Assembly: GCA_018824145.1 (NCBI GenBank)
Contig: JAHJHC010000032.1
Span: 5,330 to 69,329 of the forward strand
Reading direction: 5' to 3'
Length of the DNA stretch: 64,000 bases
Source of the DNA: Candidatus Omnitrophota bacterium
GTDB lineage: Bacteria > Omnitrophota > Gorgyraeia > Gorgyraeales > Gorgyraeaceae
The position numbers were made by a program, and so were the translations under genes. Under the pieces are notes generated by a model. The model was given only the letters and a program-made list of their open reading frames with translations, did not search any database and was not told where the DNA came from. The number at the start of each line of letters is the position of its first letter. Positions within the stretch are counted from its first letter, which is position 1. This document shows, in pieces, positions 1-64,000 of this stretch.

Positions 1-1445
1 AAATCTTTGGCAATCGGCTCTTTTAACTCTTCAGGAATTTTCGTATCTTCATATTTACATTTCGGACAAATCAACCTTATTAAACGCTGTGCAATAAATG
101 CCTCTACGCTCGAAGCTACCAGATACGGCTCAACACCGATATCTACCAATCTAGCAATAGCACTGGCAGCATCATTAGTATGAAGCGTAGAAAATATCAG
201 ATGTCCTGTCAAGGCAACACGAATAGCAATCTCAGCAGTCTCTGAATCCCTGACCTCTCCCACCATTATCACATCAGGATCGTGTCTTAGGATACTACGG
301 AGGCCGCGGGCAAAATCCAAACCGATTTCCGGCATAACCTGCATCTGGGTTATACCCGTAATCTCATATTCAATGGGGTCTTCTATAGTAATAATCTTAC
401 GTTCCTTAGTATTTATCTTGCTTAAACAGGCATACAGCGTCGTAGTCTTTCCGCTTCCGGTAGGGCCTGTAACAAAAATAATACCATGCGGTTTCATAAC
501 TAATCTCTCAAAGATCTGCTGATCTATACCTGAAAGCCCCAATCTCTCCAGACCAAAGAGCATCTGGGTAGGAAGGATCCTTATCACTACACTCTCCCCA
601 AAAGGTGTCGGTATGGTAGATATCCTCAAATCAAGCACTTGTTCCTGAACCCTTACAACTGCCCTGCCATCCTGCGGAAGACGGCGCTCTACAATATTTA
701 AATTAGACATGATCTTAATACGTGAAATTATGGCGTTTAAGAAACCTTTTATCCCCTGCGGGACATTGGCATCATAAAGCACACCGTCTATTCGATAACG
801 AAAATATACCTTCCCTCTATACGGCTCGATATGGATATCAGTGGCCCGTTTTCTCCACCCCTCTAAGATAATCTGATTAACCAGTTTTATTACAGAGGCG
901 TCTTCAGCTAATTTTTCAATATCTTCTACTCTTTCCTGGGAAATTTCTTGGGCACTTTCTTCAGACTTAAATCCCTGCTGCGAGTCAATACTCTCCAATG
1001 TCTCAGCTGCAGTCCCATAGTATCTGTTTAAGCCATCCGTTATATCCCTTGAGCATGAAAGGACCAATTCTATATCATAACCCAACTGTGTCCTTATCTC
1101 ATCCTGCGTCTTTATATCTAACGGATAATATGCCGCGATAGTCAAAGTCCTGCCTTTGATCTTTATAGGCAAAAATTTATAATATGAGGCGATCTTTACC
1201 GGGACCTTTTCTAACACAGCCTTATTAATGAGGCTTTTCTGCAGATTAAGATAACGTACTTTTAATTTATCTGCCAGGGCATTTAACATATCTTCTTCGG
1301 GGAGGACGCCTCTGGCGATTAAAATTTGTTGGAGGTTGCCGCCTGAGGCATCTATCTCCTTAATAAGTGCATCCAACGTCTTTTTGGAAACCAGCCCTTT
1401 CTCAACCAATGCTTCATACAAAAGTCTATCGTACTTCTTAAGCAT
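1..1445 (-). CDS. Type II secretion / type IV pilus assembly ATPase, GspE/PilB family. The start is in the window and the C-terminus runs off the window edge.
   Basis: The reverse-complement translation begins MLKKYDRLLYEALVEKGL at the ATG at 1445..1443, and the gene has a GspE_N-like N-terminus. Reverse-complementing 430-470 gives MKPHGIIFVTGPTGSGKTTTLYACL, a classic Walker A of secretion ATPases. The gene is absent from the ORF track because its stop lies outside the window. Confidence 0.85.
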   Translation of the reverse strand, partial: MLKKYDRLLYEALVEKGLVSKKTLDALIKEIDASGGNLQQILIARGVLPEEDMLNALADKLKVRYLNLQKSLINKAVLEKVPVKIASYYKFLPIKIKGRTLTIAAYYPLDIKTQDEIRTQLGYDIELVLSCSRDITDGLNRYYGTAAETLESIDSQQGFKSEESAQEISQERVEDIEKLAEDASVIKLVNQIILEGWRKRATDIHIEPYRGKVYFRYRIDGVLYDANVPQGIKGFLNAIISRIKIMSNLNIVERRLPQDGRAVVRVQEQVLDLRISTIPTPFGESVVIRILPTQMLFGLERLGLSGIDQQIFERLVMKPHGIIFVTGPTGSGKTTTLYACLSKINTKERKIITIEDPIEYEITGITQMQVMPEIGLDFARGLRSILRHDPDVIMVGEVRDSETAEIAIRVALTGHLIFSTLHTNDAASAIARLVDIGVEPYLVASSVEAFIAQRLIRLICPKCKYEDTKIPEELKEPIAKD

Positions 1446-1448
1446 ATA

Positions 1449-1898
1449 TTATCTCCCCTGCACGTATTCCCGATACCTCTCGATAATATCTTTCATATCA
1501 TCTTCGGAGACCAAAACCAATTTCAACCTGGACCCCCATGTTTCTTCTTCAGCTTTTTTCAAACCCCAGGCATCTAACGGATTGGTTATCGCAACAGTAA
1601 CTGTATCACCATCTTCCTCAATAGGAAAGCATTTATAATCTAAGATCAATGAGGGGCTGAATTTTTTTACAAAGCCCCAATCAACATATTTATATTTTAT
1701 ACTAATAAACGGGATATTAAACTGTTCGGATAACACCCCTAATAAATCCCTTTCTTTGATCTCTTTTTTTTCTACTAATATTGAGCCTAAAAATTTCTTT
1801 GTTGTTTGTTGTTCCCTTAAGGCATCCTGTAATTGCTCAGACGTTATAAGGCCCTTCTCTACTAAACTATCACCTAATCGTTTCTGTTTCTTATCCAT
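1449..1898 (-). CDS. Stand-alone MshEN / GspE N-terminal-domain protein, a candidate c-di-GMP-binding adaptor.
   Basis: This is a 149-aa protein. The segment KRLGDSLVEKGLITSEQLQDALREQ matches the RLGxxLxxxGxIxxxxLxxALxxQ MshEN motif. It sits 3 nt upstream of the GspE-like ATPase gene. Confidence 0.6.
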   Translation of the reverse strand: MDKKQKRLGDSLVEKGLITSEQLQDALREQQTTKKFLGSILVEKKEIKERDLLGVLSEQFNIPFISIKYKYVDWGFVKKFSPSLILDYKCFPIEEDGDTVTVAITNPLDAWGLKKAEEETWGSRLKLVLVSEDDMKDIIERYREYVQGR

Positions 1899-1910
1899 AA
1901 TCTCGCTGCC

Positions 1911-3323
1911 TTATTTCAATGCTCCTATAAGATAAAATTCCTGTTCCGACCTATTGTCCACCCTTCCATCTATTATCCTCTCACATCCTTCCAACGTCTC
2001 GTTCACTGTTACATAAGCACCTTTTTTGCCAGTATACGACTCTGCTACAGTAAACGGCTGCGTAAGAAAATATTGCAACTTTCTGGCACGTTCGTAAATT
2101 ATTCTGTCTGCAGGGGATAATTCATCGATTCCTATAACCAATACGATACGGCGCAACTCTTCATATTTCTGAAACATCTGAACGGCTGTATGAGCAATAT
2201 CTACATGGCGTTTTCCTACGATGTCGACATCAAGGTTGGAGCTTGATGATAATAAAGGATCGACAGCCGGATAAATACCTAGCTGAACCTTTTCACGGGA
2301 AAGGACCATCACGTTATCCATAAAGCTAAAAAGCACCACTACAGCAGGATCTGTCAGGTCATCAGCAGGAACATATACACATTCAATAGAAGTAATAGAC
2401 CCTCCTCCTTTTTGGGATGTCCTTATCCTTTCGTGAAATTCGCTTACCTCTGCCATCATTGTAGGCTGATACCCTGTCTCTGAAGGAACGCGGCCCATAA
2501 GTGTAGATGTCTCAGATCCGGCTTGAACATACCGAAAAATATTATCTACAAACAGCAAGACATCCTGGTTTTTCTTTTGAATGGCTTCTGCAAGGGTAAT
2601 CCCTGTTGCGGCTACTCCAAATCTAGCTCCGGGCGGTTCGTTCATCTGACCGAATACCATCTGCGTTTTTGAAAGGACACCTGATTCTGTAAGCTCATAG
2701 TAGAGTTCATTACCTTCACGAATACGTTCTCCTATTCCTGCGAAAACACAGGACCCTTCATGCATTTTTACGATTTTCTGAATAATTTCCAAAGTAAGTA
2801 CGCTCTTCCCCATACCAGCGCCGCCTAAGATCCCGGTTTTTGAACCTTTAACCAACGGAAAAAGAAGGTCGATAATCTTAAGCCCTGTTTCTATGACATC
2901 AAAGCTTTTTTTCTTTCTACCGCCCGTTCTGAGATAACTGCCCATATGAGTCTTGTGAATAGGCATTTTCTCAACACATTCAATTTTTCCTTTCTTGTCT
3001 ATAGGCTGTCCTAACACGTTAACCAGCCGGCCGTACATGCCTTCTCCAACAGGTATCTCTATACTCTTACCTGAATAATAAGCCTCTTGATTGCGGACTA
3101 TGTTAATCGTCGAGTTTATCGCAATACAGCGCGCAATATTCCCCGGCATGTGCTCGGAGACTTCCATAAAGACTTCTTCTCCATCAACTGTATGCGTCGT
3201 AACCAAACCAAATACATTGGGGACATCATCCTGGGACACAAACTTCACATCTACTACCGGGCCCTGGACTGAAATGACGCGTCCTACTATCTTTATATCT
3301 TTTTTATTTTTTTCCACGGACAT
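1911..3323 (-). CDS. atpD: F-type ATPase beta subunit.
   Basis: The protein has GGAGMGKSVL (P-loop), QMNEPPGARFGVAATGITLAE, YVPADDLTDPAVV, IYPAVDPL and a GIDELSPADR (DELSEED-like) segment, and aligns along its full length with F1 beta. Confidence 0.9.
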   Translation of the reverse strand: MSVEKNKKDIKIVGRVISVQGPVVDVKFVSQDDVPNVFGLVTTHTVDGEEVFMEVSEHMPGNIARCIAINSTINIVRNQEAYYSGKSIEIPVGEGMYGRLVNVLGQPIDKKGKIECVEKMPIHKTHMGSYLRTGGRKKKSFDVIETGLKIIDLLFPLVKGSKTGILGGAGMGKSVLTLEIIQKIVKMHEGSCVFAGIGERIREGNELYYELTESGVLSKTQMVFGQMNEPPGARFGVAATGITLAEAIQKKNQDVLLFVDNIFRYVQAGSETSTLMGRVPSETGYQPTMMAEVSEFHERIRTSQKGGGSITSIECVYVPADDLTDPAVVVLFSFMDNVMVLSREKVQLGIYPAVDPLLSSSSNLDVDIVGKRHVDIAHTAVQMFQKYEELRRIVLVIGIDELSPADRIIYERARKLQYFLTQPFTVAESYTGKKGAYVTVNETLEGCERIIDGRVDNRSEQEFYLIGALK

Positions 3324-4152
3324 ATCTCCCTGAAATCAGTTCGCGTAGAGCTCTATCAGCAAGCTCGTGACGGACACGAAAGTATTCTAACCTTACTTTT
3401 TTGTCTTCATCCTTCAGCTTCTCGCTCGATTCATCCAGGTGAATATAGCGGGCTGAAAATTCCGCTAGCCGGCTTACTCCAAAAATATAATGAAGCTTCT
3501 CTCCCATCCAAAGGTATACCAAATACTCGATCATATCTCCCGGCCTTGACTCCAGGATTATATCCTGATTTAAAGCGGGAATGGCCTTGCTTACATCAGG
3601 GGGGCGAAAAGGCAGAAAAGATACTGTTTCTATATGTTGCACTCCAAAGGAAACAGCTCGCGGATGTACCACTTTAACCGTATCAAACTCATTGGCCAAT
3701 GCCTTTTGGAAAATATAATCGCGCAGTTGCATTGCCTGTGTATGCCTTTCCTCATCCTGAATCCCGGGAAAGTTTACTGTCGAGTAGCCTTGTCCACTAA
3801 CATACATTTTTCCGCGCGCCCCGATAATGACCATTGTCGTAGGCATTTTCTGGGCCTCCTCAAGAGCTGCGTTTATAACTTTCATATTAAGTCCGCCCAA
3901 AAAACCGGCATCTGTGGTTATAGCAATAATAGCCTGTGCTCGTCCTTTGGCTTTCATGAAAACATGATTTACCGTATCCATATCAATATCTTTTAAAAAA
4001 CTTTCAATCGAAGGAAAAAATTCCTTAAAAACATTCAATCTCTTTTCCATCATATAATACTGTGCAATAGCAATCGATTTCAGCGTCTCAATCAAAAGCG
4101 ACAGCCCTTTATTGAATTCCATGTCTTTTTTTACGCTGATTAATGTCCTCAT
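3304..4152 (-). CDS. atpG: F-type ATPase gamma subunit.
   Basis: The 282-aa protein has AIITTDAGFLGGLNMKV (compare STDRGLCGGLN) and a C-terminal helix KVRLEYFRVRHELADRALRELISG typical of gamma. It lies between the alpha and beta genes. Confidence 0.75.
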   Translation of the reverse strand: MRTLISVKKDMEFNKGLSLLIETLKSIAIAQYYMMEKRLNVFKEFFPSIESFLKDIDMDTVNHVFMKAKGRAQAIIAITTDAGFLGGLNMKVINAALEEAQKMPTTMVIIGARGKMYVSGQGYSTVNFPGIQDEERHTQAMQLRDYIFQKALANEFDTVKVVHPRAVSFGVQHIETVSFLPFRPPDVSKAIPALNQDIILESRPGDMIEYLVYLWMGEKLHYIFGVSRLAEFSARYIHLDESSEKLKDEDKKVRLEYFRVRHELADRALRELISGRYVRGKK

Positions 4153-4153
4153 G

Positions 4154-5674
4154 CTATTTTATCTTTCCTGCAATATAATCTTTCAGGCAGCTTTCCAGCT
4201 TTTCAGCCATTTCCGTACTCATTTTTTTTGCAGTACGAAGATCACTAAAGAAAGAGGGGTGTACTTTTGTAATATACGGGCAGATATCCTCTCGGAATTG
4301 CAGGATCTGTTCTTTCGACAGGTTGTCAAGGAGCCCAAGATTCAAGGCATTCAAATAAACGATCTGGGCTTCCATTAAAACAGGCTGATTCCTATACTGA
4401 TTGATAAGGGCATTGATCGCATCTCCCCGTTTTATCTTGTCCTGAGCATCCTGTGAGATCCTGCCAGACTGCATCTGGGTCACTCTTAAAAGTTCTCTAT
4501 ACTGAATATAGTCCAGCCTTAATGTTTTACTGACCGAACGCATGGCATTCCACTGGGCCTTATTCCCGATACGAGAAACGGACAACCCAAAATCAATAGC
4601 AGGCATAAAGCCTTTCTTGAAAAGTTCGGTTGCAAAATAAAGCTGGCCGTCTGTCATCGAAACAATGTTAGTAGGAATATATCCGGTAAGGTCTCCCTGA
4701 AGGATCTCAACAATGGGGAAATATGTCATTGTCCCGTTCCCCCTTTCTTTGCTTAGATACCCCGCTCTTTCCATAAGCTGGGAATGTATATAAAAGATAT
4801 CCCCGGGATAAGCTTCACGGCCGGGAGCCCTTTCCAGGAGCAAGGATAATTGGCGATAGACCCAGGCATGCTTTGTAAGATCATCAAAGACTACAAATAC
4901 ATCCTTCCCATTGTACATGAAATATTCTCCCAGCATACTCGCAGTATAAGGGGCCAGATACTGCTCGCCGGTAGATAAGGACGCTACACCCGAAACAATA
5001 ATAGTGTATTTTAAGGCATCATGTTCTTTGAGTAAATCCACCACCTTGACAAGGCTGGAATACGGTTTTCCTATTATACAATAAATACAGATAACATCCC
5101 TTCCTTTTTGATTGAGGATGGCATCCATAGCAACCGTTGTTTTTCCTGTCTGACGGTCACCGATTAAGAGCTGGCGCTGGCCTTTGGCAGTAGGAATAAT
5201 CGCATCAAGGATCAATGTGCCTGTTTCAAATGTTTTATCAACAGGCTGCCTTTCCATAACCCCGGGAGCAACACGAAAGACAGGAAAGCTGTCATTAGCC
5301 TCAATCGGCCCGAGCCCGTCCTGAGGCATGCAAAGCCCGTTTACAATCCTGCCCACGAATGCATCACCTACAGGAAGGTCCAATGACTTGCCCTTGTTAT
5401 AGATCTCATCGCCTGCGCTAATATCCGCAACATCACCTAAAACAAGGACCTGGATATCTTCTTCAGTAAAGCCTATTACAAGGCCCAGTGTGCCATTTGC
5501 AAATTCAACGATCTGCCCGTTCATGCAAAAAGGCAACCCTTTGGCTATCACGACAAATTGCCGTACGGATTCAACGTACCCGACCTCTCTTACATCAAAG
5601 CCCGTTTGTGGTTTATCCATATCTTCTTTCTCACTACTCATCAGCCTCTTTTCCTGAGGCGTCAAGCATGGCAA
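4154..5674 (-). CDS. atpA: F-type ATPase alpha subunit. The true start is probably the internal Met near 5641.
   Basis: The protein has IGDRQTGKTTVAMDAILNQ, LLLERAPGREAYPGDIFYIHSQLMERA, PTNIVSMTDGQLYF and LSVSRIG, all hallmark F1 alpha motifs. Confidence 0.9.
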   Translation of the reverse strand: MPCLTPQEKRLMSSEKEDMDKPQTGFDVREVGYVESVRQFVVIAKGLPFCMNGQIVEFANGTLGLVIGFTEEDIQVLVLGDVADISAGDEIYNKGKSLDLPVGDAFVGRIVNGLCMPQDGLGPIEANDSFPVFRVAPGVMERQPVDKTFETGTLILDAIIPTAKGQRQLLIGDRQTGKTTVAMDAILNQKGRDVICIYCIIGKPYSSLVKVVDLLKEHDALKYTIIVSGVASLSTGEQYLAPYTASMLGEYFMYNGKDVFVVFDDLTKHAWVYRQLSLLLERAPGREAYPGDIFYIHSQLMERAGYLSKERGNGTMTYFPIVEILQGDLTGYIPTNIVSMTDGQLYFATELFKKGFMPAIDFGLSVSRIGNKAQWNAMRSVSKTLRLDYIQYRELLRVTQMQSGRISQDAQDKIKRGDAINALINQYRNQPVLMEAQIVYLNALNLGLLDNLSKEQILQFREDICPYITKVHPSFFSDLRTAKKMSTEMAEKLESCLKDYIAGKIK

Positions 5675-6377
5675 CTTGTCCCAATATCTTATGTCTCAAG
5701 CTGCCGTCCAAAACAAGACTCCCTATTTCAACAATAATCCCTGCTACGATTTTAGGATCCAGTTCTTCTTTTAAGTCCATATTACTTCCCAAAAGCTTAT
5801 TCACTTTCTTTAATAATTCGGCACGATCACTGTCACTCAACGGGAAAGCAGTCAAAACTTTTATTTCCTTGATCCCTTTTATTATCTTTAATTGACCTAT
5901 CTTCTTAAAGCCGTTTTCAATAAGGTCACGGACCCATCGCGAATGAACATCCTGCTTGAATTCCTCAGGCAAGGTATTCTGAATTGACTCACATGCCTTA
6001 TTGATTGCCTCTTTTGCTATTCTTTCATCTAATTCAGCGATAATGACCTTGCGAGACCTGTCTGCCTGTTCAACAATCTCCTCACTTCGGACTCGCGCCT
6101 CTTTTAATATCTTATCCCTTTCTGCCGCTGCCTGATTAGCAATATCTAAACGTTGTTTTTCTGCCTCATTACGGGCCACGGACAACAATTCTTCAGATTT
6201 ACGTTTTGCCTCCTCAAGCCGTCTATTTATATCCTTTTCTTTTTTACTATAATCCTGGTTTAATTCTTCAAGATGTTTTGTAGCCAAAACGACATTTCTA
6301 TTCAATATATGTTTAAACATATATATAAGCCCTATAAATATAACTATCTGGAACAATACCAAGGAAATTATAAGCAT
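5634..6377 (-). CDS. F-type ATPase b subunit fused to a delta (OSCP) C-terminal domain.
   Basis: It has an N-terminal TM helix and a long charged coiled coil typical of subunit b. The C-terminus VLTAFPLSDSDRAELLKKVNKLLGSNMDLKEELDPKIVAGIIVEIGSLVLDGSLRHKIL resembles the delta C-terminal domain. At 247 aa it appears to lack a full delta N-terminal helical bundle. Confidence 0.6.
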   Translation of the reverse strand: MLIISLVLFQIVIFIGLIYMFKHILNRNVVLATKHLEELNQDYSKKEKDINRRLEEAKRKSEELLSVARNEAEKQRLDIANQAAAERDKILKEARVRSEEIVEQADRSRKVIIAELDERIAKEAINKACESIQNTLPEEFKQDVHSRWVRDLIENGFKKIGQLKIIKGIKEIKVLTAFPLSDSDRAELLKKVNKLLGSNMDLKEELDPKIVAGIIVEIGSLVLDGSLRHKILGQVAMLDASGKEADE

Positions 6378-6398
6378 CTTATCCTCTCTTTCGGGATA

Positions 6399-6614
6399 TT
6401 ACCTTGCGAACAACTGAAACACTACCAATATTGCAATAATTGCCAAGGCCTGAGCAAAGACCAGGGCTATCACTAATGCCGTAAAAATCTTAGGGGCAGC
6501 AGACGGATTCCTGCCCAATGCGCCTATACTGGCAAAACACCCTGCAGCAAACACCGCACACGGCCCCAAGATACATACTGAAAAAATTAAAATAAGTGAA
6601 ATATTACGATCCAT
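6399..6614 (-). CDS. atpE: F-type ATPase c subunit homolog lacking the ion-binding carboxylate.
   Basis: The 71-aa protein is a two-helix hairpin with an RNP loop (compare RQP). Helix 2 reads LVFAQALAIIAIL and aligns to LVEALPIIGVV of canonical c subunits. Q55 is encoded by the CAG codon at 6452..6450 on the minus strand, which I verified from the DNA. Confidence 0.65.
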   Translation of the reverse strand: MDRNISLILIFSVCILGPCAVFAAGCFASIGALGRNPSAAPKIFTALVIALVFAQALAIIAILVVFQLFAR

Positions 6615-6861
6615 TGATTATAGGAGATGATGATTCCTCGACGACAATAGTTACTTTATTCTGATCGACTTTAACGATCCCTCTCTGTATATTAAATCTC
6701 TCTTCATCTATAAACAACGCACCTGAAATAAGCCGGCTTAAAATACGTTTGTGAAACGGTATTATCTCAAATACACCTTGCTCTCCAGGAACAATCACAC
6801 TCTGTGCCTTCCCTTTAAAAATAATCTTTCTGGGTGTTAATACATCCACATCTAATTGCAT
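6604..6861 (-). CDS. atpC: F-type ATPase epsilon subunit, N-terminal beta-sandwich domain only.
   Basis: The 85-aa protein contains LDVDVLTPRKIIFKGKAQSVIVPGEQGVFEIIPFHKRILSRL, which resembles the epsilon N-domain. It overlaps the c gene by 11 nt. Confidence 0.55.
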   Translation of the reverse strand: MQLDVDVLTPRKIIFKGKAQSVIVPGEQGVFEIIPFHKRILSRLISGALFIDEERFNIQRGIVKVDQNKVTIVVEESSSPIINGS

Positions 6862-6902
6862 TTTAACCTAGTTTTTTAAATAATACAAGACCCTATGATT
6901 TT

Positions 6903-7715
6903 TTATTCAGCCTTACTTTTATTTTCCTTGGAATCCGCCTCCGGAAATGCGGATTTCTTGGCCCCTGAAAGGCTATCTTTAGTAAGACGCGCCTGATGCT
7001 GCCACGTAAAAAACAACACCCCTGCCAAAAGGCCGCTAAATATAATAATAACGAATATTACTATCCAGGTCATGGTCTTTGAAGGAGAATCCGCCTTTAT
7101 GTTGGCATCTGCCAACATACTAGGAGAAGGCGGCCCTCCGGCAGTAACAAGGATCTTCTCCATCTTAGCAATATCTTCATCTATATTTTCTATTGCAAGT
7201 AAATTCTGACGGTAAATACCAATGTGACTCTGACGGCTAACTGACTCATCAGCCTGTGTAGTTCCAATTTCACTTAAACGTTGAAAAATACTATTGGCTA
7301 TCTCCTCAGCCTTCAGATAATACTCTGTGTCTTCAAGATTAGCTAGAATCGAGTCTGTGCGTTCCCTGAAATCAAGCAATTTAGCATCAGCTACAAGCCA
7401 GACATCTCTTACCTCGATTTCAAAGACTTTAACTTCTGAAGGTGACAGTTCCACCGTCTCTTTATACAAATAGAAGATAGATCTATCAGTATCATATTCT
7501 AAGTCCAAGCCAGCTGAATTTATAATATCATCGGGTTTTATCTCTATTGGTAAATACTTTTTAACCGGGGTAGTTTGTGTTTTTGTCTTTGATGGGTTAA
7601 CTACAACAATCTTAAAGGTCACGCTTTCAGCGGCCTTTAGTTCTCCTGAGTTTATAAAACTCCACACTGAAAACACTAATAAACCCCACACTACATTTTT
7701 TAAAATTACCCGCAT
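6903..7715 (-). CDS. Hypothetical single-pass membrane or periplasmic protein, the first gene of the ATPase-like operon.
   Basis: The 270-aa protein has an N-terminal signal or anchor helix (VVWGLLVFSVWSFINSG) and a C-terminal TM (MTWIVIFVIIIFSGLLAGVLFF). An AGGAGG SD lies about 8 nt upstream of the ATG. It shows no similarity to subunit a. Confidence 0.5.
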   Translation of the reverse strand: MRVILKNVVWGLLVFSVWSFINSGELKAAESVTFKIVVVNPSKTKTQTTPVKKYLPIEIKPDDIINSAGLDLEYDTDRSIFYLYKETVELSPSEVKVFEIEVRDVWLVADAKLLDFRERTDSILANLEDTEYYLKAEEIANSIFQRLSEIGTTQADESVSRQSHIGIYRQNLLAIENIDEDIAKMEKILVTAGGPPSPSMLADANIKADSPSKTMTWIVIFVIIIFSGLLAGVLFFTWQHQARLTKDSLSGAKKSAFPEADSKENKSKAE

Positions 7716-7801
7716 CTCTTTTTCCTCCTGTTTATTATAGTTGAATAATAACTTTTATACTAATATACCATATAATATACCCTATATACCACCTAAAGTG
7801 C

Positions 7802-7834
7802 AAAAAAAACTTGCCTTTTTTAAAAAGGCAAGTT
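7802..7834 (-). terminator. Intrinsic (rho-independent) terminator downstream of the giant gene.
   Basis: The stem CTTGCC/GGCAAG (7810-7815 and 7827-7832) has an AT loop. On the minus strand it is followed by a U8 tract, the complement of A8 at 7802-7809. Confidence 0.6.
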
Positions 7835-7857
7835 TCTCTTTTGGAAATTTGGAAATT

Positions 7858-7930
7858 GGAAATTCGGGACACATCCCAATTTTCACGCGTAGCTACAAAG
7901 CTTGAAAATTGGGATGTGTCCCGAATTTCC
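7858..7930 (-). repeat. A 27-bp perfect inverted repeat with a 19-nt loop, forming a large stem-loop in the giant-gene 3' UTR and flanked by short tandem GGAAATT repeats.
   Basis: Positions 7858-7884 (ggaaattcgggacacatcccaattttc) are the exact reverse complement of 7904-7930. The loop contains the palindrome GTAGCTAC. GGAAATT occurs three times on the left flank and CGAATTTCC twice on the right. Confidence 0.8.
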
Positions 7931-7983
7931 CGAATTTCCCTTACGCGCATCCAGCATCAAACATTGAGATTCCATAAAATACC

Positions 7984-10900
7984 TTACTGCATTAGTACAA
8001 TAGGATCTTCAATCCCGCCAATTTTACTTTCAAAAGTCTGCAACACTACATCAACTGTTCCATTTATCGCGTCTGTCTTATTGCGGATCTCTTTTACAGT
8101 AGGTGATTCTGTCAAGGCCTCTTCTAAGATTGTGCCCATATCATACCCTTCCTCACCAGCTAAGGCCTTTATCCTATCCGAGACCTCATTAATTGCATTA
8201 GTGATTACAGCAGTAGGACCTTCTTTCGACATAATCTCAGGCAAAGCATCTACGGAACTCTTAAGATTCTTTAGTGTGAGCGCAATATTTATACTATCAC
8301 CGGAAATCAATACTGCCTCTAATGCCTTTATAGCCTCCAATGCCTTCTTGGCTGCACGTGATGCCTCTGGAGCTGCGGCTGCAAGTCCTGCTACTGTAGT
8401 AATACTCATGGATTCAACCATCCCTGAACCTACCAAGACTGTACCAGTCTGCTGTTCAGTGACCATGTAGGTATAGGCCTTACCAGCAGGGAAGTTTCCG
8501 TCAGCTTCAACCTTTGCTATATACATTCCCGGTGTATCCTGGGTCATAAGTAGCCCTTCTTCAATAGCATCTCCGTCCCAGGCATAAATATATACCTGCG
8601 GCAAGAGATTCGGCAACCCTATACATTGTAGAGTAATAGTATCTCCTGTTAATGCCGGATCAGGAAATACTGCAACACTCCACTCGTATTTTCCAACCAT
8701 ACCTGAACCAGTGACCAGTCCGCCTGTCTCTGATTCTTGGATAATGAAAGAGTATGCTTTACCTGCTTCAAAACTATCATCAGCTTCAAATTCATACACA
8801 TAAACTCCGTCGCTACTCTCTTTCATTATACTACTATAGACAAGGTTACTATTAACATCGTAAATATCAATTACAGGGGCTAACCCAGGTTGACCTTGGC
8901 AGTTTATGGTTACGGTTTCATTGGTCAATACTGGATTAGGGGACACACTAGCACCCCACGAATATTTCAATGCAGTTTCCATAAGGGTTTCACCTGCTTC
9001 TACAGCCATATCAGCACCTTCCTGCAAGTCCTCAATCGCTGATTGTGTCCTTGTCTCAAAACTGGTCAGTGTCATATCAACCATTGCAATCATCTCATCA
9101 GTCTTAGAATCAATAAGGGCTGACTGTTCATTCATCTTTGTCTCAATAGTCTCAGTCTGTGCTGAAACTATATCTACGACTTCATCTGTCTTTTGATCAA
9201 GAAGGATAATCTGTTGATCCATAGAAGCCTGTATCTCGCCGCTAATCACTGACATTGGTTTATCTAACACATAGTCGATCTTATCGTCCATGTTTTCAAG
9301 AGAGTCTTCCATAGATGCCATGGCAGTAGGTATAGTAACAGTGAATGATACAGGCGTTGTGAAGTTACCTCCAGTACCAAGCACAATGTAAGTCTTTACA
9401 GTATATACCTTACCTGCCTGCAAGGTATCATAGGCAGTTCCTCCGGAAGTATGAGATGTCGGAGTCCAGGTCTGTGGGAAAAAACCAGCAAAATCAATAG
9501 GAGTCTGGATTTCACCTGTCTTATAAGTTGCGCAATCTGCTATATTCTCAAACTGGAAGCGTTCCACTTCTTGCTCTAAATCAGGATCCCAACTCGTACC
9601 AAGCCAGATATCAACAGTCGACGGTATATCTTCATAGAAGTAGTGCTTCTCAGGATCCCCTGCTTGCGGTGTATCTTCTTCCTGTACTAAGATTGTCTTT
9701 CTCTTGATCTGTTCAAATCCATCGTAAATCTTTACATCAACAACCAATGCCCCAGGAACCAATGAACCATCTCTTTCCAGCCATGAAGTTATATCCAATC
9801 TGTCAGTCTCTACATCATAAGAAAACTCTGAGTACGCCCTCCAGATATGTACAACCAATGTTTCCATAGTACGGAAAATCTTCCTGTCTCCCCATACTTT
9901 ACCTTCTTCGTCCACTCCGGTAAAATATGTTACTTCAATTGGACCATAATCTTTGTGGGTGAAGGTTGCTGTCCAATTGTCAGCTGTAACATCATGGTTT
10001 TTGGGCGAACTAACACCTGTTGCGTCCCAGCCAGGCCATCCACTTGTTGAGACTTCACTTACTGTCAACCCATTTATATGCTGGTTCGTAATTAAATCTC
10101 GTATATCCCATGTAATCGTATAGTAATCTATCTTCATTGTAGTGGATACACCAGCTGGAAAACCTGGATCAACATATGGACCCTCTATAAATACGTCAGG
10201 GTCATTGTGGTCATATATACGGATCTTTACAGTATCTGAACGATCATTAGCAATCTTCCAGTCAAATGTACCAGTATTATCCCAGTCTAATGCCTGCTGC
10301 CCTAGATCATTTTTAATAAGAATCTGATTGTCAGGCACGCCGTCTGCCGGGTCTATATCCGCGAAATTATCTTTTGAATAGTATATATCTACTTTAGGTA
10401 TAGTACCAAATGTTGTCCAGGTAACTTCACGTACTTCATTTGTAACCCAGCGACACTCATAGTCTAAAACTTCTGCCGGATCCCCGCCTTCTTTCAATGC
10501 TATGGCAGGAGAAGTAAGAGTGAAATCACCCTGAATCTTAAATTCGCCGGAATCGTCATTTACAATGCTCTCCAACAGAGTCCTTGCATCAGCTACTTTT
10601 ATCACGCAGGTAGGTGAGATATAATCCTCTACTATCCATGTGAATGAATGCGTTGCACCCGGATTCTGAGGATCATATACACCGTTGGTTACGATACCTG
10701 TATTAGCAGTGCCAGGATCATTATCTTCATCTATAGGAACAAACGGGCCTCCTACACCGTTCTGCGATATGGTTATCTTCACCTGCGGCATTGTTCCGCC
10801 CCATTCCCATGTAATGTCGTGAGAACTGGCAACTGCCCATTTTTCATCTGCAACAGGTGCATGAGTTATTATATAACCTATTATCTCAAAACTTTGGCTT

Positions 10901-13900
10901 TCGCCTATAATATCTGTCTGATCACCTACTGGAGAGGTTCCGTCTCTTGCATCAGCTACTCTGATAATAACATTTGCACTCGCCTCATCAGGAACCGTCC
11001 ATGTGAAAGTATGCTCTGCGCCTGGTCCGCCTGCGCCTGCGCCGTTAGTTACTAAGCCGGTATTTGCAGTACCAGGGTCATTGTCCTCGTCTACAGGATT
11101 AAAAGGCCCTGTAAGTCCATTGGTAGAATAAGTAATCTCAACTTCAGGAATAGTCCCTACCCAATTCCATTTTATATCCTTATCCTGTCCTATTTCCCAA
11201 GAAGGACCTCCTACAGGTGCATTAATCGTAATCTCACCCATGATCCTGAATAAGCCTGATGTATCAACTGCATCTGAATCCAATGAACTTTCTACGCGCA
11301 GTTTTACAGTATCCCTGGCAATATCATCAGGTACTGTCCAGTCAAATGAACCTCCACTTGCTCCATTAGCCACTATACCAGTATCTGCAGTCTGAGGATC
11401 ATTATCTTCATCTATAGGATCGAATGGTCCTGTATCACCGTTTAAAGAATATGTTATCTTTACATCCGTTACTGTACCGGTATTAGTCCAGGTAATTTGG
11501 TACGAATCACCAACAACCAGGTCCTGGCCCGTAATATTAGGATCTATTGTAAACTTGGCGCTGATCTTTGCATACGGTGCTGTAGTAAAGCTGTTTCGGT
11601 TCGGAAAACCAGTTTGCGCATTAACAGTATGAGGTGCAACACCATAACAATCTGAATCGTCATTGGATTCTACCTTGATCTTTAACTGGCTAGAAATGAT
11701 ATCAGGAACCTTTGGTACCCATAACCATTCTTCGTCTGTCGCAGGAGTTGAACTTCCTGATATAGCTGTCCATGAACTACCGCCGGTGAGAGAATAATAC
11801 ATAGTCACGTTGCCAAGAGTAGGCACTGTTGTATCTGTAATTGTCCACGTGATATATCTATTGGTATCATTAACAAACCACTGTTCATCACTCACTGGAG
11901 AAGTAACAATTATATCAGGCATAATTTTGAATGGACTAGCTGAATCCTTATAAGCATCTGTATCAGTCGGATCATCATAATTCGGATCTTCTACCCGCAT
12001 TATGAGCCCCATGTTATCTGTAATCAACCTATAATCAAGCGTAGTAGGTATGGTCCAGTCATAAATGCCTGCAGTACCAGATGACGGTTGAACACCAATC
12101 ACATACTTTATTGTAGGATTGGCTTGTAGATACACAGTGAGTTTTACTGCTTCCTGGGTCCTCGCTGTATCAGAATATGTTATACCTGTCTTAGTCCAGG
12201 AGATAGTCTCAGTATGTCCCAGAATCCATTTCTGTCCGCCATTAGGTGAAATACTAGTAAAGTTGACCCGGATAGTGAACGCATCAGAGATATCATAGAC
12301 ATCTGGATCATCATGTTTAGAGATACGGATTCTCATACTTTCAAATCCGACTGCCTCCGGCGGTATATTCCAGCCAAAATTACCTACGCTCCCGACAAAT
12401 TGCTCGGACGAGGTTATAACCTTTATATCCGTCGGGTCCTGCGGATCGCCAGGATCAGTAAAGTCCGGATTATTATATGCATATTCTATTTTGACTTTAT
12501 CAAAACTACTCGGGCCGTATCTCGTCCATTTGATAGTCCCCTGAGTACCAGCCTCCCAGACATATCCAGTCTCCGGTTCCTCAACCACAACCCTTGCCAT
12601 AATCTTAAACGGATTATCTGTTACATCTTTGACATCCGGAAATGCTGTATTATGGTCTTTTACCCGTATAAGCACATTCTCTGCAGTTAAAGTTATTGGT
12701 ATATCCCACGGATATTCTTTAGCACCGCTATTACTATAATTGGTTATTATATCTACCCAATCATTAGGATTGGATGGCGGTGTTGAACCAAGGTAATAAG
12801 CTATGTCTACATTAGTAATATTACCCTGCGAAGTCCATTTTACATAATGAGTTAAATCACATCCCCATTTTTCCATGTCAAGAAAATCAGGTGCTGTACC
12901 GCCATTGGGTTCAGTTACAGTAATTGTACCTTGTATAGTGAAGTCAACTGAAGTATCAAAACAATATGCAGAGTAAGTAGCATTCGCATCAGAGACACGG
13001 ATCCTATAGGTATGTGTAAGGTCTATACTATTAGGGATCGGCCAATCATAACTATTAGTAGCATCATTGGTAATCCCTGATATAACTGTCCCTGGCCATG
13101 TGTCATACGGAGCATCTTTCTTATATTTAATATCTACTGAAGTTGCTATATCTTCAGAGGTCCAAGTTACAGCATGCGTATTACCGGCTATCCACGGCAC
13201 TGTTCCGTCAGGAGTTAGTACAGTGATGTTATCTATTATCCAGAATGCTGTATCTGATTCATCCTTTACTAATTCTTGAGGATCGCTGGGATCCTTAAGC
13301 CGGATAAAGCAGTTAGTTGATCTACCTTTATCAGTAGGCACTGACCAGGAGTATTCTGTAGCACCTTCCACATAAGTCATATATTCATAATTTTCTTCTA
13401 CGTCCCCTGTTGTAGATAAGTAAATATCCACTCTGGAAATCGGACCGATCATAGTCCATATAATCTTTGAATCCTGATCAAATTGACCTGCCTTCAATTT
13501 GCTGCTAGAGTCATTAGGCTGCGTTACTGTTAACTGTCCGTGTACAGTAAACGGAGCTGATTCAGTAGTAGCACTGGAATCCTGTGCGTCACTTATTTTA
13601 ATCTGTGCCTCGTAACTTATTGCATTAGGAACTGTCCAAGGATATTGATTATTATTACTTATGGTTGAGCCGTCATTTACAAAATCAAAGTTATCCTGAT
13701 CATCTAAGCGGTATCGTATATACACATTGAGAATGGTACCTTTTGTGGTCCATTCTATAGTCTTTGCACTATTAGCCAGCCACCTGTCAGTTGAAATTGG
13801 ATGTAAGAATGTGAATCCGCCCCGCACAATGAACTCGGGTGAAAAACCTGTTACAAAAGATTTTTGATTCGTATCTTTTATCCTTATTATTGTATGCGTA

Positions 13901-16900
13901 CTGGCTACAGTAGTTACTGAATTCCAAGTATATGTGTTTGCATCCTGAGATACTGCCAAAGAAGGTTCAATTTCTGTCCAGGGCCCGGATAGACCATTAC
14001 TAGAAAATTCTATCTTAACATTAGTTATAGCGCCGGAAACCGTAAAGTTAATATCTTCCTGCTCCTGGCAAATCCACGGGTCTCCTGCTTGAGGCCGCGT
14101 AACTACTATATTAGCAATCTTAAAAACAGGCGAAGTATTTGTCACTTCATTATACAATTCATCTGTCACACGCACTACTACATTACTACTAATTGTAGGA
14201 GGTACGGTCCAGGGATAGGATTGGTCACTGGCAGTAATATCCGTATCAATGGTTATCCAATCTACGCCAGTACCTACACCGTCATAATCATAGTCTAATG
14301 TTACCTCAGGTATCGGCCCTGTTGTTGTCCAGGTAATATTCTTCTGCGCGCCGGAATCCCAAACCTGATCCAGCTGCGGGCTGGTAATCAAGAGCTTACC
14401 TCTTACGTAGAAAAAGTCTGAAACAGCCGCTATAGTAGGCTTTGTAGCGTCTGAATTAACTATCCTGACTTTCACTGAATCGCTTATGACGCTGGGAACG
14501 CTCCAGGTAGTTGAATTCTCTGTTAAATCCTCTCCGTCAGTAATATACTGATATGCACCGCCATTTATCGTAGGTTCTGACCACAATACGTCAACAAGTG
14601 GGATATTGCCTGTCTTGGTCCAGGAAATTGTCTTCTGATCCAATACATACCAGGTTTCTCCGCCTACTGGTGCACCAAGGACTATCTTACCTGTTATAGT
14701 GAAATTACCTGACTCATCTTTTACGTCATTAGGCTTGGTAGTATCTGCTATCCTGACATTGATCTCGTCAGACATCTGATCCGGGATCTTCCAGGTGAAA
14801 CTACCGTCTGAGGCAGAAATATTACTTGCCTGGCCTACAGGATCAACCTGCGGGTCTTCCCCTGCTGCCCAACCTAGTACCCAGCCAAAATCTCCGCCAG
14901 CTACTGAATATTCAATATTTACATTATTTACAACGCCTGTTACTGTCCACTCTATATCGTGATTATCATTTACTACCCATGCATCACTGGTAGTAGGACT
15001 GTCAAGGGTTATCTTTGCCCTTACCTCAAACGAGTTAGATGTATGTTTTGCATCTGCGTTATCCGGATCACTGATCTTTACCAAACACGTAGTTGATGCA
15101 ACATCACTCGGTACAGTCCATGAATAAGCACCTGAATTGGAAACAAACCCTGTACCGGGATTTCCAGCGCTTACATAGTCAATATTACGCCAAGCACCGC
15201 CATTATTGCTTGAGAATTCAAGTTTCGCAATAAGTATATCAGCTCCGTTTGGCGTCCAGGTTATGGTGCGACCTGAAGCGGAAATAACATAAGCTGGTAT
15301 AGCGTCTAACACAAATCCGCCCCTGATCTTAAAGGGAACTGATTCGTCTTCTACTTTATCAACAGCTGTCTCAGTATCCTCATCTGTTATCTTGATCTTG
15401 ACACTTTCAGATACGTGATCAGGTATTGATGACCAAGTATAGGATTGACCTGATGCTGCTACAGGCATATTTGAGGCATCTACCAGATCATATCCCTGGC
15501 CATAGTCATAGTAGATGTTTACGAGCCCTATACTTCCTGTATAGGACCAGGTGATGTTCTTATCTGTTGTCCCGACTTCCCAATTAGAATTTGAATCAGG
15601 TTTTACTACAGTTATGCTGCCTATAATGTCAAAACTCGGAGAATCGCCGTAAACACTGGAATTGACGTTATCAACTACTCTAACCACTACGTCATCACTT
15701 ATGGCATCAGGAATATTATCCCATGTGTAATCACTGGTAGCATCTACATTACCGGATACATCCAGGTCTTCAAACGAGCCGCCGTCTACACTGTAGTATA
15801 ACTTCACATAGCTAACCTGTTCAGAACCATTTAGGCTCCAGGAAATAGTGTGTCCATCTGAAAGGACCACTAAATTGCTGTCTTCTACAGGTTGTGAAAC
15901 TGTTATTACAGGCCTTATAGAGAATGGATATGTTGATACGCTATAGACATCAGTGGCTGCACCAGTATGATGCAGAGTATCTGATACTTTTATATAGCAG
16001 TTTTCTGAATTTTCGTCTTCTACTGTCCATTGATATGTATTGGAGCCATCTCCGTAAGCACCTCCGCCGTCATGATCCAGTATAATATCAATGTAATTCC
16101 CACCAGCTGAGGTCTTATATTGTATATCTACATTAGTCACGTCACCTATAGCTGTCCATGTAATATTTTTACTTTGACCTTTAAGCCAAATCGGTTTTGG
16201 AGTTTGCGAATCAGGGGCAGTGACATCCAATGAACCTACGAATTTAATATTATAGGGAACTACTGCCTTCACATCAGAATCATATTCGTGGCTGATTCTG
16301 ATCTTCACCTGATCATCTATGTCATTAGGCACGGTAAATGGATACACCCTTCTGACACCATGCGCAGAGTTAGCCACTGAAGTGAAATAATTAGTCTCCA
16401 GTTCATCCGCAAATGCATTTGTAGAGTATTCTATCTTAATCGGCCCGAATGTCCCTGTGGGTGTCCATTCAATATCATACGAAGTATTAACTGACCACAT
16501 AAGACCGCTCTCTATAGGAGACTCCCAAACAATGTCACCTTCTATCTCAAACGCCTCTGAATCATCAGTTACTTCTGTATTATCCACATCAGTTATCCTT
16601 ACTATAGCTGCCTTAGTATCATCAGTGATAGAATCAATCGCAGGGGCCCATAGATTATATGAACTAGACCCATACTCAAAATCCACTGTTGCTATATTTG
16701 TCCACGGTGCAGATCCGGTCTTGGAGAATTGAATTATCACATCACCCATATCTGCTGTCCCTAATGTAGTCCATTCTATAGTAAAGGCAGTTCCTACTGT
16801 CAATACATCCGTTGTCTCAGGTTCTGTAACAGTAATGCCGCTTTTCATCATGAAGCTATCAGACTCACCACATGCAGCTGCCAATGAAGCATCTGCTACC

Positions 16901-19900
16901 TTGATCATTGCCTGATCTTTAGTCAAAATATCTTCATCAGTAGGAATTGTCCAAGGATACGAAACAGGAGGCGTAGCAGTATATGAAGAGTTAATTACAT
17001 ATCCTCCGTACGGAGGATACGTTACTCCGTCGTCATTAGAATATACTATTTCGAATACATTAGGCGAACCTACTGTACCTATAAGACCTGTTACATTCCA
17101 CTCAATAAGATTACCTGAAGTCCCAATAACCCATTTGTCATTTGAGTCAGGTGAAGTAACAGTTATTACTGCGCGTATCTCAAATGTAGCTGATAGGTCT
17201 ACTGCTGCAGCATTGTCAGGATCACTAATTTTAAATTGGCAGGCAACAGACTTAACATCTGTAGGCACACTCCATGAACAGCTCTCTGAGTTTGTTACAA
17301 GACCCGTATGACCGGTGGGATTAGTCTTGTAGTCAATATCGTGCCATGTAGTACCGTCAAAAAATTCAAGTTTTGCAATAGGAATCTGTCCCTGCAGGTC
17401 ATAATTTTCCCATTTAATAGTATATGGATCACCTGCTGAAAGCGTTGTAGGAAGCAGAGCATCATTGATGTCAAAGTTTCCTGCAATATGGAATGTCGGG
17501 GACTCGTATTTCGTATATGTTTGACGATCCGTATCAACATCCTGGATCATAATCTGAGTAGTTAGAGTAATATGAGGTCCGACACCGTCTATACCAGCAT
17601 CCGGATCATCAAATGTCCACGTATCAGGAGAACCTGGTACAGTACTCTCAGTCTTAAGGTATTGATAGCCCTCACCGTCATCATAATCTATAAGTATATC
17701 CACACTGGTCAATTGATTACCGTATGCTGTCCAGTTAACTGTCTTATTAGTCTCTCCTACAAACCAGTTAGCATCCTGGGCAGGAGATAAACCATAGACA
17801 ATCCTTCCAAGTACGCGGAACGGAGATGAATCTCCGTATACCTTGTCCTCGAATCCAGTATCTTTATCTCTTACTCTTATCACTGCCTGGTTATAGCTTA
17901 ATTGCAGCGGGGCAGTTATAGCTGAACAGGTTTCTTCGGTATTAACATTATCCAAAAGCAATGTACCGGGAAGCCCGCCTGTTCCTGTAGATGAATAGTA
18001 GATCTGCACAGTAGATATAAGATTATCGTCGGATATAATATCTTCTGTCCAGGTCACTGTCTGATTCTCTAATCCAGCCCTCCATATAGGCGGATTAGAA
18101 CCTTCGTCACCAGCTGAAGGAGTAATGGTTACTCCGCTTATTGTCGGGTATGCACTGAATGTACCTGCTGATTCACCTTCTGCCTTTGGCGAAGTCTGTG
18201 CGTCTCTTATCCGAATCGTGCAATTGTTGCTTTTAACATCAGGTATTTGTGGTACGTTATAGGTCTCTATATTACCGTCTCCTACTGTGGCTGTGCCGCC
18301 CACAGCTAAATTATGCTCTGTTGTTCCATCATAGAGATAGATATATACTGTACTCATGGTATCTCCATAAGCACGCCATTTGACCTGTCTATTTGTATCT
18401 CCTACATTCCAGTCTATATCAAACGGCGCATAGTCTACTGTCGGAGTAAGTACAGTTATCTTACCTCGTATGTACATTGCGACTGAGGCAGCGCTTATTA
18501 CACTGCTATAATCTGTCTCATTCGCATCTCTCACCTTAAATTTAGTCGTATCCGTAAGATCAGCTGTTACCGGTATGGTCCACTGGTAAGTACCGCTTCC
18601 TACTGGGGTTGCAACTCCATTAAATGCACTTACATTAAACGGATCCAGATTTGTATCAACTGTATATTCATCTCCTGTAAAATTCCCTGAAGGAGATGCA
18701 ATGATCTTTACCTTATTTATCTCACCATGGTTTACATCCCATGATATGGCCTTTTGTTCTGTTATCCTCCAGGTAGTTGTCGTAGCAGGTGCGGTTAAGG
18801 TAAGAGCACCTCTTACCTTAAAGGCATCGCTTAGTACAAATGTCCCGTCAGTACCGGACTTTTCATAATTTGTATCTTCTATTAAAATCTTATAGTTTGG
18901 TATAAGTGGTGTTTCTGGAATTATCCATGCTGAGGCAAGTGACTGCTGTAAAGCCGCAGTTGTTGAAAATGTGCGGTCAGCAACTATTACATTCGAGAAG
19001 GTCACACCGTCTGTCGCATATTTTACACTCACTGCATTTATACGGCCATCCCTCTGCCAGGTTATCTGCGTACTATCTCTACCTACAAATCCACTGGCTA
19101 ATGTACCTGCAGTCGGAGTAATTATAGTCAGCTGTCCTTTTACTATGAAATCCAATGATTCATCTACGACATATGTGCCGAATGTTGAGGTATCTTCTAT
19201 CTTTATAAGTGAATCATCACCAGCATCCACCCTTGTTATATAATCCCCTGTTGCTGGATTTGTCGGGATAGTCCAATCGTATGAACCCTGGTTCGGAATA
19301 GTATCATCACCATCTGCATCACCGTCACCATCATCATCTTCAGCAGCCATTGAAGCAACTAGCTCTGTCCAGCCACCCCCTGTGTCTCTGGAATATGATA
19401 TCTTTACATTAGTTACAGGACCGTACACATCCCATGAAACAGTATTTGCTGTTGCGCCGTCTGCTGTCCAAATATCACCTTGACTAGGTGCAGTAACTTC
19501 TACATTACCGCATATCACAAATTCATTCGATTCTTTTGCTGTACTCGGTTGAAGCGGCGTACTTGCTGTAATCCTGAACTTTATATCTTCTGCAGCAAGA
19601 TTTAAAGGTATTGGATTATCATGTGCACCAGTCGTATCCCATGTATATGTGTTCTCATTAGCTACTCCTGAACCATGTTTATTGTTAGCAACTCCATCCT
19701 TTATCAATAACCATTCTCCACTGGCACCTGAATCTTTATTCCAGTATTCCAGTTTTACCGCGGAAACACTGTCACCGATTGTATTCCATTTGATTACAAA
19801 GGACGGCGTCAATGAATCTACATGGAAAGGCTCTCCTCCTGTTGGATATGCGAATGTAAAGGAAGAAGTTATCTTAAATGCATCTGATGTAGTAGTAGTT

Positions 19901-22900
19901 GCATCTTCATAAGCGCTGTCACCATCCTGGATCCTTACCTGTACATTGTTTCCAACTTCATTAGGAACGCCATCCGGATCCCATACGCCACCAGCTGATG
20001 CAGGATTATATCCTGCTACGCCGTCATCTACGTCAACATTCGCTTTTAAAAGCACTTCAGGATCGCCTGTGCCATAACCGTCATAATCAATATATATATC
20101 TACTGCTGTTAGATTTCCGTCATAGTGCCACTTTATAAGCTTATCAGTCGCACCTACAGGCCAGTTATGAGCACTATCAGGTTCATCTATATAAATCTTA
20201 CCTGCTACCCTGAAATTAGTAGCTGTCATTGCATTTATATAATCATCAAAATTAGAGTCCGCATCCCTGACTGCGATACGTCCCTGGGTGGTTTTATTAG
20301 TCGCTACTGTAATAGTATTACAGCTGCCCTGGGCTGTAGACCAGTTATCTACTATAGGTGTATCAGTTTCAAAGTTAAATCCGCCTGTTCCAGTAGCACT
20401 GTAATATATATCTACTGTTGTGAGCTTTGAACTTGTCTCTGTCCAGGTAACTGTCTGGTTCTCGGAATCAGATACCCATACTCCGGCTATATTAGGTGGA
20501 TTCGTCGGTGTTATTGCTACACTACTGATAGTCGGATACGCACTAAATGTACCTGACTCTCCTTCTGCATTAGGCGAAACAGCAGCATCTCTTATTCGAA
20601 TCGTACAATTATGGCTCTTTACATCCGGGACTGAAGGTACATTATAAGTCTCTATGTTGCCGTTTCCAACAGTAGATGTACCGCCTACAGCTAAATCATA
20701 CTCGGTAGTCCCATCATATAGATAAATATATACTGTACTCATGGTATCCCCATACGAACGGAACTGTACCTGTTTATCAGCCTCTCCTACCTTCCAGTCC
20801 ACACCAAACGGTGCATAATCTACGGAAGGTGTAAGTACAGTTATCTTACCTCGTATATACATTACTACTGATGCAGTACTTATTACGTCTGCAAAGTCTG
20901 TCTCATTGGCATCCCGAACTTTGAATTTAGTCGTATCAGTAAGGTCAGCTGTTACAGGTATTGTCCATGGGTAACTACCGCTTCCTACAGGAGTAGCTGC
21001 TGCACTAAATGCACTTACGTTAAATGGGTCAAGATTTGTATCAACCGTATATTCGTCCCCTGTGAAATTGCCGGAAGGAGATGCAATGATCTTTACCTTA
21101 TTTATCTGGCCATGGTCCACATCCCAGGATATGGTCTTCTGTTCAGTTATCCTCCAGGTAGTTGTAGTTGAAGGAGCGGTTATAGAAAGCGCACCTTTTA
21201 CTGTGAATGTATTACTTAATATATAGGTACCGTCTGTGCCTGATTTTTCATAATTTGTATCTTCTATTAAAATCTTATAATTAGGTGTAAGCGGGGTCTC
21301 GGGTACTATCCATGCTGAGGCAAGTGATTGCTGTGTAGCTGCAGTAGTGGCAAATGTCCGGTCAGCTGCTATCACATTGGAGAAAGTAACCCCGTCTGTT
21401 GCATACTTTACATTAACTGCATTGATACGGCCATCTCTTTGCCATGTAATCTGTGTCGAGTCTCTTCCTACAAACCCGCTAGCCAGTGTACCTGCTGTAG
21501 GCGCAATTATCGTCAGCTGTCCTTTTACTATAAAATCTAACGACTCATCATTGACGTACGTGCCATAAGTAGCAGATGCATCTTCGACCTTTATATATGA
21601 AACATCAGCTGCATCTACTCTCGTAATAAAGTCTCCTGAAGCAGGATTAACAGGGATGGTCCACTGGTATGCGCCTTTATTTGCCTGAGCATCTCCTGCC
21701 TCTGCTAACTGGGTCGGTACTATTACTGTATAACCAACGCCGCTATCTCTGGAATACGATATTTTAGCATTAGTTACAGGTCCGTATACATCCCATGAAA
21801 TCGTATTTGCTGTTGCACCATCTGCTACCCAAATCTCACCCTGTTCCGGCGCAGTCACATCCAAAGTCCCGCAAATAACGAATTCCTCTGACTCTAATTC
21901 CGTAGCAGGATGATTGGGTACGACTGATGTAATCCTGAATTTAATGTCAGTCGCAGCATAATTTACAGGAAGAGGTGTCGAAGAAGCAGGGCCCCAATCA
22001 TATGTATTGACCTGAACACCATCGCCATAGTTATTATCGACATTCCCGTCTATAAGCGTCCAGCCATTTACGTTGTGATAATATTCAAGTTTTACCTTGG
22101 ATACGTCAGACCCTGTTGTCTTCCATTGAATCTGTAACGGGCTCGGGCTGGTATCATCATCTATATGGAATGTCTCTCCGCCTAACGGATAAGCAAATTC
22201 AAATGAACCAATAATATTAAATGCAGGCGAAAGGTATTGTGTATAAGCCTTTCGGTCTGTATCAACATCTTCTATCCTTACTGTAACATTTTCCGCAGCA
22301 TAGTCACCCACGCCATCTACACCCGTATCTATATCATCATAAGTCCATGAATCAGGAGATTCAGGGACAGTATCTTCTGTCTTCTGATAGATATAGCTGC
22401 TCCCATAATCAATATAGATATCCACCTGAGTAAGCTGATCTCCATATGCTGTCCAGTTAATTAATTTATCCACAGCTCCTATTCCCCAGTTGGCACCTAG
22501 AGAAGGAGATGCACCATAAACTACCCGGCCTAAGACACTGAACACCTCTGTAGAATCTCCGTATACCTTATTTTCAAAACCTGTGTCATTATCCTGGACA
22601 CGGATCTTTGCACTCTGAAAACTCAAGTTTGTCGGAGCAGTAATAGTCGCACAGCTCTCATGCGTCAAGACATCTTCTTTGATTGTTACAGCATCAGCAA
22701 ATGTCCCTGCCTTACTGTATACAATATCAACTGTGTCTACTAGGGTATCATCTGATATATCATTTTCTGTCCACGTTACTGTCTGGTTGGCTAATTTAGC
22801 CCTCCATATAGTATGGTCTTTAGCTTCGTCGCCGACTGAAGGAACTATATCTACATTAGTTATTGTAGGATACACATAAAATGTCCCTGAAGTCTCTGAA

Positions 22901-25900
22901 ATCGTCGGATTTGAAGTAGCATTTTTTATACGGATCTGACATGCATTGCTCTTCATGTCAGGGATCTTGCCGTGAACATCCCAATTTGCTACACTCCAGG
23001 TCTTATTATCACCATCACCGCAGGCAGTTCCTCCTGCACCATTAATGCTCAATAACCACTGGTTACCGTCATAAAAATCTATCCATACAGTGGATATAGC
23101 ACCATAGGCATTCCATGTTATAAGTCTTCCTGTATCCTTTACATTCCAGTCCACGCCTGGTGTCTGAACACTAATCTTGCCTCTTATAGTAACATCAGCG
23201 CCTGATGTAGATGCTACATCATCATAATCAGTCTCGTTATAATCCTTTACCCTGATCCTTGCGATCGTACTGAGAGGTGTATCTCTCTGTATATCCCAGT
23301 CATAGAATCCCTTTGCAACAGGAGAAGTATCTTTATCAAACGCTATTTCATTATCAGCCTGCGTCTGGCCTATAATAAGATACTCGTCCCCGCCAAATGC
23401 ACCTGAAGGCGATATCTCGATCTTGACAAATGCAATATTTCCATGCTGGACATCCCATCTGATCCTCTTATCCTGATCAGTTATGTACCAGGTCGGCTGC
23501 TGCAGGTCAGGATCTGTTATCTTAACTTTTCCTTTTATCTTGAATGGCGGAGATTCGGAATCTATATCCGCATTATTCTTATCCTGGCATTTTATCTTGT
23601 AGCTGGTGCCTATAAACTCAGGCGGAGACCAGCTTGTAATATGCTCTGTCTCTGCACCGACAAAATCTATTACTCCATTTGTCCCAAGGTCAGTCATGAG
23701 GTCCCAGCTGTCTCCATCCCATAAGTATAGTTTCACGCCTTCTATATTTCCGTATCTTTTGAATTTAATGTTCTTGGCAATACCTGCTTCATATACATTG
23801 TACCCTTCGGTCCCATCATCAGGCCATAGCATCTCTACAGAACCCCTTGTCGTAAACTGGTCTGATAGAATTGCCAAAGTGTATGTCTCACGGTCTTTAT
23901 CCACGACCTTTATCTCTGCTGTAGGTGAAAGCACTACCTCTTCGTCAATATACCAGCCCCATGTCCCGTTTAATCCGTCTCCACCATGTGAAGGTACGGT
24001 CTCAGCATCGTTAAGTAAATCCCATGCAGTCTGGTCGTCTGGCCTATAATATATATTCACATTCGGGAAAGTGCCCCATTTCTGCCATTCAATAGTCTCT
24101 GTATCATTAGCTTCCCATGAATCATTGCTGTCAGGTTGCAAAACCTTACATTTTGGGGCAATAGTAAAGTTAGCTGCAGATATTCCTTGAGCAGCAGAAT
24201 TATCCGGGTCTGTAATTTTAATCTTACAAAGCTGTGACATAACTGTCGCAGGAGATGTCCAGGAGTAGCTTTCGTTATTAGAGACAAGGGTAGTTGTATC
24301 TGCTTCAAGATTATTAACTATGTTATACCAATTAGTGCCGTTCGTTGTGTATTGCATCAATACATCGCTTATCAATGTCCCTGTCTTAGCCCAGGTAACT
24401 ATCGCAGCCCTGTTAGAGACAACAACTGTATCTTCCGGGTCAACAGCAGTAACAGCTATAGTCTCGAATTTTCCTGCGATATGGAATGTTACAGAGTTAT
24501 ATTGAGTCAGAGGTCCTCTATCAGTATCATTATCCTGTAGTCTTATCTGGGCGCTTTCTGTAACATTATCTCCGACAGTGCCGCTCCCTTCAGGGTCTTC
24601 AAATGTCCATGGGCTTGAATTCGCGGCTATAGTAGTAATGTAGTTGAAGCCGGCCCCGTCATCATAATCTGCATAAACATCTAACTGGGTAATTTCTGTT
24701 CCAAAAGCTGACCATATTACCTGACGGCTGTCATCTCCGATAAACCAGTCAGCATCCAGTGAAGGAGATGCACCGTATTGTATTCTACCAAGCATCCTGA
24801 ATGCAGATGAATCTGCGTATATCTTATCCTGGAAATCTGTATCTGCGTCTCTTACCCGTACTATCGCAGAATCAAAACTCAAGGCAGCTGGAGCAGTAAT
24901 AGTATTGCATATTTCATGGGTAGTTACAGCCCCGCCTGTATTAAGCGCTGTATCAGGTGTCCCGCCTGTTGCAGTGTATAGAATCTGAACTTCACTTATA
25001 AGGCCTGGAGTAGCTATGTCATTCTCTGTCCAGGTCACTGTCTGACTCCCTAATCCTGCTCTCCATATAGGAGGATTAGAGCCTTCATCTCCTGTTGAAG
25101 GTGTAATCGTTACGCCTGTTATAGTAGGATATACACTAAATGTGCCTTGAGATTCGCCTGATACAGTAGGTGAAGATTCTGCGTTTCGTACCCGTATCGT
25201 ACAGTTAATGCTTTTTACATCAGGTACCTGCGGTACGTTATAGGTCTCCTCATTACCGTCTCCGTTAGTTGATATCCCGCCTACAGCAAGGTCATGCTCT
25301 GCTGCGCCGTCATACAGATAGATATATACTGTCCCCATGGTGTCGCCGTATGTTGTGAATTTAACCTGTTTATCAGAATCCCCGGGATGCCAGTCCGTAG
25401 AAGGCAGATAATCAACCGTGGGGGTTTTAACTGCAATTTTTCCCCTGATTAATATAGCTGGAGATGCAGCAGTTATTACAGTCGGAAAGTCTGTCTCATT
25501 GTCATCTCTGACCTTAAATTTAGTTGTATCACTTAGCACTGCTGTCACAGGGACAGTCCAACTATAACTTCCGCTTCCTACAGGAGTTGCCACTCCATTA
25601 AATGCACTTACATTAAAAGGATTCAGGTTTGTATCTACTACATATTCATCTCCCGTAAAGTTCCCTGATGGTGAAGCTATGATTTCCACTTTACTTATCT
25701 CACCATGATTTACATCCCAGGATATGGTTTTATTTGTATCTGTTATGTTCCAGGTATCAGTCGAAGATGGGGCTGTTAATGTAAGTTGTCCTTTTACTCT
25801 AAAATTACCGCTTTCTACAAATGTTCCGTCTGCGCCTGATTTTTCATAATTCGTATCTTCCACCAGTATATTATAACTTATACTTAGCGGGGTCTCCGGG

Positions 25901-28900
25901 ACTATCCATGCTGATGCAAGTGACTGTTGTGTAGCTGCGGTAGTGGCAAACGTCCTATCAGCTGTAATCACGTTCGAGAAAGTTACCCCGTCTGTTGCGT
26001 ATTTCACATTAACAGCATTGATCCTTCCGTCTCTTTCCCAGGTTATCTGGGTCGAGGCTCTTCCTGTAAATCCATTAGCGAATGTAGCTGCAGAAGGTGT
26101 TATTATCCTTAACTGTCCCTTTACTATAAAGTCAAGGGATTCGTCAGTTACATATGTACCGAATGTAGAAGTGTCTTCTACTGTTATATATGAATCATCT
26201 CCTGCATCCACCCTTGTTATATAATCTCCTGTAGCTGGATTCGTCGGTATGGTCCAATCATATGAACCTTTGTTCGGAATAGTGTCATCTTCATCTGCAT
26301 CTCCATCACCATCATCATCTTCAGCTGCCATTGTAGAAACCAACTCTACATATCCTACACCACTATCTCTGGAATATAATATCTTTACGTTAGTTACAGG
26401 TCCAAAAACATCCCATGATATGGTATTTGCTGTTGCACCATCTGCTGTCCAAATCAACCCTTGAGTAGGAGCTGTAATAGCAATATTTCCACAAATCACA
26501 AATTCATTCGATAACTTTGCTGTCGACGGCTGGTCAGGTGTGCTTGACGTAATCCTGAATTTTATATCCTCTGCTGCCAAGTTCAATGGTAATAAATTAT
26601 CATGTGCCCCGACTCTATCCCAGGTATATGTGTTTTCATTAGCTACACCAGACCCGTGTTTATTATTGGCTATACCGCTCTTTATCAATAACCATTCACC
26701 GGATGCACCTGAATCTTTATTCCAGTATTCTAATTTCACTGCAGAAACATTATCACCTATGGTATTCCACCTGATTTGAATACTCGGAGTGGTTGATGCA
26801 ACATGGAATGTCTCTCCGCCTACAGGATACGCAAACGTAAATGAGGCAGTTATCTTAAATGCCTCAGATGTTGTAGTAGTTACGGATTCATAGTTACTGT
26901 CAGCATCCTGGAGCCTTATCTGTACATTATTCCCAATCTCATTAGGAACTCCATTCGGATCCCATGCTCCGCCAGCAGATGCTGGGTTGTAGCCTGCGCT
27001 TCCCTGGGTTGCGTCAACATTTGCCTTTAAAAGTACTTCGGGATCTCCGGTCCCATAACCGTCATAGTCTATATATATATCCACTGCGCTTATATCCCCG
27101 TCATAATGCCACTTGATCAGCTTATCAGTTGCACCTACCTGCCAGTTATGTGTATCATCAGGCTCATCTATGAATATCTCACCACAAACCTTGAAATTTG
27201 CAGGTATCATGGCATTTATATAATCATCAAAATTAGAATCTGCATCCCGGACTGCAATACGGCCTTGCAGGGTCCTTTCTGTCGGTACAGTTATTGTTGC
27301 GCAACTTCCTTGAGCAGTACTCCAATTATCCACTATCGGAGTATCAGTTTCAAAATTAAACCCTCCTGTTCCTGTAGATGAATAATATATATCTACTGTC
27401 GTAAGTTCAGCACTCGTCTCTGTCCACGTCACTGTCTGATCAGCTGCCTCAGCTATCCATACACCTGCTGTATTAGGCGGATCCGTCGGGGTTATTGCTA
27501 CATTTGATATAACTGGATATGTGCTGAATGTACCACCTGACTCGCCTTCTGCAGTCGGAGAAGATTCTGCATTCCTCACCCGAATCGTACAGTTATGGCT
27601 CTTTACATCAGGAACTGTAAATTCACCGCTGCCGCCAAATGTCTCTTCACTTCCATTGCCGTTCGTTGCTATACCGCTACCTCCATCTATCTGATGCTCT
27701 GCTACTCCGTCATATAAATAGACATATACTGTACTCATGGTATCGCCGTATGTTGTGAATTTTACCTGTTTATCTGTATCCCCTACGTTCCAGTCATCAC
27801 TGGGCAAATAATCTACTGTAGGTGTCTTTACTGTAATTTTACCTCTAATATACATTGCTACTGACGCTGCGCTTATTACATCAGCATAATCTGTCTCGTT
27901 CATATCCCTTACCTTGAATTTAGTAGTATCACTCAGGACCGCTGTAACTGGTATGGTCCACTGATAACTTCCGCTTCCTACAGGAGTTGCTGCTGCACTG
28001 AACGCACTTACGCTAAATGGATTCAAGTTTGTATCAACTACATATTCATCCCCTGTGAAATTACCTGATGGAGATGCAATAATCTTGACCTTACTTATCT
28101 CACCATGAGCTACATTCCAGGATATAGTCTTATTTGTATCTGTTATATTCCATGTAGTAGTTGATGATGGGGCTGTAAGTGTAAGCGCACCTTTTACTGT
28201 AAAAGGATTACTTAGTACATACGTTCCTGATGTGCCTGACTTTTCGTAATTCGTATCTTCGATGAGTATCTTATAGTCCGGGGTTAAAGGTGTCTCTGGA
28301 ATAATCCAATCTGAAGCAAGTGACTGTTGAGTAGCTGCAGTAGTCGCAAATATACGGTCACTGACTAATGAATTGGAGAAAGTTACTCCGTCTGTTGCGT
28401 ATTTTACATTTACTGCATTGATCCTTCCGTCTCTTTCCCATGTAACAGGGGTTGTTTCTCTTCCTACAAAACCATCAGCTAATGTGGCCACAGACGGCGC
28501 TATTATCCTTAACTGTCCTTTTACTATAAAGTCAAGGGATTCATGGCTGACATACTGTCCGAAGGTTGAAGCATCTTCTACCTTTATATATGAACTCTCA
28601 GATGCATCTACCCTTGTTATATAATCACCTAATGAAGGATCTGTTGGTATAGTCCACTGGTACGCTCCTTTATTTGCAGCTGCATCTCCTGCTTCAGCTG
28701 ACATTGACGAAACCAACTCTACATAATTTGACTTACTGTCTCTTGAATAAGCTATCTTTACATTAGTCACAGGTCCGTATACATTCCATGATACGGTATT
28801 AGCTGTTGTGCCGTCTGCAACCAATGTCAATCCCTGGGTAGGAGCAGTAACTGCGATATTTCCGCAGATTACAAATTCATTCGATACCTTTGCTGTTGAA

Positions 28901-31900
28901 GGTTGCAGTGGAGTACTCGACGTAATCCTGAACTTTATATCTTCTGCAGCCAGATTCAGAGGCAGCAGATTATCATGCGCACCAACTGTATCCCATGTAT
29001 ATGTATTTTCATTAGCAACTCCTGAGCCGTGTTTATTATTGGCAACTCCATTCTTTATCAACAGCCATTCACCTGATGTCCCTGAATCCTTATTCCAGTA
29101 TTCGAGTTTTACTGCAGAAACACTATCACCTATAGTATTCCATTTAATTACAAAGGATGGCGTCAATGAAGTAACATGAAACTCCTCACTGCCTACAGGA
29201 TACGCAAATGTAAATGAGGCTGTTATTTTAAATGCCTCTGATGTAGTAGTAGTTGCATCATCATAATTATCATTGGCATCTTGGATCCTTATCTGTACAT
29301 TATTCCCGACTTCATTAGGAACACCAGCCGGATCCCATGCCCCACCAGCAGATGCTGGATTATATCCTGCTACTCCGTCATCTACGTCAACATTGGCTTT
29401 TAAGAGCACCTCACTTGTTCCGGTGCCATAACCGTCATAATCTATATATATATCTACAGCACTTACATCTCCGTCATAATGCCACTTGATCAGCTTATCA
29501 GTTGCACCTACCTGCCAATTATGTGTATCATCAGGCTCGTCTATATATATCTTACCAGCTACCCTGAAGTCTGTCTGCATCATGGCATTTACATCATCAT
29601 CAAAGTTGGAATCTGCATCCCGGACCGCGATACGTCCCTGCAGGGTCCTTGTTGAAGGTACTGTTATTGTGGCGCAGCTTCCTTGAGCAGTAGACCAATC
29701 ATCCATTATCGGCGTATCTGTCCCAAAGTTAAAACCTCCTGAACCTGTTGAACTATAGTAAATATCTACTGTATCAACCTGTGCGCTTGTATCCGTCCAT
29801 GTAACTTCCTGGTTAGTAGCACCTGTTATCCATACGTTTGCTACATCCGGTGGATCTGTAGGAGTTATTGCGACATTTGATAAAACAGGGTATGCGCTGA
29901 ATGCACCTGATTCTCCTTCTACATCAGCATCGACTCTTATCACTGTATCCCTTACCCTGACTGTACAGGCATTGCTCTTTACATCAGGAACTGACGACGG
30001 TAGAGTAAAGTCCTGCGGGTTGCCATTACCTGCTGTTGCTACACCGCCGCTGTCTAATTGATGCTCGACTCCGTCATCACCGTCATAGAGAAATACATAT
30101 ACAGTGCCTAAAGCACTTCCATAGGCAGAGAATTTTACTATCTTACCTGTATCTCCGACTTTCCAGTCAACGAACGGAGAGTAATCTACTGTAGGTGTCT
30201 GGACTAGAATATTAGCCCTCATATCCATGGCAGCTGAGGCATTGCTCTTTATATCTGTAAAACTTGCATTGTCATGCACTACCTTGAATTTTATGGTATC
30301 CACAAGGGGTGTACTAATAGGGATAGTCCAAGGATAGTTTCCGCTTCCTACCTTTGAAGGCAATAAACCTGTATTGAACGCCTCTACATTGAATGGATTA
30401 AGGCCTGTCACAACATCATATTCGTCTCCTGAGAAATTTCCGGAAGGAGACGCAATTATTTTTACATAATCCAATTGCCCGTGGTCTACCTCCCAGGATA
30501 TGGTCTTTTCCTCTGTTATCCTCCATGTAGCTGTAGCTGTAGGGGCAGTAAGGGTAAGTGCGCCTTTGATCCTGAAAGCATCACTTGGGACAAATGTTCC
30601 GTCTGTGCCTGACTTTTCATAATTTGCGTCTTCAATCAGTAATATATACTCGTCAGTTACCGGGGTCTCCGGTACCTGCCATTGGCTCGCTGTGGATTGT
30701 TGTGTAGAATTTATAGTCGCAAATGTGCGGTCTTGAGCTATTACATTGGAATAATTATCAACACCATTATTTGTAGAGTATTTTACGTTTACTGCATAGA
30801 TACGTCCGTCTCTTTCCCATGTTATAGTATTGGAACTCGCACAGTTTAAACCTGCCGAAAGCGCGCCTACAGTAGGTGCTATCAGCCTTAATTGACCTTT
30901 TACCATAAAGTCAAGAGATTCATCTGTGGCATATGTATCAAACGGAGCTACTGCATCAGATACCTTTATAAGTGAACCATGAGCGGCATCTACTCTGGTA
31001 ATAAAGTCGCCTTGTGCTGGGTCTGTTGGGATAGTCCATTGATATGCGCCTTTATTTGCTGCTGCATCTCCTGCTTCTCCTGACTGCTCAGTGAGCTCCA
31101 CATAAGATTCACTTACGTCTCTGGTGTAGAATACCTTTACGTTGCCCACAGGTCCGAAAACATTCCATGACACTGTATTAGCTGTTGTACCATCCGCAAC
31201 CCACGTTACACCTTGTGTAGGGGCAGTAACTTCTATATCTCCGCATAGCACAATAGTAGCTGATTCCAATTCTGTATCTGGCTGGTTCGGAGTTACGGCT
31301 GTAATCCTGAATTTAACATTTGTCGCAGCAAGGTTTACTGGAAGCGGCCCTGTTGAATCAGCATCCCATGTATAACTATTTTCAGTGTCTCCCCAGCTAT
31401 TGTTGGCAAGGCTGGGTTCTATGGGAGTCCATCCATTAACATTATGGAAATACTCGAGTTTCACTGCGGTTATATTCGTACCGCTGGTCTTCCATTTTAT
31501 GAGGTACCCAGTAGGATCTGTATCATCATCAATGTGATGAACTTCTCCTACTGCAGCGGGTTTTGTAAACTCAAATCCGCCAAGTATAGGGAAAGGATCT
31601 GATGTATCAGTTGTTACAGTATATGCATCAACATCATCTATTTTAATCTTTACATTGTTTCCAACATAATCACCTATACCTTCGTCAGTCGGATCTCCGG
31701 GATCTTCCCATGTCCAGCTATTATACCCGCTTGAACACGCAATCGTAGTAAGTGTCTCATCCATAGTGCCATCACCATTATAGTCAGCATAAATCTTTGC
31801 ATCCCCTATAGTACCTTTAACATTCCATTCAATCAGACGGGTCGTATCCCCTACTGTCCAGTCCAAACACGTGTCATCAGGCTTAGAAATAACGATCTCA

Positions 31901-34900
31901 CCTATGACGTCAAATGGATTTGATTCTCCATAGACAATGCCAGTATAATCTACAGGAGAAGTCTGGGCATCCTCTATACGAATATTCGCGCTGTTTGTAA
32001 GGGTTGCAGGAAGCACTACAGTGGAGGTATATGATAAACTGGCTGGAGGAATACCTGTCTTATCTATATTAGATGCAAGGGTCTTTGGATATCCTGCGCC
32101 TGAATTACCATCTTCCAGAATTATATTAATGTTCGTGGTCGGAGCAGCTATTGCACTCCATTCAATAAGATTACTATTACTTTCAGCTATCCACGCCTGT
32201 GAAGGTGTAGTAACTGTTATTTTTGGCTTTAATGTAAAAAAGGTTGTTTCTACATCGATATCATTATTCTGGTTCGATATAACACGGATCTTACATTGCT
32301 CACTTCTCTGCTGTTGTTTTGTATCTGCAGCATGCCATAAATAAGTATTGGTGCCTGACTTAAGGCCTGCTGGATTATTATCATGTCCGTCATATGCATT
32401 ATCGATCGTAGTGTATCCTGTACCTTCAACATAAAGTTCGATCTTTACAGTTGACATAATACCAGTTGCTTCCCAAGTAACATTATGGTCTTCTCCAACA
32501 TACCATGTCCCAGGTGTAGTGATCGAGGTAAGGTCTCCTTTAATAATAAATGTATCACTTTCATCCTGCAGTTCATATGGAGCGCCCAGGCCATCATAAT
32601 TTATTGCAGTGGTACGGATCTTACACAAGTTATAAATCTTATCGGGGACTGTCCAGCTTAGAGTAACTCCAGTTTCACCGGATGCTCCTGGAGTCCGTGA
32701 ATCAGGAAGGCCTGATCCTCCTGCATTGTCCAGCCAGTCACTTCCGTCCCATAATTCAAATTTAAGATTCCCTGTATCTCCGTACTTCTTCCATTTTACT
32801 GTAACACTGTCTCCAACAGTCATCTCCTGATCCAACACAGGCTGCATCATCTCTAATTGGCCGACAACAATATTTGCCTCACCTACAGCAGTTTCTGCAT
32901 ACACATCCTGTCCATCAAGGGCATCTTCAACTCGGAAAAGCACCTTATTGTCCATAGCTGGATTTGTTATATCAGAATCTATAGCAGTATAATCTGTAGA
33001 AGTTACGCCTCCTGCTAAATCACTGCCGATCTGTGTCCACTGTGTATCACCGATATTCTTATAAAATGCCTTTAAATTAGTAAAACTACCGACATTCGAC
33101 CAATTAATAGTATGTACTCCTGATCCTATTGTTATGGTCTCATTCTTTGTACTGGGATCCCCAGGCGGCTGGTCAAATAAAATATTTCCTTTAAAGGCAT
33201 GTGTAGGAGAACCAGCCATTATAGGCCCGAATATATCAAATTCGTGGTTCATCTCTCCTACTCTGATCTTCACTTCAGGCGCAGTACTTTCAGGGATATT
33301 AACAGTATAAGGCGTCCCAGGGACATTTGTGCAATAATCAGGGGCAATTTCAGTGGCTCCGGAGAATGCTACCCATGAACCATCAGGATAACTTGCTCCT
33401 GAGTTTGTATTATACATAATCTTTACATTCCCTACGTCACCCTTTACATTCCACTCTATGTCTCCTGTACTCAAGACATTGTATCCCTGATTAGTTAGAG
33501 GGCTGTCAATAACGATTTTACCTCCTATACTAAAAGTCGGAGATATAGAAACAACATCCGTATCTTCATATTTCACCTGCTCATCATCTTCTTCCACTCT
33601 TACCAGCTTGATCTTCGCATTATTATGCGCAACAGTATTAGTCTCAGGGATCGTCCATAAAGAACCACTGGCTGTAGACGCCCATGTTGGCTGTTCATAC
33701 CAATTGGTTCCATCAGGTGTAGAATAGAGTCTCACCCAGCCAATTAAACCTGTTGTGGTCCAGGTAATGGCTTTACTTTGTTCTATAATCCACAGGTCGC
33801 CGATACCAGGCGGAGTCCCTATAAAAATCCTTGGTTTTATCTCAAAGTCATACAGAGATTCATCTGATACAGAGGTATCATTATGGTCTCTTACACGCAC
33901 TCCGGCCTTATCAGTTGTAATTGTCTGCCTGTCATTCTCAGCAGGTATACTCCATGAGTAAGGTGAAGATCCTCCTCCGATTTGCGATGCAATCGTAAAA
34001 TCTGTATAATCATTATTCCCGCTATCTGTATCTAAGAGTATATCTACTTCAGCTATACCACCTGTAACAGTCCATGTAATAGTCGGAGCGCCTGTAGCAG
34101 GCGGCTGTGAAAATCCGTCAACAAACCATAACTCTATATTCTGGTCATCCATGCCAGGTGAACCTAAATACACAGCACCTTTTACTACAAAATTACTCTG
34201 AGAGTTCGCAAAGACATAGGTACCGTCATTATTATCATAAATCTTTACTCTATATGTTATACCAGCTGTGGCAGGAACCTGCATTGAATGATGGCAAATA
34301 TTGCTTCCATCTTCATTTTTGTCATGAGCAACAGTAGCTACAGGTATATCATATAAAGTGCCTGAATCATCATCATAGTATATTTCGCATGTACCTAAGT
34401 CCCCCTTATATCTCCACTGCACATCTATATCCGCGCCACCCACATAATATACCTCGCCACCGTTAGGCGCTTCCATCCAATGGTTCTTTTCGCCTCCTGA
34501 TATTGCGTAAAGTTTACCTTTAATATGGAAGTCAATATCCGTAGCATGCTTTACACTGGTCTCGTCTGCGTCTTCTATCTTTATCTCATTACCGGAAGTA
34601 GTACACTTATTTGCAGGGACTGTCCAATCGTAATAGCTGTTACCACTTGCCGGTAAAGTAGTTATAGGCGTCCCAACATTTCCTAAACCATCTTCCCATG
34701 TTACACCATCCGGCGCATAATATAATTTTAAATCACCAAGGTCATACCCGCCCGTCTTACCCACGTTGTCATTAACTACCCACTCGATCCTGAAGGTCTC
34801 TTCAGCGATCAATGCATCAGCATTTATATTGCTTGCATCCGGGCTAGTTATCTCTAACTTGCCTAGTACAGTCAGTTCTGAAGATTCCTTATATACATCA

Positions 34901-37900
34901 GTCGCATGGGCAACGCTCTCAACCCTTATACGTATATCATTGTCAGGAGGAGTAACTTGCTTGGTAACAGGGCAATCTATCTTCGGCCATGAAAACGAAT
35001 CTACATTTGATATACCACTCGCTATAGTACCACCCCAACCCCCAGTTCCTCCCTCTGTATCATATTTTACATTCACAGTCTGTACACCGTTTGTTCCTGT
35101 GCCTCCGCCTTCTGTCTCCCATGTAATATTATAGTTAGTAGTTCCTACATAAACAGTTCCAGTAGATGGAGAAAGATTGACAAACCTTGCCTTGATAGTA
35201 AGTTTATCTGCAACAGATATAGATTCTATGCGATCATCGTCTTTTGCCCTGATTTTTATCCTTATCTGTGAATTCAAACCATTGTCTCCAACCTTAAAAA
35301 CAGTATCATCATCTGGTATAGTCCATGTATATGACTCATCAGTTGCAGTAACTACACCTGGAGTATCAACAATAGCATTAGTGTAGTTATCAGAACCATT
35401 ATTCTTTGAATAATAAATATAAATGTCTCCTATGCCTGAACCTTCTGCATCCCAGATAATAGCATTCTGGGCCCCGCATTCCCAATCAGGGCTCACAGCA
35501 GGAGAGCCGGCATTCTGCGGAGGTGTTGTAAGCTCCAGACTCCCAAGGATAGCAAAGTTATTTAGTGATGCGTCACTTACATCATCTTCATCTCCTACCT
35601 TAACAGAATACACCTTTATCTTACATTGCTGGCTTACAATGCCCGGAAGATTCTCAATGGTCCAAGTGTAATAAGACTCATCCTCATATGTAGTATCATA
35701 ATTATTTTCAGAAGGGATGGAGCCGCCTAGTAAGGCATCATAGTCAGTGCCGCCATTTGTCGAGTATGCTATCATTACATCTCCAAAATCAAAATCAACA
35801 GGCTTCCACCTTATATCCATTGTCTCGCCTATTGTCTTCACTATACCTGTAGCATCAGGATAGCTCAGCTTGATCTGGGGTTTTACAGCAAAATCAGCTG
35901 TCCCTGTATTTGATTCACCAGCAGTCCCTGTAACCAGATCTTCATCTCCCTGTAAGGCCACCATTATCATATCGTTTGCCCCTTCATGCACAGGAAGGAC
36001 TGTCCAGTTGAATGTTCCAGCTGTGATGTCAGTTGTATCAGGCGTGGTCAGTTCGTAAGTATAGTTGCTTCCGCTGTTCTTTGAGAGCATTATCTTGGCC
36101 CATCCGGTTATAGATCCGTTCACATCCCAGGTTATAGCAGTTGTCTCACTTGTGTCAGAGATCTTAACAAAATTTGTAGTCGGAGCTGTAACTACTATAG
36201 ATCCTTTTATCTTGAATGCAGGGCTTTCATGATATATATTCGTCAGACTGTAGTCCTGGACCTTTACATAGACTTCATTATCCAGGTCATTAGGGATAGT
36301 CCATGCATATTTTAAATCAGTTGAAGGCTTATCTACTCCAGGGGCTATTTCAGCGTAGCCACCAGCCCCTTTCTTATAAAACACCTTTACCTTATCATCA
36401 GTTGTGCTCCCCTTTAAAGTCCACTCTATATCCCTCTGGGTTCCATATCTCCACACATCATTAAGTTCCGGCTTTGTAATTGTAACTACCTGCTCTATTG
36501 TGAAGACAGCAGCTGATTCATCATCAATATCACTAGGATATGCAGCACTCTCTATTCTGATCATGGCTTGTGTAGATTCCGGAGCTGGAACAGGATCCCA
36601 TGTCCAAAAACACTGGTTCGAATATGTAGTATTATAATTATTCGCCACATCGATCCCGACTCCGCCGTTTAACTTTTCCCATGTACCTCCAGTATTCCTT
36701 GAAATGGATATATATACCTTATTATTACCAACAGGCCCTACATCACCTTCGTATTCCCATATAATGTCATGGGAAGTACCCACCTGCCATGAAGGCGCGC
36801 CACCATCATGCTGAATAAGGGTCACGGTAGCGTCTATGTCAAAAACAAGGTCAGATTCATCCTCTACTCCTGTAAGCTCAGCCTGTGAACTCTCTATCTT
36901 GACCATGGCTTCATCACTTATAGGCAACTCCGGAGTCCACTGGTAATAGGATTGGTTCGTATAGGTAGTATTGTAATTTAGATTCGCTGCTACTTCATCT
37001 ATATACTCCCATGCAACACCGCTATTCCTTGATACGTAGAGTTTCACATTGGTCGTGGACAGGTTGCTTGTATTTGACCATACAATATGTCCGTTATCAC
37101 CTGTGGTACTGCCTGTAATCCATCTCTCATCTCCACCCATAGGCTCTACAAGTGTTATTGAACCTTGTTCTATAGTGATGCTGGCGCTTTCGCCGTATAC
37201 AGTCGAATCCGCTATGTCAGACTGGACTACCTTTATCTTGGCGTAATCATCCTGAGCAGGCTGGACAAGACTAAAAGGTATATCCCAATCATATGAACTC
37301 CCAGTGCCGGATGCCCCTGCAGGCTCATCCAATTTAATAGGCGTGTTATATGATAAGCCGTCATTATTTGAATAAAATATATTTACCGTGCCATCAGTAA
37401 TGCCTGTACCGAAATGTCCATGTTTCATCCAGGAAATAGTCTTATCCTGCTCACCAAGATACCAGGTTGTAGGAGAAGTAGGAGTTACACTGGTTATACG
37501 GCCTCTTAATGTAAACGGCTGAGATATAGTTTGTACAGTTGTATTCGGGGAATCAGGGTCATAATTTGAAGTTATCTTAATGACACAATTCGTGCCGATT
37601 AAGTTCTCTCCGTCTATTGCAGCAGGTATTGTCCAGGGAAAAGTGCCGCTTCCGCCGTCGCCTGCTCCGGTACCGACACTGGTAGTAGTGCTTAACGGCG
37701 TACTAAGGTAAGTCTGTCCTCCGTCAATAGAAAGCTTTATTGTAACAGTTGTCGTACTTAAAGTATCCAGGTGCCCCAAATAGTCCCACGTAATATCCTG
37801 CTGTTCCCCTATCCTCCAGGTATTTGGCGGCTGGTCAATAGTCAAAACTCCTTTTATAATAAAATCCTCATTGGATATATCAATGTTTCTTGCTGACATA

Positions 37901-39993
37901 TCCGTATCTGTAATCTTGACCCTAAGCTGTTCGCCTATAAGATTCGTTCCACTGATATCTGCAGGTATATCCCATCCATAGAACCCTGTAGGGCAATGTG
38001 TATCTTCTTCAACTGGCGATGCTGGCGTCTCGTAAATAGCTGTTCCTATATATCCAGAGCCGCCGTTTACAGAAAGCTCTATCTTTACTTTATGCTGATT
38101 ACTGTATCCTGTGCCTCCGCTATTGGTAGAATCAGCATAGACCCATACTATATCCTTAAGCTGTCCTACGGACCAGACCTCTTTCTCTTCTGTATAATCA
38201 GGCGGCAGTCCGCCATTGGGTACCTTTACTGTAAGAGGCGCAAGCTCCACTACATAATTACTTATGTTTATAGCCACGTAAGTATCGACTCGGTTTAAGG
38301 TAAGGGTAGTAGCAGGCGGCCCTCCTGATAGATCAGCCCTTATCCATTCAGAACCAGTAGTAGCACTCCTCGTAGTAGAGCCTCCTGAAACGCTGTAGGT
38401 TATAAATGACCTTGTATCATCTATTGTATAATCCAGGACCTGATTCTGTGCATTGGCAGCTGCAGCAATGCTCTGAGAATACTGCTGGATCAGAGTAGAT
38501 TCATCAGTAAATTCTACGACAGACCATGCGATTTCCATATTTCCTGCTGTGCCTACGCGGTCAAATGTAAGCGTAGTAGGATTAGTTATTACGCCCCGCG
38601 TAAAAGTATCATCCCAGTATGTAGCAGTAATTGCATTAAGATAACTAAACACAAGAAAGCTTTTATCTACATCCACTTCCTCTGGTATCTCTGCTGTAGT
38701 AGATGAGACTGCGACAGCCATCGTAGCATAGGAGGAATGATGCTGGACTTTGGCATCTGTCTCAAATGAGACAACCTGCCACATGATATTACAGGCCCGG
38801 GCGCCTATGCCTGTACCACGCTTGAAATACAGCGTCTTTGAAACCCCTCCTCCTGCAACCGGGGGTATATATTCATACACTTCAAAGTAAATATCCCTAT
38901 CGCTCTCAGCAGTGCCGTTCCAATAACATATGCCGTCAGGATACGGATTTCCAGTCATCCTCCTGATATTTACGTCAGAGGCAGTATTCCCTCCAGGCGT
39001 ATCGCGCAGGTCAATATAATAAGTCTGATTATCATTAAGCGTTACCGGCGTAGAGAATTCTATATCAAACCATCCCCAGCTACCAGGAAGGGTAGTCGCA
39101 TCTATATTGGTGACACTGGAATCAGTAACTATCGTACCGTTCTCTGTCTCTCTGATGGAAAAATCCACATACTGCGGAGCAGGGCTGATAGCATTTCTAT
39201 CTATGTAAAGACTGACCTTATCCAGCTGATAAGTAGCACCAGTACTGTCATACTTAAACTGTTGTGCAAGTCTATAGCTGGAAAGCGTGGTGCCCACATA
39301 ACTGACTGCACCACTATTACAGTATGAAATAGGCCCGGGTGCTGCCTCGCCCTCTATGAATTCACCCAGCGGGAATACATCAGGTACATTAGTTACAATA
39401 TAAGCATTGGGGCTTAATAGTAAAAAGCTCTTATTCATATCTACTTGGAACGGCAGAATAGTGTATCTATCCTGTTTATCTTCGGCAAGGATTGTTACGC
39501 CTCTCTGGACAAAGACCCCGTCTGTAAACTCCACAATGCGCCAGTTTATATTCCTGGTAGAATACTCTTCCTGAGCGCCCAGCTCTAACCGGTAGGCATC
39601 ATAAAAGTCCACATATATAAGATTACCTGCCTGATAACCTGCTGTTGAATCATTACTATCAAGTGTTGCAAAGGCAACGCATTTAGTTACATCACTAACA
39701 GGTGTATGGGCATCTGGAGAGCCTGTATAGCCGTCTGTGCCGTCATCTATCCAGACAACACGCACAAAGCTCGTACCCGCACTTCCTGTAGGAGCAAGTG
39801 TAGCTGTGCCTTTATAGACCTTCTTCACCTGCACTGCTTCTGCCTCTGGCACTAAATAAACCATAGAGGAAAGTAGATACACCCCTCCCGTAAGCAATAT
39901 TGCCCCAATGAAGACGCCTAGATTTTTCAGTAATCTTTTCTGCAGATTCAGATTTTTTTCTTTCATCTTCAGAAAATTATTATACGTCTTCAT
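7984..39993 (-). CDS. Giant surface or adhesin-like protein of 10,669 aa. It has an N-terminal signal-anchor, a unique roughly 600-aa N-terminal region, more than 100 tandem Ig-like beta-sandwich repeats of about 90-100 aa, and a non-Ig C-terminal region.
   Basis: It is a single uninterrupted ORF of 32,010 bp. The N-terminus KNLGVFIGAILLTGGVYLLSSMVYLV is hydrophobic. A recurring domain signature (...W.VG....I.W...G....V.I.YS.DGG.....I.......Y.WT.P......IKI.D..) runs throughout. A GGAGG SD lies upstream of the ATG. Confidence 0.9.
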   Translation of the reverse strand: MKTYNNFLKMKEKNLNLQKRLLKNLGVFIGAILLTGGVYLLSSMVYLVPEAEAVQVKKVYKGTATLAPTGSAGTSFVRVVWIDDGTDGYTGSPDAHTPVSDVTKCVAFATLDSNDSTAGYQAGNLIYVDFYDAYRLELGAQEEYSTRNINWRIVEFTDGVFVQRGVTILAEDKQDRYTILPFQVDMNKSFLLLSPNAYIVTNVPDVFPLGEFIEGEAAPGPISYCNSGAVSYVGTTLSSYRLAQQFKYDSTGATYQLDKVSLYIDRNAISPAPQYVDFSIRETENGTIVTDSSVTNIDATTLPGSWGWFDIEFSTPVTLNDNQTYYIDLRDTPGGNTASDVNIRRMTGNPYPDGICYWNGTAESDRDIYFEVYEYIPPVAGGGVSKTLYFKRGTGIGARACNIMWQVVSFETDAKVQHHSSYATMAVAVSSTTAEIPEEVDVDKSFLVFSYLNAITATYWDDTFTRGVITNPTTLTFDRVGTAGNMEIAWSVVEFTDESTLIQQYSQSIAAAANAQNQVLDYTIDDTRSFITYSVSGGSTTRSATTGSEWIRADLSGGPPATTLTLNRVDTYVAINISNYVVELAPLTVKVPNGGLPPDYTEEKEVWSVGQLKDIVWVYADSTNSGGTGYSNQHKVKIELSVNGGSGYIGTAIYETPASPVEEDTHCPTGFYGWDIPADISGTNLIGEQLRVKITDTDMSARNIDISNEDFIIKGVLTIDQPPNTWRIGEQQDITWDYLGHLDTLSTTTVTIKLSIDGGQTYLSTPLSTTTSVGTGAGDGGSGTFPWTIPAAIDGENLIGTNCVIKITSNYDPDSPNTTVQTISQPFTLRGRITSVTPTSPTTWYLGEQDKTISWMKHGHFGTGITDGTVNIFYSNNDGLSYNTPIKLDEPAGASGTGSSYDWDIPFSLVQPAQDDYAKIKVVQSDIADSTVYGESASITIEQGSITLVEPMGGDERWITGSTTGDNGHIVWSNTSNLSTTNVKLYVSRNSGVAWEYIDEVAANLNYNTTYTNQSYYQWTPELPISDEAMVKIESSQAELTGVEDESDLVFDIDATVTLIQHDGGAPSWQVGTSHDIIWEYEGDVGPVGNNKVYISISRNTGGTWEKLNGGVGIDVANNYNTTYSNQCFWTWDPVPAPESTQAMIRIESAAYPSDIDDESAAVFTIEQVVTITKPELNDVWRYGTQRDIEWTLKGSTTDDKVKVFYKKGAGGYAEIAPGVDKPSTDLKYAWTIPNDLDNEVYVKVQDYSLTNIYHESPAFKIKGSIVVTAPTTNFVKISDTSETTAITWDVNGSITGWAKIMLSKNSGSNYTYELTTPDTTDITAGTFNWTVLPVHEGANDMIMVALQGDEDLVTGTAGESNTGTADFAVKPQIKLSYPDATGIVKTIGETMDIRWKPVDFDFGDVMIAYSTNGGTDYDALLGGSIPSENNYDTTYEDESYYTWTIENLPGIVSQQCKIKVYSVKVGDEDDVSDASLNNFAILGSLELTTPPQNAGSPAVSPDWECGAQNAIIWDAEGSGIGDIYIYYSKNNGSDNYTNAIVDTPGVVTATDESYTWTIPDDDTVFKVGDNGLNSQIRIKIRAKDDDRIESISVADKLTIKARFVNLSPSTGTVYVGTTNYNITWETEGGGTGTNGVQTVNVKYDTEGGTGGWGGTIASGISNVDSFSWPKIDCPVTKQVTPPDNDIRIRVESVAHATDVYKESSELTVLGKLEITSPDASNINADALIAEETFRIEWVVNDNVGKTGGYDLGDLKLYYAPDGVTWEDGLGNVGTPITTLPASGNSYYDWTVPANKCTTSGNEIKIEDADETSVKHATDIDFHIKGKLYAISGGEKNHWMEAPNGGEVYYVGGADIDVQWRYKGDLGTCEIYYDDDSGTLYDIPVATVAHDKNEDGSNICHHSMQVPATAGITYRVKIYDNNDGTYVFANSQSNFVVKGAVYLGSPGMDDQNIELWFVDGFSQPPATGAPTITWTVTGGIAEVDILLDTDSGNNDYTDFTIASQIGGGSSPYSWSIPAENDRQTITTDKAGVRVRDHNDTSVSDESLYDFEIKPRIFIGTPPGIGDLWIIEQSKAITWTTTGLIGWVRLYSTPDGTNWYEQPTWASTASGSLWTIPETNTVAHNNAKIKLVRVEEDDEQVKYEDTDVVSISPTFSIGGKIVIDSPLTNQGYNVLSTGDIEWNVKGDVGNVKIMYNTNSGASYPDGSWVAFSGATEIAPDYCTNVPGTPYTVNIPESTAPEVKIRVGEMNHEFDIFGPIMAGSPTHAFKGNILFDQPPGDPSTKNETITIGSGVHTINWSNVGSFTNLKAFYKNIGDTQWTQIGSDLAGGVTSTDYTAIDSDITNPAMDNKVLFRVEDALDGQDVYAETAVGEANIVVGQLEMMQPVLDQEMTVGDSVTVKWKKYGDTGNLKFELWDGSDWLDNAGGSGLPDSRTPGASGETGVTLSWTVPDKIYNLCKIRTTAINYDGLGAPYELQDESDTFIIKGDLTSITTPGTWYVGEDHNVTWEATGIMSTVKIELYVEGTGYTTIDNAYDGHDNNPAGLKSGTNTYLWHAADTKQQQRSEQCKIRVISNQNNDIDVETTFFTLKPKITVTTPSQAWIAESNSNLIEWSAIAAPTTNINIILEDGNSGAGYPKTLASNIDKTGIPPASLSYTSTVVLPATLTNSANIRIEDAQTSPVDYTGIVYGESNPFDVIGEIVISKPDDTCLDWTVGDTTRLIEWNVKGTIGDAKIYADYNGDGTMDETLTTIACSSGYNSWTWEDPGDPTDEGIGDYVGNNVKIKIDDVDAYTVTTDTSDPFPILGGFEFTKPAAVGEVHHIDDDTDPTGYLIKWKTSGTNITAVKLEYFHNVNGWTPIEPSLANNSWGDTENSYTWDADSTGPLPVNLAATNVKFRITAVTPNQPDTELESATIVLCGDIEVTAPTQGVTWVADGTTANTVSWNVFGPVGNVKVFYTRDVSESYVELTEQSGEAGDAAANKGAYQWTIPTDPAQGDFITRVDAAHGSLIKVSDAVAPFDTYATDESLDFMVKGQLRLIAPTVGALSAGLNCASSNTITWERDGRIYAVNVKYSTNNGVDNYSNVIAQDRTFATINSTQQSTASQWQVPETPVTDEYILLIEDANYEKSGTDGTFVPSDAFRIKGALTLTAPTATATWRITEEKTISWEVDHGQLDYVKIIASPSGNFSGDEYDVVTGLNPFNVEAFNTGLLPSKVGSGNYPWTIPISTPLVDTIKFKVVHDNASFTDIKSNASAAMDMRANILVQTPTVDYSPFVDWKVGDTGKIVKFSAYGSALGTVYVFLYDGDDGVEHQLDSGGVATAGNGNPQDFTLPSSVPDVKSNACTVRVRDTVIRVDADVEGESGAFSAYPVLSNVAITPTDPPDVANVWITGATNQEVTWTDTSAQVDTVDIYYSSTGSGGFNFGTDTPIMDDWSTAQGSCATITVPSTRTLQGRIAVRDADSNFDDDVNAMMQTDFRVAGKIYIDEPDDTHNWQVGATDKLIKWHYDGDVSAVDIYIDYDGYGTGTSEVLLKANVDVDDGVAGYNPASAGGAWDPAGVPNEVGNNVQIRIQDANDNYDDATTTTSEAFKITASFTFAYPVGSEEFHVTSLTPSFVIKWNTIGDSVSAVKLEYWNKDSGTSGEWLLIKNGVANNKHGSGVANENTYTWDTVGAHDNLLPLNLAAEDIKFRITSSTPLQPSTAKVSNEFVICGNIAVTAPTQGLTLVADGTTANTVSWNVYGPVTNVKIAYSRDSKSNYVELVSSMSAEAGDAAANKGAYQWTIPTDPSLGDYITRVDASESSYIKVEDASTFGQYVSHESLDFIVKGQLRIIAPSVATLADGFVGRETTPVTWERDGRINAVNVKYATDGVTFSNSLVSDRIFATTAATQQSLASDWIIPETPLTPDYKILIEDTNYEKSGTSGTYVLSNPFTVKGALTLTAPSSTTTWNITDTNKTISWNVAHGEISKVKIIASPSGNFTGDEYVVDTNLNPFSVSAFSAAATPVGSGSYQWTIPVTAVLSDTTKFKVRDMNETDYADVISAASVAMYIRGKITVKTPTVDYLPSDDWNVGDTDKQVKFTTYGDTMSTVYVYLYDGVAEHQIDGGSGIATNGNGSEETFGGSGEFTVPDVKSHNCTIRVRNAESSPTAEGESGGTFSTYPVISNVAITPTDPPNTAGVWIAEAADQTVTWTETSAELTTVDIYYSSTGTGGFNFETDTPIVDNWSTAQGSCATITVPTERTLQGRIAVRDADSNFDDYINAMIPANFKVCGEIFIDEPDDTHNWQVGATDKLIKWHYDGDISAVDIYIDYDGYGTGDPEVLLKANVDATQGSAGYNPASAGGAWDPNGVPNEIGNNVQIRLQDADSNYESVTTTTSEAFKITASFTFAYPVGGETFHVASTTPSIQIRWNTIGDNVSAVKLEYWNKDSGASGEWLLIKSGIANNKHGSGVANENTYTWDRVGAHDNLLPLNLAAEDIKFRITSSTPDQPSTAKLSNEFVICGNIAITAPTQGLIWTADGATANTISWDVFGPVTNVKILYSRDSGVGYVELVSTMAAEDDDGDGDADEDDTIPNKGSYDWTIPTNPATGDYITRVDAGDDSYITVEDTSTFGTYVTDESLDFIVKGQLRIITPSAATFANGFTGRASTQITWERDGRINAVNVKYATDGVTFSNVITADRTFATTAATQQSLASAWIVPETPLSISYNILVEDTNYEKSGADGTFVESGNFRVKGQLTLTAPSSTDTWNITDTNKTISWDVNHGEISKVEIIASPSGNFTGDEYVVDTNLNPFNVSAFNGVATPVGSGSYSWTVPVTAVLSDTTKFKVRDDNETDFPTVITAASPAILIRGKIAVKTPTVDYLPSTDWHPGDSDKQVKFTTYGDTMGTVYIYLYDGAAEHDLAVGGISTNGDGNEETYNVPQVPDVKSINCTIRVRNAESSPTVSGESQGTFSVYPTITGVTITPSTGDEGSNPPIWRAGLGSQTVTWTENDIATPGLISEVQILYTATGGTPDTALNTGGAVTTHEICNTITAPAALSFDSAIVRVRDADTDFQDKIYADSSAFRMLGRIQYGASPSLDADWFIGDDSRQVIWSAFGTEITQLDVYADYDDGAGFNYITTIAANSSPWTFEDPEGSGTVGDNVTESAQIRLQDNDTDRGPLTQYNSVTFHIAGKFETIAVTAVDPEDTVVVSNRAAIVTWAKTGTLISDVLMQYTTNGTNWYNIVNNLEADTTTLVSNNESYSWTSPATVMSQLCKIKITDPDNSAAQGISAANFTIAPKCKVLQPDSNDSWEANDTETIEWQKWGTFPNVNIYYRPDDQTAWDLLNDAETVPSHGGDGLNGTWGWYIDEEVVLSPTAEIKVVDKDRETYTLAILSDQFTTRGSVEMLWPDDGTEGYNVYEAGIAKNIKFKRYGNIEGVKLYLWDGDSWDLMTDLGTNGVIDFVGAETEHITSWSPPEFIGTSYKIKCQDKNNADIDSESPPFKIKGKVKITDPDLQQPTWYITDQDKRIRWDVQHGNIAFVKIEISPSGAFGGDEYLIIGQTQADNEIAFDKDTSPVAKGFYDWDIQRDTPLSTIARIRVKDYNETDYDDVASTSGADVTIRGKISVQTPGVDWNVKDTGRLITWNAYGAISTVWIDFYDGNQWLLSINGAGGTACGDGDNKTWSVANWDVHGKIPDMKSNACQIRIKNATSNPTISETSGTFYVYPTITNVDIVPSVGDEAKDHTIWRAKLANQTVTWTENDISDDTLVDTVDIVYSKAGTFADAVTIKEDVLTHESCATITAPTNLSFQSAKIRVQDNDTGFENKVYGDSTEVFSVLGRVVYGASPSLGANWGIGAVDKLINWTAYGDQLTQVDIYIDYGSSYIYQKTEDTVPESPDSWTYDDIDTGVDGVGDYAAENVTVRIEDVDTDRKAYTQYLSPAFNIIGSFEFAYPLGGETFHIDDDTSPSPLQIQWKTTGSDVSKVKLEYYHNVNGWTLIDGNVDNNYGDGVQVNTYDWGPASSTPLPVNYAATDIKFRITSVVPNHPATELESEEFVICGTLDVTAPEQGEIWVADGATANTISWDVYGPVTNAKISYSRDSGVGYTVIVPTQLAEAGDAQANKGAYQWTIPVNPASGDFITRVDAADVSYIKVEDASATYGTYVNDESLDFIVKGQLTIIAPTAGTLASGFVGRDSTQITWQRDGRINAVNVKYATDGVTFSNVIAADRTFATTAATQQSLASAWIVPETPLTPNYKILIEDTNYEKSGTDGTYILSNTFTVKGALSITAPSTTTTWRITEQKTISWDVDHGQINKVKIIASPSGNFTGDEYTVDTNLDPFNVSAFSAAATPVGSGSYPWTIPVTADLTDTTKFKVRDANETDFADVISTASVVMYIRGKITVLTPSVDYAPFGVDWKVGEADKQVQFRSYGDTMSTVYIYLYDGTTEYDLAVGGTSTVGNGNIETYNVPSVPDVKSHNCTIRIRDAAVSPNAEGESGTFSAYPTISSVAITPTNPPNIAGVWVSDSENQTVTWTETSSKLTTVDIYYSATGTGGFNFETDTPIVDNWSTAQGSCNTITVATNKTTQGRIAVRDADSNFDDYINAMTATNFRVAGKIYIDEPDSAHNWPVGATDKLIKWHYDGNLTAVDIYIDYDGYGTGDPEVLLKANVDVDDGVAGYNPASAGGVWDPDGVPNEVGNNVQVRIQDGDSAYEDATTTTSDAFKITSSFTFAYPTGGEPFHVDSLTPSFVIKWNTIGDSVSAVKLEYWNKDSGASGEWLLIKDGVANNKHGSGVANENTYTWDTTGAHDNPIPLNLAAEDIKFRITASTPLQPSTAKESNEFVICGNVEVTAPSQGDIWTADGATANTVSWDVYGPVTNVKISYSRDTGGGWTELVASMAAEDDDGDGDADGDDTIPNQGSYDWTIPTNPATGDYITRVDAGDDSLIKIEDTSTFGTYVVDESLDFIVKGQLTIITPTAGTLASGFVGRDSTQITWQRDGRINAVSVKYATDGVTFSNVIVADRTFSTTAALQQSLASAWIIPETPLIPNYKILIEDTNYEKSGTDGTFVLSDAFKVRGALTLTAPATTTTWRITEQKAISWDVNHGEINKVKIIASPSGNFTGDEYTVDTNLDPFNVSAFNGVATPVGSGTYQWTIPVTADLTDTTKFKVRDANETDYSSVISAASVAMYIRGKITVLTPTVDYAPFDIDWNVGDTNRQVKWRAYGDTMSTVYIYLYDGTTEHNLAVGGTATVGDGNIETYNVPQIPDVKSNNCTIRIRDAQTSPKAEGESAGTFSAYPTISGVTITPSAGDEGSNPPIWRAGLENQTVTWTEDIISDDNLISTVQIYYSSTGTGGLPGTLLLDNVNTEETCSAITAPLQLSYNQAVIRVRDKDTGFEDKVYGDSSPFRVLGRIVYGLSPAQDANWFVGETNKTVNWTAYGNQLTSVDILIDYDDGEGYQYLKTESTVPGSPDTWTFDDPDAGIDGVGPHITLTTQIMIQDVDTDRQTYTKYESPTFHIAGNFDINDALLPTTLSAGDPYTIKWENYDLQGQIPIAKLEFFDGTTWHDIDYKTNPTGHTGLVTNSESCSWSVPTDVKSVACQFKISDPDNAAAVDLSATFEIRAVITVTSPDSNDKWVIGTSGNLIEWNVTGLIGTVGSPNVFEIVYSNDDGVTYPPYGGYVINSSYTATPPVSYPWTIPTDEDILTKDQAMIKVADASLAAACGESDSFMMKSGITVTEPETTDVLTVGTAFTIEWTTLGTADMGDVIIQFSKTGSAPWTNIATVDFEYGSSSYNLWAPAIDSITDDTKAAIVRITDVDNTEVTDDSEAFEIEGDIVWESPIESGLMWSVNTSYDIEWTPTGTFGPIKIEYSTNAFADELETNYFTSVANSAHGVRRVYPFTVPNDIDDQVKIRISHEYDSDVKAVVPYNIKFVGSLDVTAPDSQTPKPIWLKGQSKNITWTAIGDVTNVDIQYKTSAGGNYIDIILDHDGGGAYGDGSNTYQWTVEDENSENCYIKVSDTLHHTGAATDVYSVSTYPFSIRPVITVSQPVEDSNLVVLSDGHTISWSLNGSEQVSYVKLYYSVDGGSFEDLDVSGNVDATSDYTWDNIPDAISDDVVVRVVDNVNSSVYGDSPSFDIIGSITVVKPDSNSNWEVGTTDKNITWSYTGSIGLVNIYYDYGQGYDLVDASNMPVAASGQSYTWSSIPDHVSESVKIKITDEDTETAVDKVEDESVPFKIRGGFVLDAIPAYVISASGRTITWTPNGADILIAKLEFSSNNGGAWRNIDYVSAGNPGTGFVSNSGAYSWTVPSDVASTTCLVKISDPDNADAKHTSNSFEVRAKITLDSPTTSDAWVVNDNHDIEWTVTGVVNNVNIEYSVAGGDFGWVLGWAAGEDPQVDPVGQASNISASDGSFTWKIPDQMSDEINVRIADTTKPNDVKDESGNFTITGKIVLGAPVGGETWYVLDQKTISWTKTGNIPLVDVLWSEPTINGGAYQYITDGEDLTENSTTWSVPSVISDSVKVRIVNSDATKPTIAAVSDFFYVRGKLLITSPQLDQVWDSGAQKNITWTTTGPIPEVTLDYDYDGVGTGVDWITIDTDITASDQSYPWTVPPTISSNVVVRVTDELYNEVTNTSPVFKIANIVVTRPQAGDPWICQEQEDINFTVSGAITNVKIEFSSNGLSGPWTEIEPSLAVSQDANTYTWNSVTTVASTHTIIRIKDTNQKSFVTGFSPEFIVRGGFTFLHPISTDRWLANSAKTIEWTTKGTILNVYIRYRLDDQDNFDFVNDGSTISNNNQYPWTVPNAISYEAQIKISDAQDSSATTESAPFTVHGQLTVTQPNDSSSKLKAGQFDQDSKIIWTMIGPISRVDIYLSTTGDVEENYEYMTYVEGATEYSWSVPTDKGRSTNCFIRLKDPSDPQELVKDESDTAFWIIDNITVLTPDGTVPWIAGNTHAVTWTSEDIATSVDIKYKKDAPYDTWPGTVISGITNDATNSYDWPIPNSIDLTHTYRIRVSDANATYSAYCFDTSVDFTIQGTITVTEPNGGTAPDFLDMEKWGCDLTHYVKWTSQGNITNVDIAYYLGSTPPSNPNDWVDIITNYSNSGAKEYPWDIPITLTAENVLIRVKDHNTAFPDVKDVTDNPFKIMARVVVEEPETGYVWEAGTQGTIKWTRYGPSSFDKVKIEYAYNNPDFTDPGDPQDPTDIKVITSSEQFVGSVGNFGWNIPPEAVGFESMRIRISKHDDPDVYDISDAFTIRVNFTSISPNGGQKWILGHTETISWTKTGITYSDTARTQEAVKLTVYLQANPTIKYVIGVQPSSGTAGIYDWTIPTTLDYRLITDNMGLIMRVEDPNYDDPTDTDAYKDSASPFKIMPDIIVTSPVSDEQWFVNDTNRYITWTITDTTVPTLGNVTMYYSLTGGSSWTAISGSSTPATDEEWLWVPKVPDIISSQLKIKVESNDDSDCYGVAPHTVNAQTGFPNRNSFTTAPYAKISAKFTIDPNITGQDLVVGDSYQITWTNTGTVTDVKITYSLNGDTGPFDPIDEDNDPQTADTGIVANGASGGSFDWTVPDDIARDTVKLRVESSLDSDAVDTSGLFRIMGEITINAPVGGPSWEIGQDKDIKWNWVGTIPEVEITYSTNGLTGPFNPVDEDNDPGTANTGLVTNGAGAGGPGAEHTFTWTVPDEASANVIIRVADARDGTSPVGDQTDIIGESQSFEIIGYIITHAPVADEKWAVASSHDITWEWGGTMPQVKITISQNGVGGPFVPIDEDNDPGTANTGIVTNGVYDPQNPGATHSFTWIVEDYISPTCVIKVADARTLLESIVNDDSGEFKIQGDFTLTSPAIALKEGGDPAEVLDYECRWVTNEVREVTWTTFGTIPKVDIYYSKDNFADIDPADGVPDNQILIKNDLGQQALDWDNTGTFDWKIANDRSDTVKIRIYDHNDPDVFIEGPYVDPGFPAGVSTTMKIDYYTITWDIRDLITNQHINGLTVSEVSTSGWPGWDATGVSSPKNHDVTADNWTATFTHKDYGPIEVTYFTGVDEEGKVWGDRKIFRTMETLVVHIWRAYSEFSYDVETDRLDITSWLERDGSLVPGALVVDVKIYDGFEQIKRKTILVQEEDTPQAGDPEKHYFYEDIPSTVDIWLGTSWDPDLEQEVERFQFENIADCATYKTGEIQTPIDFAGFFPQTWTPTSHTSGGTAYDTLQAGKVYTVKTYIVLGTGGNFTTPVSFTVTIPTAMASMEDSLENMDDKIDYVLDKPMSVISGEIQASMDQQIILLDQKTDEVVDIVSAQTETIETKMNEQSALIDSKTDEMIAMVDMTLTSFETRTQSAIEDLQEGADMAVEAGETLMETALKYSWGASVSPNPVLTNETVTINCQGQPGLAPVIDIYDVNSNLVYSSIMKESSDGVYVYEFEADDSFEAGKAYSFIIQESETGGLVTGSGMVGKYEWSVAVFPDPALTGDTITLQCIGLPNLLPQVYIYAWDGDAIEEGLLMTQDTPGMYIAKVEADGNFPAGKAYTYMVTEQQTGTVLVGSGMVESMSITTVAGLAAAAPEASRAAKKALEAIKALEAVLISGDSINIALTLKNLKSSVDALPEIMSKEGPTAVITNAINEVSDRIKALAGEEGYDMGTILEEALTESPTVKEIRNKTDAINGTVDVVLQTFESKIGGIEDPIVLMQ
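17400..32200 (-). repeat. Nested tandem super-repeat inside the giant gene, with a period of about 2.33 kb (about 775 aa, 8 Ig-like domains) and five full copies.
   Basis: Conserved landmarks (KLEY[WFY]...GEWLLIK or HNVNGWT coding, read on the antisense strand) recur at about 31.4, 29.06, 26.69, 22.06 and 19.7 kb. Near-identical antisense pseudo-ORFs (..EKVTPSVAYFTLTAL..) sit at 18971, 21347, 25943 and 28373. VFSLATPEPCLLLA-type pseudo-ORFs sit at about 19.65, 26.6 and 28.9 kb. Confidence 0.85.
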
Positions 39994-40008
39994 TGTCCTC
40001 GCCTCCTT

Positions 40009-40515
40009 TTAATCGCTTATTAAGACCTCGAGCTGATTCTCAGATTCTTCTTCGGAGTCAGGCTCAGGTCTTTTTATTCTTTTTGCAGCCCTCACAAAAC
40101 TAATACTTTTTGCGAGCCATTCTTCAGTAATCCTGTTTCCTCTGTTTGGCTTAGTTACCTCATGGTAAGTCACCTTCACAGCATCGCCGACTTTTATATC
40201 GTTTAAACCCTGTTTATGCACCACCTTTGTATCTTCATCAATAAGAAAAGAATAATCAGTATTTGTCTCGGCATCACCTACGGCAATAACCGTGGGATTA
40301 AATCTGGGTGTAAAATAAATAACCTCTCCTACCAACTCTTTTTCTTTAATCATCTCTTTCACAGGAGACTGTTCGCCTTCTCCTTGCTCTTCGTCGTCTT
40401 CCTGAGCAACTCCTGCCCCTATGCCTCCTAAGAGAAAAACCGCTATTAAAAATATGAGACATACAAAAATCTTTTTCATCCCGCTATCCTCCTTACTTTT
40501 AAAAATAATATTCAT
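40009..40515 (-). CDS. Small secreted protein of unknown function, located immediately upstream of and co-oriented with the giant gene.
   Basis: The 168-aa protein has a signal peptide (KKIFVCLIFLIAVFLLGGIGAGVA), an acidic linker, a beta-rich domain and an acidic C-terminus. There is a 15-nt gap to the giant-gene ATG. Confidence 0.6.
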   Translation of the reverse strand: MNIIFKSKEDSGMKKIFVCLIFLIAVFLLGGIGAGVAQEDDEEQGEGEQSPVKEMIKEKELVGEVIYFTPRFNPTVIAVGDAETNTDYSFLIDEDTKVVHKQGLNDIKVGDAVKVTYHEVTKPNRGNRITEEWLAKSISFVRAAKRIKRPEPDSEEESENQLEVLISD

Positions 40516-41780
40516 TTCTTCATCCTATCGCCTTTAGATACAAATGTAAAATCCCTGACTGCACCGTCAGCTGAACGTTTTGTCAGCACGCCTTTTAAAA
40601 CCTCACCATCCCATTTTCCGTGCCAGCTGGCTGATTCACCCAGCTCGTTTGTCTGCATCGTCTCCCACGTAATAGTATCGTCTTTAAGCTTACGTTTCGA
40701 ATAATTTGCATCACTAAAACCTTCCCTGCTTAAATTCAGTGAAGTCAAACGATTGTATTTAAAAATGATTGTATCTTGAGCATTAAAAGCTATGCCCGGA
40801 CCTCCGACTTGCCTCAAATCAATCCTCCAGGTATACCCTTCTATTTCCATCTTCGCCTTTTCAAGTTCTTTTAAGGCATCTTCAGTCAGCCTGATCTTCC
40901 ACACGTAGTCATCTATCTCTTTATTTGCCTCAATGGCTTTATCTCTCTCACTTCTAAGCACATCTAAAGTCTTGTTATAAAGTGCCATGGTTTTATTATA
41001 CTCACTCTTCATCACAGTATGCTGTCTGTAAAAATATAAAATGACAAAGACTAAAACTAAAAATGTTATTCCACTCGAGATCATGTAAATCAGAAATGAC
41101 TTCTTAGGGACAGGTGCCTTCTTTTGTTCCTGTGCTGCACTTTCTATTCTTTTTTTAATCTCTTCTGTAAATTCCCTCGGACCCAAAATTCTTCCTTTGT
41201 GTAATTTTTTTTTAAACTCATCTATCTCTATTTGGGTAACAAATTCTGTGTATCTCTCGAATGTCTTTTCCCTGCCTTTTAAGAGTGTGAATACTTCTTC
41301 AATCTCACTACCTAACTCAGGAAAATGCCTTTTTTCCGGGTTTAAAAATTGAGGATAACTGGAAAAAGGATACGTCTTGATGTAATTTGTAAAGTCTACT
41401 CTTTTGGGATTCAGATGGATATGTCTTAAGAGCGGTAAAAGAGAACTCTCTTTCTCTGCCAGCTTAGCCTTAAACCTTTCCTGGAAAAGGTGCCCTTTTT
41501 TATTATACTTTCCGTTAAATAATTTTGTATATATGGAGTTTATATCATGCATAATACTTGAAATACCAATCTGGTTCTGTAGCTCAATAAGCATATGAAG
41601 ATGGCTAGGTAGTAAAATATAGCCGAATAGCTTAAAACTATATTGCTCTTTATATCTATTTATTAATGACACATATTCTCTATAGTCATCAGGCTGTATA
41701 AATATATTTTGATTGTGACCACCTCTTGAAGTCACGTAGTACAAAACATTTTCAACATATACTCTCGGAAGCCTTGCCAT
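40512..41780 (-). CDS. Membrane-anchored fusion protein with an N-terminal IS200/COG1943 (RAYT-like) HUH domain, a TM helix, a coiled coil and a C-terminal WETMQ domain.
   Basis: The N-terminus MARLPR...YYVTSRGG...LLPSHLHMLIE...GHLFQERF...LRHIHLNP matches the COG1943 Y1-transposase fold with HUH = HLH. A TM helix ISSGITFLVLVFVILYFY follows. The C-terminus ...ITWETMQTNELGESASWHGKWDGEVLKGVLTKRSADGAVRDFTFVS is shared with two other ORFs. The gene overlaps the next gene by 4 nt (ATGA). Confidence 0.65.
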   Translation of the reverse strand: MARLPRVYVENVLYYVTSRGGHNQNIFIQPDDYREYVSLINRYKEQYSFKLFGYILLPSHLHMLIELQNQIGISSIMHDINSIYTKLFNGKYNKKGHLFQERFKAKLAEKESSLLPLLRHIHLNPKRVDFTNYIKTYPFSSYPQFLNPEKRHFPELGSEIEEVFTLLKGREKTFERYTEFVTQIEIDEFKKKLHKGRILGPREFTEEIKKRIESAAQEQKKAPVPKKSFLIYMISSGITFLVLVFVILYFYRQHTVMKSEYNKTMALYNKTLDVLRSERDKAIEANKEIDDYVWKIRLTEDALKELEKAKMEIEGYTWRIDLRQVGGPGIAFNAQDTIIFKYNRLTSLNLSREGFSDANYSKRKLKDDTITWETMQTNELGESASWHGKWDGEVLKGVLTKRSADGAVRDFTFVSKGDRMKK

Positions 41781-41797
41781 CTTACCTTTTCTCCTTC

Positions 41798-41850
41798 AAA
41801 ATGCCTGGCACCTATCTAAAAGTGCCTGGCACTTTCTATCTAAAAACAAA
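41798..41850 (-). promoter_or_regulatory. Candidate operator or promoter region of the HUH-fusion, secreted-protein and giant-gene operon. It is a tandem 21-bp direct repeat, and each copy carries the palindrome TGCCTGGCA.
   Basis: tgcctggcacctatctaaaa (41802-) and tgcctggcactttctatctaaaaa (41823-) are centred about 25 and 45 bp upstream of the ATG at 41780. An AAGGAG SD precedes the ATG. Confidence 0.4.
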
Positions 41851-41873
41851 AAATCCAGGCGCATTGCCTGGAT
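41842..41873 (-). terminator. Intrinsic terminator separating the TMTC cluster and mini-gene from the giant-gene operon.
   Basis: The stem ATCCAGGC/GCCTGGAT (41853-41860 and 41866-41873) has the loop GCATT. On the minus strand it is followed by UUUUUGUUUUU. Confidence 0.6.
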
Positions 41874-41880
41874 TTCTCCT

Positions 41881-41979
41881 TTAAGTTTCGGCAATCTGCC
41901 TATCCGCCTGAAGCGGACGCACGATTTTGCGTCTCCAGATTACTCTGGATTTGCCTTTTTCGACCTCAAATCTCTTCAA
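41881..41979 (-). CDS. Possible 32-aa basic small protein ((M)KRFEVEKGKSRVIWRRKIVRPLQADRQIAET). It starts at TTG and carries its own promoter and terminator.
   Basis: A perfect AGGAGG SD sits at 41989-41984 with a 4-nt spacer to the TTG at 41979. A TAA stop at 41883-41881 is followed immediately by the terminator. The ORF track omits it because it is under 60 aa and starts at a non-ATG codon. Confidence 0.25.
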   Translation of the reverse strand: MKRFEVEKGKSRVIWRRKIVRPLQADRQIAET

Positions 41980-41994
41980 TTGTCCTCCTATTAA

Positions 41995-42023
41995 AGTATA
42001 CTCTATAATACATAAAAAATCAA
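41995..42023 (-). promoter_or_regulatory. Near-consensus sigma70-type promoter (TTGATT-N17-TATACT) driving the mini-gene.
   Basis: On the minus strand the -35 element ttgatt (complement of 42018-42023), a 17-nt spacer, and the -10 element tatact (complement of 41995-42000) are followed about 7 nt later by the SD. Confidence 0.45.
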
Positions 42024-42103
42024 GGGCCTCCCCAAAATTAGTACCGTTTGCTATTTAAATTCTTCGCCAACCTGCCGGGCAAACAGTACAAAAATCCTGC
42101 CTA

Positions 42104-44101
42104 TTACTCCCCCTCTTCTATACCCTTCTCCGAATACACTGCCTTCAAATGCCCCTTAATCTCAGCATTATCCGGCAAAAGAGAAGCAGCTTTTTTCAAG
42201 TAACCAAAGGCTTCATCCAAATCCCCTTTTCTATAATAAGCCCAACCCAGAGTATCCAAGGTTTCTGCACTTTCCGGATCAATAGATAAGGCCTTCTTAA
42301 GTAAGCCTATAGCCTCTGTAAAGTTATTCCTCTCAAGATAAATATAACCAAGATTATTATATGCAGCTATGCCCAATTCAGGGTCAAGTTTAATACTCTT
42401 TTTATAATATCCGATTGCTGTCTCATAATCAACTAATAAATCATACATAAGCCCAAGGTTATAGTATGCCTCTGCATAATCAGGTTCTAATTCAACGGCT
42501 TTTTTATACAATTCCGATGCCTCACTGACCTGATCTAAATCTTCATATAACACCCCTCCAAGATTATTATAAGCCTCTGCATAATCAGGCTTGATTTGAA
42601 TGGCCTTTCTAAAAGAGTTTATTGCATCATTTGTCTTTTTGCCCATATCGCGGTATGTGACACCTAAATTATTATATGTCCATGCATATCCTGAATCTAC
42701 CTCTAAGGCATTCTGATACGAATTGAGAGCATCTTCGTATAAACCAGTATTGTAGTACGCAGTACCAAGGTTATTGTAAGCCCTGTGGCTATTCGGAGAA
42801 GCCTCCACTGTCTTTGTCCAAAAAGTAACAGAGTCTCTCCAATCCAGGTTACGTTGCATGACAGTATAGGAATAGAAACTGACTACGGTAAAGATTAACA
42901 CTATAGTCGATCTTCTTGCTATCCTTTGTGGAAAAAACCGTAAGTCTAAAGAAGACAATGCTTGAACACCTATGGCAAGTAAAACGCATAATCCCACAGA
43001 AGGGATATATAGGCGCTGTTCGGCAATCGGCCTTGAGACTAAAAATATAATGTTAGAGATAGGTAAAAGGGTCAAAAATATCCAGAAAAGAAAGAATAAA
43101 ACCAGTCTCGAATGTCTAAATGCCTTAATGACTATAACTGTAAGGACAACGAGTAATAATGCAGAGAAAAGCACTGCGGGTTCAAAGAAAGATCCAGGTA
43201 TACTGAAAGACCGCTCGGCATTAAGATTAAAAGGAAATACAAGCAGTTTAACATAGTAACCTATGGTCTTTATGACAGTTAATATTTTAGGATACAGGCT
43301 GATCTTTACAACTAGATTCTTGCCTGAACCTACTGTTCCCAGGATAATTATTTTAAAAATAATATAAAGAATCGCAAGGCCCCAAAAAGGCAATGTCTTA
43401 GTTATAAAACCCTTGTATTCTTCTTTCGGAACAAAACATATAACATACAAGACTAATATAAACGGCAAAGTAATGGCCATTGCCTTTGAAAAAAGAGCGA
43501 GTATAAAACATAAAAGGCTTGCACTATAAAAAACTATACGGCTTTTCAATCTATCTTGAAGCCTGAATTTTGTAAAAAGAATGAATGATAAAATAAAAAA
43601 TATTAATGCCAAGGGATCAGAACGATTCTTTATCCACGTAATAGATTCAGTATGGATCGGGTGGACTGCAAAGAAGAGCGCTGAGAGAAAAGCCAGGTTA
43701 AATAACCTCCCGTGCCTTGTTTGCAGCGCGACTATATTAAGTATAAAGAAATATATTAAGATAACATTTATTATATGCAAGAAAAGGCTGGTCAGATGAT
43801 AGCCAAAGGGGTTTAATTTCCATAAAGAATAATCAAATGCAAAACTAGCCATTAATATAGGACGAAAATTCACCTTCTCCTCTTGATTATGCTCTCTACT
43901 CAACATTAAATAAAATTGCCTCCAATACCGGGGAGTGAATAAAGATGGGATATTCTTTGGATTACTAATATACTCCCCCTTCGACACAATAACCTTATCA
44001 TCCCAGATAAAGGAATTTTTGAAGGTATTGGAGTAGACAATAATAGATATAAGTATTAAAAATATAATAAAAATTGTGTGTTTACTGATAGCAGTATCCA
44101 T
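42104..44101 (-). CDS. TMTC/DUF1736-type GT-C membrane glycosyltransferase-like protein with C-terminal TPR repeats (paralog 5).
   Basis: The 665-aa protein has the N-terminal motif NSFIWDDKVIV and PFGYHLTSLFLHIINV, followed by about 10 TM helices and a C-terminal TPR array (AYNNLG.. repeats). Confidence 0.75.
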   Translation of the reverse strand: MDTAISKHTIFIIFLILISIIVYSNTFKNSFIWDDKVIVSKGEYISNPKNIPSLFTPRYWRQFYLMLSREHNQEEKVNFRPILMASFAFDYSLWKLNPFGYHLTSLFLHIINVILIYFFILNIVALQTRHGRLFNLAFLSALFFAVHPIHTESITWIKNRSDPLALIFFILSFILFTKFRLQDRLKSRIVFYSASLLCFILALFSKAMAITLPFILVLYVICFVPKEEYKGFITKTLPFWGLAILYIIFKIIILGTVGSGKNLVVKISLYPKILTVIKTIGYYVKLLVFPFNLNAERSFSIPGSFFEPAVLFSALLLVVLTVIVIKAFRHSRLVLFFLFWIFLTLLPISNIIFLVSRPIAEQRLYIPSVGLCVLLAIGVQALSSLDLRFFPQRIARRSTIVLIFTVVSFYSYTVMQRNLDWRDSVTFWTKTVEASPNSHRAYNNLGTAYYNTGLYEDALNSYQNALEVDSGYAWTYNNLGVTYRDMGKKTNDAINSFRKAIQIKPDYAEAYNNLGGVLYEDLDQVSEASELYKKAVELEPDYAEAYYNLGLMYDLLVDYETAIGYYKKSIKLDPELGIAAYNNLGYIYLERNNFTEAIGLLKKALSIDPESAETLDTLGWAYYRKGDLDEAFGYLKKAASLLPDNAEIKGHLKAVYSEKGIEEGE

Positions 44102-44108
44102 TATAATC

Positions 44109-46169
44109 TCAATCTTCAGTCTTCTGGAGATTTTCTAAATTCCCCTTGGCATCTTCGTTATCAGGATCAATCTCTAATATTCTCTCCCAATGACCTCTTG
44201 CCTTATTGATAAGTCCCTTATCGCGAAATATACGCGCAAGGTTTCTGTGGGCCTTTATATGATCAGGAGCTAGCTCAATAGTTTTTTCCAGGTATGTTAT
44301 TGCAGTGTCTTTTTCTCCTAAATCAGTATATAACGCGCCTATATTATTGTATGCATCAGCATATTCTGAATCAAGTTCAATAGCCTTCTTATAGTATCTC
44401 AATGCCTCTCCCTGAAGCCCTGATGAGTCATAAAATAACCCCAAGTTATAATAGGCCTCTGCATAGTCAGGTTTAAGCTCTATAGCCCTTTTATAGAGAA
44501 TCTCTACCTGACTAATCTGGCCGGACTCTGAATATAGGACCCCTGCAAGATTATTATATGCCTCTGCATAATCAGGTTTCAGTTCAATAGCCCTTTTTAG
44601 ATGCAGAAAGACATTATCAACTAAGCCATTTTCTATATAAAGCACCACACCAAGGTTACTATAGGCCTCTGCATAGCCAGGCATAAGTTCAATGGCCTTC
44701 TTGAATGCATCTATCGCCATCTCATTTTCTCCTATGTCGCGGTACGCGGCGCCAAGATTATTATACGCCATAGCATATTTTGGATCGATTTCTATAGCCT
44801 TTTTATATGAAGCTATGGCCTCCTGATATTGTCCGATATTATAGTATGCAGCGCCAAGATTATTATGGGTCCTCGCATTATTCGGAGATAAAGAAACTGC
44901 CTTTGTCCATAGTGTTAACGGCTTTCTCCAATCAAAGTTACGATTTATAGCAATAGTCGAGTAAAAAATAAATATGGCTATAGTAAATAACACTGCTAAG
45001 TTTTTCAAGATTTTACGGGAAAAAAACCTTGATTCTAAAAAAGGGATCGCCCTAATACCCATCGCAAGTATAATACAAAAACCCAATGAAGGGATGTAAA
45101 GGCGCTGTTCAGCGATAGGCCTTGCATACAAAAATATGATATTTGAAGCAGGAAGTAATGTTATGAAAAACCACAGGATTCCGAATGATACCATCCTGGA
45201 ATATTTTAATCCCCTTATAACCATAATCGCCAAAACCAACAACATCAGTGAAGATAGAACAACCCCTATCTCAAAAAACGATTTGGGGACAGATAGAAAA
45301 TGTTCGATATTAAGATTAATGGGGAGAATTAAAAGTTTCATATAATAACCCATGGTCTTAATGACTGCCAGGATATGATAATGTATGCCGAGCTTAATAA
45401 TGCTCTCATCCGAGAGCACACTTATAAGGCCCTTGAGCTTGAATGCAAGATAGAAAAATATAATTCCAAAATAGCTTCCTATACCGACCAATGCGCCTTT
45501 ATATTCTTTTTTTGGAAGGAAATAAATAGCATAGAGGATTAACACAAGGGGCAGTGTAATAGCTGTTTCTTTTGAAAAAAGTGCAAGCACGAAAGAAATC
45601 TGGCTTGCAAAATAAAGAATAATGCGGCCCCTGAGTACTTTTTCCTTAGAGACGTATTTTATAAAAAAAAGGAATGAAAGGAGTAAAAATAATAAACTCA
45701 ATAAATCAAAACGATTCTTTATCCATGCAATAGACTCTGTATGTACAGGATGCACGGCAAAGAATAATGCGGCAAGAAAAGGCAGGTCAAGTAAAACCCC
45801 CTCCTTTTCAGGCGGCCTTACTAATCTAAAAATAATAAGATATATCAGGATAACGTTTAATATATGCAGCAATAAGTTAGTCAAATGGTAACCAAAAGGT
45901 CTTAGATTCCATATTAAATAATCTAATGTAAAACTTGCAAGACTTACCGGTCGATACTGTCCCTTACTGCCCGGATAATAATAATTCCAATATTTAGGAT
46001 TAAATAAAAAGGGGATATCTTTTAAGCTCTTCGTATATCTATTATCAACGATCAACTCTTCTTCGTCCCACACGAACGGATTCTTGAAGGTATTGGAGAA
46101 AACAATAATAGAGATAAGAATCAATAAGATAAGAGGTATAAAATATTTCCTGGTATTATATTCTTCCAT
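44109..46169 (-). CDS. TMTC/DUF1736-type GT-C membrane protein with TPR repeats (paralog 4).
   Basis: The 686-aa protein has NPFVWDEEELIV and PFGYHLTNLLLHILNV, a multi-TM core and TPR repeats. Confidence 0.75.
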   Translation of the reverse strand: MEEYNTRKYFIPLILLILISIIVFSNTFKNPFVWDEEELIVDNRYTKSLKDIPFLFNPKYWNYYYPGSKGQYRPVSLASFTLDYLIWNLRPFGYHLTNLLLHILNVILIYLIIFRLVRPPEKEGVLLDLPFLAALFFAVHPVHTESIAWIKNRFDLLSLLFLLLSFLFFIKYVSKEKVLRGRIILYFASQISFVLALFSKETAITLPLVLILYAIYFLPKKEYKGALVGIGSYFGIIFFYLAFKLKGLISVLSDESIIKLGIHYHILAVIKTMGYYMKLLILPINLNIEHFLSVPKSFFEIGVVLSSLMLLVLAIMVIRGLKYSRMVSFGILWFFITLLPASNIIFLYARPIAEQRLYIPSLGFCIILAMGIRAIPFLESRFFSRKILKNLAVLFTIAIFIFYSTIAINRNFDWRKPLTLWTKAVSLSPNNARTHNNLGAAYYNIGQYQEAIASYKKAIEIDPKYAMAYNNLGAAYRDIGENEMAIDAFKKAIELMPGYAEAYSNLGVVLYIENGLVDNVFLHLKRAIELKPDYAEAYNNLAGVLYSESGQISQVEILYKRAIELKPDYAEAYYNLGLFYDSSGLQGEALRYYKKAIELDSEYADAYNNIGALYTDLGEKDTAITYLEKTIELAPDHIKAHRNLARIFRDKGLINKARGHWERILEIDPDNEDAKGNLENLQKTED

Positions 46170-47652
46170 AATTCACGACCTTTTTTTTAAAATGTGACAA
46201 ATAGTACTTTATATATATAATAAAACGGAAATCTCTTTTACAAAGTCCGATTGCTAACTGAAAGACAATAACTATAAAGCCAGGAATTATATGAAAATGC
46301 CTGTACAGCTTTTTCTTTATTATAAATCTCTTTAAAAAAGAAGGCATTACCGGAAACAACTTGTACAACTTTTCAAAATTGTCTTTCCATGCTTTATGAT
46401 GCGGGTCATTTATAGAGTCTTGATGAAAAAAATCCCCTACATTGCCTTTCTCAAAAGATTCGACATCTTTAGTATAGATTATTCCCAATTCTATAGCCCT
46501 GTCTACAATAGGCAGTTTCGGATAATACGCCAGGTAATAACATTTTAAACGATTAAAATATTTATGTGAATACATAAATTCAAGTGCTAACTCATAATCC
46601 TCTTCCTTGACCAAGGGTAAGCCGAATATTAAATCCACATCATACCTTAATTTCAGCTTGCCGCATATACTAAAGGCCTTGTCTATCTGGTCATTTGTCT
46701 CATTACGATGCAAAATATCCTTCCGTATACTCTCATTAAACGTCTGCACACCGAAATCTATACCGTAACAGCCTGAATCTTTCATTAATCTAATAAGGTC
46801 TTCGTCTACAAAACTTACATGACCCTCACATCTGAAAGGCACGGAAATCTCTTTTTTATATTCATGCAAAAATCCGCTCAGCCATTTTTTGTCCGTAAAA
46901 AACACGCTGTCAAAAAACATAACCCTTTTAAAATTATACCGTTTTTTCATTGCCTTTAATTCACTTATTACAGATGAAGCGCTCCGCCTTCTAAAATATC
47001 CATCACTATAAATCTTATGAAAATAAGCCTCGCAGCAATAACTGCAGCTAAAAACACAGCCCCTTGCTGTCATCACCATGTAATCATCTCTGTAATTTAT
47101 ATAATTCTCAAACAGTCCTTTATCCGGAAACGGCAATGAATCAAGATCCTTAATAGGCGGCCTTAGAGGATTCTTTATTACCTCGCCTCCTTTTTTATAC
47201 CATACATTAGGTATACTGTACTCTGGTCTATTTGATGAAAGAGTGTTTACTAAATCTAAAAGTGCATATTCACCTTCTCCGATAATAACAAAATCTACAA
47301 AATCATTCTTTACCACCTCTTCCGGAACAAGACTTACATGCACTCCCCCAAATACGGTCTTAACATTCATCTTTTCCTTTATGGTACGCGCAACATCACA
47401 GGTCCACTGATAGTTACTGGTATAAACCGAAAATGCAACGAGATCAGGGGTTGAACTCTCGATTCTGGAAATGACCTCATTTTTCCGGTCAAACACCCTT
47501 TCCAAAAAAGGGATATAAAACACATTGTCCTCTGTCCCGAAAAGTCCTGGATCATATGCTAATGAAATCTCATGGCCTGCTTTCTTCAAGACGCTTGACA
47601 AGTACTCTATACCTAAATGTTCTCTCCCCAAATGCACAAAGGTGACTTTCAT
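46156..47652 (-). CDS. B12-binding radical SAM enzyme (class B rSAM).
   Basis: The N-terminus is a B12-binding Rossmann-like domain (..DLVAFSVYTSNY..VFGGVHVSLVPEE). The radical SAM cluster motif is ARGCVFSCSYCCE (CxxxCxxC). Confidence 0.75.
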   Translation of the reverse strand: MKVTFVHLGREHLGIEYLSSVLKKAGHEISLAYDPGLFGTEDNVFYIPFLERVFDRKNEVISRIESSTPDLVAFSVYTSNYQWTCDVARTIKEKMNVKTVFGGVHVSLVPEEVVKNDFVDFVIIGEGEYALLDLVNTLSSNRPEYSIPNVWYKKGGEVIKNPLRPPIKDLDSLPFPDKGLFENYINYRDDYMVMTARGCVFSCSYCCEAYFHKIYSDGYFRRRSASSVISELKAMKKRYNFKRVMFFDSVFFTDKKWLSGFLHEYKKEISVPFRCEGHVSFVDEDLIRLMKDSGCYGIDFGVQTFNESIRKDILHRNETNDQIDKAFSICGKLKLRYDVDLIFGLPLVKEEDYELALEFMYSHKYFNRLKCYYLAYYPKLPIVDRAIELGIIYTKDVESFEKGNVGDFFHQDSINDPHHKAWKDNFEKLYKLFPVMPSFLKRFIIKKKLYRHFHIIPGFIVIVFQLAIGLCKRDFRFIIYIKYYLSHFKKKVVNYGRI

Positions 47653-47654
47653 CG

Positions 47655-49130
47655 TTATGTATGTCCTTTGATATAGAAATCCAATTTCTTGGCCTCTTCA
47701 TGATAGGCAATAAATTTCGGATCTTTTATAGATATATCTTCCTGGCTAAAGACCATGTCCAGAAAAGCTGAGAATTTCCTTTTGAATTCCGTAAATGAGC
47801 GGACTTTTAGTACAGCCTTTAATAAAAAATACGGTTGGGAATGGTAGCTTACATAGGCCCATCGTGCCATATGATCTATCTCTTCGTTCGTAAGTTTAGT
47901 CCAATGCCGGGGCAAAGGCCGGTCAGTCTCTTTTCCCAAGATCCAGTCCTTCCAGTAATCCTTCCCCATATTGTGCACCATTTCTTTCCATAAAGGAGTC
48001 AGGGGTTTTGCCAGGCACTTCGAAAACTGGACATAGTCTAACTTGAGTTCTTTGGCGAATCGGACTGTCTTTTTTACTGTTTTCTTAGTCTCTCCTGGAG
48101 AACCTATTAGGAAAAACCCCAATGCCCTTATCCCTAATTTTTTGGTAGCACGTATTGTCTCCCGGATCTGGTCCAATCTGATACCCTTTTTTACTCTATC
48201 AAGCATCTCTTGGGAGCCGGATTCAATCCCATAGTAGATCCTTCCACATCCTGCCTCTTTCATCTCTTTTAACATCTCTTTATCAATATCCACTCTCGAT
48301 CTGCATGCCCACAGGATATCAAGGTTTCTCTTCCTTATTTCGTGACATATAGCTATTGTCCTATCTTTATCGACTGTAAAATCATAATCGAAGATATCGA
48401 TCTCCCGGATACCATATTTATTATAGCACTCCTCCATCTCATTAACTACAGTCATTGGACGGCGTGGATTGTAGACGGTCCTGCCTGCCTCACAGAAGGT
48501 ACAATGGTACGGACAGCCAAGACTGGTAATCATGACAGTAAAATTCTTCCTCTCAGTGGGAAACTCGGCATAAAGCTCATTCGGCAAAAGGTCTCTGGCA
48601 GGATTAGGATATTTGTCAAAATCTACTAGTTTAGTAGGATTGATTTTTATCAGGCCCTTATCTTTATAAACAAGGCCATCCACGTCTTCCAGTCTTCCCT
48701 TACCTTCTAATGCAGAAAAAAGCTGGGGTATGGTATCTAAGGCCTGTTCGATTACTCCATAGTCTATCTCAGGATGGCTGATCGACTCCTCAGGATAGAC
48801 ACGCAGATTATAACCTCCTACTACTATTGGAATATCCAATCCTTTTTTAAGATACCGGATCCATTCCAATGTCTCAGGAAACATATAAGTAGTCATCATA
48901 AATCCCATTATGTCCGGCTTAAAACTCTTAAGTCTATCTAATACCCCTTCTTTAGTAAGATTTAAGGTCCGGGCATCAATAATTATTACTTCATGGCCGG
49001 CCTGACGTGCTATAGCTGCTACCCAGGCAAGGCTTAAAGGCGGAAACATCCCAAAATACTTCTGAACAATCCTTAAATTCTCCTCATGGACCTTGTATTT
49101 AAAAGGATTAAAAACTAAGGCAAATCTCAT
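47655..49130 (-). CDS. B12-binding radical SAM enzyme, a paralog of the adjacent gene.
   Basis: B12-binding N-domain (..DIMGFMMTTYMF..IVVGGYNLRVYPEE) and SLGCPYHCTFCEA (CxxxCxxC). Confidence 0.75.
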   Translation of the reverse strand: MRFALVFNPFKYKVHEENLRIVQKYFGMFPPLSLAWVAAIARQAGHEVIIIDARTLNLTKEGVLDRLKSFKPDIMGFMMTTYMFPETLEWIRYLKKGLDIPIVVGGYNLRVYPEESISHPEIDYGVIEQALDTIPQLFSALEGKGRLEDVDGLVYKDKGLIKINPTKLVDFDKYPNPARDLLPNELYAEFPTERKNFTVMITSLGCPYHCTFCEAGRTVYNPRRPMTVVNEMEECYNKYGIREIDIFDYDFTVDKDRTIAICHEIRKRNLDILWACRSRVDIDKEMLKEMKEAGCGRIYYGIESGSQEMLDRVKKGIRLDQIRETIRATKKLGIRALGFFLIGSPGETKKTVKKTVRFAKELKLDYVQFSKCLAKPLTPLWKEMVHNMGKDYWKDWILGKETDRPLPRHWTKLTNEEIDHMARWAYVSYHSQPYFLLKAVLKVRSFTEFKRKFSAFLDMVFSQEDISIKDPKFIAYHEEAKKLDFYIKGHT

Positions 49131-51418
49131 TCTTTCTCCTTCTCAAGATACTCTAACGCCTTCTTGGCAGTTTCATTAAAAGGGTCTATCTCCAAAATTT
49201 TCTCCCATTGGTCTTTGGCTAAATTGAAAAGCTCCTTATCATAATAGTAAACAAGTGCGAGATTGTTATAGGCTACGAGATAGTCAGGTTTAAGTCCAAT
49301 GGCTTTTTCAAAAGATTCTATTGCCTTTTCATACTGGCCTAAGTAACGATAGGCTATACCTAAACTATTGTAAGCGTCCACATTATCTGGTTTAAGCTCA
49401 ATGGCCTTCTTGCAATACATAACTGCTTCTTCATATAACCCTATGGTATTAAGCATCATCCCGAAATTGTAATAGGCGTTTGCATGCTCCGACTCTAATT
49501 CAATGGCCTTTTTGCAAAGCTCCATGGCCTCACGTATACGATGAGGTTCTTTATTATAAATAAGAGCCCCTAGGCTATTATAGGCATCAGCATAGTCAGG
49601 TCTTAATTCAATGGCCTTTTCATGATACCTGACTGCATCCTGATATAATCCTAAAGAGCTGTGTATCAATCCGAGATTGTTATATGCATTGGCATAGCCG
49701 GGTTTTAATTTAATTGCCTTTTTGCAGAGTTTCACAGCCTTACCGACCTGGCCTAATTCTTTAAAAAGAACCCATCCGAGATTATTATAGGCATTGGCAT
49801 AGTTTGGTTTAAGTTCTATAGCCTTTTTATAATACCGTATTACCTCATCTATTTCAGCCGATTTTCTATAGAGCATTGTCCCGATATTATCATAGGCCCG
49901 GCCATAACGTGGACTTATCTCAATGGCCTTTTTAAATGCTGCCATGGCTTCTTCATCCTTTCCGATCTTGCGATATACAATACCAAGGTTATAATGCATC
50001 CATGCGTCATCCGCACTTATTTCTATGGCTTTTTTATATGCTCTAATAGCGTCTTTATAACGACCCGCCTGGTAATAAGCAATCCCTAGATTATTATGAA
50101 CCCTTGAAATATTTGGAGAGTATTCGAGTGTCTTTGACCAAAATGTAAGAGGATCCCTCCACTCAAAGTTGCGTCTAACAGTGCTAACAGAATAAAACGC
50201 AGCTATAAAGAGAGTCAATAACATTGCCAAATTCCTAAATCCTTTTTTATAAGAAAGCCTTTCACCTAAAAAAGACAGGCCTTTAATGCCGAGAGCGAAG
50301 AATAAACAAAAACCTACGGAAGGAAAATAGAGACGCTGCTCGGCAATCGGTCTTGTATGTAGAAATATAATGTTAGAAACAGGTAAAAGCGTTACAAAAA
50401 TCCATAAGATAGAAAATAAGAGCAAATTAGAATATCTACCTCTTTCTCTGCCTAAAAATATCTTTATAACTGCAGCTATTATAACGCATAATAACGCAAA
50501 GGATAAAAATACCTCAGGCTCAAAAAAAGATCCCGGGATGTTAAATATACGTTCGGCATTGAGTTTAATCGGAAATAAAAGCATGTTTACATAAAAGCCA
50601 AGGGTCTTGATAACTGTGAGAACATTGGGATAAAACTCTAACCCGGACATATTGTCAGATAACCCAATAGTTCCCAGGAATGTCGCTTTAAACATAAGAT
50701 AAAGGAATAATAACCCAAAAAACGGGATGGTCTCTCTTATAGCTATATTACGTTCTTTCCTGGATAGAAAACATACTGCATAAAGGACCAAAATAAGAGG
50801 TAAGGTGACAGCCATTGCTTTAGATAAAAGTGCAAATATAAAGAAAATAAGCGCTCCGGCATAAAAATAAATAGGGGATTCTATCCTTTTCTGCGATATA
50901 TGCTTAATAAAAAATAAAAAGGATAAAAGAAAAAACAATAAACCAAATAGGTCAGAGCGGTTTTTTATCCAGGTAACGGATTCAGTATGCATAGGATGAG
51001 TGGCAAAGAAAAGTGCGGCAAGGAATGCTAAATGCCGTCTCTTATCATACTTTTCCACTAATCTATAAATAAGAAAGTATAGCAGTATCACGTTAAGTAT
51101 ATGCAATAGAAGATTGGTAAGATGGTAGCCGAAAGGATTTAATTTCCATAGATAAAAGTCTAAAGCAAAACTCGCCATAATTATCGGCCGGTATCCTACA
51201 CTAGTTACTTCAATAAATTCCCTGTTTCTCGGTAAGAAGGATTGCCTCCAATATATAGGAGTGAAGAAAAAAAAGACGTTTTTTAGACTTTTGATATACT
51301 TGCCTCTTACAATAACAGTCTTATCATCCCACATAAAAGAGTTTTTGCACGTATTAGAGAATATAGCGATACATATAACTATAAGCAGGATAATAGGTAT
51401 TATATTTTTATTTCCCAT
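49127..51418 (-). CDS. TMTC/DUF1736-type GT-C membrane protein with a long TPR array (paralog 3).
   Basis: The 763-aa protein has NSFMWDDKTVIV and PFGYHLTNLLLHILNV. The C-terminus carries at least 9 TPR repeats. Confidence 0.75.
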   Translation of the reverse strand: MGNKNIIPIILLIVICIAIFSNTCKNSFMWDDKTVIVRGKYIKSLKNVFFFFTPIYWRQSFLPRNREFIEVTSVGYRPIIMASFALDFYLWKLNPFGYHLTNLLLHILNVILLYFLIYRLVEKYDKRRHLAFLAALFFATHPMHTESVTWIKNRSDLFGLLFFLLSFLFFIKHISQKRIESPIYFYAGALIFFIFALLSKAMAVTLPLILVLYAVCFLSRKERNIAIRETIPFFGLLFLYLMFKATFLGTIGLSDNMSGLEFYPNVLTVIKTLGFYVNMLLFPIKLNAERIFNIPGSFFEPEVFLSFALLCVIIAAVIKIFLGRERGRYSNLLLFSILWIFVTLLPVSNIIFLHTRPIAEQRLYFPSVGFCLFFALGIKGLSFLGERLSYKKGFRNLAMLLTLFIAAFYSVSTVRRNFEWRDPLTFWSKTLEYSPNISRVHNNLGIAYYQAGRYKDAIRAYKKAIEISADDAWMHYNLGIVYRKIGKDEEAMAAFKKAIEISPRYGRAYDNIGTMLYRKSAEIDEVIRYYKKAIELKPNYANAYNNLGWVLFKELGQVGKAVKLCKKAIKLKPGYANAYNNLGLIHSSLGLYQDAVRYHEKAIELRPDYADAYNSLGALIYNKEPHRIREAMELCKKAIELESEHANAYYNFGMMLNTIGLYEEAVMYCKKAIELKPDNVDAYNSLGIAYRYLGQYEKAIESFEKAIGLKPDYLVAYNNLALVYYYDKELFNLAKDQWEKILEIDPFNETAKKALEYLEKEKE

Positions 51419-53135
51419 TAATCTCCCTATTTACGACATGGTTCGAGTTGCGATATGGTTCGAGCAGGGCCAAAAACTTAGGGTTTACCTCAGCCCTTAG
51501 CTCAATCGCCTTATCACAATATTCAACAGCCAAAGAATACTCTTTTTGATAATAATAAGCTACTGCCAGATTATTATATGCACCGGCATAATCTGGGTTC
51601 ATCTCTATGACTTTATTATATACGGATATGGCCCTTTCTTTTTTACCGCTTATCATATACATATTCGCAAGGTTATTATACGCATCTATATACTCGGGAT
51701 TGAGTTCGATGGCCTTCTTAAATGATGCTATTGCCTCTTCGTTTTTCTCAATAGCCTGATAAGCGACGCCTAGATTATTATGCGCAAGGACATACTTCGG
51801 ATAGATTTCTATGGCCTTTTTATAAGAGGCTATGGCCTTTTTAACCCTGCCAATATCGTAGTATTCTACTCCGAGGTTATTGTAGGCCCTGGGACTATTA
51901 TAGGAAGCCTCTGCGGTTTTCTGCCAAAAGGCAATAGGATTCCTCCAGTCAAAATTTCTTTTAATGGTGCTGGAAGAATAGAAGATAAATACGGTAAGGG
52001 CCAATAATACCGCAATCTTTTTAAGACCCAGGTTCCTGATACAGATAGCCAGGATAACGCAAAGGCCTACTGAAGGGATATAAAGGCGCTGTTCGGCAAT
52101 AGGCCTTGGGTATAGAAAGATTATATTGGAAACCGGTAGAATGGTTAAAAAAATCCATAGGACAATAAAGAAAAAGAACTTTGAACTTTTAAATTTTTTT
52201 ATAGCTATAATTGATGTGGAAACTACTAATGTCAAAGCAAAAAAGACCCTGGGCTCGAATATAGACTTAGGAATACGCATCACATGTTCTGCATTAAGCC
52301 CGACCGGAAAAATAAGCAGTTTTAAATAATAACCGAGTGTCTTGAAGACCATGAGTATATTAGAATAAAGCCCTATCTCAGAAATATATACCGCTGAGAC
52401 TATATTTATCAGATCTCCAAACTTTATGACAAGATAGACTATCATCAATCCAAAAAAAGGCAATATAGCAATCTTTGCTTTCTTTTGTTTATCTTTAGGG
52501 ATAAAGCTTAAGATATAAAAGAACAATATAAACGGTAAGGTAATAGCCATCTCTTTTGAAAGAAGCGCAATAGGGAAAAATAAAAGCGAACCGCAGTAAG
52601 ATAGCATCCGAAACCTTTTTCTTTCTTCTGACGTATACCTCATAAAAAGAAGGACCGATAAGAGAAAAAACAGCAACGATACAAGATCGAAACGGTTCTT
52701 TATCCATGTAACGGATTCGATATGTATGGGATGTGTGGCGAAGAATACCGCACTAAGGAAAGGGATGTTAATCAATCCTTTCCTGACATTCGGCTCCAGC
52801 AATTTAAATATAAAAAAATATATAAGTACGACATTTAAGATATGCAGCAAAAGATTAGTCAAATGATACCCAAATGCATTGTCTTCCCAAAAAAAGTAGT
52901 CTAATGCAAAGGTCATTAAGGTCACAGGCCGATATTGCCCCTTCAGCCCAGGATAATAATGGTTCCAGTATTGGGTGCTGAACAAAAAAGGGATATATTC
53001 TAAATCTTCAATATATTTATTCTCAACTATTAGATCCCTATCATCCCACATAAAGGGGTTCTTAAAGGTATTCGAGAAGATAACAGCTGATATAACTATA
53101 AGCAATATAATAGGTATTGCATGTTTATTTTTCAT
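51408..53135 (-). CDS. TMTC/DUF1736-type GT-C membrane protein with TPR repeats (paralog 2). I take the start at the internal Met (MKNKHAIPIILL...) rather than the track start at 53261.
   Basis: The protein has NPFMWDDRDLIV and AFGYHLTNLLLHILNV. The 53261 start would overlap the upstream gene by 137 nt, whereas the internal Met gives an 11-nt overlap like the other paralogs. Confidence 0.7.
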   Translation of the reverse strand: MKNKHAIPIILLIVISAVIFSNTFKNPFMWDDRDLIVENKYIEDLEYIPFLFSTQYWNHYYPGLKGQYRPVTLMTFALDYFFWEDNAFGYHLTNLLLHILNVVLIYFFIFKLLEPNVRKGLINIPFLSAVFFATHPIHIESVTWIKNRFDLVSLLFFLLSVLLFMRYTSEERKRFRMLSYCGSLLFFPIALLSKEMAITLPFILFFYILSFIPKDKQKKAKIAILPFFGLMIVYLVIKFGDLINIVSAVYISEIGLYSNILMVFKTLGYYLKLLIFPVGLNAEHVMRIPKSIFEPRVFFALTLVVSTSIIAIKKFKSSKFFFFIVLWIFLTILPVSNIIFLYPRPIAEQRLYIPSVGLCVILAICIRNLGLKKIAVLLALTVFIFYSSSTIKRNFDWRNPIAFWQKTAEASYNSPRAYNNLGVEYYDIGRVKKAIASYKKAIEIYPKYVLAHNNLGVAYQAIEKNEEAIASFKKAIELNPEYIDAYNNLANMYMISGKKERAISVYNKVIEMNPDYAGAYNNLAVAYYYQKEYSLAVEYCDKAIELRAEVNPKFLALLEPYRNSNHVVNREINGK

Positions 53136-55314
53136 CGATAACCCTATCTCGATATGGCTCAAGCAAGGCCAAAAATTCTGGTTTAACCCCTGAGCCAAGT
53201 TCAATGGCCTTATCACAATGCTCGATCGACAGGTCATATATCCGCTCGTAATAATACACAACTGCCAGATTGATGTGTGCTATTCCATATTCAGGGTCTA
53301 TTATTATGGCTTTTGTATATGAATTTATGGCCTTCTGATTATCTTTCATGGCCACATATACATTCCCGAGATTATTATACGCTTCTGCATAAGCTGAGTT
53401 GAACTCAATGGACTTTTCAAGGAAGTCTATAGCTTTATCGTTCTCTCCCATCACAGTATATATATTCCCTAGATTATTATATGCGCTTGCATTATACGGA
53501 TCGATTTTTATGGCATCCTGAAATGAGGTTATCGCCATTTGGTTATTGCCAAGCTTATGATATGCTATGCCAAGGTCATTATAGGCCCTAGAGAAATCAG
53601 GATTGATTGCCAAGGACTTTAAATACGAATCTATGGCTTTCTGGTCTTTTCCGAGATCCCTATACGCATTTCCGAGGTTATTATAGGCCAGTGCGTAATC
53701 GGAATCTATACTTACGGCTTTCTTATATGCATGTATGGCCCGTTCTGTCCTTCCGTCAGCACGATAAAGATTACCAAGACTGTTGTAGGCAGGCGCATAA
53801 TAAGGATTTACTTCTATGGCCTTCTTAAAAAGGTCCATAGCCCCTTCGTTATTATTGCCTATATCTACATATGTAATACCAAGGTTATTATAAACTTCGG
53901 CATTTGTCGGATCGATCTCTATTGCCCTTTCAAAAAATGTAATTGCCCTTAGAGACTGGCCTATTTCGCTATATATATTGCCGAGGTTATTGAACGCGTC
54001 TACGAGCTTTGGATCAAGTTCCAGTGCCTTTTCATACGACGCAATAGCATCTTCGACACTACCCCTGTCTCTGTATATATTGCCGATATTATTATATATT
54101 CCTGCGCTGTCTGGCGCATACTGTAAAATCCTTTTATAAAGCACCATAGGCTCTTTCCAGTAAGTATTCTGTCTAATGGTCAAATAAGAATAGAAACCCG
54201 ATACAACTGTTATAAGCAGTATAGTAAGTATCTTTAGATTTTTATTTCTATATAAATACACTGCTCCATTTGCCAATATAAGGAAAAATCCTATTGACGG
54301 CAGATACAACCAATGTTCAGCCATATAGGCATTTATAGGATAAAGATTGGATAAAGGGATAAGTGATATAAAAAACCAATATATAGAGAACGACAGCGGA
54401 TTGTTTTCCTTCTTTTTTATAAAACTATAAATTAATAAAGACACTGTTAATAAAATCCCTGCTATTGCCATAGGATCAACCCAGCTAAATACACTATTGC
54501 CGTACTGCATATGAAGGTCTGAAGGTAAAAATAAAAGCCTTATGTAATTAGCTATAGCGACAAAGAAACCCGGCATCCTCTGGAATACCGTAGTAGAAAA
54601 AACACTGCTATCAGGCAAAAAAGATTTTAGAATCGTTACTCTTGAAATGATGTAAATAAATGCTAAACACGATATAGGCACAAACGCCTTAATATTAAAT
54701 CTCTTCCTGAAAGTATAATGGTATAAAAAGAGCAACGCGGGAAAAATAATACTTAATTCTTTACATAAAAGAGCTAATATGTAAGTTATTAACATCACAA
54801 AATATGCACCAGGTTTTCCCGAATTTATATATTTTATATAACAAATAAATGAGGCGAGCATAAACAGCATAAATAAAGAATCCGATCTTCCAGATATATA
54901 AGCTATAGCTTCACTATGTATAGGATGGATAATAAATAAAATGCTTGTAATTAAAGACAAAAGTGCATCTTTATAAAGAATGGCAATCAGCCAATATACA
55001 GCCAGGCCGACTAAGATATGCAACAAGATATTGGTAAGATGATAACCTGAAACATTTAATCTCCATAATGAATAATCAAGACGGTAGGTAAATATCTGAA
55101 GCGGGTGATAAAGACTGCTCCTTTTTCCGACACCGGCTTCCACATCTTGCGTAAAAATCTCCGGTAAATAATCCCATTTTTTTATAAATGTATTATTTCT
55201 TACTAAATCCTCATCGTCCCAGACAAACTTATTGTTTAAAGAATTTACGTAGACACCAAGACCTAGGATGATTATTACAAAGATAGCTATAATAGTAAAC
55301 TTATGTCCTGACAT
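53125..55314 (-). CDS. TMTC/DUF1736-type GT-C membrane protein with TPR repeats (paralog 1, the most divergent).
   Basis: The 729-aa protein has NKFVWDDEDLV and VSGYHLTNILLHILV. The C-terminus carries about 9 TPR repeats. Confidence 0.7.
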   Translation of the reverse strand: MSGHKFTIIAIFVIIILGLGVYVNSLNNKFVWDDEDLVRNNTFIKKWDYLPEIFTQDVEAGVGKRSSLYHPLQIFTYRLDYSLWRLNVSGYHLTNILLHILVGLAVYWLIAILYKDALLSLITSILFIIHPIHSEAIAYISGRSDSLFMLFMLASFICYIKYINSGKPGAYFVMLITYILALLCKELSIIFPALLFLYHYTFRKRFNIKAFVPISCLAFIYIISRVTILKSFLPDSSVFSTTVFQRMPGFFVAIANYIRLLFLPSDLHMQYGNSVFSWVDPMAIAGILLTVSLLIYSFIKKKENNPLSFSIYWFFISLIPLSNLYPINAYMAEHWLYLPSIGFFLILANGAVYLYRNKNLKILTILLITVVSGFYSYLTIRQNTYWKEPMVLYKRILQYAPDSAGIYNNIGNIYRDRGSVEDAIASYEKALELDPKLVDAFNNLGNIYSEIGQSLRAITFFERAIEIDPTNAEVYNNLGITYVDIGNNNEGAMDLFKKAIEVNPYYAPAYNSLGNLYRADGRTERAIHAYKKAVSIDSDYALAYNNLGNAYRDLGKDQKAIDSYLKSLAINPDFSRAYNDLGIAYHKLGNNQMAITSFQDAIKIDPYNASAYNNLGNIYTVMGENDKAIDFLEKSIEFNSAYAEAYNNLGNVYVAMKDNQKAINSYTKAIIIDPEYGIAHINLAVVYYYERIYDLSIEHCDKAIELGSGVKPEFLALLEPYRDRVIDEK

Positions 55315-56254
55315 ATCTATTTGGGTTAACCAGTCTATTTAAGAATGGTTTTATAAAAAACAATCCGAATAAAATAGGGCAGATTACATTAACAAAAGAT
55401 AGTAAAAGACCGCTTCCTAAAAGCCTATCTGGAACCGCATATTCTGAAAAAAATACTAGAATAGCTGATTCCCTGGTGCCTAATCCCCCGAATGTTATTG
55501 GTAAGGATGCGAGAAGCAGAACAATAGGGGTAAAAATCAAAAAGGCCTCAATGGGTATTTCTATGCTGAATGCCTTAAAAAGAAAAAAGGCGTTTATCAA
55601 TTTGCATCCTTCAAACCCTAAAGAATATATAAATAAAGTAACTAGCGATTTTATACTAAACTTTTCGATAAGGACTTTGAATATTTCTCTAGGCCGAGGG
55701 CTCATCTTTCTAGAGTTCTTAATAAAATTAATAAGTATTGAATTTCTAAAAAGTATTATTATAAAAAAGAAAACTAAAAATATTACGGCAAAATAAATCT
55801 TTTGATATAGCTCAAGTTTATAGAAAAACCAGCCGACAGAAATAAAAGAGATTAAAGCAAAAAAGCTAAAACTATATACTAATATTACGGAACTTATGCC
55901 CCTGGCATAAGAGAAATCGTGTCTTTTGTGTAAATACGCCACCATAACGGATTCTCCGATTTTGAATGGAAGGATACCTTTTATAGGTGCACTACCCATG
56001 CGTAGTATAAGGGTCTCAAAAAAGGGGATATTACACCCTAATAGTTCAAGTATTTTTTTATACCTTGCCGGAGAAAAACATGTATGCGCTATAAATGAAA
56101 AAAAAATTGCTCCAGCAAGGAATCTAACCTCTATCTGTGCCAATAGGTTCTTTACTTCAGAGAACCGAATCTTTGAAAATATAATAGTAAAAACAGAGAT
56201 GGTTATTACCCAGGTGATAATAAATCTCAGTAATTGTTTTCGCTGGTTAATCAT
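55301..56254 (-). CDS. Flippase-like polytopic membrane protein (lysyl-PG-synthase TM / YbhN-like domain).
   Basis: The 317-aa protein has about 8 TM helices and a C-terminal LPITFGGLGTRESAIL motif. It sits between the GT9 and TMTC genes. Confidence 0.4.
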   Translation of the reverse strand: MINQRKQLLRFIITWVITISVFTIIFSKIRFSEVKNLLAQIEVRFLAGAIFFSFIAHTCFSPARYKKILELLGCNIPFFETLILRMGSAPIKGILPFKIGESVMVAYLHKRHDFSYARGISSVILVYSFSFFALISFISVGWFFYKLELYQKIYFAVIFLVFFFIIILFRNSILINFIKNSRKMSPRPREIFKVLIEKFSIKSLVTLFIYSLGFEGCKLINAFFLFKAFSIEIPIEAFLIFTPIVLLLASLPITFGGLGTRESAILVFFSEYAVPDRLLGSGLLLSFVNVICPILFGLFFIKPFLNRLVNPNRYVRT

Positions 56255-56257
56255 ATT

Positions 56258-57499
56258 TTACAATAGCGCCATTACCTTTTCATAGACATTCTCTACCGTT
56301 ATATTTCTCAAACATGCCCCTATTTTACAAGATGATTTCCTATGATTGTAGGCATTTACACAAGGGCTACAAACTAAATTTGAGCTAATATTTTCCCGAT
56401 GATTTTTATCTTTTCCATAAAGCAAAGGTGTTTCAGGGCCAAAAAGAATTATAGCTTTTACTGGAGTTAGACTTGAAAAAAGAGCTGGCCCGCTGTCATT
56501 CGTTACTAATATATCCGCTATGGAATACAAAGTCAGCAGATCTTTTAAAGAAGTAAGCCCGGCTACGGATGTGGCTTTTCCTATTTTAGATGCTATCAGA
56601 TCTGCCTTCTGCTTTTCTTTAACAGTACCTGTTATTAATATCGTAGACCTAGGTAATCCTTCTTGAATAAGTTTGCCTAATTTTATAAAATTCTCTTCAG
56701 GCCATCTTCTTATTGGTAACAAATCGGCTGTATTTGGATTTAATATAATAATTGGTTTGTCTAAACTAGAACATTTTCCGCCAGAGGCGGACCTGCCTCC
56801 GGCGGGCAACTGCTCAAGTTTTCTTATTAACAATTCTTTTTCATCTTCGGTAGGAGAAAAAATAGGAAGACTATCCGTTACCTTAGGGACTTCAAAAATC
56901 ATAGGAGTGCCATCTTTAGGAGGAGCATAATTCAATGCCTCTACTAAACTCACAAAAAAAACTGAAGCATGTAAGTAAGGATTATATAATAATTTATGAG
57001 TAAATAAATCTCCTCGGTAAGGCCCATCACTAGTAAATTGATGTAATCCCACTTTTTTATCCGCACCTGATAAATATGAAATAATTGCTGATGTCCTTGA
57101 AAAAAATTCCATATCTATGGCAGCATCTATTTTTTCTTTGCGTATCCTAATCAGGGCCTTAAAGCCTGAATAAATAAGGCTTATAAGATCCTTGGAATCA
57201 ACCTCTATAAGATTAGCTTGAGGGATTATATCCAGTATATCTAAAATCGGCCGATTTTTTTTGAGGACTAAAAAAAAGATATGTTCCCTTCCTGCGAAAT
57301 TTTTTGCTTTTTTTAGAGCCGGGTAAGCTAATACTGTCGAACCTTGCTCGATTAATTTTATAAAAAGAATTTTGGCGGGTTTTTTATAATGGCGGGGGTC
57401 TTTTTTGAGAATACTATAGAGCCTTCTGTGAATGGTCAGAAAAAAACAGAATGGACGACCTAAATTTTTGTCTATCCAGCGAATGAGGTCTGGATTCAC
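56258..57499 (-). CDS. Glycosyltransferase family 9 (ADP-heptose heptosyltransferase-like).
   Basis: The C-terminal motif ADILVTNDSGPALFSSL matches the GT9 signature (D-x-L-V-T-N-D-S-G-P), and the protein has a GT-B two-domain length of 413 aa. Confidence 0.65.
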   Translation of the reverse strand: MNPDLIRWIDKNLGRPFCFFLTIHRRLYSILKKDPRHYKKPAKILFIKLIEQGSTVLAYPALKKAKNFAGREHIFFLVLKKNRPILDILDIIPQANLIEVDSKDLISLIYSGFKALIRIRKEKIDAAIDMEFFSRTSAIISYLSGADKKVGLHQFTSDGPYRGDLFTHKLLYNPYLHASVFFVSLVEALNYAPPKDGTPMIFEVPKVTDSLPIFSPTEDEKELLIRKLEQLPAGGRSASGGKCSSLDKPIIILNPNTADLLPIRRWPEENFIKLGKLIQEGLPRSTILITGTVKEKQKADLIASKIGKATSVAGLTSLKDLLTLYSIADILVTNDSGPALFSSLTPVKAIILFGPETPLLYGKDKNHRENISSNLVCSPCVNAYNHRKSSCKIGACLRNITVENVYEKVMALL

Positions 57500-57533
57500 C
57501 TTTTTTTATCCTTTTCGTACCCAATTAAAAATT

Positions 57534-58268
57534 TTATCTGTTAAAAAACAGGCCTTTTTTCTTCTTTTTCTCTTCTTTCTTTAAAGGTTCGGTTTCTTGC
57601 GCGACAATTTTTTTAACGCTTTCTTCTTTTACCTCCACCACCTCCTGCTCTTCCTGAACAGGTGATTCCGCAGCCTCATCTTCTACTTCATCAGGTACGG
57701 CTTTCACTTCTTCTTTGATAATTTTCTTCTCTGATTCAATAGCCTTATCTCCTACCATTCCTTCTTCAACCTGAGTCCCAGACTCTTCTGGTTCCTCAGA
57801 TATCATTTCTTTTCCCAGGCTGACAAACGTATAATCCTTTTTTTTCTTTTCGTCTACATGCCAGCTCAAAACACCCCGCATGTTTTCACTGGAAATCTGA
57901 CCTCTCCAAAACGCAATACCTTTCTCTTCACTGGTCTGCATTGTCTCCCAGACAACGATTTCTTTATCTTTACCTTTAAGTCTTACCGTATAACCACTGG
58001 ACGGAAATCCTTCCGAAGATAATTTCTCCGAAATAATCTTATTATTTTCAAAACGCAATGTATCACTCTCTTTTTTATCGGTCTTGTCTGACATTTCTTT
58101 CAGCTCAATCTGCCACACAGTATTGTTAAGCCCGGCTTTTGCCTCAGAAATCATTTCTTGTTCTGTCCTGGGCTCTTCATCTTTTTCTTTTTCCCGCGCC
58201 ATACAAACCGAAACTAATCCTAGAGTTAAAATTATAAATGCGGAACATATTGAAATCTTCTTAATCAT
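57534..58268 (-). CDS. Secreted WETMQ-domain protein with a Glu-rich C-terminal tail (paralog 2).
   Basis: It has a signal peptide ([24 protein letters not shown]). The core ..[83 protein letters not shown] is followed by an acidic tail. Confidence 0.6.
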
Positions 58269-59757
58269 TATCAGTTTCCTCCTTTATATTATCATCTGAT
58301 TTTTGTTGTCCCTTTTTAACATATGCCTTTATAATCTGCTGCTCTTCTTTGGGCTTATCCTTGGAATCGGTTTCTACTCCCTGTATTTTTTCAACAACAT
58401 CATATCCTGATACAACTTCGCCGAATATTGTATGTTTTTTATTTAACCAGGGAGTCTGGTTTGTAGTTATAAAAAATTGGCTTTTGTTTGTATTCGGCCC
58501 GGAATTCGCCATGGCCAAAATCCCCGGCTTATCAAACTTGACTTCTTCACTTACCTCATCCTGAAACGGCTCTCCCCAAATAGATTCACCGCCTGTTCCA
58601 GTGCCGGTCGGATCTCCGGTCTGGATCATGAAATCCTTTATTACACGATGAAATATTATCCCTTCATAATATCCTTTTTCAACCAGGCCTATAAAATTCT
58701 CACACGCCATAGGTGCTATGTCAGGAAAAAGCTTCAACACTACAATACCATGATTTGTTTTAATTGCAACTAAAGTTTTCATTTTCAATTCCTCTATCTT
58801 CTTTGCACGCATTTCTTCTGCTACATAATCCCGGAACCTTGCTCTTTCTAGTAAATCTTCGAAATAGTCCTTAATAATCTTGCGTTTTTTGACTGTAGTA
58901 AGCATATCCCTGTAATATTTTTGCTTTTGTTCAGTGTATTTCTCAATATCTGCGTCTCTCTTATTCAGAAGGCGAAAGACAGCAACCCCGTAAAAAAACT
59001 CCGCTACGATAAAGTCGCCTTTTTCATGGCTAAGAATTCTATAAGCATCATCTTTAGGGATTTTCCAGAGGTCTATCAATGCTTCTAAAGACATTATATT
59101 TATCCAGGAGGCACCCTTCTGGCCTATTTCCTTCTTTTCAATATACGTATCATACCAAAGCCTTGGATTTTTTTTAACCTTCTCGGCAAACTCTTTAGCC
59201 TCTTCTTCGGTCTCAAACCTTATGTATTCACTCTCGAAAGAATTATATTGATTTAAAAATTTCTGCTTCATCTCTTCCTCGGTTACAGTTACCTCTGGCT
59301 CGGTCTTTAGCTTCATGTATTTATTGATTATCAATAAATCCTCTATACGACGCTCAAAACTATCTACTCCCTCCCCTAATTGCATAGTTACCCAGATCTT
59401 GTAATTATCGGTTCCATACTCTATATCTTTTTCTGATACCAACCTTTTTAGTTCCTCTAAAAGTTCCTCTCTTGAAACAGTAATATTAAGCCTGGCAGAT
59501 TCCTGTCTATATATTAAATTTTGCCATGCCTCTTGCCTTATCTCTTCTTCTGTCCGAGTCTCTCCTCCCTCTTTAGGACCTAATCGGGTAAAAAGAGCAG
59601 CTGTTTTATAATAATAATTAAACTCTTCCAAACTAATCGGCCGTCCAAAGGCCTCGCCGATGACTTTGGATGAGGAGTCTTCTCCATATGCCGTTCCGTT
59701 AAACAAATTCAATAAACTCAGGGAAAATAAAAAAATTATTATAAGTCTTTTATCCAT
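58261..59757 (-). CDS. Periplasmic peptidyl-prolyl cis-trans isomerase, a cyclophilin-type catalytic domain fused to a SurA-like N-terminal chaperone domain.
   Basis: It has a signal peptide. The C-terminal segment [20 protein letters not shown]...[26 protein letters not shown]...[20 protein letters not shown]...HTIFGEVV is canonical cyclophilin. Confidence 0.8.
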
Positions 59758-59761
59758 ATAT

Positions 59762-60289
59762 TTATTCGACTATCTTTATTTCAACGGCATCAGATTGAAC
59801 TTTGTTTTTAAAGGTGTCTAAGCCGATTTCCTCGCCATAACTATTTTGATAAACTCCGGTGATCTTATACGTGCCGAGTTCCTTAAAGTCAAAATAATAC
59901 TTTATGTCCCTTGGTCTATCAGAACTTATCTCCTCTCCTGTATTTAATAATACAAGGTAACCTGTCTTAGGAAGGCCGATATCTTCGGATACTCTGGATT
60001 CTTTGAACGGCAAGTCTTCTCCTGATGGAGATGTTGCAGAAAGGTATATCTCCCGGTGCGTTTCAGGGCTAGACTTTGAATTTACATAGAATCTCTTATT
60101 TGCATATATTGGTTTCTTACCCTTATTCTCCAGTTTAAAGACTACTGGTATCGGATCAGTTTTCTTATATTCAGTTTTTTCAAATGATAGGCTTAATTCC
60201 AAAGATTCATCTTTTGCGATGACTTTGCCACATTGACATAGTGGAAGTATTATGGCTAATAAAAGTAAGATAATATAAGTGATCCGCAT
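59762..60289 (-). CDS. Hypothetical secreted or lipoprotein-like protein.
   Basis: The 175-aa protein has an N-terminal signal with Cys residues (ILPLCQCG). Confidence 0.5.
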
Positions 60290-60304
60290 GTTTATACGTT
60301 ATAA

Positions 60305-60736
60305 CTATTGGCTCATAAAAGAAAACTCAAATACACGGCCATCCGTATCAATTTTCCTTAAAGTACCTCTCATAACATCGTCTTTAATTTCACCCTGCCA
60401 AAGAGCGACATTACCTTCTCCATCCCTTTGCATTGTCTCCCAGATCACTGCCTCTTCTTTTACTATGACCGTAAACCCCGTAGGAGAATAACCCGCGTTT
60501 TCTAAGTTCATCGAAGAAACCCTGCCGTCTATAAAAGTTATCGTATCGATTTCCGGATTTTGTCTTTTATCACCCGTCGAAGTCAAACTGATAATCCATT
60601 CTGTATTATTCAGCTCTTCCTTTTTAGTCTGAGCCAGTTCCCTGGCCGACATATTCTGAGCTTGAGAAACACCCTGGATGAAAATCATACTACTTATTAT
60701 TAAAAAAATTAACATTTTTTTCATAATAGACATCAT
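60305..60736 (-). CDS. Secreted WETMQ-domain protein (paralog 3, minimal).
   Basis: It has a signal peptide. The core ..TEWIISLTS..DTITFIDGRVSSMNLENAGY..FTVIVKEEAVIWETMQRDGEGNVALWQGEIKDDVMRGTLRKIDTDGRVFEFSFMS is the same domain as paralog 2. Confidence 0.6.
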   Translation of the reverse strand: MMSIMKKMLIFLIISSMIFIQGVSQAQNMSARELAQTKKEELNNTEWIISLTSTGDKRQNPEIDTITFIDGRVSSMNLENAGYSPTGFTVIVKEEAVIWETMQRDGEGNVALWQGEIKDDVMRGTLRKIDTDGRVFEFSFMSQ

Positions 60737-60743
60737 GCCTCTC

Positions 60744-61985
60744 TTATTTACGCATTATATTTTTACCTTCATATGTTTCCCAGGTAAGCAGATATTTCCT
60801 CACCCAGTCCAAGTCACTATCTCCGCTTTTAGCCAGCCTTAAATAATGCCTGAAGTGTTCTATTGCCTTTTCACGATTAATCAAATATTCCGCATAGATA
60901 TAACCCAAATTAAAATGGGCATACGCATCTTCTGGATTTATCTCCACGGCCTTTAAAAATTCAGAAATAGCCCGTTTGTATTCCTGCCTTTTAGTATAAA
61001 ACACCCCTAAATTATAGTGCATCTGGGACGTTTCTTTCAAAAGCCTTGTATTTTGCCTGGAAATCTCTGTGAATCTTTTGGGAATACGTTTCGCCTCCCG
61101 CTCCAATGCATTATTTTTCTTTACTGCATCGCTATAATTTTTCTTATATTCACTTAGATTTTCATTTATTTTTTTGACTTCTTTATCTATTTTGTCCTTA
61201 GCCTTTTCAAGATAATTAACCTCTTTCTGACTCTTTGCATAATCATTTTTGAATTTATCGATACTCTTATTTAAATCCTTGATCTCTTCTTCCTTATCAT
61301 TGCGCAGCTCCGCTAATTCCTCATCTTTATTTTTACGTAACTCGGCTATTTCTTTATTTATCCGTTCATTATCCTTCTTGAATTTATCGAGTTCTGCCTG
61401 AGTATCTTTAAGATCAGACTTCAATGTCTGGCATTCCTTTGACAAACCAGCAATTTTCTTTTCACTCTCTATTAAAGCCTTTTCACTCTCTTGTTCCAAA
61501 GTTAAAATTTTCTTCTGTAACTCTTTTACCAACGTGCCTTTTTTCGCCTTTTCGTAAGCAGTTTTAAAATGCCCGCTCTCAGACTCTAACTCTGCCACAG
61601 TATCCTTAAGCTGTTTGAGTTCTTCCTGTATTTTTTGATTCAGACTCAACATCTCTTCTTTTTCTTTTTCAAAGGCCTCTTTTTCTAACTCCAGACTCTC
61701 TATGGATTCTTCTAAATCTGCCACGCTTCTTTTCTCCTTAAGAAGGCGCTTGGCCTGAATCAATAAATTATTGCGATCCTGTTTTACTGCCTCAAATTTT
61801 TCAAGGAGTCCATTATATTCCTTCTCAAGATCACGTTTATCTAAACTAATCTCTTCATTGCCTGGCTCTGCGCCTTCTAATTGGCTTATAGAATCATGCT
61901 TGAGTACAAAGCCCGCCCCTTCATTTATCAAAAAAATAACTAATATTGAAATCACTGTCCTTAATAATAACTTATATTTACTCAT
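60744..61985 (-). CDS. Coiled-coil protein with an N-terminal anchor or signal and a C-terminal TPR module.
   Basis: The 413-aa protein has a long K/E-rich heptad region. The C-terminus YNLGVFYTKRQEYKRAISEFLKAVEINPEDAYAHFNLGYIY is a TPR pair. Confidence 0.55.
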   Translation of the reverse strand: MSKYKLLLRTVISILVIFLINEGAGFVLKHDSISQLEGAEPGNEEISLDKRDLEKEYNGLLEKFEAVKQDRNNLLIQAKRLLKEKRSVADLEESIESLELEKEAFEKEKEEMLSLNQKIQEELKQLKDTVAELESESGHFKTAYEKAKKGTLVKELQKKILTLEQESEKALIESEKKIAGLSKECQTLKSDLKDTQAELDKFKKDNERINKEIAELRKNKDEELAELRNDKEEEIKDLNKSIDKFKNDYAKSQKEVNYLEKAKDKIDKEVKKINENLSEYKKNYSDAVKKNNALEREAKRIPKRFTEISRQNTRLLKETSQMHYNLGVFYTKRQEYKRAISEFLKAVEINPEDAYAHFNLGYIYAEYLINREKAIEHFRHYLRLAKSGDSDLDWVRKYLLTWETYEGKNIMRK

Positions 61986-62019
61986 TTTTTTTCTCCTAAT
62001 ATATTATTAATCAAATAAT

Positions 62020-63882
62020 CTAATCTCTAATATCTTTTATCCCAACAGGGGATTCATCTTCTATCTCCGCCCCCTCTTCTGTTACCTCAATCTCATCTTT
62101 TAAATCCGAAGAATACTCTTTATATGGCTTTACTTTCTCCTCAGGAGGTTCCTTAACCTCTTCAAAATCTGTTTCAGTAGTAAAAGCACTGTAGTCTTCG
62201 TAATCTTTTCCCGGCATATATCCATACTCTCTAGCATCTCCTGTAGTTAAAAAATCTCCGGTTACGATATGCGGGGTAAGCATAATTAACAATTCTGTCT
62301 TATCGGTTGATTTAGTAGTTGATCTAAATAAATTGCCCAACAATGGGATATTGCCTAAAAAAGGGACCTTCTCTGTACTCTCTGCCTCCTCTTCTCTACG
62401 CATACCTCCGATAACAATGGTCGTACCGTCTTTAACCATAACTGTAGTTTCTGTAGTGGAAGTGTCAATTATCGGTATCTGATTGCCTGATGGTGTAGTA
62501 AGAGTAGATGTGACGCTGGAAATCTCCGGCTTTATTTTCATAGTTATATATCCATCGTCATTTATAGTCGGGGTTACTGACAACTGAATCCCTACGTCTA
62601 TAAAAGTCACTTCTTCCGAGACAGTAGTAGTGGTCTGTCCTGTAGTAGTAGTGGTGGTAACATACGCCTGGCGTTCACCGACGTGGATCCTGGCCTCCTG
62701 GTTATTTATTACAGCCAACTTGGGATTAGAAAGGATCTGTGTATTGCCCAGAGTCTGCAAATATTTAACTAGAAAATCCAGGTCCCTTTTAGAATCTATC
62801 ATACCTATATGCATATTTTCGCCAACAGTAGTTTTTGAACCTCCTGCATAGCTGGTCGCAGTACCACTAAATGGGATAGAGCCTATCTCACCAGCCATAT
62901 CCCTTACAACCTCCTGTCTCGATCTCCAAGTATCAGTAGTAGCTTGTACAGCACTAAACGGATAATTCCCTAAATAAGTCATTCCATATTGCTGACCTAA
63001 ATTATGTATCCCCTCCCATTCAACACCATAATCTACTTGATCGATTAATTTAATTTTTATAATTTGGGCGTCGATCAAAACCTCTTTTGTCTTTGTGTCT
63101 AATTTTGCAATCAATTTTTCAACCTCCTGCATCCTCTCCGGCAATGCCTGGACAACAATAAGATTCGAACGTTCATCTGCCTTGACTGAACCAACCTTCT
63201 TGGCATCCAGTCGCAGTTTGAGTTGTTCTTCTATATCTTTAGCCATGGCATATTTCAGGGTAAATACCTGCACTAAATTTTCCTGTTCCATAGTCGCCAA
63301 AGCTCTTTCAATTTCTATAATATTTTCCGGTGTATCCATAATCAAAGCAGTGCCCGAGTCAGGCTCGACCAATACCCTTCCGATATCGCTCTTTAAGGTA
63401 TCGAAAAGGGAAAATGCCTGGTCAGGAATAGCATATTTGAGCCGGAAGGTCTTGACCTGGCGAATATCGGCAAAGTTCTTCCCAAAAATCGCCCTATACT
63501 CTTTTTCTGTCATTATATTATAGATATCTCCCTGTTTCATATAAGCAAGCTCGTTCGAACGTAACATTATATCAAATATATCTTTAATTAATACGTTTTC
63601 AACCGTAAGTGAAATCCTGCCAGTTACTTTTTTTGTAGTAATAATGTTCAAACCTGCTTTCAATGCCACAAACTTAAGGGCATCTATTATGTCAATATTC
63701 CTCAGGTCTAAAGAGATCTTCCCTTGCATGCCTCCGGTTATAGGTATAAGAGGTCCGTTTCCTACGGCACCAGTATCATCTAAAACCATCTGTGCTAACT
63801 GGGTAGTATCTTTCTCAACTGCAAACGAATAGTTTACTAATAAGGAAATTAAGACTGTAAATAAGCATGTCTTCTTTATCAT
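62020..63882 (-). CDS. Secretin (PilQ/GspD family outer-membrane channel).
   Basis: It has a signal peptide, an N0-like domain (ISLDLRNIDIIDALKFVALKAGLNIIT), an N1-like domain (VQVFTLKYAMAKDIEEQLK) and the secretin hallmark VPFLGNIPLLGNLFR. Its ATG overlaps the upstream gene stop (ATGA). Confidence 0.85.
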   Translation of the reverse strand: MIKKTCLFTVLISLLVNYSFAVEKDTTQLAQMVLDDTGAVGNGPLIPITGGMQGKISLDLRNIDIIDALKFVALKAGLNIITTKKVTGRISLTVENVLIKDIFDIMLRSNELAYMKQGDIYNIMTEKEYRAIFGKNFADIRQVKTFRLKYAIPDQAFSLFDTLKSDIGRVLVEPDSGTALIMDTPENIIEIERALATMEQENLVQVFTLKYAMAKDIEEQLKLRLDAKKVGSVKADERSNLIVVQALPERMQEVEKLIAKLDTKTKEVLIDAQIIKIKLIDQVDYGVEWEGIHNLGQQYGMTYLGNYPFSAVQATTDTWRSRQEVVRDMAGEIGSIPFSGTATSYAGGSKTTVGENMHIGMIDSKRDLDFLVKYLQTLGNTQILSNPKLAVINNQEARIHVGERQAYVTTTTTTGQTTTTVSEEVTFIDVGIQLSVTPTINDDGYITMKIKPEISSVTSTLTTPSGNQIPIIDTSTTETTVMVKDGTTIVIGGMRREEEAESTEKVPFLGNIPLLGNLFRSTTKSTDKTELLIMLTPHIVTGDFLTTGDAREYGYMPGKDYEDYSAFTTETDFEEVKEPPEEKVKPYKEYSSDLKDEIEVTEEGAEIEDESPVGIKDIRD

Positions 63883-64000
63883 TTCAACTCCATCTCTTCT
63901 CCGGCGTAACCTAAAATAACCTTATCTTTAAAAATAGCCTGGACCTTTATGTCGCCAATCATCTGACCTCTTTTCACGAAAAAAGTCCTCATTGCCTTTG
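63880..64000 (-). CDS. The 3' end of a gene running in from beyond the window, possibly PilP-like.
   Basis: The frame is open to the window edge and translates to ...KAMRTFFVKRGQMIGDIKVQAIFKDKVILGYAGEEMELK*. The stop TGA overlaps the secretin ATG. The beta-rich C-terminus resembles PilP and the gene sits immediately upstream of a secretin. Confidence 0.3.

Follow-up and report, generated by a model that had tools for sequence, protein, structure and literature searches.

Several bacterial systems have been described in which a very large, repetitive protein is displayed on the cell. SiiE, LapA and MpIBP are large adhesins with Ig-like repeat bodies that are secreted by type I systems, and the giant wall-spanning proteins of staphylococci, of the Ebh/Embp type, combine an N-terminal signal with a repetitive rod of ~10,000 aa, a C-terminal TM helix and a charged cytoplasmic tail. 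The production of pili and adhesins in other bacteria responds to cyclic dinucleotides. In Mycoplasma mobile an F1-like ATPase drives TM-anchored legs; in Gli349 the TM segment is at the N-terminus and 18 repeats, each of ~100 aa, are present, and in Gli521 the TM segment is C-terminal (PMC7052211). Within the Omnitrophota, proteins of at least 10 kaa have been catalogued by the thousand (10.64898/2026.06.07.730766), giant ORFs and ATPase/T4aP loci have both been tied to a host-attached lifestyle (PMC10066038), and Seymour et al. described the ATPase of this phylum as non-respiratory and related to the Mycoplasma gliding types (PMC10066038).

The stretch of DNA analyzed here (the window) comprises 64,000 nucleotides from a Candidatus Omnitrophota bacterium, a source lineage that the preliminary description had named correctly. 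It contains an ORF at 7984..39993 (-) that encodes a protein of 10,669 aa from an ATG start and without an internal stop; AAAGGAGG is found upstream of this ATG. Because thousands of proteins of at least 10 kaa have been catalogued in the Omnitrophota, the scale of the giant protein is unremarkable for its phylum. The reading that we favor, and that we hold to be somewhat probable on balance, is that the protein forms a surface fibre that is regulated by a second messenger, tethered to the membrane and employed for attachment or spacing when the cell meets others. The fibre would be a Sec-exported rod consisting of a signal sequence, a head, 85 Ig-like domains and a conserved C-terminal region. 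Its surface exposure and adhesive role are what we infer for such a rod. The earlier proposal of an exported Ig-repeat protein that acts as a cell-cell adhesin stands in its first part, and its second is putative: Pfam, NCBIfam and PDB sequence searches of the head and tail identified neither a ligand-binding nor a lectin domain. The organism appears to be diderm, with heptosyltransferase and SurA-like genes in the window, and no route across an outer membrane was found for an inner-membrane-anchored fibre.

The body of the protein is made of 85 tandem Ig-like beta-sandwich domains (giant aa 594-9949; 10147..38214 (-)), identified with an iterated self-HMM at a period of ~110 aa, instead of the more than 100 domains of ~95 aa counted previously. 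Domain identity, which rises to 89 % at the amino acid level, peaks at lags of 7, 14, 21 and 28, and domains 22-63 (17170..31242 (-)) make up a super-repeat zone of six blocks, each of seven domains and ~790 aa. This seven-domain super-repeat was absent from the preliminary description. The same description was right to see tandem Ig-like beta-sandwiches in the repeats: a model of a single repeat, folded from a single-domain alignment (A2), has a pLDDT of 88 and displays a generic Ig-like beta-sandwich, and the repeats have the seven strands in ~100 aa that define the Ig-like (E-set) fold. With each domain taken as ~4 nm, the rod would measure about 0.3 um. The N-x-S/T sequons for which the repeats had been said to be rich are not enriched (103 observed, ~115 expected). 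The Asp-box (S-x-D-x-G-x-x-W/Y/F) was considered as a defining feature of the repeats and rejected, as it occurs only 5 times.

Searching Pfam and NCBIfam with the head, a stretch of 12 repeats and the tail gave sub-threshold matches only (DUF4082, Reelin_subrepeat-B, Kre9_KNH and Por_Secre_tail), and Pfam detected no SecA_DEAD, dockerin/TSP3 or enzyme domain in the head, in the tail or in a single one of the 85 repeats. The 12-repeat stretch scored 17.8 bits with PF10342 (Kre9_KNH), under the gathering score of 24.6 bits, and ten of the 85 single repeats matched this family at E < 0.01 (best 2.6e-5), all below the gathering score. Four orthologues (P0165-P0168), which NCBI names after Kre9_KNH, carry precomputed PF10342 hits, and the repeats of the giant protein are therefore regarded as a divergent relative of PF10342.

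The N-region (giant aa 1-53; 39835..39993 (-)) fits the signal-anchor suggested at the outset, with basic residues followed by a hydrophobic segment at aa 24-49, the sole TM-like segment of the giant protein, and then by AEA|V; it may serve as a signal peptide or as a signal anchor. In an orthologue (P0001) ~27 aa separate the AEAVQ motif from the hydrophobic segment before it, so that the motif probably forms part of the first module there, as a strand, and not a cleavage site. Cleavage of the signal at AEA|V would leave the N-terminal head free; otherwise the head would be held at the membrane too. The head itself (giant aa 54-593; 38215..39834 (-); ~540-590 aa) is composed of ~100-aa modules of the W-x-VVEF type and an insert of ~180 aa (aa ~210-390) that DUF4082 matches below threshold. 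A self-BLAST of the head found no internal repeats, and the modules show up only via homologues: cross-alignment with two of them places WRIVEF (aa 151), WQVVSFE (405) and WSVVEF (490) in repeated ~100-aa modules. These alignments bear out the unique head of ~600 aa with three W-x-VVEF modules that had been described, to which a probable fourth, degenerate copy (NYVVEL, aa 579) can be added. The head is the least conserved part of the protein, with two detectable homologues only, and a PDB sequence search with it returned no solved relative.

At the other end, the repeats give way to a non-repeat C-terminal region of ~720 aa (giant aa 9950-10669; 7987..10146 (-)) that is conserved in 13 homologues at 35-59 % identity. 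It consists, in order, of beta domains with HIWRAYS and SWLERDG motifs, a coiled coil of ~115 aa, two Ig-like domains and a helical tail of ~140 aa that ends ...KIGGIEDPIVLMQ. A profile of this region compared with PDB sequences gave only a coiled-coil match to ZorA (E 0.014). The region had been overlooked in the preliminary description.

Downstream of the giant gene lies a 270-aa protein gene (6903..7715 (-)) whose product has a signal peptide, a beta-sandwich (VNPS...DVW), helices, GGPP, a TM helix and a conserved cytoplasmic tail (S-A-F). This protein shares 56 % identity with the C-terminal extension of one giant orthologue (P0004). Its counterpart is joined in frame to the C-terminus of the giant in 7 of the 13 homologues, in ~22 of 38 genomes and in 35 of the 41 metagenome loci; both arrangements, fused and split, are represented in these genomes and loci. 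The fusion junction is exactly the mature N-terminus of the 270-aa protein (alignment A3). Since most orthologues carry it as an in-frame C-terminal fusion, we identify the 270-aa protein as the missing anchor of the giant. Where anchor identity is 30 %, the gene ahead of a separate anchor gene still codes for an Ig-repeat protein that has this C-terminal region. The C-terminal region would be the attachment end of the fibre; in most orthologues it runs on into the beta-sandwich/helical module, the TM helix and the cytoplasmic tail. Since it is joined there to a TM-anchor module, the fibre would be tethered by its C-terminus to the cytoplasmic membrane. In the present genome the anchor module is a separate secreted protein, and the gene fusion suggests that the helical tail of the giant binds it. 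The 188-aa gene ahead of the anchor in a distant locus (L046), tried as a counterpart of the tail, is unrelated to it.

The anchor belongs to an unnamed family of 837 representatives, and the protein of the window has no match in Pfam or NCBIfam. The members are marked by a VNPS...YLP.E...DVW beta domain, helices, GGPP, a TM helix (TW.VIF...F) and a cytoplasmic S-A-F; this module either makes up the C-terminus of an Ig-repeat protein or is the product of the gene that follows. The TM helix and the cytoplasmic Phe are invariant across the family, and the 270-aa protein has every invariant residue of the family alignment (A4). One member (P0046) is fused to a GGDEF domain. A model of a fused homologue (P0005) has a pTM of 0.31 with helical parts of low confidence, and a Foldseek search of the fused C-terminal model against the PDB gave generic Ig-like and macroglobulin matches only. 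The spacer between the giant and anchor genes (7716..7983 (-)) holds a perfect 19-nt inverted repeat (7866-7884 / 7904-7922), a terminator-like hairpin (7807-7835) and a Shine-Dalgarno sequence, CAGGAGG, that serves the anchor gene. The 19-nt palindrome was considered as a dispersed REP element and rejected within the window, where it occurs as a single pair.

The giant is the last gene of a three-gene operon that would be transcribed from behind a GEMM-I-type riboswitch with a terminator. A promoter-like site, TTGATT-17-TATACT (41995..42023 (-); consensus match only), precedes a full-length match to the c-di-GMP-I-GGC riboswitch aptamer of the GEMM-I clan (RF03167; 41886..41964 (-); 60.5 bits, gathering score 59, E 8e-12), and 8 nt past the aptamer a terminator-like hairpin with a T-run (41848..41878 (-)) forms a putative expression platform. 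With a score above the 59-bit gathering score, a 5' UTR position and the putative expression platform, the element falls in the class of the c-di-GMP-I GGC variant, for which ligand binding is predicted. A riboswitch of the same family is also found upstream of an orthologous giant gene (L006, 3706-3787; 46.9 bits, E 8e-9). The first gene of the operon encodes a 422-aa protein (40512..41780 (-)) with an N-terminal Y1/REP-associated tyrosine-transposase-like domain (Pfam Y1_Tnp, E 2.4e-10; NCBIfam REP_Tyr_transpos, 68.9 bits, below the cut-off of 80), and its homologue occupies the same position in L006. The second gene overlaps the first by 4 nt, ends 15 nt before the ATG of the giant and encodes a small acidic protein of 168 aa with an N-terminal hydrophobic segment (40009..40515 (-)), weakly homologous to the 159-aa gene product that precedes the L006 giant (32 % over 119 aa, E 8e-5). 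Given the riboswitch and terminator ahead of the operon, the fibre is predicted to be made in response to a cyclic dinucleotide. The conserved ATPase/pilus locus described below also encodes MshEN and PilZ c-di-GMP receptor domains. The upstream riboswitch and the downstream anchor gene had both been missed in the preliminary description.

The features above can also be read as those of a structural envelope component, such as a coat, a spacer, or a belt in the periplasm or at the surface, with both ends held in the cytoplasmic membrane through an uncleaved N-terminal signal anchor and the C-terminal anchor, by analogy with the two-component S-layer SlaA/SlaB. Both termini do have membrane-targeting features with positive-inside flanks, the body is a monotonous series of Ig-like domains with no recognisable binding domain, a giant protein of V. 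archaeovorus has been proposed to form a coat (PMC10066038), and a length of 0.3 um would correspond to about half the circumference of a 0.2-0.3-um cell. A cyclic-dinucleotide riboswitch, however, suits a conditional organelle better than a constitutive layer, the low conservation of the head is what is expected of a partner-recognition end, and S-layer proteins did not outscore other Ig-like domains among the matches; we consider this reading unlikely. The regulated, membrane-tethered fibre remains the one that we prefer.

Directly downstream of the anchor gene lies an F-type ATPase operon (1911..6861 (-)) that encodes epsilon, with the N-domain only (6604-6861 (-)), a c-like subunit with Gln at the carboxylate position (6399-6614 (-)), b/delta (5634-6377 (-)), alpha (4154-5674 (-)), gamma (3304-4152 (-)) and beta (1911-3323 (-)); there is no a-subunit gene within the operon. 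It is followed by a gene for an MshEN-domain protein (1449-1898 (-)) and by the start of a T2SSE/PilB-like ATPase gene (1-1460 (-)) that continues beyond the window, and the two likewise come after the ATPase operon in L003 and L004. The 'symbiotic' type-2/3-like F-type ATPase locus of Omnitrophota (Seymour 2023) is marked by an alpha subunit of the type-2/3 clade and by co-location with type-IVa pilus genes; of the two, the co-location is seen here, with MshEN and T2SSE following beta. The giant/anchor pair lies directly upstream of the F-type ATPase operon in all 38 genomes, and a reverse test that started from the c-like gene found the anchor upstream of the ATPase in 41 of 41 metagenome loci, but all of the loci scanned come from one phylum-level clade and shared ancestry therefore inflates these counts. 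The pair belongs to the conserved Omnitrophota ATPase/type-IV-pilus locus.

This arrangement raises the possibility, by analogy with M. mobile, that the fibre serves as the outer arm of a machine powered by an ATPase, in which the anchor, by its conserved TM helix and cytoplasmic tail, would link the giant to the adjacent non-canonical F-type ATPase and ATP hydrolysis would move or tension the fibre. Beyond the adjacency itself, the anchor is immediately followed by epsilon-like and c-like genes in each of the 38 genomes; this trio is kept in the distant loci L046-48, from which alpha, beta and gamma are absent, and in L050 a DE_N gene follows a three-copy anchor protein. The invariance of the anchor TM helix and cytoplasmic Phe points the same way, as does the description of the ATPase as non-respiratory and Mycoplasma-gliding-related by Seymour et al. 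(PMC10066038). The ion-binding Glu of the c-like subunit is replaced by Gln in 46 of 92 sequences (half the lineages), and the loss of this carboxylate together with the operon's want of an a subunit is independent evidence against an ordinary ATP synthase; these traits, and the missing C-terminal domain of epsilon, also count in favor of the machine. Synteny is nevertheless not interaction, a terminator-like hairpin lies between the giant gene and the genes for the anchor and the ATPase, and in PDB similarity the alpha and beta subunits of the window favor canonical F1, at 450-480 bits, over the beta of the M. mobile G1-ATPase, at 349 bits. We therefore regard a coupling of the fibre to the ATPase as doubtful. 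The fuller version, in which giant, TM anchor and a-less ATPase form one cyclic-dinucleotide-switched, trans-envelope machine that is the diderm counterpart of the M. mobile gliding motor, seems to us more doubtful still; if true, the anchor would relay intracellular ATP hydrolysis to an outer fibre 0.3 um in length.

A classical Gram-negative giant adhesin delivered by type I, V or IX secretion (LapA/SiiE/MpIBP-like, an autotransporter or a T9SS cargo) is suggested by the size and the Ig-like repeat body, which resemble those of SiiE, LapA and MpIBP, and by a weak match to the T9SS-CTD (TIGR04183, Por_Secre_tail; 16.8 bits). This match, however, lies below the cut-off of 23 bits and is internal, at aa ~10,350-10,401 and ~270 aa from the end. 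The protein has an N-terminal Sec-type signal, an RTX block is absent from it (one isolated GGxGxD at aa 1110 is a chance match), the last 744 aa contain no C-terminal beta-barrel and no other Pfam hit that passes threshold, and there are no T1SS, T5SS or T9SS genes among the 20 neighbours scanned. This reading is largely refuted and we judge it very improbable. Neither LPXTG nor PEP-CTERM motifs occur anywhere in the protein, whose C-terminus is hydrophilic and helical, so that the earlier statement that LPXTG, PEP-CTERM and T9SS signals are lacking was sound, while its corollary of a protein without an anchor is superseded by the adjacent anchor gene.

The giant ORF is a real, functional gene. 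Separate contigs of an NCBI MAG match giant aa 1-1484 (1 mismatch) and aa 9620-10669 (identical), which with the absence of stops upholds the uninterrupted 32-kb ORF of 10,669 aa reported initially; the middle 8.1 kaa are known from the present assembly alone. The repeats are 70-76 % identical at the DNA level and their longest exact repeat is 47 nt, which makes collapse or chimerism unlikely; on the DNA identity and on dS >1 among the paralogous blocks, a recent tandem expansion or assembly collapse is rejected. Although the central part is present in one assembly only and disrupted copies occur in relatives (L003 is interrupted, L005 has a frameshift or overlap), an assembly chimera or decaying pseudogene is hardly credible in view of a run of 10,669 codons without a stop (chance ~1e-332 at this composition), purifying selection on the paralogous repeat blocks (dN/dS 0.11-0.18), repeats too divergent for mis-assembly and the independent recovery of both gene ends.

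The giant proteins of the Omnitrophota are numerous and functionally opaque, and this one is among the simplest. Its anchor is now defined, fused or in trans, and represents a large unannotated family for which a name and a model could be supplied; the riboswitch predicts when the fibre is produced; and giant and anchor stand in strict partnership with an F-type ATPase and type-IV-pilus locus that was earlier treated apart from giant ORFs. The question of a giant adhesin can thus be recast in testable terms, namely tail-anchor binding, anchor-ATPase contact and c-di-GMP switching of the operon.

Among known systems, the archaeal S-layer proteins SlaA/SlaB, a large exposed protein with a small TM stalk, share an architectural likeness only. 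Proteins with PF10342 repeats ('GPI-anchored Ser-Thr-rich') represent the only Pfam family touched by the repeats of the giant, which differs in its bacterial context and in having no GPI signal. SiiE, LapA and MpIBP are alike in their long tandem rod of bacterial Ig-like domains with distinct end regions, whereas the giant has a Sec signal and neither an RTX block, a T1SS signal nor T1SS genes in the window. Ebh and Embp resemble the giant plus its anchor in topology, but Ebh repeats are helical (FIVAR/GA), the host is a monoderm, and here the anchor can be a separate polypeptide. The M. mobile legs offer a likeness of architecture only, in giant TM-anchored surface proteins, ~100-aa repeats and a non-respiratory F1-type ATPase; their leg and motor genes are non-adjacent, and the alpha and beta subunits of the window look canonical by similarity. 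Archaeovorins, the dockerin type and the multi-enzyme giants carry tens to hundreds of TM helices, SecA_DEAD, dockerins or enzymes, while the present giant has one TM-like segment and only Ig-like domains. A C-terminal anchor module, ATPase adjacency and a riboswitch are unmentioned in the three accounts of Omnitrophota giants (PMC10066038; 10.1101/2023.11.21.568195; 10.64898/2026.06.07.730766), whose closest class is the signal-peptide-only, Pfam-poor 'tandem-repeat scaffold'. With these giants our protein shares the phylum, a size of >10 kaa, an N-terminal export signal, repeats that are old at the DNA level, T2SS/T4P genes nearby and a proposed contact with other cells.

The gene for the giant Ig-repeat protein (7984..39993, minus strand) begins with an ATG codon and encodes 10,669 aa according to the ORF listing. 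Internal stops were absent on translation, and AAAGGAGG lies immediately 5' of the start. At the base composition of the window, a stop-free run of 10,669 codons would arise by chance with a probability of ~1e-332. The window contains 23 ORFs of at least 150 aa, all on one strand save one spurious overlap, which places the giant gene in a normal co-directional stretch. Two proteins from an independent NCBI MAG match its ends: P0164 corresponds to aa 1-1484 with one mismatch and P0003 to aa 9620-10669 exactly, so that the sole discrepancy over 2,534 independently assembled residues is at aa 1420 (nt ~35734-35736), which is Ala in the window and Asp in P0164. The preliminary description of a single uninterrupted 32-kb ORF is confirmed. 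Both MAG sequences are partial proteins, as short-read assemblies yield when they break inside repeats, and the central 8.1 kaa of the giant draw their support from the window assembly alone. The central repeats are no more than 70-76 % identical as DNA, no exact repeat exceeds 47 nt, and the differences between paralogous repeat blocks are mainly synonymous (dS 1.1-1.3, dN/dS 0.11-0.18). This divergence and dN/dS are the signature of old, translated, selected sequence, and on the identity, exact-repeat length and dN/dS we rejected a collapse, chimera, pseudogene or other artefact. The giant gene is intact and under selection.

The protein carries a predicted export signal. A Kyte-Doolittle scan found only one TM-like segment (aa 24-49), with a lysine-rich N-region before it and AEA|V after it. 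The head that follows, to aa ~593, contains the motifs WRIVEF (151), WQVVSFE (405) and WSVVEF (490) and a degenerate NYVVEL (579). Among 5.8 billion proteins searched it has only two detectable relatives, P0001, an N-terminal piece of an orthologue from Omnitrophota that shares this layout, and P0002, a beta-helix protein from Acidimicrobiia. Alignments with these two proteins place the W-x-VVEF motifs at the closing ends of repeated ~100-aa modules; the three head modules proposed earlier are thus real, and their number is probably four once the degenerate NYVVEL is counted. Residues ~210-390 form an insert with a sub-threshold match to DUF4082.

The body of the giant is a rod of 85 Ig-like domains. 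The iterated self-HMM delimits 85 tandem units between aa ~594 and ~9949 that recur every ~110 aa, in place of the more than 100 domains of about 95 aa first estimated, and that have the consensus P...W..G....I.W...G....V.I.YS.DGG..Y......Y.W.vP......kIrV.D......eS..F.I.G. The abundance of N-x-S/T sequons in the same estimate did not hold up, as these are not enriched in the giant. At most lags two units are ~22 % identical, against an average of 32-37 % at lags 7, 14, 21 and 28 (best 89 %); these peaks resolve units 22-63 into six blocks, each a super-repeat of seven distinct domain types, flanked by 21 diverged units on the N-terminal side and 22 on the C-terminal side. Kre9_KNH, the only Pfam model matching the units, does so weakly in 10 of the 85; in giant orthologues it scores above threshold, and their NCBI naming follows it. 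The last ~720 aa are non-repeat and comprise beta domains bearing HIWRAYS and SWLERDG motifs, a coiled coil of ~115 aa, Ig-like domains that are duplicated in the window's giant, and a helical tail of ~140 aa. This C-terminal region has 13 homologues (35-59 % identity), nearly all from Omnitrophota. Two related loci carry disrupted-looking giant orthologues: L003 (2-8819) has a 1,485-aa piece, a 237-aa ORF, an opposite-strand 522-aa ORF and then a 466-aa C-terminal piece, and L005 (1-5625) has a 671-aa ORF overlapping the next reading frame. Insertions, frameshifts or errors of assembly could account for these disruptions.

Seven of the 13 C-terminal-region homologues continue in frame for ~240 aa past the giant's stop position, adding a beta domain and helices, then a GGPP motif and a TM helix, and finally a short tail. 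The next gene in the window (6903..7715, minus strand) encodes a 270-aa protein, here called the anchor, that is 56 % identical to this extension, and its predicted mature form starts (after ...GELKA|AES) right at the fusion junction. The anchor gene has a Shine-Dalgarno sequence and a signal peptide of its own, and the 268-nt spacer between the two genes holds a terminator-like hairpin (7807-7835) and a perfect 19-nt inverted repeat (7866-7884 / 7904-7922; GGGACACATCCCAATTTTC), the only such pair in the window with 0.02 expected by chance; together these features show a true split and not a sequencing error. Giant and anchor are fused in ~22 and split in 14 of 38 species-level genomes, and fused in 35 and split in six of 41 metagenome loci. 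In a distant case (30 % anchor identity), a separate anchor gene still starts 12 nt after the gene for an Ig-repeat protein with a giant-type C-terminal region. The giant's C-terminal region is thus joined, covalently or genetically, to a predicted single-pass membrane module. Gene fusion is a classical sign of two proteins acting together, and the fused and split forms lead us to infer docking of the giant's helical tail onto the anchor ectodomain, which would hold the giant on the cytoplasmic membrane.

No Pfam or NCBIfam model matched the anchor module. Its family has 837 cluster representatives (E <= 1e-3), which occur as standalone proteins of ~270 aa, at the C-terminus of proteins as long as 5,013 aa, or as two or three tandem copies, once with a cytoplasmic GGDEF after them. 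The TM helix and one cytoplasmic Phe are invariant in the family, which exceeds the needs of a passive anchor. In the family member P0046 (623 aa), two modules and a TM helix are joined to a diguanylate cyclase (GGDEF) on the cytoplasmic side, a further tie between the anchor module and c-di-GMP signalling.

Downstream, 41 nt separate the anchor gene from an epsilon-like gene encoding the N-terminal domain only (85 aa). This is the first gene of an F-type ATPase operon (1911-6861, minus strand) with the order epsilon, c-like, b/delta fusion, alpha, gamma, beta, and the genes after beta on the same strand encode MshEN and then T2SSE/PilB-like proteins. The order from anchor to pilus genes was the same in every related locus examined. 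The epsilon-like and c-like genes directly follow the anchor in 38 of 38 genomes, and a reverse search from the c-like gene found the anchor upstream in all 41 metagenome loci that were long enough; among these, upstream sequence included the giant's C-terminal region in 26 of 26, and b/delta and alpha lay downstream in 32 of 32. The synteny of giant and anchor with the ATPase/pilus locus is invariant. No a-subunit gene was called in the ATPase operon of the window or of related loci. The c-like gene (6399-6614, minus strand) encodes Gln at the ion-binding Glu/Asp position; with its relatives in loci L003-L130, 92 distinct sequences have Gln (46), Glu (42) or another residue (4) there, and helix 1 is without the glycine-rich GxGxGxG motif. 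In a distant lineage (L046-L048, 8001-10335), an anchor-family gene precedes epsilon-like, c-like and VWA-protein genes, alpha, beta and gamma are absent, and MshEN, T2SSE, PilZ and T2SSF genes lie divergently upstream; in locus L050 the epsilon-like gene likewise follows a three-copy anchor protein.

On its upstream side, the giant gene is the third of a tight minus-strand operon. The first gene (40512-41780) encodes 422 aa, with an N-terminal IS200/REP-associated Y1 tyrosine-transposase-like domain below the NCBIfam cut-off and ~280 further residues without assignment; the second overlaps it by 4 nt, encodes a 168-aa acidic protein and ends 15 nt from the giant gene. Both recur before the giant orthologue in locus L006 (422-aa homologue at 2262-3455), and the 422-aa protein is a conserved operon partner of the giant gene. 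The operon is led by a predicted riboswitch unit (41848-42023, minus strand) composed of a promoter-like site, a c-di-GMP-I-GGC aptamer (41886-41964; Rfam, 60.5 bits against a gathering score of 59) and a terminator-like hairpin 8 nt past the aptamer. The same riboswitch family is found at L006 3706-3787, ahead of the orthologous small gene and giant (E 8e-9). The riboswitch, the downstream MshEN/PilZ domains and the fusion of an anchor-family protein to GGDEF together place the locus under predicted cyclic-dinucleotide control. The window also encodes heptosyltransferase and SurA-like proteins, signs of an outer membrane that the giant would have to cross. Its minus-strand stretch 42104-55314 encodes a series of five proteins of ~620-760 aa, all of which have a ~400-aa N-terminal part without assignment and TPR repeats at the C-terminus. 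Two B12-binding radical-SAM enzymes lie between them, and genes for LPG_synthase_TM and GT9 heptosyltransferase come next.

We propose that the giant forms a fibre that, at ~4 nm per domain, would be ~0.3 um long, tethered at the cytoplasmic membrane via its C-terminus and exposing the poorly conserved head as its recognition end. The fibre would be made on a change in cyclic-dinucleotide level and may serve for attachment to, or spacing from, partner cells. That the giant is instead a structural coat or belt with both ends held seems unlikely to us. A mechanical link between the fibre and the adjacent ATPase, as in Mycoplasma legs, is suggested by analogy with Gli349, whose 18 repeats of ~100 aa accompany an N-terminal TM segment, and Gli521, whose TM segment is C-terminal (PMC7052211); by plain similarity to PDB proteins, the window's alpha and beta resemble canonical F1 more than they do the M. 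mobile G1-ATPase, and we hold such a link to be quite improbable. A classical T1SS, T5SS or T9SS adhesin was tested against the giant's own sequence features and 20 neighbouring genes and was largely rejected.

The giant belongs to a well-documented class, the giant exported repeat proteins of Omnitrophota, among which 10,669 aa is small, and the giant Ig-repeat surface protein of the preliminary description would by itself be ordinary. The 2026 survey lists 5,761 proteins of at least 10 kaa, and of 916 proteins screened for topology 8.6 % were signal-peptide-only and 137 were Pfam-dark (Nielsen & Lui 2026, 10.64898/2026.06.07.730766). The window's ATPase operon matches in layout the locus of Seymour et al. 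2023 (PMC10066038), who described, across Omnitrophota, a 'symbiotic' F-type ATPase that is non-respiratory and lies with type-IVa pilus genes, likened it to the Mycoplasma gliding ATPases, and handled giant ORFs separately from it. Adjacency to the ATPase is unmentioned in both giant-protein surveys (West-Roberts 2023, 10.1101/2023.11.21.568195; 10.64898/2026.06.07.730766). What roles the Omnitrophota giants and the 'symbiotic' ATPase play has long been asked, and the question becomes directly testable through the anchor, the synteny and the riboswitch. Compared with the flagship Omnitrophota giants described so far, the window's giant is distinguished by having just one TM segment and a body of Ig-like domains alone, by a defined anchor module that is either fused or supplied in trans, by strict syntenic coupling to an a-less ATPase operon, and by a putative riboswitch.

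Follow-up and report, generated by a model that had tools for sequence, protein, structure and literature searches.

A block of seven Ig-like domains is repeated in six consecutive copies within a giant protein encoded in the 64,000-nucleotide stretch of Omnitrophota DNA analysed here (the window, to which all nucleotide positions refer). With a probability of roughly three in four, this array is an ancient, selected super-repeat in a giant fibre protein, which has undergone slow concerted evolution and is not expanding at present.

The host protein and its domains

The super-repeat region sits within one 32-kb ORF (7984..39993, minus strand, as are all features below; from the ORF list and its translation), which is intact, unbroken in reading frame and encodes 10,669 aa. 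The genes next to it carry Candidatus Omnitrophota annotations. The protein begins with a putative hydrophobic signal/anchor (aa ~25-47, AEA|VQ) read from the sequence, on account of which it is presumably extracellular, and continues with 85 tandem Ig-like domains of ~100 aa (aa 588-9938), followed by a C-terminal region outside the repeat. All 85 domains, including the distal ones that match Pfam family Kre9_KNH, were recovered with an in-house HMM seeded from a super-repeat domain, while the N-terminal 587 aa and the C-terminal 731 aa gave no informative match in Pfam, NCBIfam or PDB. Judging from this architecture, the protein would be a giant secreted or anchored surface fibre, in which the 85 domains would act as a stalk or spacer.

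The Pfam scan covered aa 1-4997 and aa 7497-10669, and within these regions only Kre9_KNH (PF10342) was detected, together with weak matches to DUF4082 and Reelin-subrepeat. The distal domains matched Kre9_KNH in five stretches (70.9 bits against a gathering score of 24.6, E = 1.6e-19), the match was weak over aa 631-2597 (21.4 bits), and aa 2598-4997, comprising the first two units and most of the third, produced none. The super-repeat domains are linked to Kre9_KNH transitively, by virtue of the in-house HMM that also finds the distal domains, and they differ from the 94-position PF10342 model in being ~110-120 aa long with position-specific inserts. An AlphaFold model of a single domain (domain b of unit U2) was a beta sandwich (pLDDT 88.5, pTM 0.83), for which the top PDB folds in Foldseek were Ig V-set domains (E ~1e-4, TM ~0.5), and the model of the whole of U2 contained seven beta-sandwich modules (mean pLDDT 75.9).

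Anatomy of the super-repeat

The six blocks follow each other in the order U1, U2, U3, UX, U4 and U5. Five clear units had already been recognised in the first-pass annotation, and their starts (FEFTKP/FTFAYP) at positions 31575, 29214, 26841, 22203 and 19860 agree with its landmarks at 31.4, 29.1, 26.7, 22.1 and 19.7 kb; the sixth, degenerate unit between U3 and U4 (UX) had been missed. The same annotation had counted eight domains in a unit of ~775 aa, whereas both the HMM segmentation and the AlphaFold modules of U2 gave seven, and the five clear units measured 781-799 aa.

Units occur in two alternating flavours, A-type ending in domains f and g, and B-type ending in f' and g'. The A-type units (a b c d e f g) are U1 (29215..31572, domains 21-27, aa 2808-3593; from the domain table and unit alignment), U2 (26845..29214, domains 28-34, aa 3594-4383; from the domain table, alignment and AlphaFold) and U4 (19864..22209, domains 49-55, aa 5929-6710). 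U3 (24463..26844, domains 35-41, aa 4384-5177) and U5 (17467..19863, domains 56-62, aa 6711-7509) are B-type and share an acidic insert (DDDGDGDA..) in domain b, DDDGDGDADEDD in U3 (aa 4559-4570, 26284-26319) and DDDGDGDADGDD in U5 (aa 6886-6897, 19303-19338). All motifs cited earlier were found in the translation: besides the insert, these were AEAGDA.ANKGAY (aa 3766 and 6097), SAFSAAATPVGSGSY (aa 3996 and 6327) and SAFNGVATPVGSG (aa 4796 and 7122). The LGR[IV].YG.SP tail, which had been taken to follow each pair of units, is in fact the last two domains (f', g') of U3 and U5, and a third copy is present in UX (aa ~5068, ~7396 and ~5820, respectively). UX itself (22210..24462, domains 42-48, aa 5178-5928; from the best-hit table) has the tail-type f' and g', its domains d and e are 32-48% identical in aa sequence to d and e of the other units, and its domains a-c showed no specific match to a-c elsewhere.

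Domains seven positions apart were far more similar (mean identity 50%, maximum 88%) than those at offsets of 1-6 (14-18%), immediate neighbours being ~18% identical, and the best-hit table resolved into clusters for each of the positions a-g. Traces of the period extend beyond the six blocks. Directly before U1 lies the g-type domain 20 (31573..31902), which is 40-42% identical to U1g, U2g and U4g, is conserved at 57-77% in three relatives (P0017, P0021 and P0024), and is possibly what remains of an earlier unit. On the other side, domains 63-70 (15019..17466) show weak remnants of the seven-domain periodicity: domain 63 is similar to domain 70 (42%) and domain 42 (UXa), domain 64 to the b-type (35%) and domain 69 to the g-type (40%), and the mean score at offset 7 was 67.5, compared with 55 as the background of pairs lying outside the core.

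Similarity between units and a probable two-unit block

The periodicity was visible in DNA as well as in protein, contrary to the pattern that would have refuted the first-pass annotation, a weak periodicity confined to the protein. Self-comparison by blastn produced, as its best-scoring match, an HSP of 4,275 nt at 74.1% identity and an offset of 6,993 nt, followed by HSPs of 3,798 nt (73.2%, offset 2,379), 3,890 nt (71.6%, offset 9,372) and 1,496 nt (75.7%, offset 2,361), all with E = 0. Since UX is present between U3 and U4, the offset of 6,993 nt equals three unit lengths. The arms of this longest DNA-level repeat run from domain b of U2 to domain g' of U3 (24636..28878) and from domain b of U4 to domain g' of U5 (17655..21885), leaving out domain a, which is consistent with U4a being of another type. 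In an independent repeat search, 300-nt windows with 61-84% identity recurred at spacings of 2361-2400, 4593-4620, 6981 and 9369-9375 nt; TRF found no tandem array. Whole units were 57-73% identical to each other at the nucleotide level (57-75% for the repeats overall), with U2-U4 (73.6% aa, 72.5% nt) and U3-U5 (73.0% aa, 71.6% nt) the closest pairs, and U1 having 65% aa identity to both U2 and U4.

The pairing of the second with the fourth and the third with the fifth clear unit of the array (U2-U4 and U3-U5), as originally proposed, therefore holds over whole units but only regionally within them, because the similarity pattern along the unit is mosaic (chi2 = 138.7, p = 1e-23). Informative sites in domains b, f and g favoured U2=U4 and U3=U5, whereas domains c-e grouped neighbours (U2 with U3, U4 with U5). 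In domain a, U2, U3 and U5 grouped at 86-90% aa identity, and U4a was only 51-55% identical to the a domains of the other units (55% to U1a) and was placed with U1a in the position-a tree. In NJ trees for positions a, d and g, paralogs from the window clustered to the exclusion of positional orthologs. The grouping of adjacent units in c-e and of U2, U3 and U5 in domain a calls for gene conversion at a later stage, or for other events, in addition to any copying of a block.

Such conflicts could also be read as signs that no two-unit block was ever copied, the units having arisen by serial single-unit duplications and the likeness of U2 to U4 and of U3 to U5 having come from later gene conversion or from selection for A/B alternation. 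The preference of c-e for adjacent units persists at synonymous sites alone (27 vs 9 vs 5, p = 4e-5), synonymous sites of domain b alone carry no block signal (4:3:5), domain a groups across the pairs, and the f'g' tail of UX demonstrates that tails occur without an A partner. Against this stand the continuity of the 4.2-kb HSP that is the best self-match, the overall dominance of the block-type topology among informative sites (171:89:47), and two relatives (P0020 and P0023) that have a B-type unit and UX followed directly by equivalents of domains 63-70, as expected if U4 and U5 had entered as one piece; lacking the second A-B pair at this point, they make U4+U5 look like an inserted block. 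Serial duplication is accordingly regarded as unlikely, and a two-unit copy is supported as the best single explanation for several features of a hierarchical architecture. The ~7-kb duplication on an older array put forward in the first-pass annotation thus gains from the A/B alternation, the shared insert, the long HSP and these two relatives, but as an account of the array it is incomplete.

Age, selection and relatives

Divergence between the copies was high, amounting to 26-43% in DNA. Ks (Nei-Gojobori) ranged from 1.10 to 2.23 between whole units, being ~1.3 for both U2-U4 and U3-U5, and 0.64 was the minimum among single domain pairs. Ka/Ks was 0.14-0.25 for whole units and 0.05-0.48 over the full range, with most values below 0.25, and purifying selection acts on all unit copies. 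Among exact direct repeats in the 32-kb gene, the longest measured 47 nt and only five reached 27 nt, which leaves little substrate for RecA-type recombination and nothing that an assembler with k>47 would collapse.

An ortholog fragment from Guaymas (L003/P0002) is collinear with aa 4975-6350, that is, with domains f' and g' of U3, then UX, then domains a-d of U4, at 70% aa identity, a pS of 0.79 (synonymous sites saturated) and a similar GC3 (0.35 vs 0.37). For each UX domain, a positional ortholog is clearly recognisable in this fragment (58-85% aa identity), and the ortholog of U4a is 66% identical to U4a, compared with 40-45% to other a domains. As the fragment already carries the B-tail, UX and the distinctive U4, the block predates a deep species split. 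A second relative (L004) is collinear with domains 9-20, U1 and U2 at ~50% aa identity, and another (P0019) contains at least 3.5 seven-domain units at ~40% identity; unit order and number differ among more distant relatives.

These values bear on the earlier claim that a recent ~7-kb segmental duplication has left the gene actively expanding by unequal recombination, with an array that is length-variable in the population and prone to collapse or expansion in assembly. Several observations point that way: units lying one, two, three or four unit lengths apart are similar at the DNA level; every homolog from the protein homology search was a gene-internal fragment on a short contig; and a contig from a relative (L015) has identical 141-nt ends and closes into a loop, the net period of which (4,683 nt) is that of exactly two units, as if near-identical copies had been collapsed, suggesting that recent two-unit amplification occurs elsewhere in the family. 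In addition, paralogs within the genome have a lower synonymous pS (0.5-0.65) than the Guaymas orthologs, so that the array, in which some exchange went on after the Guaymas split, is not entirely frozen. Ongoing expansion is nevertheless improbable given the low nucleotide identity of the units, a Ks of at least 0.64 for every domain pair, the shortness of the exact repeats, the presence of UX followed by U4 in an ortholog with saturated synonymous divergence, and the location of the breaks in this population's other assemblies, which lie outside the super-repeat. For this genome, a likely site of length variation or assembly collapse is likewise unsupported. It is barely credible that an assembler built the five to six units as a chimera, by joining strain variants of a smaller number of real ones, even though the source is a metagenome assembly, the same population's other assemblies extend only over 33940-51254 and 5913-11138 with no independent contig spanning the array, and in relatives the assembly is interrupted or looped within this gene. 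The 27-43% DNA difference between units, with indels and unit-specific features (the U4a type, acidic inserts, two kinds of tail), is far beyond strain variation, the frame is intact and selection purifying in all copies, unit-specific positional orthologs exist elsewhere (of U1 in L004, P0001 and P0016, of UX and U4a in Guaymas), and the array flanks are 99.8-100% identical to independent assemblies.

Proposed history of the array

On the best reading, the array at present forms a stable and selected component of the protein rather than a repeat that is expanding or prone to collapse. Its ancestral seven-domain block would have been multiplied by in-register unequal crossing-over, after which the A and B flavours would have diverged and an A-B pair would have been copied to the far side of UX, giving U4-U5. 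Gene conversion may then have patched the units, among neighbours in c-e, among U2, U3 and U5 in domain a, and among U1, U2 and U4 in domain g; block copy first and conversion later is one of the orders that the data allow. All of these duplication and conversion events would be old, with near-saturating synonymous change since then under purifying selection. Copying blocks of seven domains lengthens the fibre without placing similar domains side by side and, by analogy with titin, dissimilar neighbours should limit inter-domain misfolding.

Comparison with known systems

The A-band of titin contains super-repeats of Ig/Fn3 domains, in blocks of seven domains in the D-zone and eleven in the C-zone. 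The present protein is similar in being a very long chain of beta sandwiches in which a multi-domain block (here of seven) is itself repeated, in having same-position domains that are more alike than neighbours (here 50% vs 14-18%), and in the old age of its copies and the purifying selection on them. It differs in being bacterial, with an N-terminal signal/anchor, in having Kre9/KNH-like Ig-like domains rather than I-set/Fn3, and in that no periodic binding partner is known for it; the resemblance is architectural only and not one of homology.

Periscope proteins have long, highly identical repeats, the high DNA identity of which enables intragenic recombination and length variation among strains (Whelan et al. 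2021, PMC8201768), and both they and fibrillar adhesins are proposed to change length as intragenic recombination adds or removes repeats (PMC8201768; Monzon et al. 2021, PMC8286594). The present protein resembles them in its presumed location on the bacterial surface and in a long stalk made up of globular domains in tandem (here 85). Besides stalk domains, fibrillar adhesins have a recognisable adhesive domain and an anchor at the cell surface; here the tandem-domain stalk is present and a candidate N-terminal hydrophobic segment can be read from the sequence. In contrast to the high identity of periscope repeats, the best 300-nt window here reached 84% and exact matches were at most 47 nt.

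Giant proteins are also known from the same phylum. Passages of West-Roberts et al. 2023 (bioRxiv 10.1101/2023.11.21.568195) describe giant Omnitrophota proteins with a threshold of at least 30,000 aa, among them Archaeovorin, with HEAT/TPR repeats and enzyme domains, and a Dockerin type with dockerin and TSP3 repeats. The present protein, at 10,669 aa, is well below that size, and no HEAT repeats, enzyme, dockerin or TSP3 domains were found in the scanned aa 1-4997 and 7497-10669. The Kre9_KNH-like domain is not among the examples quoted in that preprint or in a 2026 preprint (10.64898/2026.06.07.730766), and the passages of both that were matched by term search describe no seven-domain higher-order period. 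Shared features are that the proteins are long and membrane-anchored or secreted, and that one repeated domain dominates. According to passages of the 2026 preprint, which names the class 'tandem-repeat scaffolds', the repeats of long Omnitrophota genes are ancient, with nucleotide tandems generally dissolved and the domain architecture persisting, a conclusion that the present array matches.

Anatomy of the super-repeat

The region at 17,400-32,200 lay wholly within one uninterrupted ORF on the minus strand (window 7984-39993), encoding a protein of 10,669 aa, residue i of which starts at window coordinate 39993-3(i-1). An HMM seeded with one domain from this region and iterated on the protein converged on 85 tandem domains of approximately 100 aa each, spanning aa 588-9938 with inter-domain gaps of at most 29 residues. 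Distal domains were matched by Kre9_KNH (PF10342, 'Kre9/KNH-like N-terminal Ig-like domain') at 70.9 bits (cut-off 24.6), and no Pfam match was obtained in aa 2598-4997 or in the C-terminal 838 aa. A single super-repeat domain, modelled by AlphaFold with the 85 domains as alignment, gave a confident beta sandwich (pLDDT 88.5, pTM 0.83), the best PDB neighbours of which were Ig V-set domains (TM approximately 0.5). The Kre9_KNH match, the model and its structural neighbours together support the label 'Ig-like'.

Self-comparison of the gene by blastn produced matches of 4,275 nt at 74.1% identity (offset 6,993 nt), 3,798 nt at 73.2% (offset 2,379 nt), 3,890 nt at 71.6% (offset 9,372 nt) and 1,496 nt at 75.7% (offset 2,361 nt). 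An independent repeat search returned spacings of 2361-2400, 4593-4620, 6981 and approximately 9370 nt, with 61-84% identity per 300 nt, and a protein dot-plot showed the same diagonals. The repeats are thus genuinely periodic in the DNA itself, and not only weakly so in the protein. TRF reported zero arrays in the whole gene, as a result of the 2.3-kb period exceeding its limit and of the lack of short-period repeats.

All motifs quoted in the first-pass annotation were found where it had placed them. The repeated unit that it described, at about 775 aa, was likewise recovered, at 781-799 aa and with seven Ig-like domains (positions a to g) instead of eight: the HMM left no room for an eighth, and an AlphaFold model of the entire unit 2 contained seven beta-sandwich modules (pLDDT 75.9). 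Besides the five units originally listed (U1 to U5), a degenerate sixth unit, likewise of seven domains (UX; aa 5178-5928), was located between U3 and U4, so that the 6,993-nt offset equals three unit lengths. Domains d and e of UX were 32-48% identical to those of the other units, and its final two domains were of the 'tail' type. The related tail thought to follow each pair of units (LGR[IV].YG.SP) proved to be the variant last two domains (f' and g') of U3, U5 and UX. Units ending in f and g (A-type: U1, U2 and U4) and in f' and g' (B-type: U3, UX and U5) thus form the series A A B B' A B.

Domains 82-84 (aa ~9481-9839, window 10691-11479) represent another internal duplication, on a smaller scale: they were 36-41% identical to one another and shared a PIDEDNDP..TA.TG.V.NG motif, together with an exact match of 25 nt between DNA stretches 681 nt apart. 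Equivalents of domains 83-85 were conserved at the distal end of three relatives (P0020, P0033 and P0039).

Probable block duplication and mosaic signal among the units

Over whole units, the pairing proposed from the sequence was upheld, U2-U4 (72.5% nt identity) and U3-U5 (71.6%) being the closest pairs, by a small margin over U2-U3, U4-U5 and U2-U5 (all approximately 67.6-67.7%). Parsimony-informative nucleotide sites among U2 to U5, however, revealed a mosaic signal. Domains b, f and g favoured the block topology (U2 with U4, U3 with U5), while domains c, d and e favoured the adjacent topology (U2 with U3, U4 with U5). Domain a grouped separately: U2a, U3a and U5a shared 86-90% aa identity, and U4a, which reached no more than 51-55% identity to the remaining a domains, was placed with U1a in the position-a tree. 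The HSP at offset 6,993 nt had its start precisely at domain b, in keeping with the different type of U4a. Heterogeneity of the topology signal along the unit was highly significant (chi2 = 138.7, 12 df, p = 1e-23; for a-e alone, p = 0.002). The adjacent signal in c-e persisted in codons encoding the same residue in all four units (27:9:5, p = 4e-5), and is hence genealogical and not the outcome of protein-level convergence.

Of the segmental duplication suggested to overlie an older array, the hierarchical part is retained, but a simple two-unit copy alone does not account for a topology that changes along the unit. Most likely, an A-B pair was copied to the far side of UX, and later gene-conversion tracts reshuffled parts of the units. 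The adjacent grouping of c-e notwithstanding, serial single-unit duplications combined with conversions, instead of a block copy, would seem an improbable history: in two relatives (P0020 and P0023) a B-type and a UX-type unit were followed directly by equivalents of domains 63-70, the second A-B pair being absent, an order that supports a block event.

Age, selection and exchange

The proposal that the gene is actively expanding by unequal recombination was not borne out. Ks between whole units (Nei-Gojobori) ranged from 1.10 to 2.23 (1.34 for U2-U4 and 1.35 for U3-U5), and the minimum for any single domain pair was 0.64 (U1g-U4g). In the 32-kb gene the longest exact direct repeat was 47 nt, and only five repeats reached 27 nt. 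Unit divergence and the shortness of exact repeats leave very little substrate for homologous recombination. Ka/Ks between whole units was 0.14-0.25 (Nei-Gojobori). As far as can be judged from the window sequence, the array is not active at present; what it shows is an old super-repeat that is subject to purifying selection and undergoes slow concerted evolution.

The age of the block was further constrained by a 4.1-kb contig of a Guaymas Basin MAG (L003, encoding fragment P0002, labelled 'Kazan') that was collinear with aa 4975-6350. It carried a U3-type tail, seven UX domains and U4 a-d in this order, each domain nearest its positional counterpart (U4a 66% identical to the U4a of the window versus 40-45% to other a domains; UX domains 58-85%). 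Protein identity was 70% and synonymous sites were saturated (pS 0.79); compositional bias was ruled out as the source of this saturation (GC3 0.35 versus 0.37). Since the UX-to-U4 junction is present in so diverged an ortholog, the junction, and hence the block, predates a deep species split. At approximately 50% aa identity, the more distant ortholog L004 matched domains 9-20 one to one and then continued into U1 and U2 units that were already distinct, and fragment P0019 (approximately 40%) contained at least 3.5 seven-domain units. A scan of genome contigs with the unit alignment (species representatives, the window's own genome not among them) yielded only the Guaymas contig, and a scan of metagenome contigs yielded one useful locus, L004, and two weak loci at 24% identity. 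In the homologous-protein collection, queried with 1,579 aa, no fragment was more than 90% identical to the window, and the collection thus contained no independent copy of the array.

Synonymous divergence among the paralogs of the window (pS 0.5-0.65) was lower than that to the Guaymas orthologs. In per-position NJ trees, U2a/U3a/U5a, U2d-U5d and U1g/U2g/U4g of the window clustered to the exclusion of positional orthologs of other lineages, and the same within-genome clustering was seen for domain e in fragment P0001 and in L004. The array is accordingly not frozen: a pattern of this kind is what gene conversion or unequal exchange leaves behind when it takes place occasionally in the course of evolution, here at a rate low enough that near-identical tracts do not survive in the array.

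Reliability of the assembly

The array had also been flagged as a likely site of assembly collapse, a concern that could be set aside, as with diverged units and k-mers above 47 nt there is nothing for an assembler to collapse. Independent assemblies of the same population, with contigs from runs SRR2544004, SRR6514274 and JGI 3300014656, matched at 99.8-100% over window 33940-51254 and 5913-11138; none spanned the array, and the breaks fell outside it. Indirect support came from the reading frame being intact, from features and orthologs specific to single units and from purifying selection acting on all copies, and an assembly artefact is very improbable. The 32-kb gene model can be trusted as far as sequence logic reaches, and a collapse-prone flag is not needed.

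Probable recent amplification in a relative

One super-repeat homolog, a stop-free ORF fragment labelled Kerfeldbacteria (L015; contig JACRFN010000091.1 of GCA_016217875.1, 1-4824), had first and last 141 nt that were 100% identical. Its net period of 4,683 nt (1,561 codons) corresponds to 14 domains, one A-type plus one UX-type unit. This contig is probably a looped de Bruijn unitig in which near-identical tandem two-unit blocks of that organism were collapsed, so that the expansion process proposed for the window probably operates in the fibre gene family, in another organism. In other relatives, adjacent units were 74-79% identical at the nucleotide level, and contigs ended at exact repeats of 25-68 nt. 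Near-identical units on the contig of P0001 were considered and rejected, the units being only 74% identical (nt) and the contig stopping at a 65-nt exact repeat.

Internal fragments of this Omnitrophota-type fibre gene (P0001, P0002 and P0016, and contigs L014, L003 and L015) were found on contigs of 3-5 kb from MAGs labelled Paceibacterota, candidate division Kazan and Kerfeldbacteria. They are probably mis-binned pieces of giant genes and not CPR proteins.

Genomic neighbourhood

The neighbours of the giant gene are ordinary chromosomal genes, and searches for identical sequences traced them to Candidatus Omnitrophota MAGs. The downstream side carried a 270-aa ORF without known function together with F-type ATP synthase genes; on the upstream side were a 168-aa ORF (called as a 156-aa version in other assemblies), a 422-aa Y1_Tnp-like ORF, a run (42104-55314, minus strand) of TPR proteins, five paralogs of 617-763 aa with the arrays at their C-termini, interleaved with two B12-binding radical SAM proteins, and cell-envelope genes. 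Beyond this run, an LPG-synthase-TM protein, a heptosyltransferase and a SurA/cyclophilin PPIase were encoded, which together with the TPR/radical SAM run place the giant gene in a cell-envelope neighbourhood. G+C content was 41-44% in the giant gene, 33-40% in upstream genes (42-64 kb) and 41-43% in the downstream ATP synthase genes; that of the giant gene may reflect its Gly/Thr/Asp/Ala-rich composition instead of foreign origin.

The 422-aa ORF just upstream of the giant gene (40512-41780, minus strand) is annotated as 'transposase', with a Pfam Y1_Tnp/IS200-like match over the N-terminal 110 aa only. As a 50%-identical 422-aa homolog occupied the same position in the distant locus L004 (2485-3753), it looks like a conserved partner gene and not a mobile IS. 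A hairpin (7858-7930) was located in the intergenic region, 54-126 nt 3' of the stop codon of the giant gene, with 31-nt arms (97% complementary), an 11-nt loop, an RNA fold energy of -58.8 kcal/mol (z = -10.2 versus shuffles) and, on its flanks, direct repeats of the short sequence GGAAATT(C). Its role could be that of a terminator or of a REP-like element, and a REP-associated tyrosine-transposase-like (RAYT-like) relationship with the 422-aa ORF is conceivable.

Protein layout and possible function

The protein starts with a hydrophobic segment followed by AEA|VQ, then approximately 590 aa without family assignment, the 85-domain rod and a C-terminal region of approximately 730 aa. The N-terminal non-repeat region (38233-39993, aa 1-587) contained segments that recur within it and carry the motif 'W.VVEF.D', and gave a weak DUF4082 match (E = 0.001). 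Its identity to the N-terminal part of the ortholog at L004 was only 24-30%, so that it is far less conserved than the rod domains. In the C-terminal region, a Q/E/D/M-rich, probably helical segment (aa ~10220-10340, window 8974-9336) precedes two modules of ~90 aa (aa 10344-10433 and 10436-10526, window 8404-8958), 40% identical to each other, with a weak, sub-threshold T9SS sorting-domain-like match (E = 0.008). This T9SS-tail-like hit aside, NCBIfam yielded no match above cut-off for unit 2, for either terminus or for the two small ORFs next to the gene, and PDB sequence searches with the N- and C-terminal non-repeat regions were uninformative; Pfam, NCBIfam and PDB thus gave no assignment for adhesive or anchoring ends. 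Judged by sequence, the order of hydrophobic N-terminus, rod and C-terminal region is the layout of a putative surface fibre or fibrillar adhesin. At the rule-of-thumb size of roughly 4 nm per Ig-like domain, 85 domains would give a fibre about 0.3-0.4 um long.

Neighbouring domains in the rod were approximately 18% identical (at most 27% in the core), and domains seven apart averaged 50%. Copying in blocks of seven would lengthen the rod without setting similar domains side by side; by analogy with titin and with the folding of multidomain proteins, such dissimilar neighbours should limit inter-domain misfolding. A more speculative and rather doubtful idea is that the seven-domain period is itself functional, its positions kept distinct by selection across Omnitrophota, and the fibre a scaffold of regular period or a molecular ruler, comparable to the super-repeats of titin but bacterial and extracellular. 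Such a fibre would present repeating binding surfaces every ~25-30 nm to a periodic partner (S-layer, sheath or host-cell surface). This role is unlikely, though compatible with position-specific conservation across lineages, still recognisable at ~40% identity in P0019.

Implications and comparison with known systems

With the anatomy corrected, the original observation was largely right; its evolutionary interpretation was half right, in that hierarchical duplication is upheld and current activity is not. The gene is a worked example of how nested repeats that are plain to see in a giant bacterial gene need not mean that expansion is ongoing, and synonymous divergence, exact-match length and positional orthologs can be used to date such arrays. 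A higher-order period of seven domains is also documented for an Ig-domain fibre of Omnitrophota, and the probable recently amplified two-unit block elsewhere offers a concrete long-read target for length variation in uncultured, possibly host-dependent bacteria.

By architecture, the closest analogue of the giant protein is the super-repeats of titin; among bacterial proteins, the stalks of fibrillar adhesins and Periscope proteins come closest. Periscope repeats are defined by high DNA identity (PMC8201768), whereas the units in the window are diverged at the DNA level. Judged by its length and by the Pfam matches in aa 1-4997 and 7497-10669, the protein belongs to neither the Archaeovorin nor the Dockerin type of giant Omnitrophota protein (10.1101/2023.11.21.568195). 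It fits the 'tandem-repeat scaffold' class of a 2026 preprint with 176 complete Omnitrophota genomes from Fennoscandian deep groundwater (10.64898/2026.06.07.730766), according to which such repeats are mostly ancient.

Follow-up and report, generated by a model that had tools for sequence, protein, structure and literature searches.

The locus described here raises the question of what a domain of the transposase type does in a membrane protein encoded at the head of the operon of a giant surface protein. The giant genes of the Omnitrophota, with products that range from 10,000 to more than 100,000 amino acids, are a recent puzzle, and we know of nothing established about their regulation or export. 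In one study of giant genes, the flanking "transposases" were taken as evidence of mobile DNA; some of them may correspond to the gene characterized here. The DNA analysed (hereafter the window) is a 64-kb stretch from a Candidatus Omnitrophota bacterium, for which the original prediction proposed that a HUH domain had been domesticated within a membrane protein encoded in the giant-gene operon. The features of the window are given in Table 1; synteny was compared in a set of 80 species-level genomes or loci, almost all of them labelled Omnitrophota.

Table 1. Location of the features identified in the 64-kb window.
Feature	Position (nt)	Strand	Basis and remarks
Giant protein gene	7984..39993	-	10,669 aa; N-terminal hydrophobic anchor, repeated Ig-like modules (Kre9_KNH Ig-like match)
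Small secreted partner	40009..40479	-	156 aa from SD-supported ATG; 168 aa from longest-ORF start 40515
HUH-TM gene	40512..41780	-	ORF, 422 aa
HUH core of HUH-TM	41400-41780	-	aa 1-127; H60/H62 codons 41595-41603; H120 codon 41421-41423
Helical linker of HUH-TM	41106-41399	-	aa 128-225
TM helix of HUH-TM	41028-41096	-	aa 229-251; Kyte-Doolittle
Coiled coil of HUH-TM	40845-41027	-	aa 252-312
Beta-barrel of HUH-TM	40515-40844	-	aa 313-422
Shine-Dalgarno-like AAGGAG	41791..41796	-	10 nt 5' of HUH-TM ATG; direct sequence reading
Leader element AAAGTGCCWGGCAC, two copies 21 nt apart	41822-41835 and 41802-41812	-	within 41802..41835
Intrinsic-terminator-like hairpin and T-run (expression platform)	41848..41878	-	13-pair stem
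c-di-GMP-I clan aptamer, operon 5' leader	41886..41964	-	Rfam RF03167, 60.5 bits vs gathering 59, E 8e-12
Sigma-70-like promoter candidate TTGATT-17-TATACT	41995..42023	-	~30 nt upstream of aptamer; consensus scan 9/12
Barrel paralogue, 244 aa	57534..58268	-	signal peptide, barrel, acidic/lysine-rich tail; directly after PPIase gene
Secretin cluster	58261..63882	-	Pfam
SurA_N + cyclophilin PPIase	58261-59757	-	Pfam
175-aa protein, N-terminal hydrophobic segment	59762-60289	-	secretin cluster
Barrel paralogue, 143 aa	60305..60736	-	signal peptide and barrel only; tblastn E 4e-12
TPR/coiled-coil protein	60744-61985	-	secretin cluster
Secretin	62020-63882	-	Pfam

The first gene of the operon, which carries the annotation "transposase" and which we call HUH-TM together with its family, encodes a protein that lacks an N-terminal signal peptide and reaches the gathering score of Pfam PF01797, with the HUH/Y1 core fold present. 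It has a single hydrophobic segment (approx. residues 229–251, Kyte-Doolittle 2.6), and in the AF2 model (mean pLDDT 87.9) one long helix spans residues 226–284, followed by a second helix (residues 290–310) and a beta domain (residues 316–421); the hydrophobicity and the AF2 helix thus confirm the TM helix that had been predicted after the HUH domain. The charges around this helix follow the positive-inside bias, with a mean K+R of 4.2 on the N-side versus 2.7 on the C-side. The C-terminal barrel is assigned to the periplasm because it is also found in proteins with a signal peptide that are encoded upstream, in the secretin/PPIase cluster. HUH-TM is therefore a bitopic inner-membrane protein, in which the HUH domain and its linker are cytoplasmic and are followed by the TM helix, the coiled coil and a periplasmic 8-stranded beta-barrel. 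Profile searches of the linker (residues 128–226) against PDB and Pfam revealed no similarity to DnaA or HTH proteins, and a DnaA_C/HTH identity for this region is unsupported.

The HUH motif of the window protein is H60-L-H62. When this protein was compared by phmmer with 4ER8, the segment DYIYINP (Y115) aligned with RHIHLNP; in class 2 the motif is Y---NP and the metal ligand is N119 (Quentin et al. 2018). According to these alignments, the position of the catalytic Tyr is occupied by H120, and N124 and P125 are kept. None of the alignments of the window protein that were examined has a Tyr at the catalytic position, and the predicted Tyr-to-His substitution is borne out, with H120 opposite Y115. 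With a His at this place, this protein cannot work as a transposase. The signature of subclass 2.1 consists of NH[YF]H, FQ and Y[IV]HLNP plus the SS motif (Table 1 in PMC6006769), and the window protein has SHLH, GHLFQERF, HIHLNP and FSS, i.e., the complete signature save the Tyr, in the absence of a tree with reference sequences. The consensus of the family around the catalytic site is RYIHLNP; judging from the motif, the invariant second His (H122) is simply part of the subclass-2.1 signature. The NCBIfam equivalog NF047646 (REP-associated tyrosine transposase) matched with 68.9 bits, under its cut-off of 80. Judged from its motifs, the window gene appears to encode a domesticated member of the TnpA-Y1/RAYT subclass 2.1 HUH fold.

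The loss of the catalytic residues is not general. The HUH motif is present in 109–111 of 121 aligned members and the HxH/Y/N set is complete in 41 of 78 species proteins, whereas position 120 can be Y, H, F, Q, C, D, I or R, and in the clade of the window protein it is H in 45 proteins, Y in 14 and Q in 5. Judged from these alignments, catalytic inactivity is lineage-specific and not family-wide, since the wider family mostly has the Tyr and often the full set. A complete set in about a third to half of the family means that a catalytic role is not excluded there. It could accordingly be proposed that in the Tyr lineages HUH-TM is still an active endonuclease, i.e., a membrane-tethered nickase acting on leader palindromes or on repeats of the giant gene, for instance in phase or repeat variation, and that the H120 protein of the window is a recently inactivated or regulatory-only derivative. 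In favour of this proposal, which we consider very doubtful, the Tyr is kept in 109 of 143 representatives and the whole set in 44 of them. Against it, the constraint on the HUH core is equal in H120 and Y120 members, and catalytic residues have been lost in many independent combinations, including RE-Q-S, RS-F, QH-Y-L and SN-Y-R, while the gene and its synteny persist. The HUH core shows a mean identity of 68%, versus 43–47% in the other domains; that it is the best conserved part despite its catalytic decay implies that it works without catalysis in many lineages.

The possibility of a mobile element was excluded by the single copy, the fixed synteny and the absence of tnpB, of end hairpins and of the Tyr. 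The HUH domain occurs only once in the 64-kb window according to a tblastn search, no TnpB-type partner was found among the neighbour genes (TPR membrane proteins, the secreted protein and the giant gene), and a hairpin pair flanking both ends of the gene was not found, in agreement with the lack of terminal inverted repeats and partner genes that had been noted in the original prediction. Only 33 nt separate the HUH-TM stop codon from the next gene. As for the REP-like flanking hairpins that were proposed as a check, palindromic repeats do occur upstream; nevertheless, they belong to the riboswitch leader described below and are not IS ends. The proposed search of genomes for the same fusion recovered homologues in which the full-length architecture is kept at 45–58% identity, with essentially one contig (1–2) per cluster. 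Taken together, the conserved architecture, the synteny and the catalytic decay under constraint strongly support the view that the HUH domain has been domesticated as part of a membrane protein of the giant-gene operon.

The second gene of this operon codes for a small protein in which a signal peptide and an acidic linker accompany a beta-rich domain (approx. 75 residues) that is conserved. It had been predicted to be translationally coupled to HUH-TM through an ATGA overlap. This overlap exists only if the start of the longest ORF is used, but there is a strong SD, AAGGAGGA, in front of another ATG (40479), with which the 156-residue NCBI protein record also begins; the two genes are tightly packed and probably do not overlap. 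The giant gene starts 16 nt after the stop of the small gene. A giant ORF was found downstream of the HUH-TM homologue in all of the first 8 loci examined, and, among the 80 species loci, nearly all those for which 3 kb or more of downstream sequence is available have an open frame after the HUH-TM stop. These frames start 0.4–0.9 kb past the stop and run off the locus, reaching more than 3,180 codons, as compared with 500–800 codons that are typical of the longest ORFs in the upstream flanks. A small signal-peptide ORF usually lies between both genes, and homology to the one in the window is detectable for 40 of the 62 small ORFs that are syntenic. Of 58 syntenic giants, 52 carry a hydrophobic segment at the N-terminus and 51 have repeat modules in common with the giant of the window; single-sequence phmmer did not detect a conserved N-terminal 'handle' on the giants, given that only 3 of 58 matched. 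The order of the operon, i.e., riboswitch and terminator, AAAGTGCCWGGCAC repeats, HUH-TM, small secreted protein and giant surface protein, is conserved across Omnitrophota.

The distribution of the barrel bears on a different interpretation of the protein, namely that HUH-TM is a structural or assembly part of the export machine, similar to GspL/GspC or PilN/PilO, in which the degenerate HUH domain would be a protein–protein adaptor that does not bind nucleic acids, and contact with the secretin/PPIase system, or with the N-terminus of the giant, would be made by docking of the TM helix, the coiled coil and the barrel. We regard it as a rather unlikely alternative. In its favour, proteins of the secretin/PPIase cluster that have a signal peptide contain the barrel too: barrels behind cleavable signal peptides occur in two window proteins and in 40 of the 80 loci, the paralogue of 244 residues matches residues 306–420 of HUH-TM (tblastn E 2.6e-13), and its equivalent is located directly before the riboswitch leader in 28 loci (ending at most 700 nt upstream of the HUH ATG). 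The barrel of HUH-TM also co-varies with the small signal-peptide ORF, both being present in 61 loci and absent in 4, with only 4 discordant cases. There is also one HUH-TM per giant gene, even in a MAG that carries two modules (L057 and L060), and the loss of catalytic residues indicates that the chemistry is dispensable. On the other hand, the HUH core is the most conserved region and retains GHLFQERF, H122 and SS, which in relatives line the DNA-binding or active-site face. Moreover, the HUH-TM gene follows the giant gene and the leader and not the secretin cluster. The secretin gene set, which has been described as a T2SS-like locus conserved upstream of giant genes (doi 10.1101/2023.11.21.568195), is directly upstream of HUH-TM in five loci (L001, L003, L004, L006 and L007); in the window it is displaced 15 kb from HUH-TM and the giant gene still adjoins, and in L005 and L008 it is absent from the 10-kb flank and HUH-TM remains with the giant gene. 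A subfamily of approx. 320 residues without the barrel also keeps the HUH domain, the TM helix and the coiled coil and has the giant gene directly downstream, which argues that the cytoplasmic domain is the constant part.

The most informative context, which goes beyond the original prediction, is the c-di-GMP riboswitch and the motif found in the leader. The match to RF03167 is the only Rfam match in the 64 kb, and our own covariance model (R1) gave 92.5 bits at 41883-41969. Orthologous aptamers were found in 7 of the first 7 loci and then in 74 of 80, and in six other loci the match is to RF01051 of the same clan (CL00126), with 51–66 bits versus a gathering score of 35. In an alignment of 76 aptamers, pairing extends to 97.3% of the cells, as compared with 31–45% in slid controls, and compensatory changes are seen at 14 of 21 pairs; this alignment was fitted to the model and is therefore somewhat biased towards the structure. 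At the variant position, where the RF03167 consensus has a G (GACGC-G-AA), the window shares an A with those aptamers that were assigned to canonical RF01051. On these sequence grounds alone, the aptamer is assigned to the c-di-GMP-I riboswitches, with c-di-GMP as its predicted ligand. Each of the 68 leaders with the aptamer upstream of the gene also contains a hairpin (-8 kcal/mol or better) together with a T-run. In the window, the first hairpin of the aptamer resembles the terminator stem, which suggests a strand swap; by eye, this resemblance is not conserved in the other loci that were compared. The sigma-70-like candidate is only a pattern match, and promoter-like matches are not enriched over shuffles. 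Two studies of Omnitrophota giant genes make no mention of a riboswitch.

Degenerate enzymes that act as c-di-GMP receptors are an established principle, and LapD, LapG and LapA exemplify the inside-out control of a giant adhesin. From this perspective, the degenerate HUH pocket could bind c-di-GMP, pGpG or another small (oligo)nucleotide, and the signal would pass through the TM helix and coiled coil to the barrel and the small partner, leading to retention or release of the giant protein. The layout is analogous to that of Lap, i.e., a degenerate cytoplasmic enzyme domain, a TM helix and coiled coil, a periplasmic output domain, a small periplasmic protein and a giant adhesin-like surface protein, and the riboswitch and the PilZ genes reported near giant genes provide a c-di-GMP context. 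In contrast with Lap, no component shows sequence or domain homology, and the c-di-GMP input is here at the RNA level, as inferred from a riboswitch without binding data; a receptor of this kind seems to us highly improbable.

Beyond the terminator, the leader contains the repeated element AAAGTGCCWGGCAC. On the gene strand of the loci (1.21 Mb in total), 96 exact copies of its 10-mer were counted, versus approx. 2 expected; this enrichment is strand-specific, and 78 of the 96 copies are within 200 nt upstream of the HUH ATG, which rules out a REP-like dispersed repeat in Omnitrophota. The first copy lies 12–16 nt past the T-run in 62 of 67 leaders, and the spacings between copies are phased at approx. 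10.5 nt (Rayleigh R 0.90; for unique values R 0.82, p ~6e-4), which suggests that an oligomer recognizes one face of duplex DNA. Four loci have the riboswitch and the motif between the HUH-TM gene and the gene that follows it, an arrangement that fits a factor acting on the leader and not merely regulated by it. The last copy ends only approx. 20 nt before the HUH ATG, so a classical activator site upstream of the promoter is impossible. A sigma-54 promoter, suggested by a TGGCAC-like half, was also rejected, given that no -12 TTGC is found at the required spacing and only approx. 20 nt, SD included, remain before the ATG. In a literature search, the motif sequence appeared only in unrelated eukaryotic primers and sites.

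This motif is not exclusive to HUH-TM genes, as revealed by a metagenome scan that yielded approx. 82 double-motif sites, of which only 26 precede a riboswitch-bearing HUH-TM gene. The remaining sites form tandem arrays or long palindromes in contigs of 36–71% GC without a local HUH gene; therefore, a different and widespread factor may read the motif, and the occurrence of the motif without HUH genes counts in favour of HUH-TM as an export component. The idea of a nickase also gains from the near-palindromic repeats that adjoin the gene, as REPs adjoin RAYT genes (PMC3333891, PMC6006769), and from the REP/BIME-like arrays that the same motif makes in other organisms. Nevertheless, in 1.2 Mb of Omnitrophota loci the motif is nearly confined to the leader instead of being dispersed, and its fixed position with respect to the terminator indicates a regulatory and not a recombination role.

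From these observations we tentatively favour, as a possibility that falls somewhat short of probable, that HUH-TM is a one-component transmembrane regulator of the ToxR/ToxS type, or a tether, for its own giant gene. This is an inference made without binding data. Dimerization through the coiled coil would bring a pair of cytoplasmic HUH domains onto nucleic acid where the operon begins, and the best candidate site there would be the repeats in helical phase, the first of which lies 14 nt past the terminator of the riboswitch. Once bound, the protein could adjust the read-through into the 32-kb gene and keep the locus close to the membrane. On the periplasmic side, the barrel may report on the export machinery or dock to it, jointly with the small secreted protein and with the paralogues in the secretin/PPIase cluster that carry a barrel; c-di-GMP, through the riboswitch, would set the primary on/off level. 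Adjacency is the only evidence that ties the HUH domain to the motif of the leader. HUH domains classically target single-stranded hairpins, which, set against the duplex-type phasing of the repeats, counts against a regulator. Likewise, one HUH-TM per giant gene fits a stoichiometric partner better than a regulator that acts in trans on a shared motif.

A particular version, in which HUH-TM is a membrane tether in cis, seems quite unlikely to us. According to it, HUH-TM, as the first product of the operon transcript, would enter the membrane and then clamp the duplex repeats 14 bp past the terminator, gate the read-through and dock the 32-kb gene by the secretin machinery, so that transcription, translation and export of the giant gene could be coupled beside a dedicated secretin machinery, with the barrel and the small partner feeding back the export status. 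If true, it would be a transposase-derived 'transertion' device accounting for both the expression and the export of giant genes.

Whichever of these roles is the correct one, a three-part control module precedes the giant genes, formed by a c-di-GMP riboswitch, a leader element of fixed geometry and a membrane-anchored ex-transposase that carries a periplasmic sensor-like domain and has a partner. Two studies of giant genes do not mention this module, and it offers a concrete handle on the control of the enormous genes of the Omnitrophota. The family is also a clear natural example of a HUH/RAYT domain kept under strong selection after the loss of its nucleophile, which bears on the long-standing question of the function of domesticated RAYT-like proteins.

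ToxR/ToxS, TcpP/TcpH and CadC are one-component regulators of the bitopic membrane type that are encoded together with a small periplasmic partner. HUH-TM resembles ToxR/ToxS in having an N-terminal cytoplasmic domain of the nucleic-acid-binding type, a single TM helix and a periplasmic domain, as well as a small exported partner encoded immediately downstream in the same operon, helically phased direct repeats nearby, and a surface or virulence-type structure as the product that would be controlled. However, it has a HUH fold instead of the OmpR-type winged helix, so the likeness is only functional and architectural and does not imply membership of the family; in addition, its candidate site, for which there are no binding data, is in the transcribed leader after the riboswitch terminator and not upstream of the promoter. 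With respect to the IS200/IS605 transposases (IS608 TnpA, PDB 2VHG), these belong to the class Y---Q, whereas HUH-TM belongs to Y---NP, is single copy with conserved synteny, and lacks the catalytic Tyr, the subterminal left- and right-end hairpins and tnpB. Among the known systems that come closest is also TnpA-Y1/RAYT subclass 2.1 (Bertels group 1, with E. coli TnpA-REP, PDB 4ER8, as the relative of solved structure), from which it differs in the replaced Tyr (His here, and F, Q, C, D, I or R elsewhere) and in the frequent loss of the HUH motif or the Asn. The distal DnaA_C/HTH domain of subgroup 2.1.2 was not detected; HUH-TM has instead a TM helix, a coiled coil and a periplasmic barrel, and the word 'transmembrane' appears nowhere in the paper that classifies the TnpA-Y1 superfamily. 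In contrast to these RAYT proteins, HUH-TM has a fixed position, heading giant-gene operons behind a riboswitch. Finally, this leader shares with the c-di-GMP-I (GEMM-I) riboswitches (RF01051/RF03167) that precede genes for adhesins, pili or large surface proteins the gathering score, the covariation, the terminator and an operon for a surface protein, and it differs from other GEMM-I leaders in a phylum-wide element fixed 12–16 nt past the terminator and in a first gene that codes for a HUH-domain membrane protein.

The genomic context is the strongest argument that the HUH-TM gene, whose product joins an HUH domain to a transmembrane (TM) helix, is a conserved host gene and not a mobile element. 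A protein search retrieved more than 2,300 relatives, all the named ones from Omnitrophota or PVC; the closest ~65 are full-length, 45–58% identical and nearly all on a single contig each. In seven loci reached through individual homologues, the gene is followed by an ORF of 134–209 aa and a very large ORF, or by the very large ORF directly (from 1,499 aa to over 8,000 aa, truncated where contigs end). Scanning one genome per GTDB species added 80 loci; in nearly all those with at least 3 kb of downstream DNA, an open frame begins 0.4–0.9 kb past the HUH-TM stop and runs off the retrieved DNA, reaching over 3,180 codons. In the upstream flanks, the longest ORFs typically have 500–800 codons. 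The exceptions are L043 (1,729 codons), L048 (1,247), L078 (777) and L082 (383). These giants are mutually related, with repeat modules common to the window protein and 51 of 58, and 52 of the 58 have an N-terminal hydrophobic anchor. The mobile-element reading was rejected on this conserved synteny and because no second HUH copy was found in the 64-kb window (tblastn), no TnpB among the neighbours, and no hairpin pair bracketing the gene. The original prediction had described, from the sequence alone, a domesticated HUH gene without terminal repeats or partner genes, to be refuted by IS-type hairpins and multiple copies; neither was seen in the window, its observation is confirmed, and synteny, copy number and the conserved core support its central interpretation. 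A 2026 preprint takes 'transposases' flanking giant genes as signs of mobile DNA. In the MAG JAKPTF01, two modules (HUH-TM gene, small ORF, large ORF) lie on different contigs (L057 and L060), which suggests one HUH-TM gene per giant gene, not per genome; in L067 and L074 the HUH gene is disrupted or duplicated.

The HUH motif is H60-L-H62, as had been read from the sequence, and in a phmmer alignment with 4ER8 the stretch R-H120-I-H-L-N-P pairs with D-Y115-I-Y-I-N-P. Since class 2 has the catalytic context Y---NP, whose Asn (N119 in E. coli) is the third metal ligand (Quentin et al. 2018, PMC6006769), H120 occupies the nucleophile position; the predicted Tyr-to-His substitution is therefore borne out, and the catalytic nucleophile is absent from the window protein. 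On motifs alone, the set NHxH, FQ, Y[IV]HLNP and SS fits subclass 2.1 of the TnpA-Y1 classification, the window protein agreeing in all but the Tyr itself; the match also explains the near-invariant H122. Members of this subclass are low-copy, lack REP association and normally have a C-terminal DnaA_C-like or HTH domain (PMC6006769). No DnaA_C or HTH signal was found in the linker of the HUH-TM protein and, judged from sequence, the membrane anchor stands where subclass 2.1 has that domain; the word 'transmembrane' is absent from the classification paper (PMC6006769).

Among 121 aligned sequences, position 120 is Y in 60, H in 52, Q in 5, C in 3 and D in 1; H predominates within the clade of the window protein (45, against 14 with Y), and one sub-lineage has lost the whole catalytic set (HxH to RxE, Y to Q, N to S). 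HxH, Y and N are together intact in only 41 of 78 species-level proteins and in only 44 of 143 representatives clustered at 50% identity, where position 120 is Y, H, F, I, C or R. On the other hand, G96, H97, F99 and R102 are invariant, H122 is present in 117 of the 121, and mean pairwise identity is 68% for the HUH core versus 43–47% for the linker, coiled coil and barrel. The core is equally constrained in H120 and Y120 members (0.69 and 0.71; 0.68 between the groups). Such residue decay in the best-conserved part of the protein is the signature of a fold that many lineages keep for a role other than catalysis. The sequences that retain Tyr and those with the intact set leave room for a still-active tethered nickase in the Tyr-retaining lineages; however, the equal constraint speaks against it, and we consider it quite improbable.

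The predicted structure agrees with the TM helix, coiled coil and C-terminal domain originally placed after the HUH domain: a helical linker extends to about aa 220, followed by a long helix (aa 226–284) containing the only strongly hydrophobic segment (aa 229–251), a second helix (290–310) and an eight-stranded beta domain (aa 316–421). The HUH-TM protein has no N-terminal signal peptide, and K+R average 4.2 on the N-terminal side of the TM versus 2.7 on the other (78 proteins). More decisive than this bias are two window paralogues of the barrel, which have the WETMQ...W[RQ]G...DF/YxF beta-barrel of the HUH-TM C-terminus, a domain without a Pfam family, behind signal peptides; the barrel is therefore extracytoplasmic, and the domesticated, subclass-2.1-like HUH domain is cytoplasmic and membrane-tethered. 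In 40 of the 80 loci, one to three signal-peptide barrel ORFs lie upstream, in the secretin/PPIase cluster; in 28 loci one of them directly precedes the riboswitch leader. Both window paralogues belong to its secretin/TPR/SurA-cyclophilin cluster, the conserved T2SS-like locus upstream of giant genes (West-Roberts et al., doi 10.1101/2023.11.21.568195), and a periplasmic barrel is thus common to the HUH-TM protein and secretin-cluster proteins. With this barrel, the HUH-TM protein could be a purely structural component of the export platform, which we regard as unlikely.

The small ORF 3' of the HUH-TM gene forms its own family (40 of 62 detectable by phmmer), in which a signal peptide and a linker precede a conserved, beta-rich domain of ~75 aa, often followed by an LPLKGVK tail. 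This secreted partner co-varies with the HUH-TM barrel: 61 loci have the two together, 4 have neither and 4 are discordant, and a barrel-less ~320-aa subfamily stands directly before its giant gene. Translational coupling through an ATGA overlap had been proposed; the overlap exists only with the longest-ORF start, and the Shine-Dalgarno sequence AAGGAGGA backs instead the ATG at 40479, the start of the 156-aa small protein on record.

Between the secretin cluster and the riboswitch, the window has a ~13-kb block encoding five paralogous 617–763-aa proteins, with a polytopic N-terminal membrane half and C-terminal TPR repeats, and two B12-binding radical-SAM enzymes; next come the genes for a GT9 glycosyltransferase and an LPG_synthase_TM protein. 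Other loci have the secretin cluster immediately next to the riboswitch, so the block has the look of an inserted cassette for modifying the giant protein, possibly by glycosylation. The membrane halves of the TPR paralogues have no Pfam match at E 1e-5 and resemble GT-C/PMT-like enzymes by eye only; two of these ORFs overlap by 137 nt, and the listed TTG start of the downstream one is probably too far upstream. PilZ genes lie directly downstream of giant genes in many Omnitrophota (West-Roberts et al.); in the 270-aa ORF at this place in the window PilZ was not detected, nor any Pfam match at E 1e-5. F-type ATP synthase genes (alpha, gamma, beta) provide an ordinary housekeeping context, and a 247-aa ORF among them, with an OSCP/delta match in its C-terminal third only, may be a b-delta fusion.

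Coordinates of the features discussed (window positions unless a locus is named)
Feature	Position	Strand	Remarks
HUH-TM gene	40512-41780	-	422 aa
c-di-GMP-I clan aptamer	41886-41964	-	RF03167, 60.5 bits vs 59, E 8e-12
13-pair hairpin + T-run	41878-41848	-	directly after aptamer
Leader element copies	41822-41835, 41802-41812	-	21 nt apart
Downstream-placed aptamers	L011:11541-11631, L015:1539-1683, L025:11360-11450, L029:13542-13631
Barrel paralogue	60305-60736	-	143 aa; tblastn; typical cleavable signal peptide
Barrel paralogue	57534-58268	-	244 aa; tblastn; typical cleavable signal peptide
Metagenome motif loci	L090-L168; e.g. L103:5563-5670, L113:2944-8806, L154, L167
TPR/radical-SAM block	42104-55314	-
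Overlapping TPR ORFs	51408-53261, 53125-55314	-
GT9 and LPG_synthase_TM genes	55301-57499
Exact AGTGCCTGGCA	48009-48019	-	inside radical-SAM gene
ORF downstream of giant gene	6903-7715	-	270 aa
ATP synthase genes	1911-6377	-
Soluble HUH ORFs	L110:2647-3349, L156:465-1191	+	234-242 aa
Third extra HUH ORF	L116:840-1743		301 aa

The HUH-TM gene is the first gene of a giant-protein operon under the control of a c-di-GMP riboswitch identified from sequence, with a leader element of fixed geometry; this leader, both riboswitch and second element, was missed by the original prediction. The aptamer, in the 323-nt gap upstream of the gene, is the only Rfam match in the window. Its 'GGC variant' label (RF03167) is marginal: six of seven orthologous aptamers are assigned to the canonical RF01051, and a G of the RF03167 consensus is replaced by A in the window and in all other compared aptamers. 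A covariance model built from eight aptamers and run over the 80 species loci detected the aptamer in 74; in 68 it lies upstream of the HUH-TM start (median gap 120 nt), each time with a terminator-like hairpin in the leader. Covariation is strong, with 97.3% of the cells paired (31–45% in slid controls) and 14 of 21 pairs compensatory. In four species the HUH-TM gene comes first and the aptamer and leader motif follow it, standing before the small or the giant gene; there the HUH-TM gene escapes riboswitch control. The Omnitrophota giant-gene literature examined mentions neither the riboswitch nor the HUH-TM gene. Beside the riboswitch, the HUH-TM protein could itself be a LapD-like nucleotide receptor, which seems to us very improbable.

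Between the terminator and the ribosome-binding site, all 68 leaders have one to three copies of AAAGTGCC[A/T]GGCA(C). In 1.21 Mb, the gene strand has 96 exact copies of the 10-mer versus ~2 expected; 78 lie within 200 nt upstream of the HUH-TM ATG, most of the others come after downstream-placed riboswitches, and just one occurrence is on the minus strand only. The first copy begins 12–16 nt past the T-run in 62 of 67 leaders, and copies are 20–21, 30–32, 51–53, 63–64 or 71–72 nt apart, following a 10.5-nt period (Rayleigh R 0.90; R 0.82, p ~6e-4, counting each distinct value once). Kinship of the loci inflates these statistics; still, five separate spacing classes share the same phase, which suggests that an oligomer reads one face of duplex DNA. 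Within the clade of the window the element is longer, forming a perfect palindrome with covarying outer arms (TACTC...GAGTA in L014, AATCC...GGATT in L018), and the barrel-less subfamily has a CCACGCA variant. A sigma-54 reading was rejected, as the -12 element is missing at the right distance and there is no room before the ATG. At up to one mismatch, AGTGCCTGGCA has 6 matches in the window versus 1.3 expected, 4 of them leader copies read on both strands; its single exact occurrence in a radical-SAM gene is probably chance.

Among the proteins of the conserved module, only the HUH-TM protein has a nucleic-acid-binding fold. RAYT-type proteins recognise palindromic repeats adjoining their own genes (PMC3333891, PMC6006769), and the loci with riboswitch and motif after the HUH-TM gene are compatible with a factor acting on the leader. 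A reverse test tempers the reading of the HUH domain as that factor. Searching metagenomes for two copies of the motif yielded 110 stretches, 80 of which were examined; an HUH-TM ORF follows the motif in only 26, essentially loci that also have the aptamer. The remaining ones, on contigs of 36–71% GC with no HUH gene in the DNA retrieved, are tandem arrays or long palindromes, e.g. CGTCGCCATTGGTGCC-A-GGCACCAATGGCGACG. The core motif thus exists independently of the HUH-TM gene in many organisms, and from these sequences its reader may be a factor other than the HUH domain. On contigs without HUH-TM gene or c-di-GMP aptamer the core AAAGTGCCAGGCAC forms tandem arrays or caps long perfect palindromes; A and T are the only bases at its centre, so that it has a CCWGG core, as Dcm/EcoRII/MvaI sites do, and in high-GC contigs a second palindrome, GTGCGTCGCAC, occurs alongside. 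No literature on the leader motif was found. In two metagenome loci the riboswitch-HUH-TM unit is preceded, at a distance of a few hundred nt, by a gene for a soluble HUH protein with an intact NHVH...Y[IV]ELNP, the canonical subclass-2.1 signature; this may be a soluble ancestor or paralogue of the membrane form; a third extra HUH ORF has NHLH, but IHLNP replaces the Tyr motif and it is not intact.

Domesticated HUH/RAYT proteins are known as a kind; in the literature searched, no description was found of this domain arrangement, of its fixed position in giant-gene operons or of its control by a riboswitch. Not excluded, improbable as it appears, is a 'transertion' tether that acts in cis and also gates read-through of the terminator. 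The model that we prefer, a bitopic system dedicated to its own giant gene, is inferred, binding included, and is held tentatively, close to but short of what we would call probable. Dimerised cytoplasmic HUH domains would bind the operon head, probably at the phased repeats, with the periplasmic barrel and its partner linking this binding to the export apparatus and its state. Such a system would be of the ToxR/ToxS type.

Follow-up and report, generated by a model that had tools for sequence, protein, structure and literature searches.

The stretch of DNA analyzed here (the window) is 64,000 nt long, and all genes around the repeats under study lie on its minus strand. The repeats precede a putative operon that begins with a gene for a Y1-HUH protein and ends with a giant open reading frame (ORF). 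The genes upstream encode TPR proteins, two B12-radical-SAM proteins, a GT9 glycosyltransferase, a cyclophilin/SurA-like protein and a secretin, and no HTH-type regulator is encoded in the 64-kb window. The features of the locus, from upstream to downstream, are as follows.

41995-42023, minus strand: sigma70-like promoter, TTGATT-17 nt-TATACT
41886-41964, minus strand: putative c-di-GMP-I class riboswitch aptamer; the best model is RF03167 (c-di-GMP-I-GGC), with a full-length match
41848-41878, minus strand: intrinsic terminator with a 13-bp stem, a 5-nt loop and a T-run, the putative expression platform of the riboswitch
41819-41835, minus strand: REP-like copy 1, AAAGTGCCAGGCACTTT, terminator-proximal, an exact match to the family 17-mer, centre at 41827
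41798-41814, minus strand: REP-like copy 2, TAGGTGCCAGGCATTTT, proximal to the Shine-Dalgarno (SD) region and degenerate, centre at 41806, stopping 1 nt before the SD
41798-41835, minus strand: predicted hairpin of copy 1 paired with copy 2, 15 bp with a central A.A mismatch and a 6-nt loop
41790-41797, minus strand: SD region GAAGGAGA (GAAGGAG) of the HUH gene, read from the sequence; the ATG is at 41780
40512-41780, minus strand: membrane-anchored RAYT-derived protein of 422 aa, with a Y1-HUH domain (~1-145), a TM helix (~226-250) and a beta-barrel (316-421)
40009-40515, minus strand: small ORF between the HUH and giant genes, 168 aa as an ORF and called as 156 aa
7984-39993, minus strand: giant ORF of 10,669 aa, the last gene of the putative operon

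The palindrome-bearing sequence TGCCTGGCA is present in two copies 21 bp apart at 41802-41831. On the plus strand, unit 1 reads TGCCTGGCAC-CTATCTAAAA (41802-41821) and unit 2 reads TGCCTGGCAC-TTT-CTATCTAAAA (41823-41845). In a repeat search, the 14-mer that bears the palindrome recurred with a 21-bp offset and CTATCTAAAA with a 24-bp offset, the latter because the second plus-strand copy has a 3-nt TTT insertion. The original prediction had described a 21-bp tandem direct repeat; the two copies are real, but owing to the insertion the unit is not a strict 21-bp tandem repeat. The palindrome centres lie at 41806 and 41827, and the 21 bp between them make about two helical turns rather than the "one-plus" turns that had been claimed. 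The placement of the repeats between an upstream terminator (41878-41848) and the SD and ATG (41780) of the HUH gene was confirmed. From the last base of the terminator T-run to the centre of copy 1 it is ~20 nt, a spacing shared by 26 related loci.

The two copies can be folded into one hairpin, with predicted energies of -20.8 kcal/mol as RNA and -9.7 kcal/mol as DNA (RNAfold). Both copies have A at the centre, which produces the A.A mismatch, and the doublet in the window is therefore no perfect REPIN. A spurious mir-1303 match in a permissive E-value search of Rfam mirrored the same inter-copy pairing. TGCCTGGCA was found 3 times in the 64-kb window against 0.44 expected, and 3 of 100 shuffles also reached 3; two of the three occurrences are the adjacent repeat copies. 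The count in the window alone is only weakly significant. A 15-mer search allowing 3 mismatches gave no further intergenic copies in the window, which contains just three sizeable intergenic regions. A possible third copy, TGCCCGGCA (42073-42081), degenerate and situated ~50 nt before the -35, is not claimed, because chance alone would place about one such 9-mer in the window. That the element is real is strongly supported by its conservation in orthologous loci, which is described below.

The repeats had been considered the only obvious regulatory input to the operon. This could not be maintained, since the 10-190 nt upstream of them are occupied by a promoter, a c-di-GMP-I riboswitch and a terminator. 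Orthologs have the TATACT -10 and a TTGA-type -35 in the corresponding position. The aptamer scored 60.5 bits against the Rfam covariance model RF03167 (gathering score 59, E = 8e-12), and the terminator begins 8 nt downstream of it, with an equivalent terminator in orthologs. With a score above the threshold and a predicted expression platform, the element in the window can be assigned to the c-di-GMP-I riboswitches. The orthologous aptamers matched RF01051, RF03167 or RF03168, and the assignment to a variant is therefore uncertain. With an alignment of 52 homologs as the guide, 80 loci were retrieved from species-representative genomes, and Rfam models of the c-di-GMP-I clan detected an aptamer in 18 of the first 20 of these related loci. 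It lay just upstream of the HUH gene in 15 of the 18 and downstream of the HUH gene, before the next gene, in L006, L009 and L018. MFE folding and inspection, aimed at the ON/OFF logic of the riboswitch, did not reveal a conserved antiterminator. A text search of two papers on Omnitrophota giant genes found neither the term riboswitch nor the term c-di-GMP. The primary switch of the operon appears to be the sigma70-like promoter with the c-di-GMP-I riboswitch and its terminator, and not the repeat.

The core of the motif, AAAGTGCCWGGCAC, was conserved in 29 of 29 related Omnitrophota loci with upstream sequence and was retained at HUH-protein identities down to ~30%. The description of the core as palindromic and repeated was borne out, and its sequence was conserved far beyond its surroundings. 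In the operon loci the motif keeps its place relative to the terminator and not relative to the promoter or the SD. The centre of the first copy followed the end of the T-run by 19.2 ± 1.1 nt (n = 26, range 17-22), while the distance from the motif to the start codon varied from 24 to 287 nt. Even in the three loci where the riboswitch cassette is downstream of the HUH gene, the motif followed the cassette. Second copies in orthologs were more degenerate and variable in spacing. About ten related loci had one more copy ahead of the promoter, separated from the -35, where this was identifiable, by only a few nt; in L215 and L032, which belong to a subfamily with proteins of ~320 aa, a further copy overlapped the start-codon region. 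No extra copies were found outside the regulatory cassettes in ~170 kb of related Omnitrophota loci, and no such motif was found near the more distant homologs from other phyla (L034-L083).

The copies within one locus shared the same core variant. One clade carried a non-palindromic direct repeat, AAAGTGCCAGAC(T/A)T, another had GTGCCACGCAC or ATGCCACGCAC in both copies of a locus, and the ~320-aa subfamily had (A/G)TGCCACGCAC at both the promoter-upstream and the post-terminator positions. As far as the aligned loci indicate, the core variant co-varies with the HUH-protein subfamily. At the centre of the motif only A or T was tolerated, on either strand, and on the coding strand the 5' half was better conserved than the 3' half. 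The palindromic core with its strand-independent centre fits strand-symmetric recognition of duplex DNA, as would be expected of a classical operator. In that reading, which the original prediction had put forward for a dimeric factor, the palindromes would bind a dimeric HTH-type transcription factor, which could block the polymerase once it has left the promoter or could loop to a site upstream of the promoter. The conservation of sequence, not of structure alone, the shared core variant of both copies and the copies close to the -35 also favour an operator.

Other features of the same loci would suit an element that works in the RNA. The predicted 15-bp inter-copy hairpin ends 1 nt before the SD, and in the single-copy orthologs L008, L012, L014 and L030 covarying flanks extend the motif to a hairpin of 13-17 bp that ends just before the SD. 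Together with the better conserved 5' half on the coding strand, these hairpins would be consistent with a 5'-UTR structure that tunes translation, mRNA stability or back-up termination without the HUH protein. We consider this explanation unlikely, since the distance to the start codon varies while that to the terminator is fixed, the promoter-upstream copies are not within this transcript, and the stem bases are invariant rather than covarying, unlike those of the riboswitch helices. Furthermore, the motif variants of L026 and L029 have a much reduced hairpin, and the motif has no Rfam family match. A known RNA family was rejected as well, for Rfam gave nothing at the motif at the gathering threshold and only chance matches in the permissive E-value search. 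Pairing of the motif with the terminator arms, as a part of the riboswitch platform, was also rejected for lack of covariation: the stems vary (CCGGAC in L015 and L017, CTCAGG in L021 and others in L032 and L033) while the motif is constant.

Several further assignments were rejected. A sigma-54 promoter (TGGCAC-N5-TTGC, with GG and GC 12 nt apart) does not fit, as TGGCAC is present but TTGC is absent at the required spacing; the GC after TGGCAC, where present, is 10-11 nt away, as read by eye in the window and the orthologs. For a sigma70 promoter inside the repeats, only weak TAGATA-like hexamers were found, and these are not conserved in orthologs. The motif resembles the Haemophilus uptake signal sequence (USS), AAAGTGCGGT, but its density in the window is far too low for a DNA uptake sequence. 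A literature search for the motif sequence returned only coincidences with eukaryotic primers and promoters, and a plasmid database search with a 39-nt high-GC version of the motif gave no meaningful matches.

The exact 17-mer was then scanned for in metagenomes and was found on at least 120 contigs; the figures in this and the next paragraph hold among the matches listed. These contigs span 30-72% GC. Their taxonomy rests on three proteins, of which two have named relatives in Omnitrophota (L129) and Anaerolineales (L160), and the third (L097) has relatives in Acidimicrobiales at ~50% identity, consistent with an Acidimicrobiales-like Actinomycetota contig. No homolog of the HUH protein was seen on the Anaerolineales- and Acidimicrobiales-like motif contigs, and given such contigs a different, more universal binder of the motif is conceivable. 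A sequencing-adapter or fold-back artefact was rejected, because the palindromic arms extend over 5-17 bp and then diverge into normal flanking genes. The aptamer was present near 1 of 84 motif instances, as judged by a regular expression that recovers the aptamer in most known loci, and the motif is therefore not a riboswitch-specific accessory element. A general module of terminator plus motif was likewise discarded, as it was seen in ~4 of 137 instances, two of which are HUH loci.

Many copies lay no more than 25 nt from stop codons, some of them between convergent genes. Several copies were present on many contigs, one every 1-4 kb, or 4-8 copies per 8-15 kb, and near-identical 40-nt elements occupied successive intergenic gaps in L148 and L135. 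At least 5 additional perfectly palindromic bp were present in 51 of the 137 instances, and the outer stems changed between orthologous sites with the pairing kept (L093/L104/L116/L149). The centres of doublets were complementary in 28 of 35 non-redundant cases (p = 5e-4), and the doublets of L136 and L142 showed compensatory changes between partner copies, as did the pair in the related locus L020; the two copies therefore probably form one long hairpin. The centre-to-centre spacing of doublets ranged from 18 to 58 bp, so the helical phasing is not conserved and the in-phase repetition claimed for the window does not extend to the family.

These observations bear directly on the operator. Elsewhere the core tips hairpins of 13-25 bp with covarying stems and occurs as a multi-copy dispersed repeat, also right after stops between convergent genes; some clades have direct repeats that are not palindromic, the copies are not phased, and the window lacks a gene for an HTH-type regulator. 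On balance the classical operator is improbable. What stands of the proposal is that the motif is most plausibly a protein recognition site, with operator-like copies upstream of promoters, and what is not supported is its equation with a dimeric-factor operator, given the dispersed hairpin repeat and the missing HTH gene. As a family, the motif appears to behave like REP/REPIN elements (PMC6006769; PMC3337134) and not like an operator.

A leader element of a very long operon with asymmetric conservation on the coding strand and the potential for a small hairpin also recalls ops. RfaH, which acts with ops, and LoaP are specialised NusG paralogs. By analogy, the leader element AAAGTGCCAGGCAC would recruit an RfaH/LoaP-like NusG paralog and make transcription of the 32-kb gene processive. 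This is very unlikely, as most family members elsewhere are located at the 3' ends of ordinary genes and in the gaps of convergent gene pairs, and copies upstream of promoters would make no sense for such a site.

The gene directly downstream of the repeats encodes a probably domesticated member of the RAYT family, with the HUH motif intact and the catalytic Tyr replaced by His. The 422-aa protein matched Pfam Y1_Tnp (PF01797) with 41 bits against a cut-off of 23 (E = 2.4e-10), and its closest relatives carry Candidatus Omnitrophota source names. Its AF2 model had a mean pLDDT of 86. The top PDB match of the N-terminal domain in Foldseek was 4ER8, a RAYT-REP hairpin complex (E = 1.7e-7, TM-score 0.70), which ranked ahead of the IS200 and IS608 transposases. 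In the HUH motif SHLHMLI, H60 and H62 showed conservation of 90% or more among 52 homologs. The catalytic Tyr115 of 4ER8 aligned with His120 (RHIHLNP), and the Y---NP tyrosine is absent; the subfamily consensus at the Tyr115-equivalent position is also His, and more distant relatives retain YIHLNP. Because the catalytic Tyr is missing, the protein in the window cannot be an active RAYT. The TM helix is preceded by a lysine-rich segment and followed by a long helix and an eight-stranded beta-barrel. Since the lysine-rich segment is N-terminal to the TM helix, the RAYT-like domain is probably cytoplasmic and tethered to the membrane.

The small ORF behind the HUH gene had no Pfam match, and ORFs of 154-159 aa occupy the same position in L021 and L006. 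On other Omnitrophota contigs, RAYT-like genes lie directly before called giant genes with products of 3,293-4,995 aa, three of which run off the fetched locus. Genes of the ~320-aa subfamily are found directly upstream of giant genes and downstream of secretin/TPR clusters. Their proteins have the TM helix and keep the Tyr, and they are preceded by the same cassette of motif, promoter, riboswitch, terminator and motif with its own core variant. Membrane anchoring together with dead catalysis in one subfamily points to a probable domestication rather than mobility.

RAYT genes typically have their REPs on their flanks (PMC6006769). Canonical REPs carry a 5' foot, GT[AG]G, and atypical REPs without this foot have been reported for subclasses 2.6 and 3 (PMC6006769). 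The 5' flank of the motif is AAAG, with no GTAG or GTGG; the GT[AG]G foot is absent and the motif family is therefore atypical. Each copy is palindromic around a central W and the pair folds to a 15-bp hairpin, as in REPs. The copies in the window are found at the 5' flank of the RAYT-derived gene only, and in L087 and L112 copies are found on both flanks. The gene of L087 is compact (146 aa) and matched Y1_Tnp with 67.5 bits, with the HUH and Y---NP motifs both intact. It lies beside a higBA-like pair, as judged by reading translated ORFs and with no database match, and near-identical doublets stand on both sides of this unit. In L112, copies of a 40-nt hairpin flank a RAYT-like gene on both sides, and a third copy is 3 kb away. 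The arrangement of L087 and L112 is that of a REPtron. A homolog of the window protein adjoined the motif in 5 of the 120 motif-selected contigs among the matches listed.

From the flanking arrangement of RAYT genes, which L087 and L112 share, it could also be argued that the repeats are selfish passengers, REP-type repeats that landed by, or were retained by, a (former) transposase gene and have no role in operon expression. This is decidedly unlikely. A 14-mer without function is not expected to be invariant, at ±1-nt spacing from a terminator, in orthologs of 30-55% protein identity, and the invariance persists in a subfamily of proteins that no longer have the catalytic Tyr. The invariance and the terminator spacing across such deep divergence argue instead for a probable function at the locus.

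Taken together, the "tandem repeat" is best understood as a pair of REP-like elements with the core AAAGTGCCWGGCAC(TTT), from a family tied to Y1-HUH (RAYT/TnpA-REP-like) proteins. The adjacent RAYT-derived domain would be the most economical candidate binder of the copies, because its fold is kin to an REP-hairpin-binding enzyme, the core variant follows the protein subfamily and no other regulator is nearby. We regard it as moderately probable that the repeats are an REP/REPIN-like doublet, kept as the site that a domesticated RAYT domain tethered to the membrane recognises, behind a c-di-GMP riboswitch.

In this reading of the doublet as an RAYT recognition site, the cytoplasmic domain would recognise the REP copies as hairpin or as duplex DNA and, once bound, would be a second checkpoint on the transcripts that pass the riboswitch. 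This could be achieved in two ways. First, protein on the duplex from ~11 nt past the T-tract might stall RNA polymerase with its active site in the T-tract, because a roadblocked RNA polymerase halts ~13-15 bp ahead of an obstacle; polymerase stalled there would favour termination (roadblock-assisted termination). Second, binding to, or formation of, the 15-bp inter-copy hairpin abutting the SD might affect translation or mRNA stability. Both mechanisms seem geometrically plausible, and both would tie the expression of the giant-gene operon to a membrane-sensed signal. The terminator spacing could also reflect a function at the level of RNA or RNA polymerase that is independent of the HUH protein.

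A more specific version is put forward tentatively and is rather doubtful. Here the dead RAYT domain, membrane-tethered and joined to a periplasmic beta-barrel, would have been recruited as a ToxR-like regulator that recognises REP hairpins exactly 19 nt past the riboswitch terminator. Many loci would offer it a further site ahead of the promoter, and one subfamily a site over the start codon, and through these sites it would gate the transcription or translation of the giant genes. If true, a REP/RAYT pair would for the first time be seen to have become a dedicated cis/trans regulatory module, with an REP core conserved across phyla.

These results correct the regulatory picture of the 10,669-aa gene, whose operon is placed under a predicted c-di-GMP riboswitch, and identify the Y1-HUH "transposase" gene as a conserved partner immediately upstream of Omnitrophota giant genes. 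The palindrome family offers a concrete candidate ligand for the Y1-HUH domain, and an REP-like core that is conserved so unusually widely bears on the persistence and co-option of REP/RAYT systems. The 19-nt coupling of an intrinsic terminator to a conserved downstream site is a specific architecture, possibly one of roadblock-assisted termination, of which we know of no described example in a bacterial riboswitch.

The elements next to the repeats resemble known systems to different degrees. As in c-di-GMP-I (GEMM-I) riboswitches with terminator platforms, the aptamer in the window, which exceeds the Rfam gathering threshold, has an intrinsic terminator behind it and lies upstream of a surface- or secretion-related operon. 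The described architecture of this class, in contrast to the one here, has no conserved palindrome 19 nt behind the terminator, and the riboswitch is the neighbour of the repeat pair rather than the repeat pair itself. The left end of IS200 carries a terminator hairpin and a hairpin that occludes the ribosome-binding site before tnpA. The Y1-HUH gene in the window is similarly preceded by a terminator hairpin and a second hairpin by the ribosome-binding site. Unlike IS200, the locus has no transposon ends and no right-end hairpin, its HUH gene is single-copy in a conserved operon, and its terminator is part of a putative c-di-GMP riboswitch with its own promoter.

With the membrane-tethered one-component regulators of the ToxR/CadC type, the analogy is functional only. 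Like these, the window protein has a putative nucleic-acid-binding domain in the cytoplasm and, beyond a single TM helix, a domain in the periplasm, and its gene lies beside the putative target; its putative binding domain, unlike their winged helix, has the Y1-HUH (RAYT) fold.

The closest likeness is to REPtrons, such as the E. coli REPs with YafM (PDB 4ER8) and the Pseudomonas REPINs. Like these, the motif family consists of short extragenic palindromes that would form hairpins, is dispersed in intergenic regions, mostly at gene 3' ends, and often occurs as inverted doublets that would form one long hairpin. A Y1-HUH gene can be flanked by copies, and the neighbour in the window has the RAYT fold. 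The differences are also clear. REPs are usually lineage-specific, and here the same core occurs on contigs that differ widely in GC content and apparently belong to several phyla. Unlike an RAYT, the protein of the window is Tyr-less, membrane-anchored and the product of the conserved first gene of a giant-gene operon. Finally, the copy in the window stands at a fixed distance behind a riboswitch terminator, unlike an REP, and fixed spacing to a terminator is, to our knowledge, no property of REPs.

The operon of the HUH gene, the small ORF and the giant gene is, as read from its leader, under a predicted riboswitch of the c-di-GMP-I class. The elements of this cassette, all on the minus strand of the window, are:

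41995-42023 (-), promoter
41886-41964 (-), c-di-GMP-I class riboswitch aptamer
41848-41878 (-), terminator

This arrangement of promoter, riboswitch and terminator was kept in most of the related Omnitrophota loci. The terms riboswitch and c-di-GMP were both absent from the Omnitrophota giant-gene papers searched. MshEN is a c-di-GMP-binding domain, and a 149-aa ORF with such a domain (1449-1898, minus strand) lies downstream of the giant gene, where it adjoins F-type ATP synthase genes; this ORF is possibly another c-di-GMP link near the giant gene.

Directly 3' of the giant ORF, a long inverted repeat, GGGAAATTCGGGACACATCCCAATTTTC ... GAAAATTGGGATGTGTCCCGAATTTCC, was found at 7855-7940 (-), and its sequence is unrelated to the REP-like doublet at 41798-41835. 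It is followed by a separate terminator consisting of a hairpin and a T-run, AAACTTGCCTTTTTAAAAAAAGGCAAGTTTTTTTT (7805-7835).

In loci of the subfamily of about 320 aa, ATGCCACGCA(C/T), a variant of the motif, is found again around the start codon of the RAYT-like gene and codes there for Met-Pro-Arg. It makes a third copy, besides those upstream of the promoter and after the terminator. It was located at:

L215, 10010-10020, start-codon motif copy
L032, 2338-2348, start-codon motif copy
L213, about 9960-9975, start-codon motif copy

In the window, a putative frame of six codons starts from a GUG inside copy 1 (GUG CCA GGC ACU UUU AGA UAG, 41826-41806, minus strand) and would give M-P-G-T-F-R-stop. 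In several metagenome loci, the same GTG of the motif was wrongly taken as the start of an ORF ("MPGTF...").

The high-GC metagenome contigs L090, L111 (two sites), L142, L178 and L184 carry a composite repeat, present at several sites per contig, in which two motif copies lie 87 nt apart; between them are gccggttcgaattttcgc... and a DnaA-box-like pair in inverted orientation, ctgtggaaaac-N-gttttccacag. In contig L087, a higB/higA-like toxin-antitoxin pair, read by eye from translated ORFs (about 700-1290), lies between a compact RAYT gene and the REP doublet downstream of it, and therefore within the REP-flanked unit. A contig assigned to a Promethearchaeota archaeon MAG (L030) has a terminator, a motif and a beginning of the HUH gene (MGRLPR) that are all typical of Omnitrophota, and was probably mis-binned.

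Directly upstream of Omnitrophota giant genes stands a conserved gene for a membrane-anchored Y1-HUH protein of RAYT-like type (40512-41780, minus strand, in the window, and in loci L213, L215, L216, L021 and L006). The 2018 TnpA-Y1 survey makes no mention of membrane-anchored RAYT relatives. The partner occurs in two forms, one of 422 aa with His in place of Tyr and a C-terminal beta-barrel, and the other of about 320 aa with the Tyr retained.
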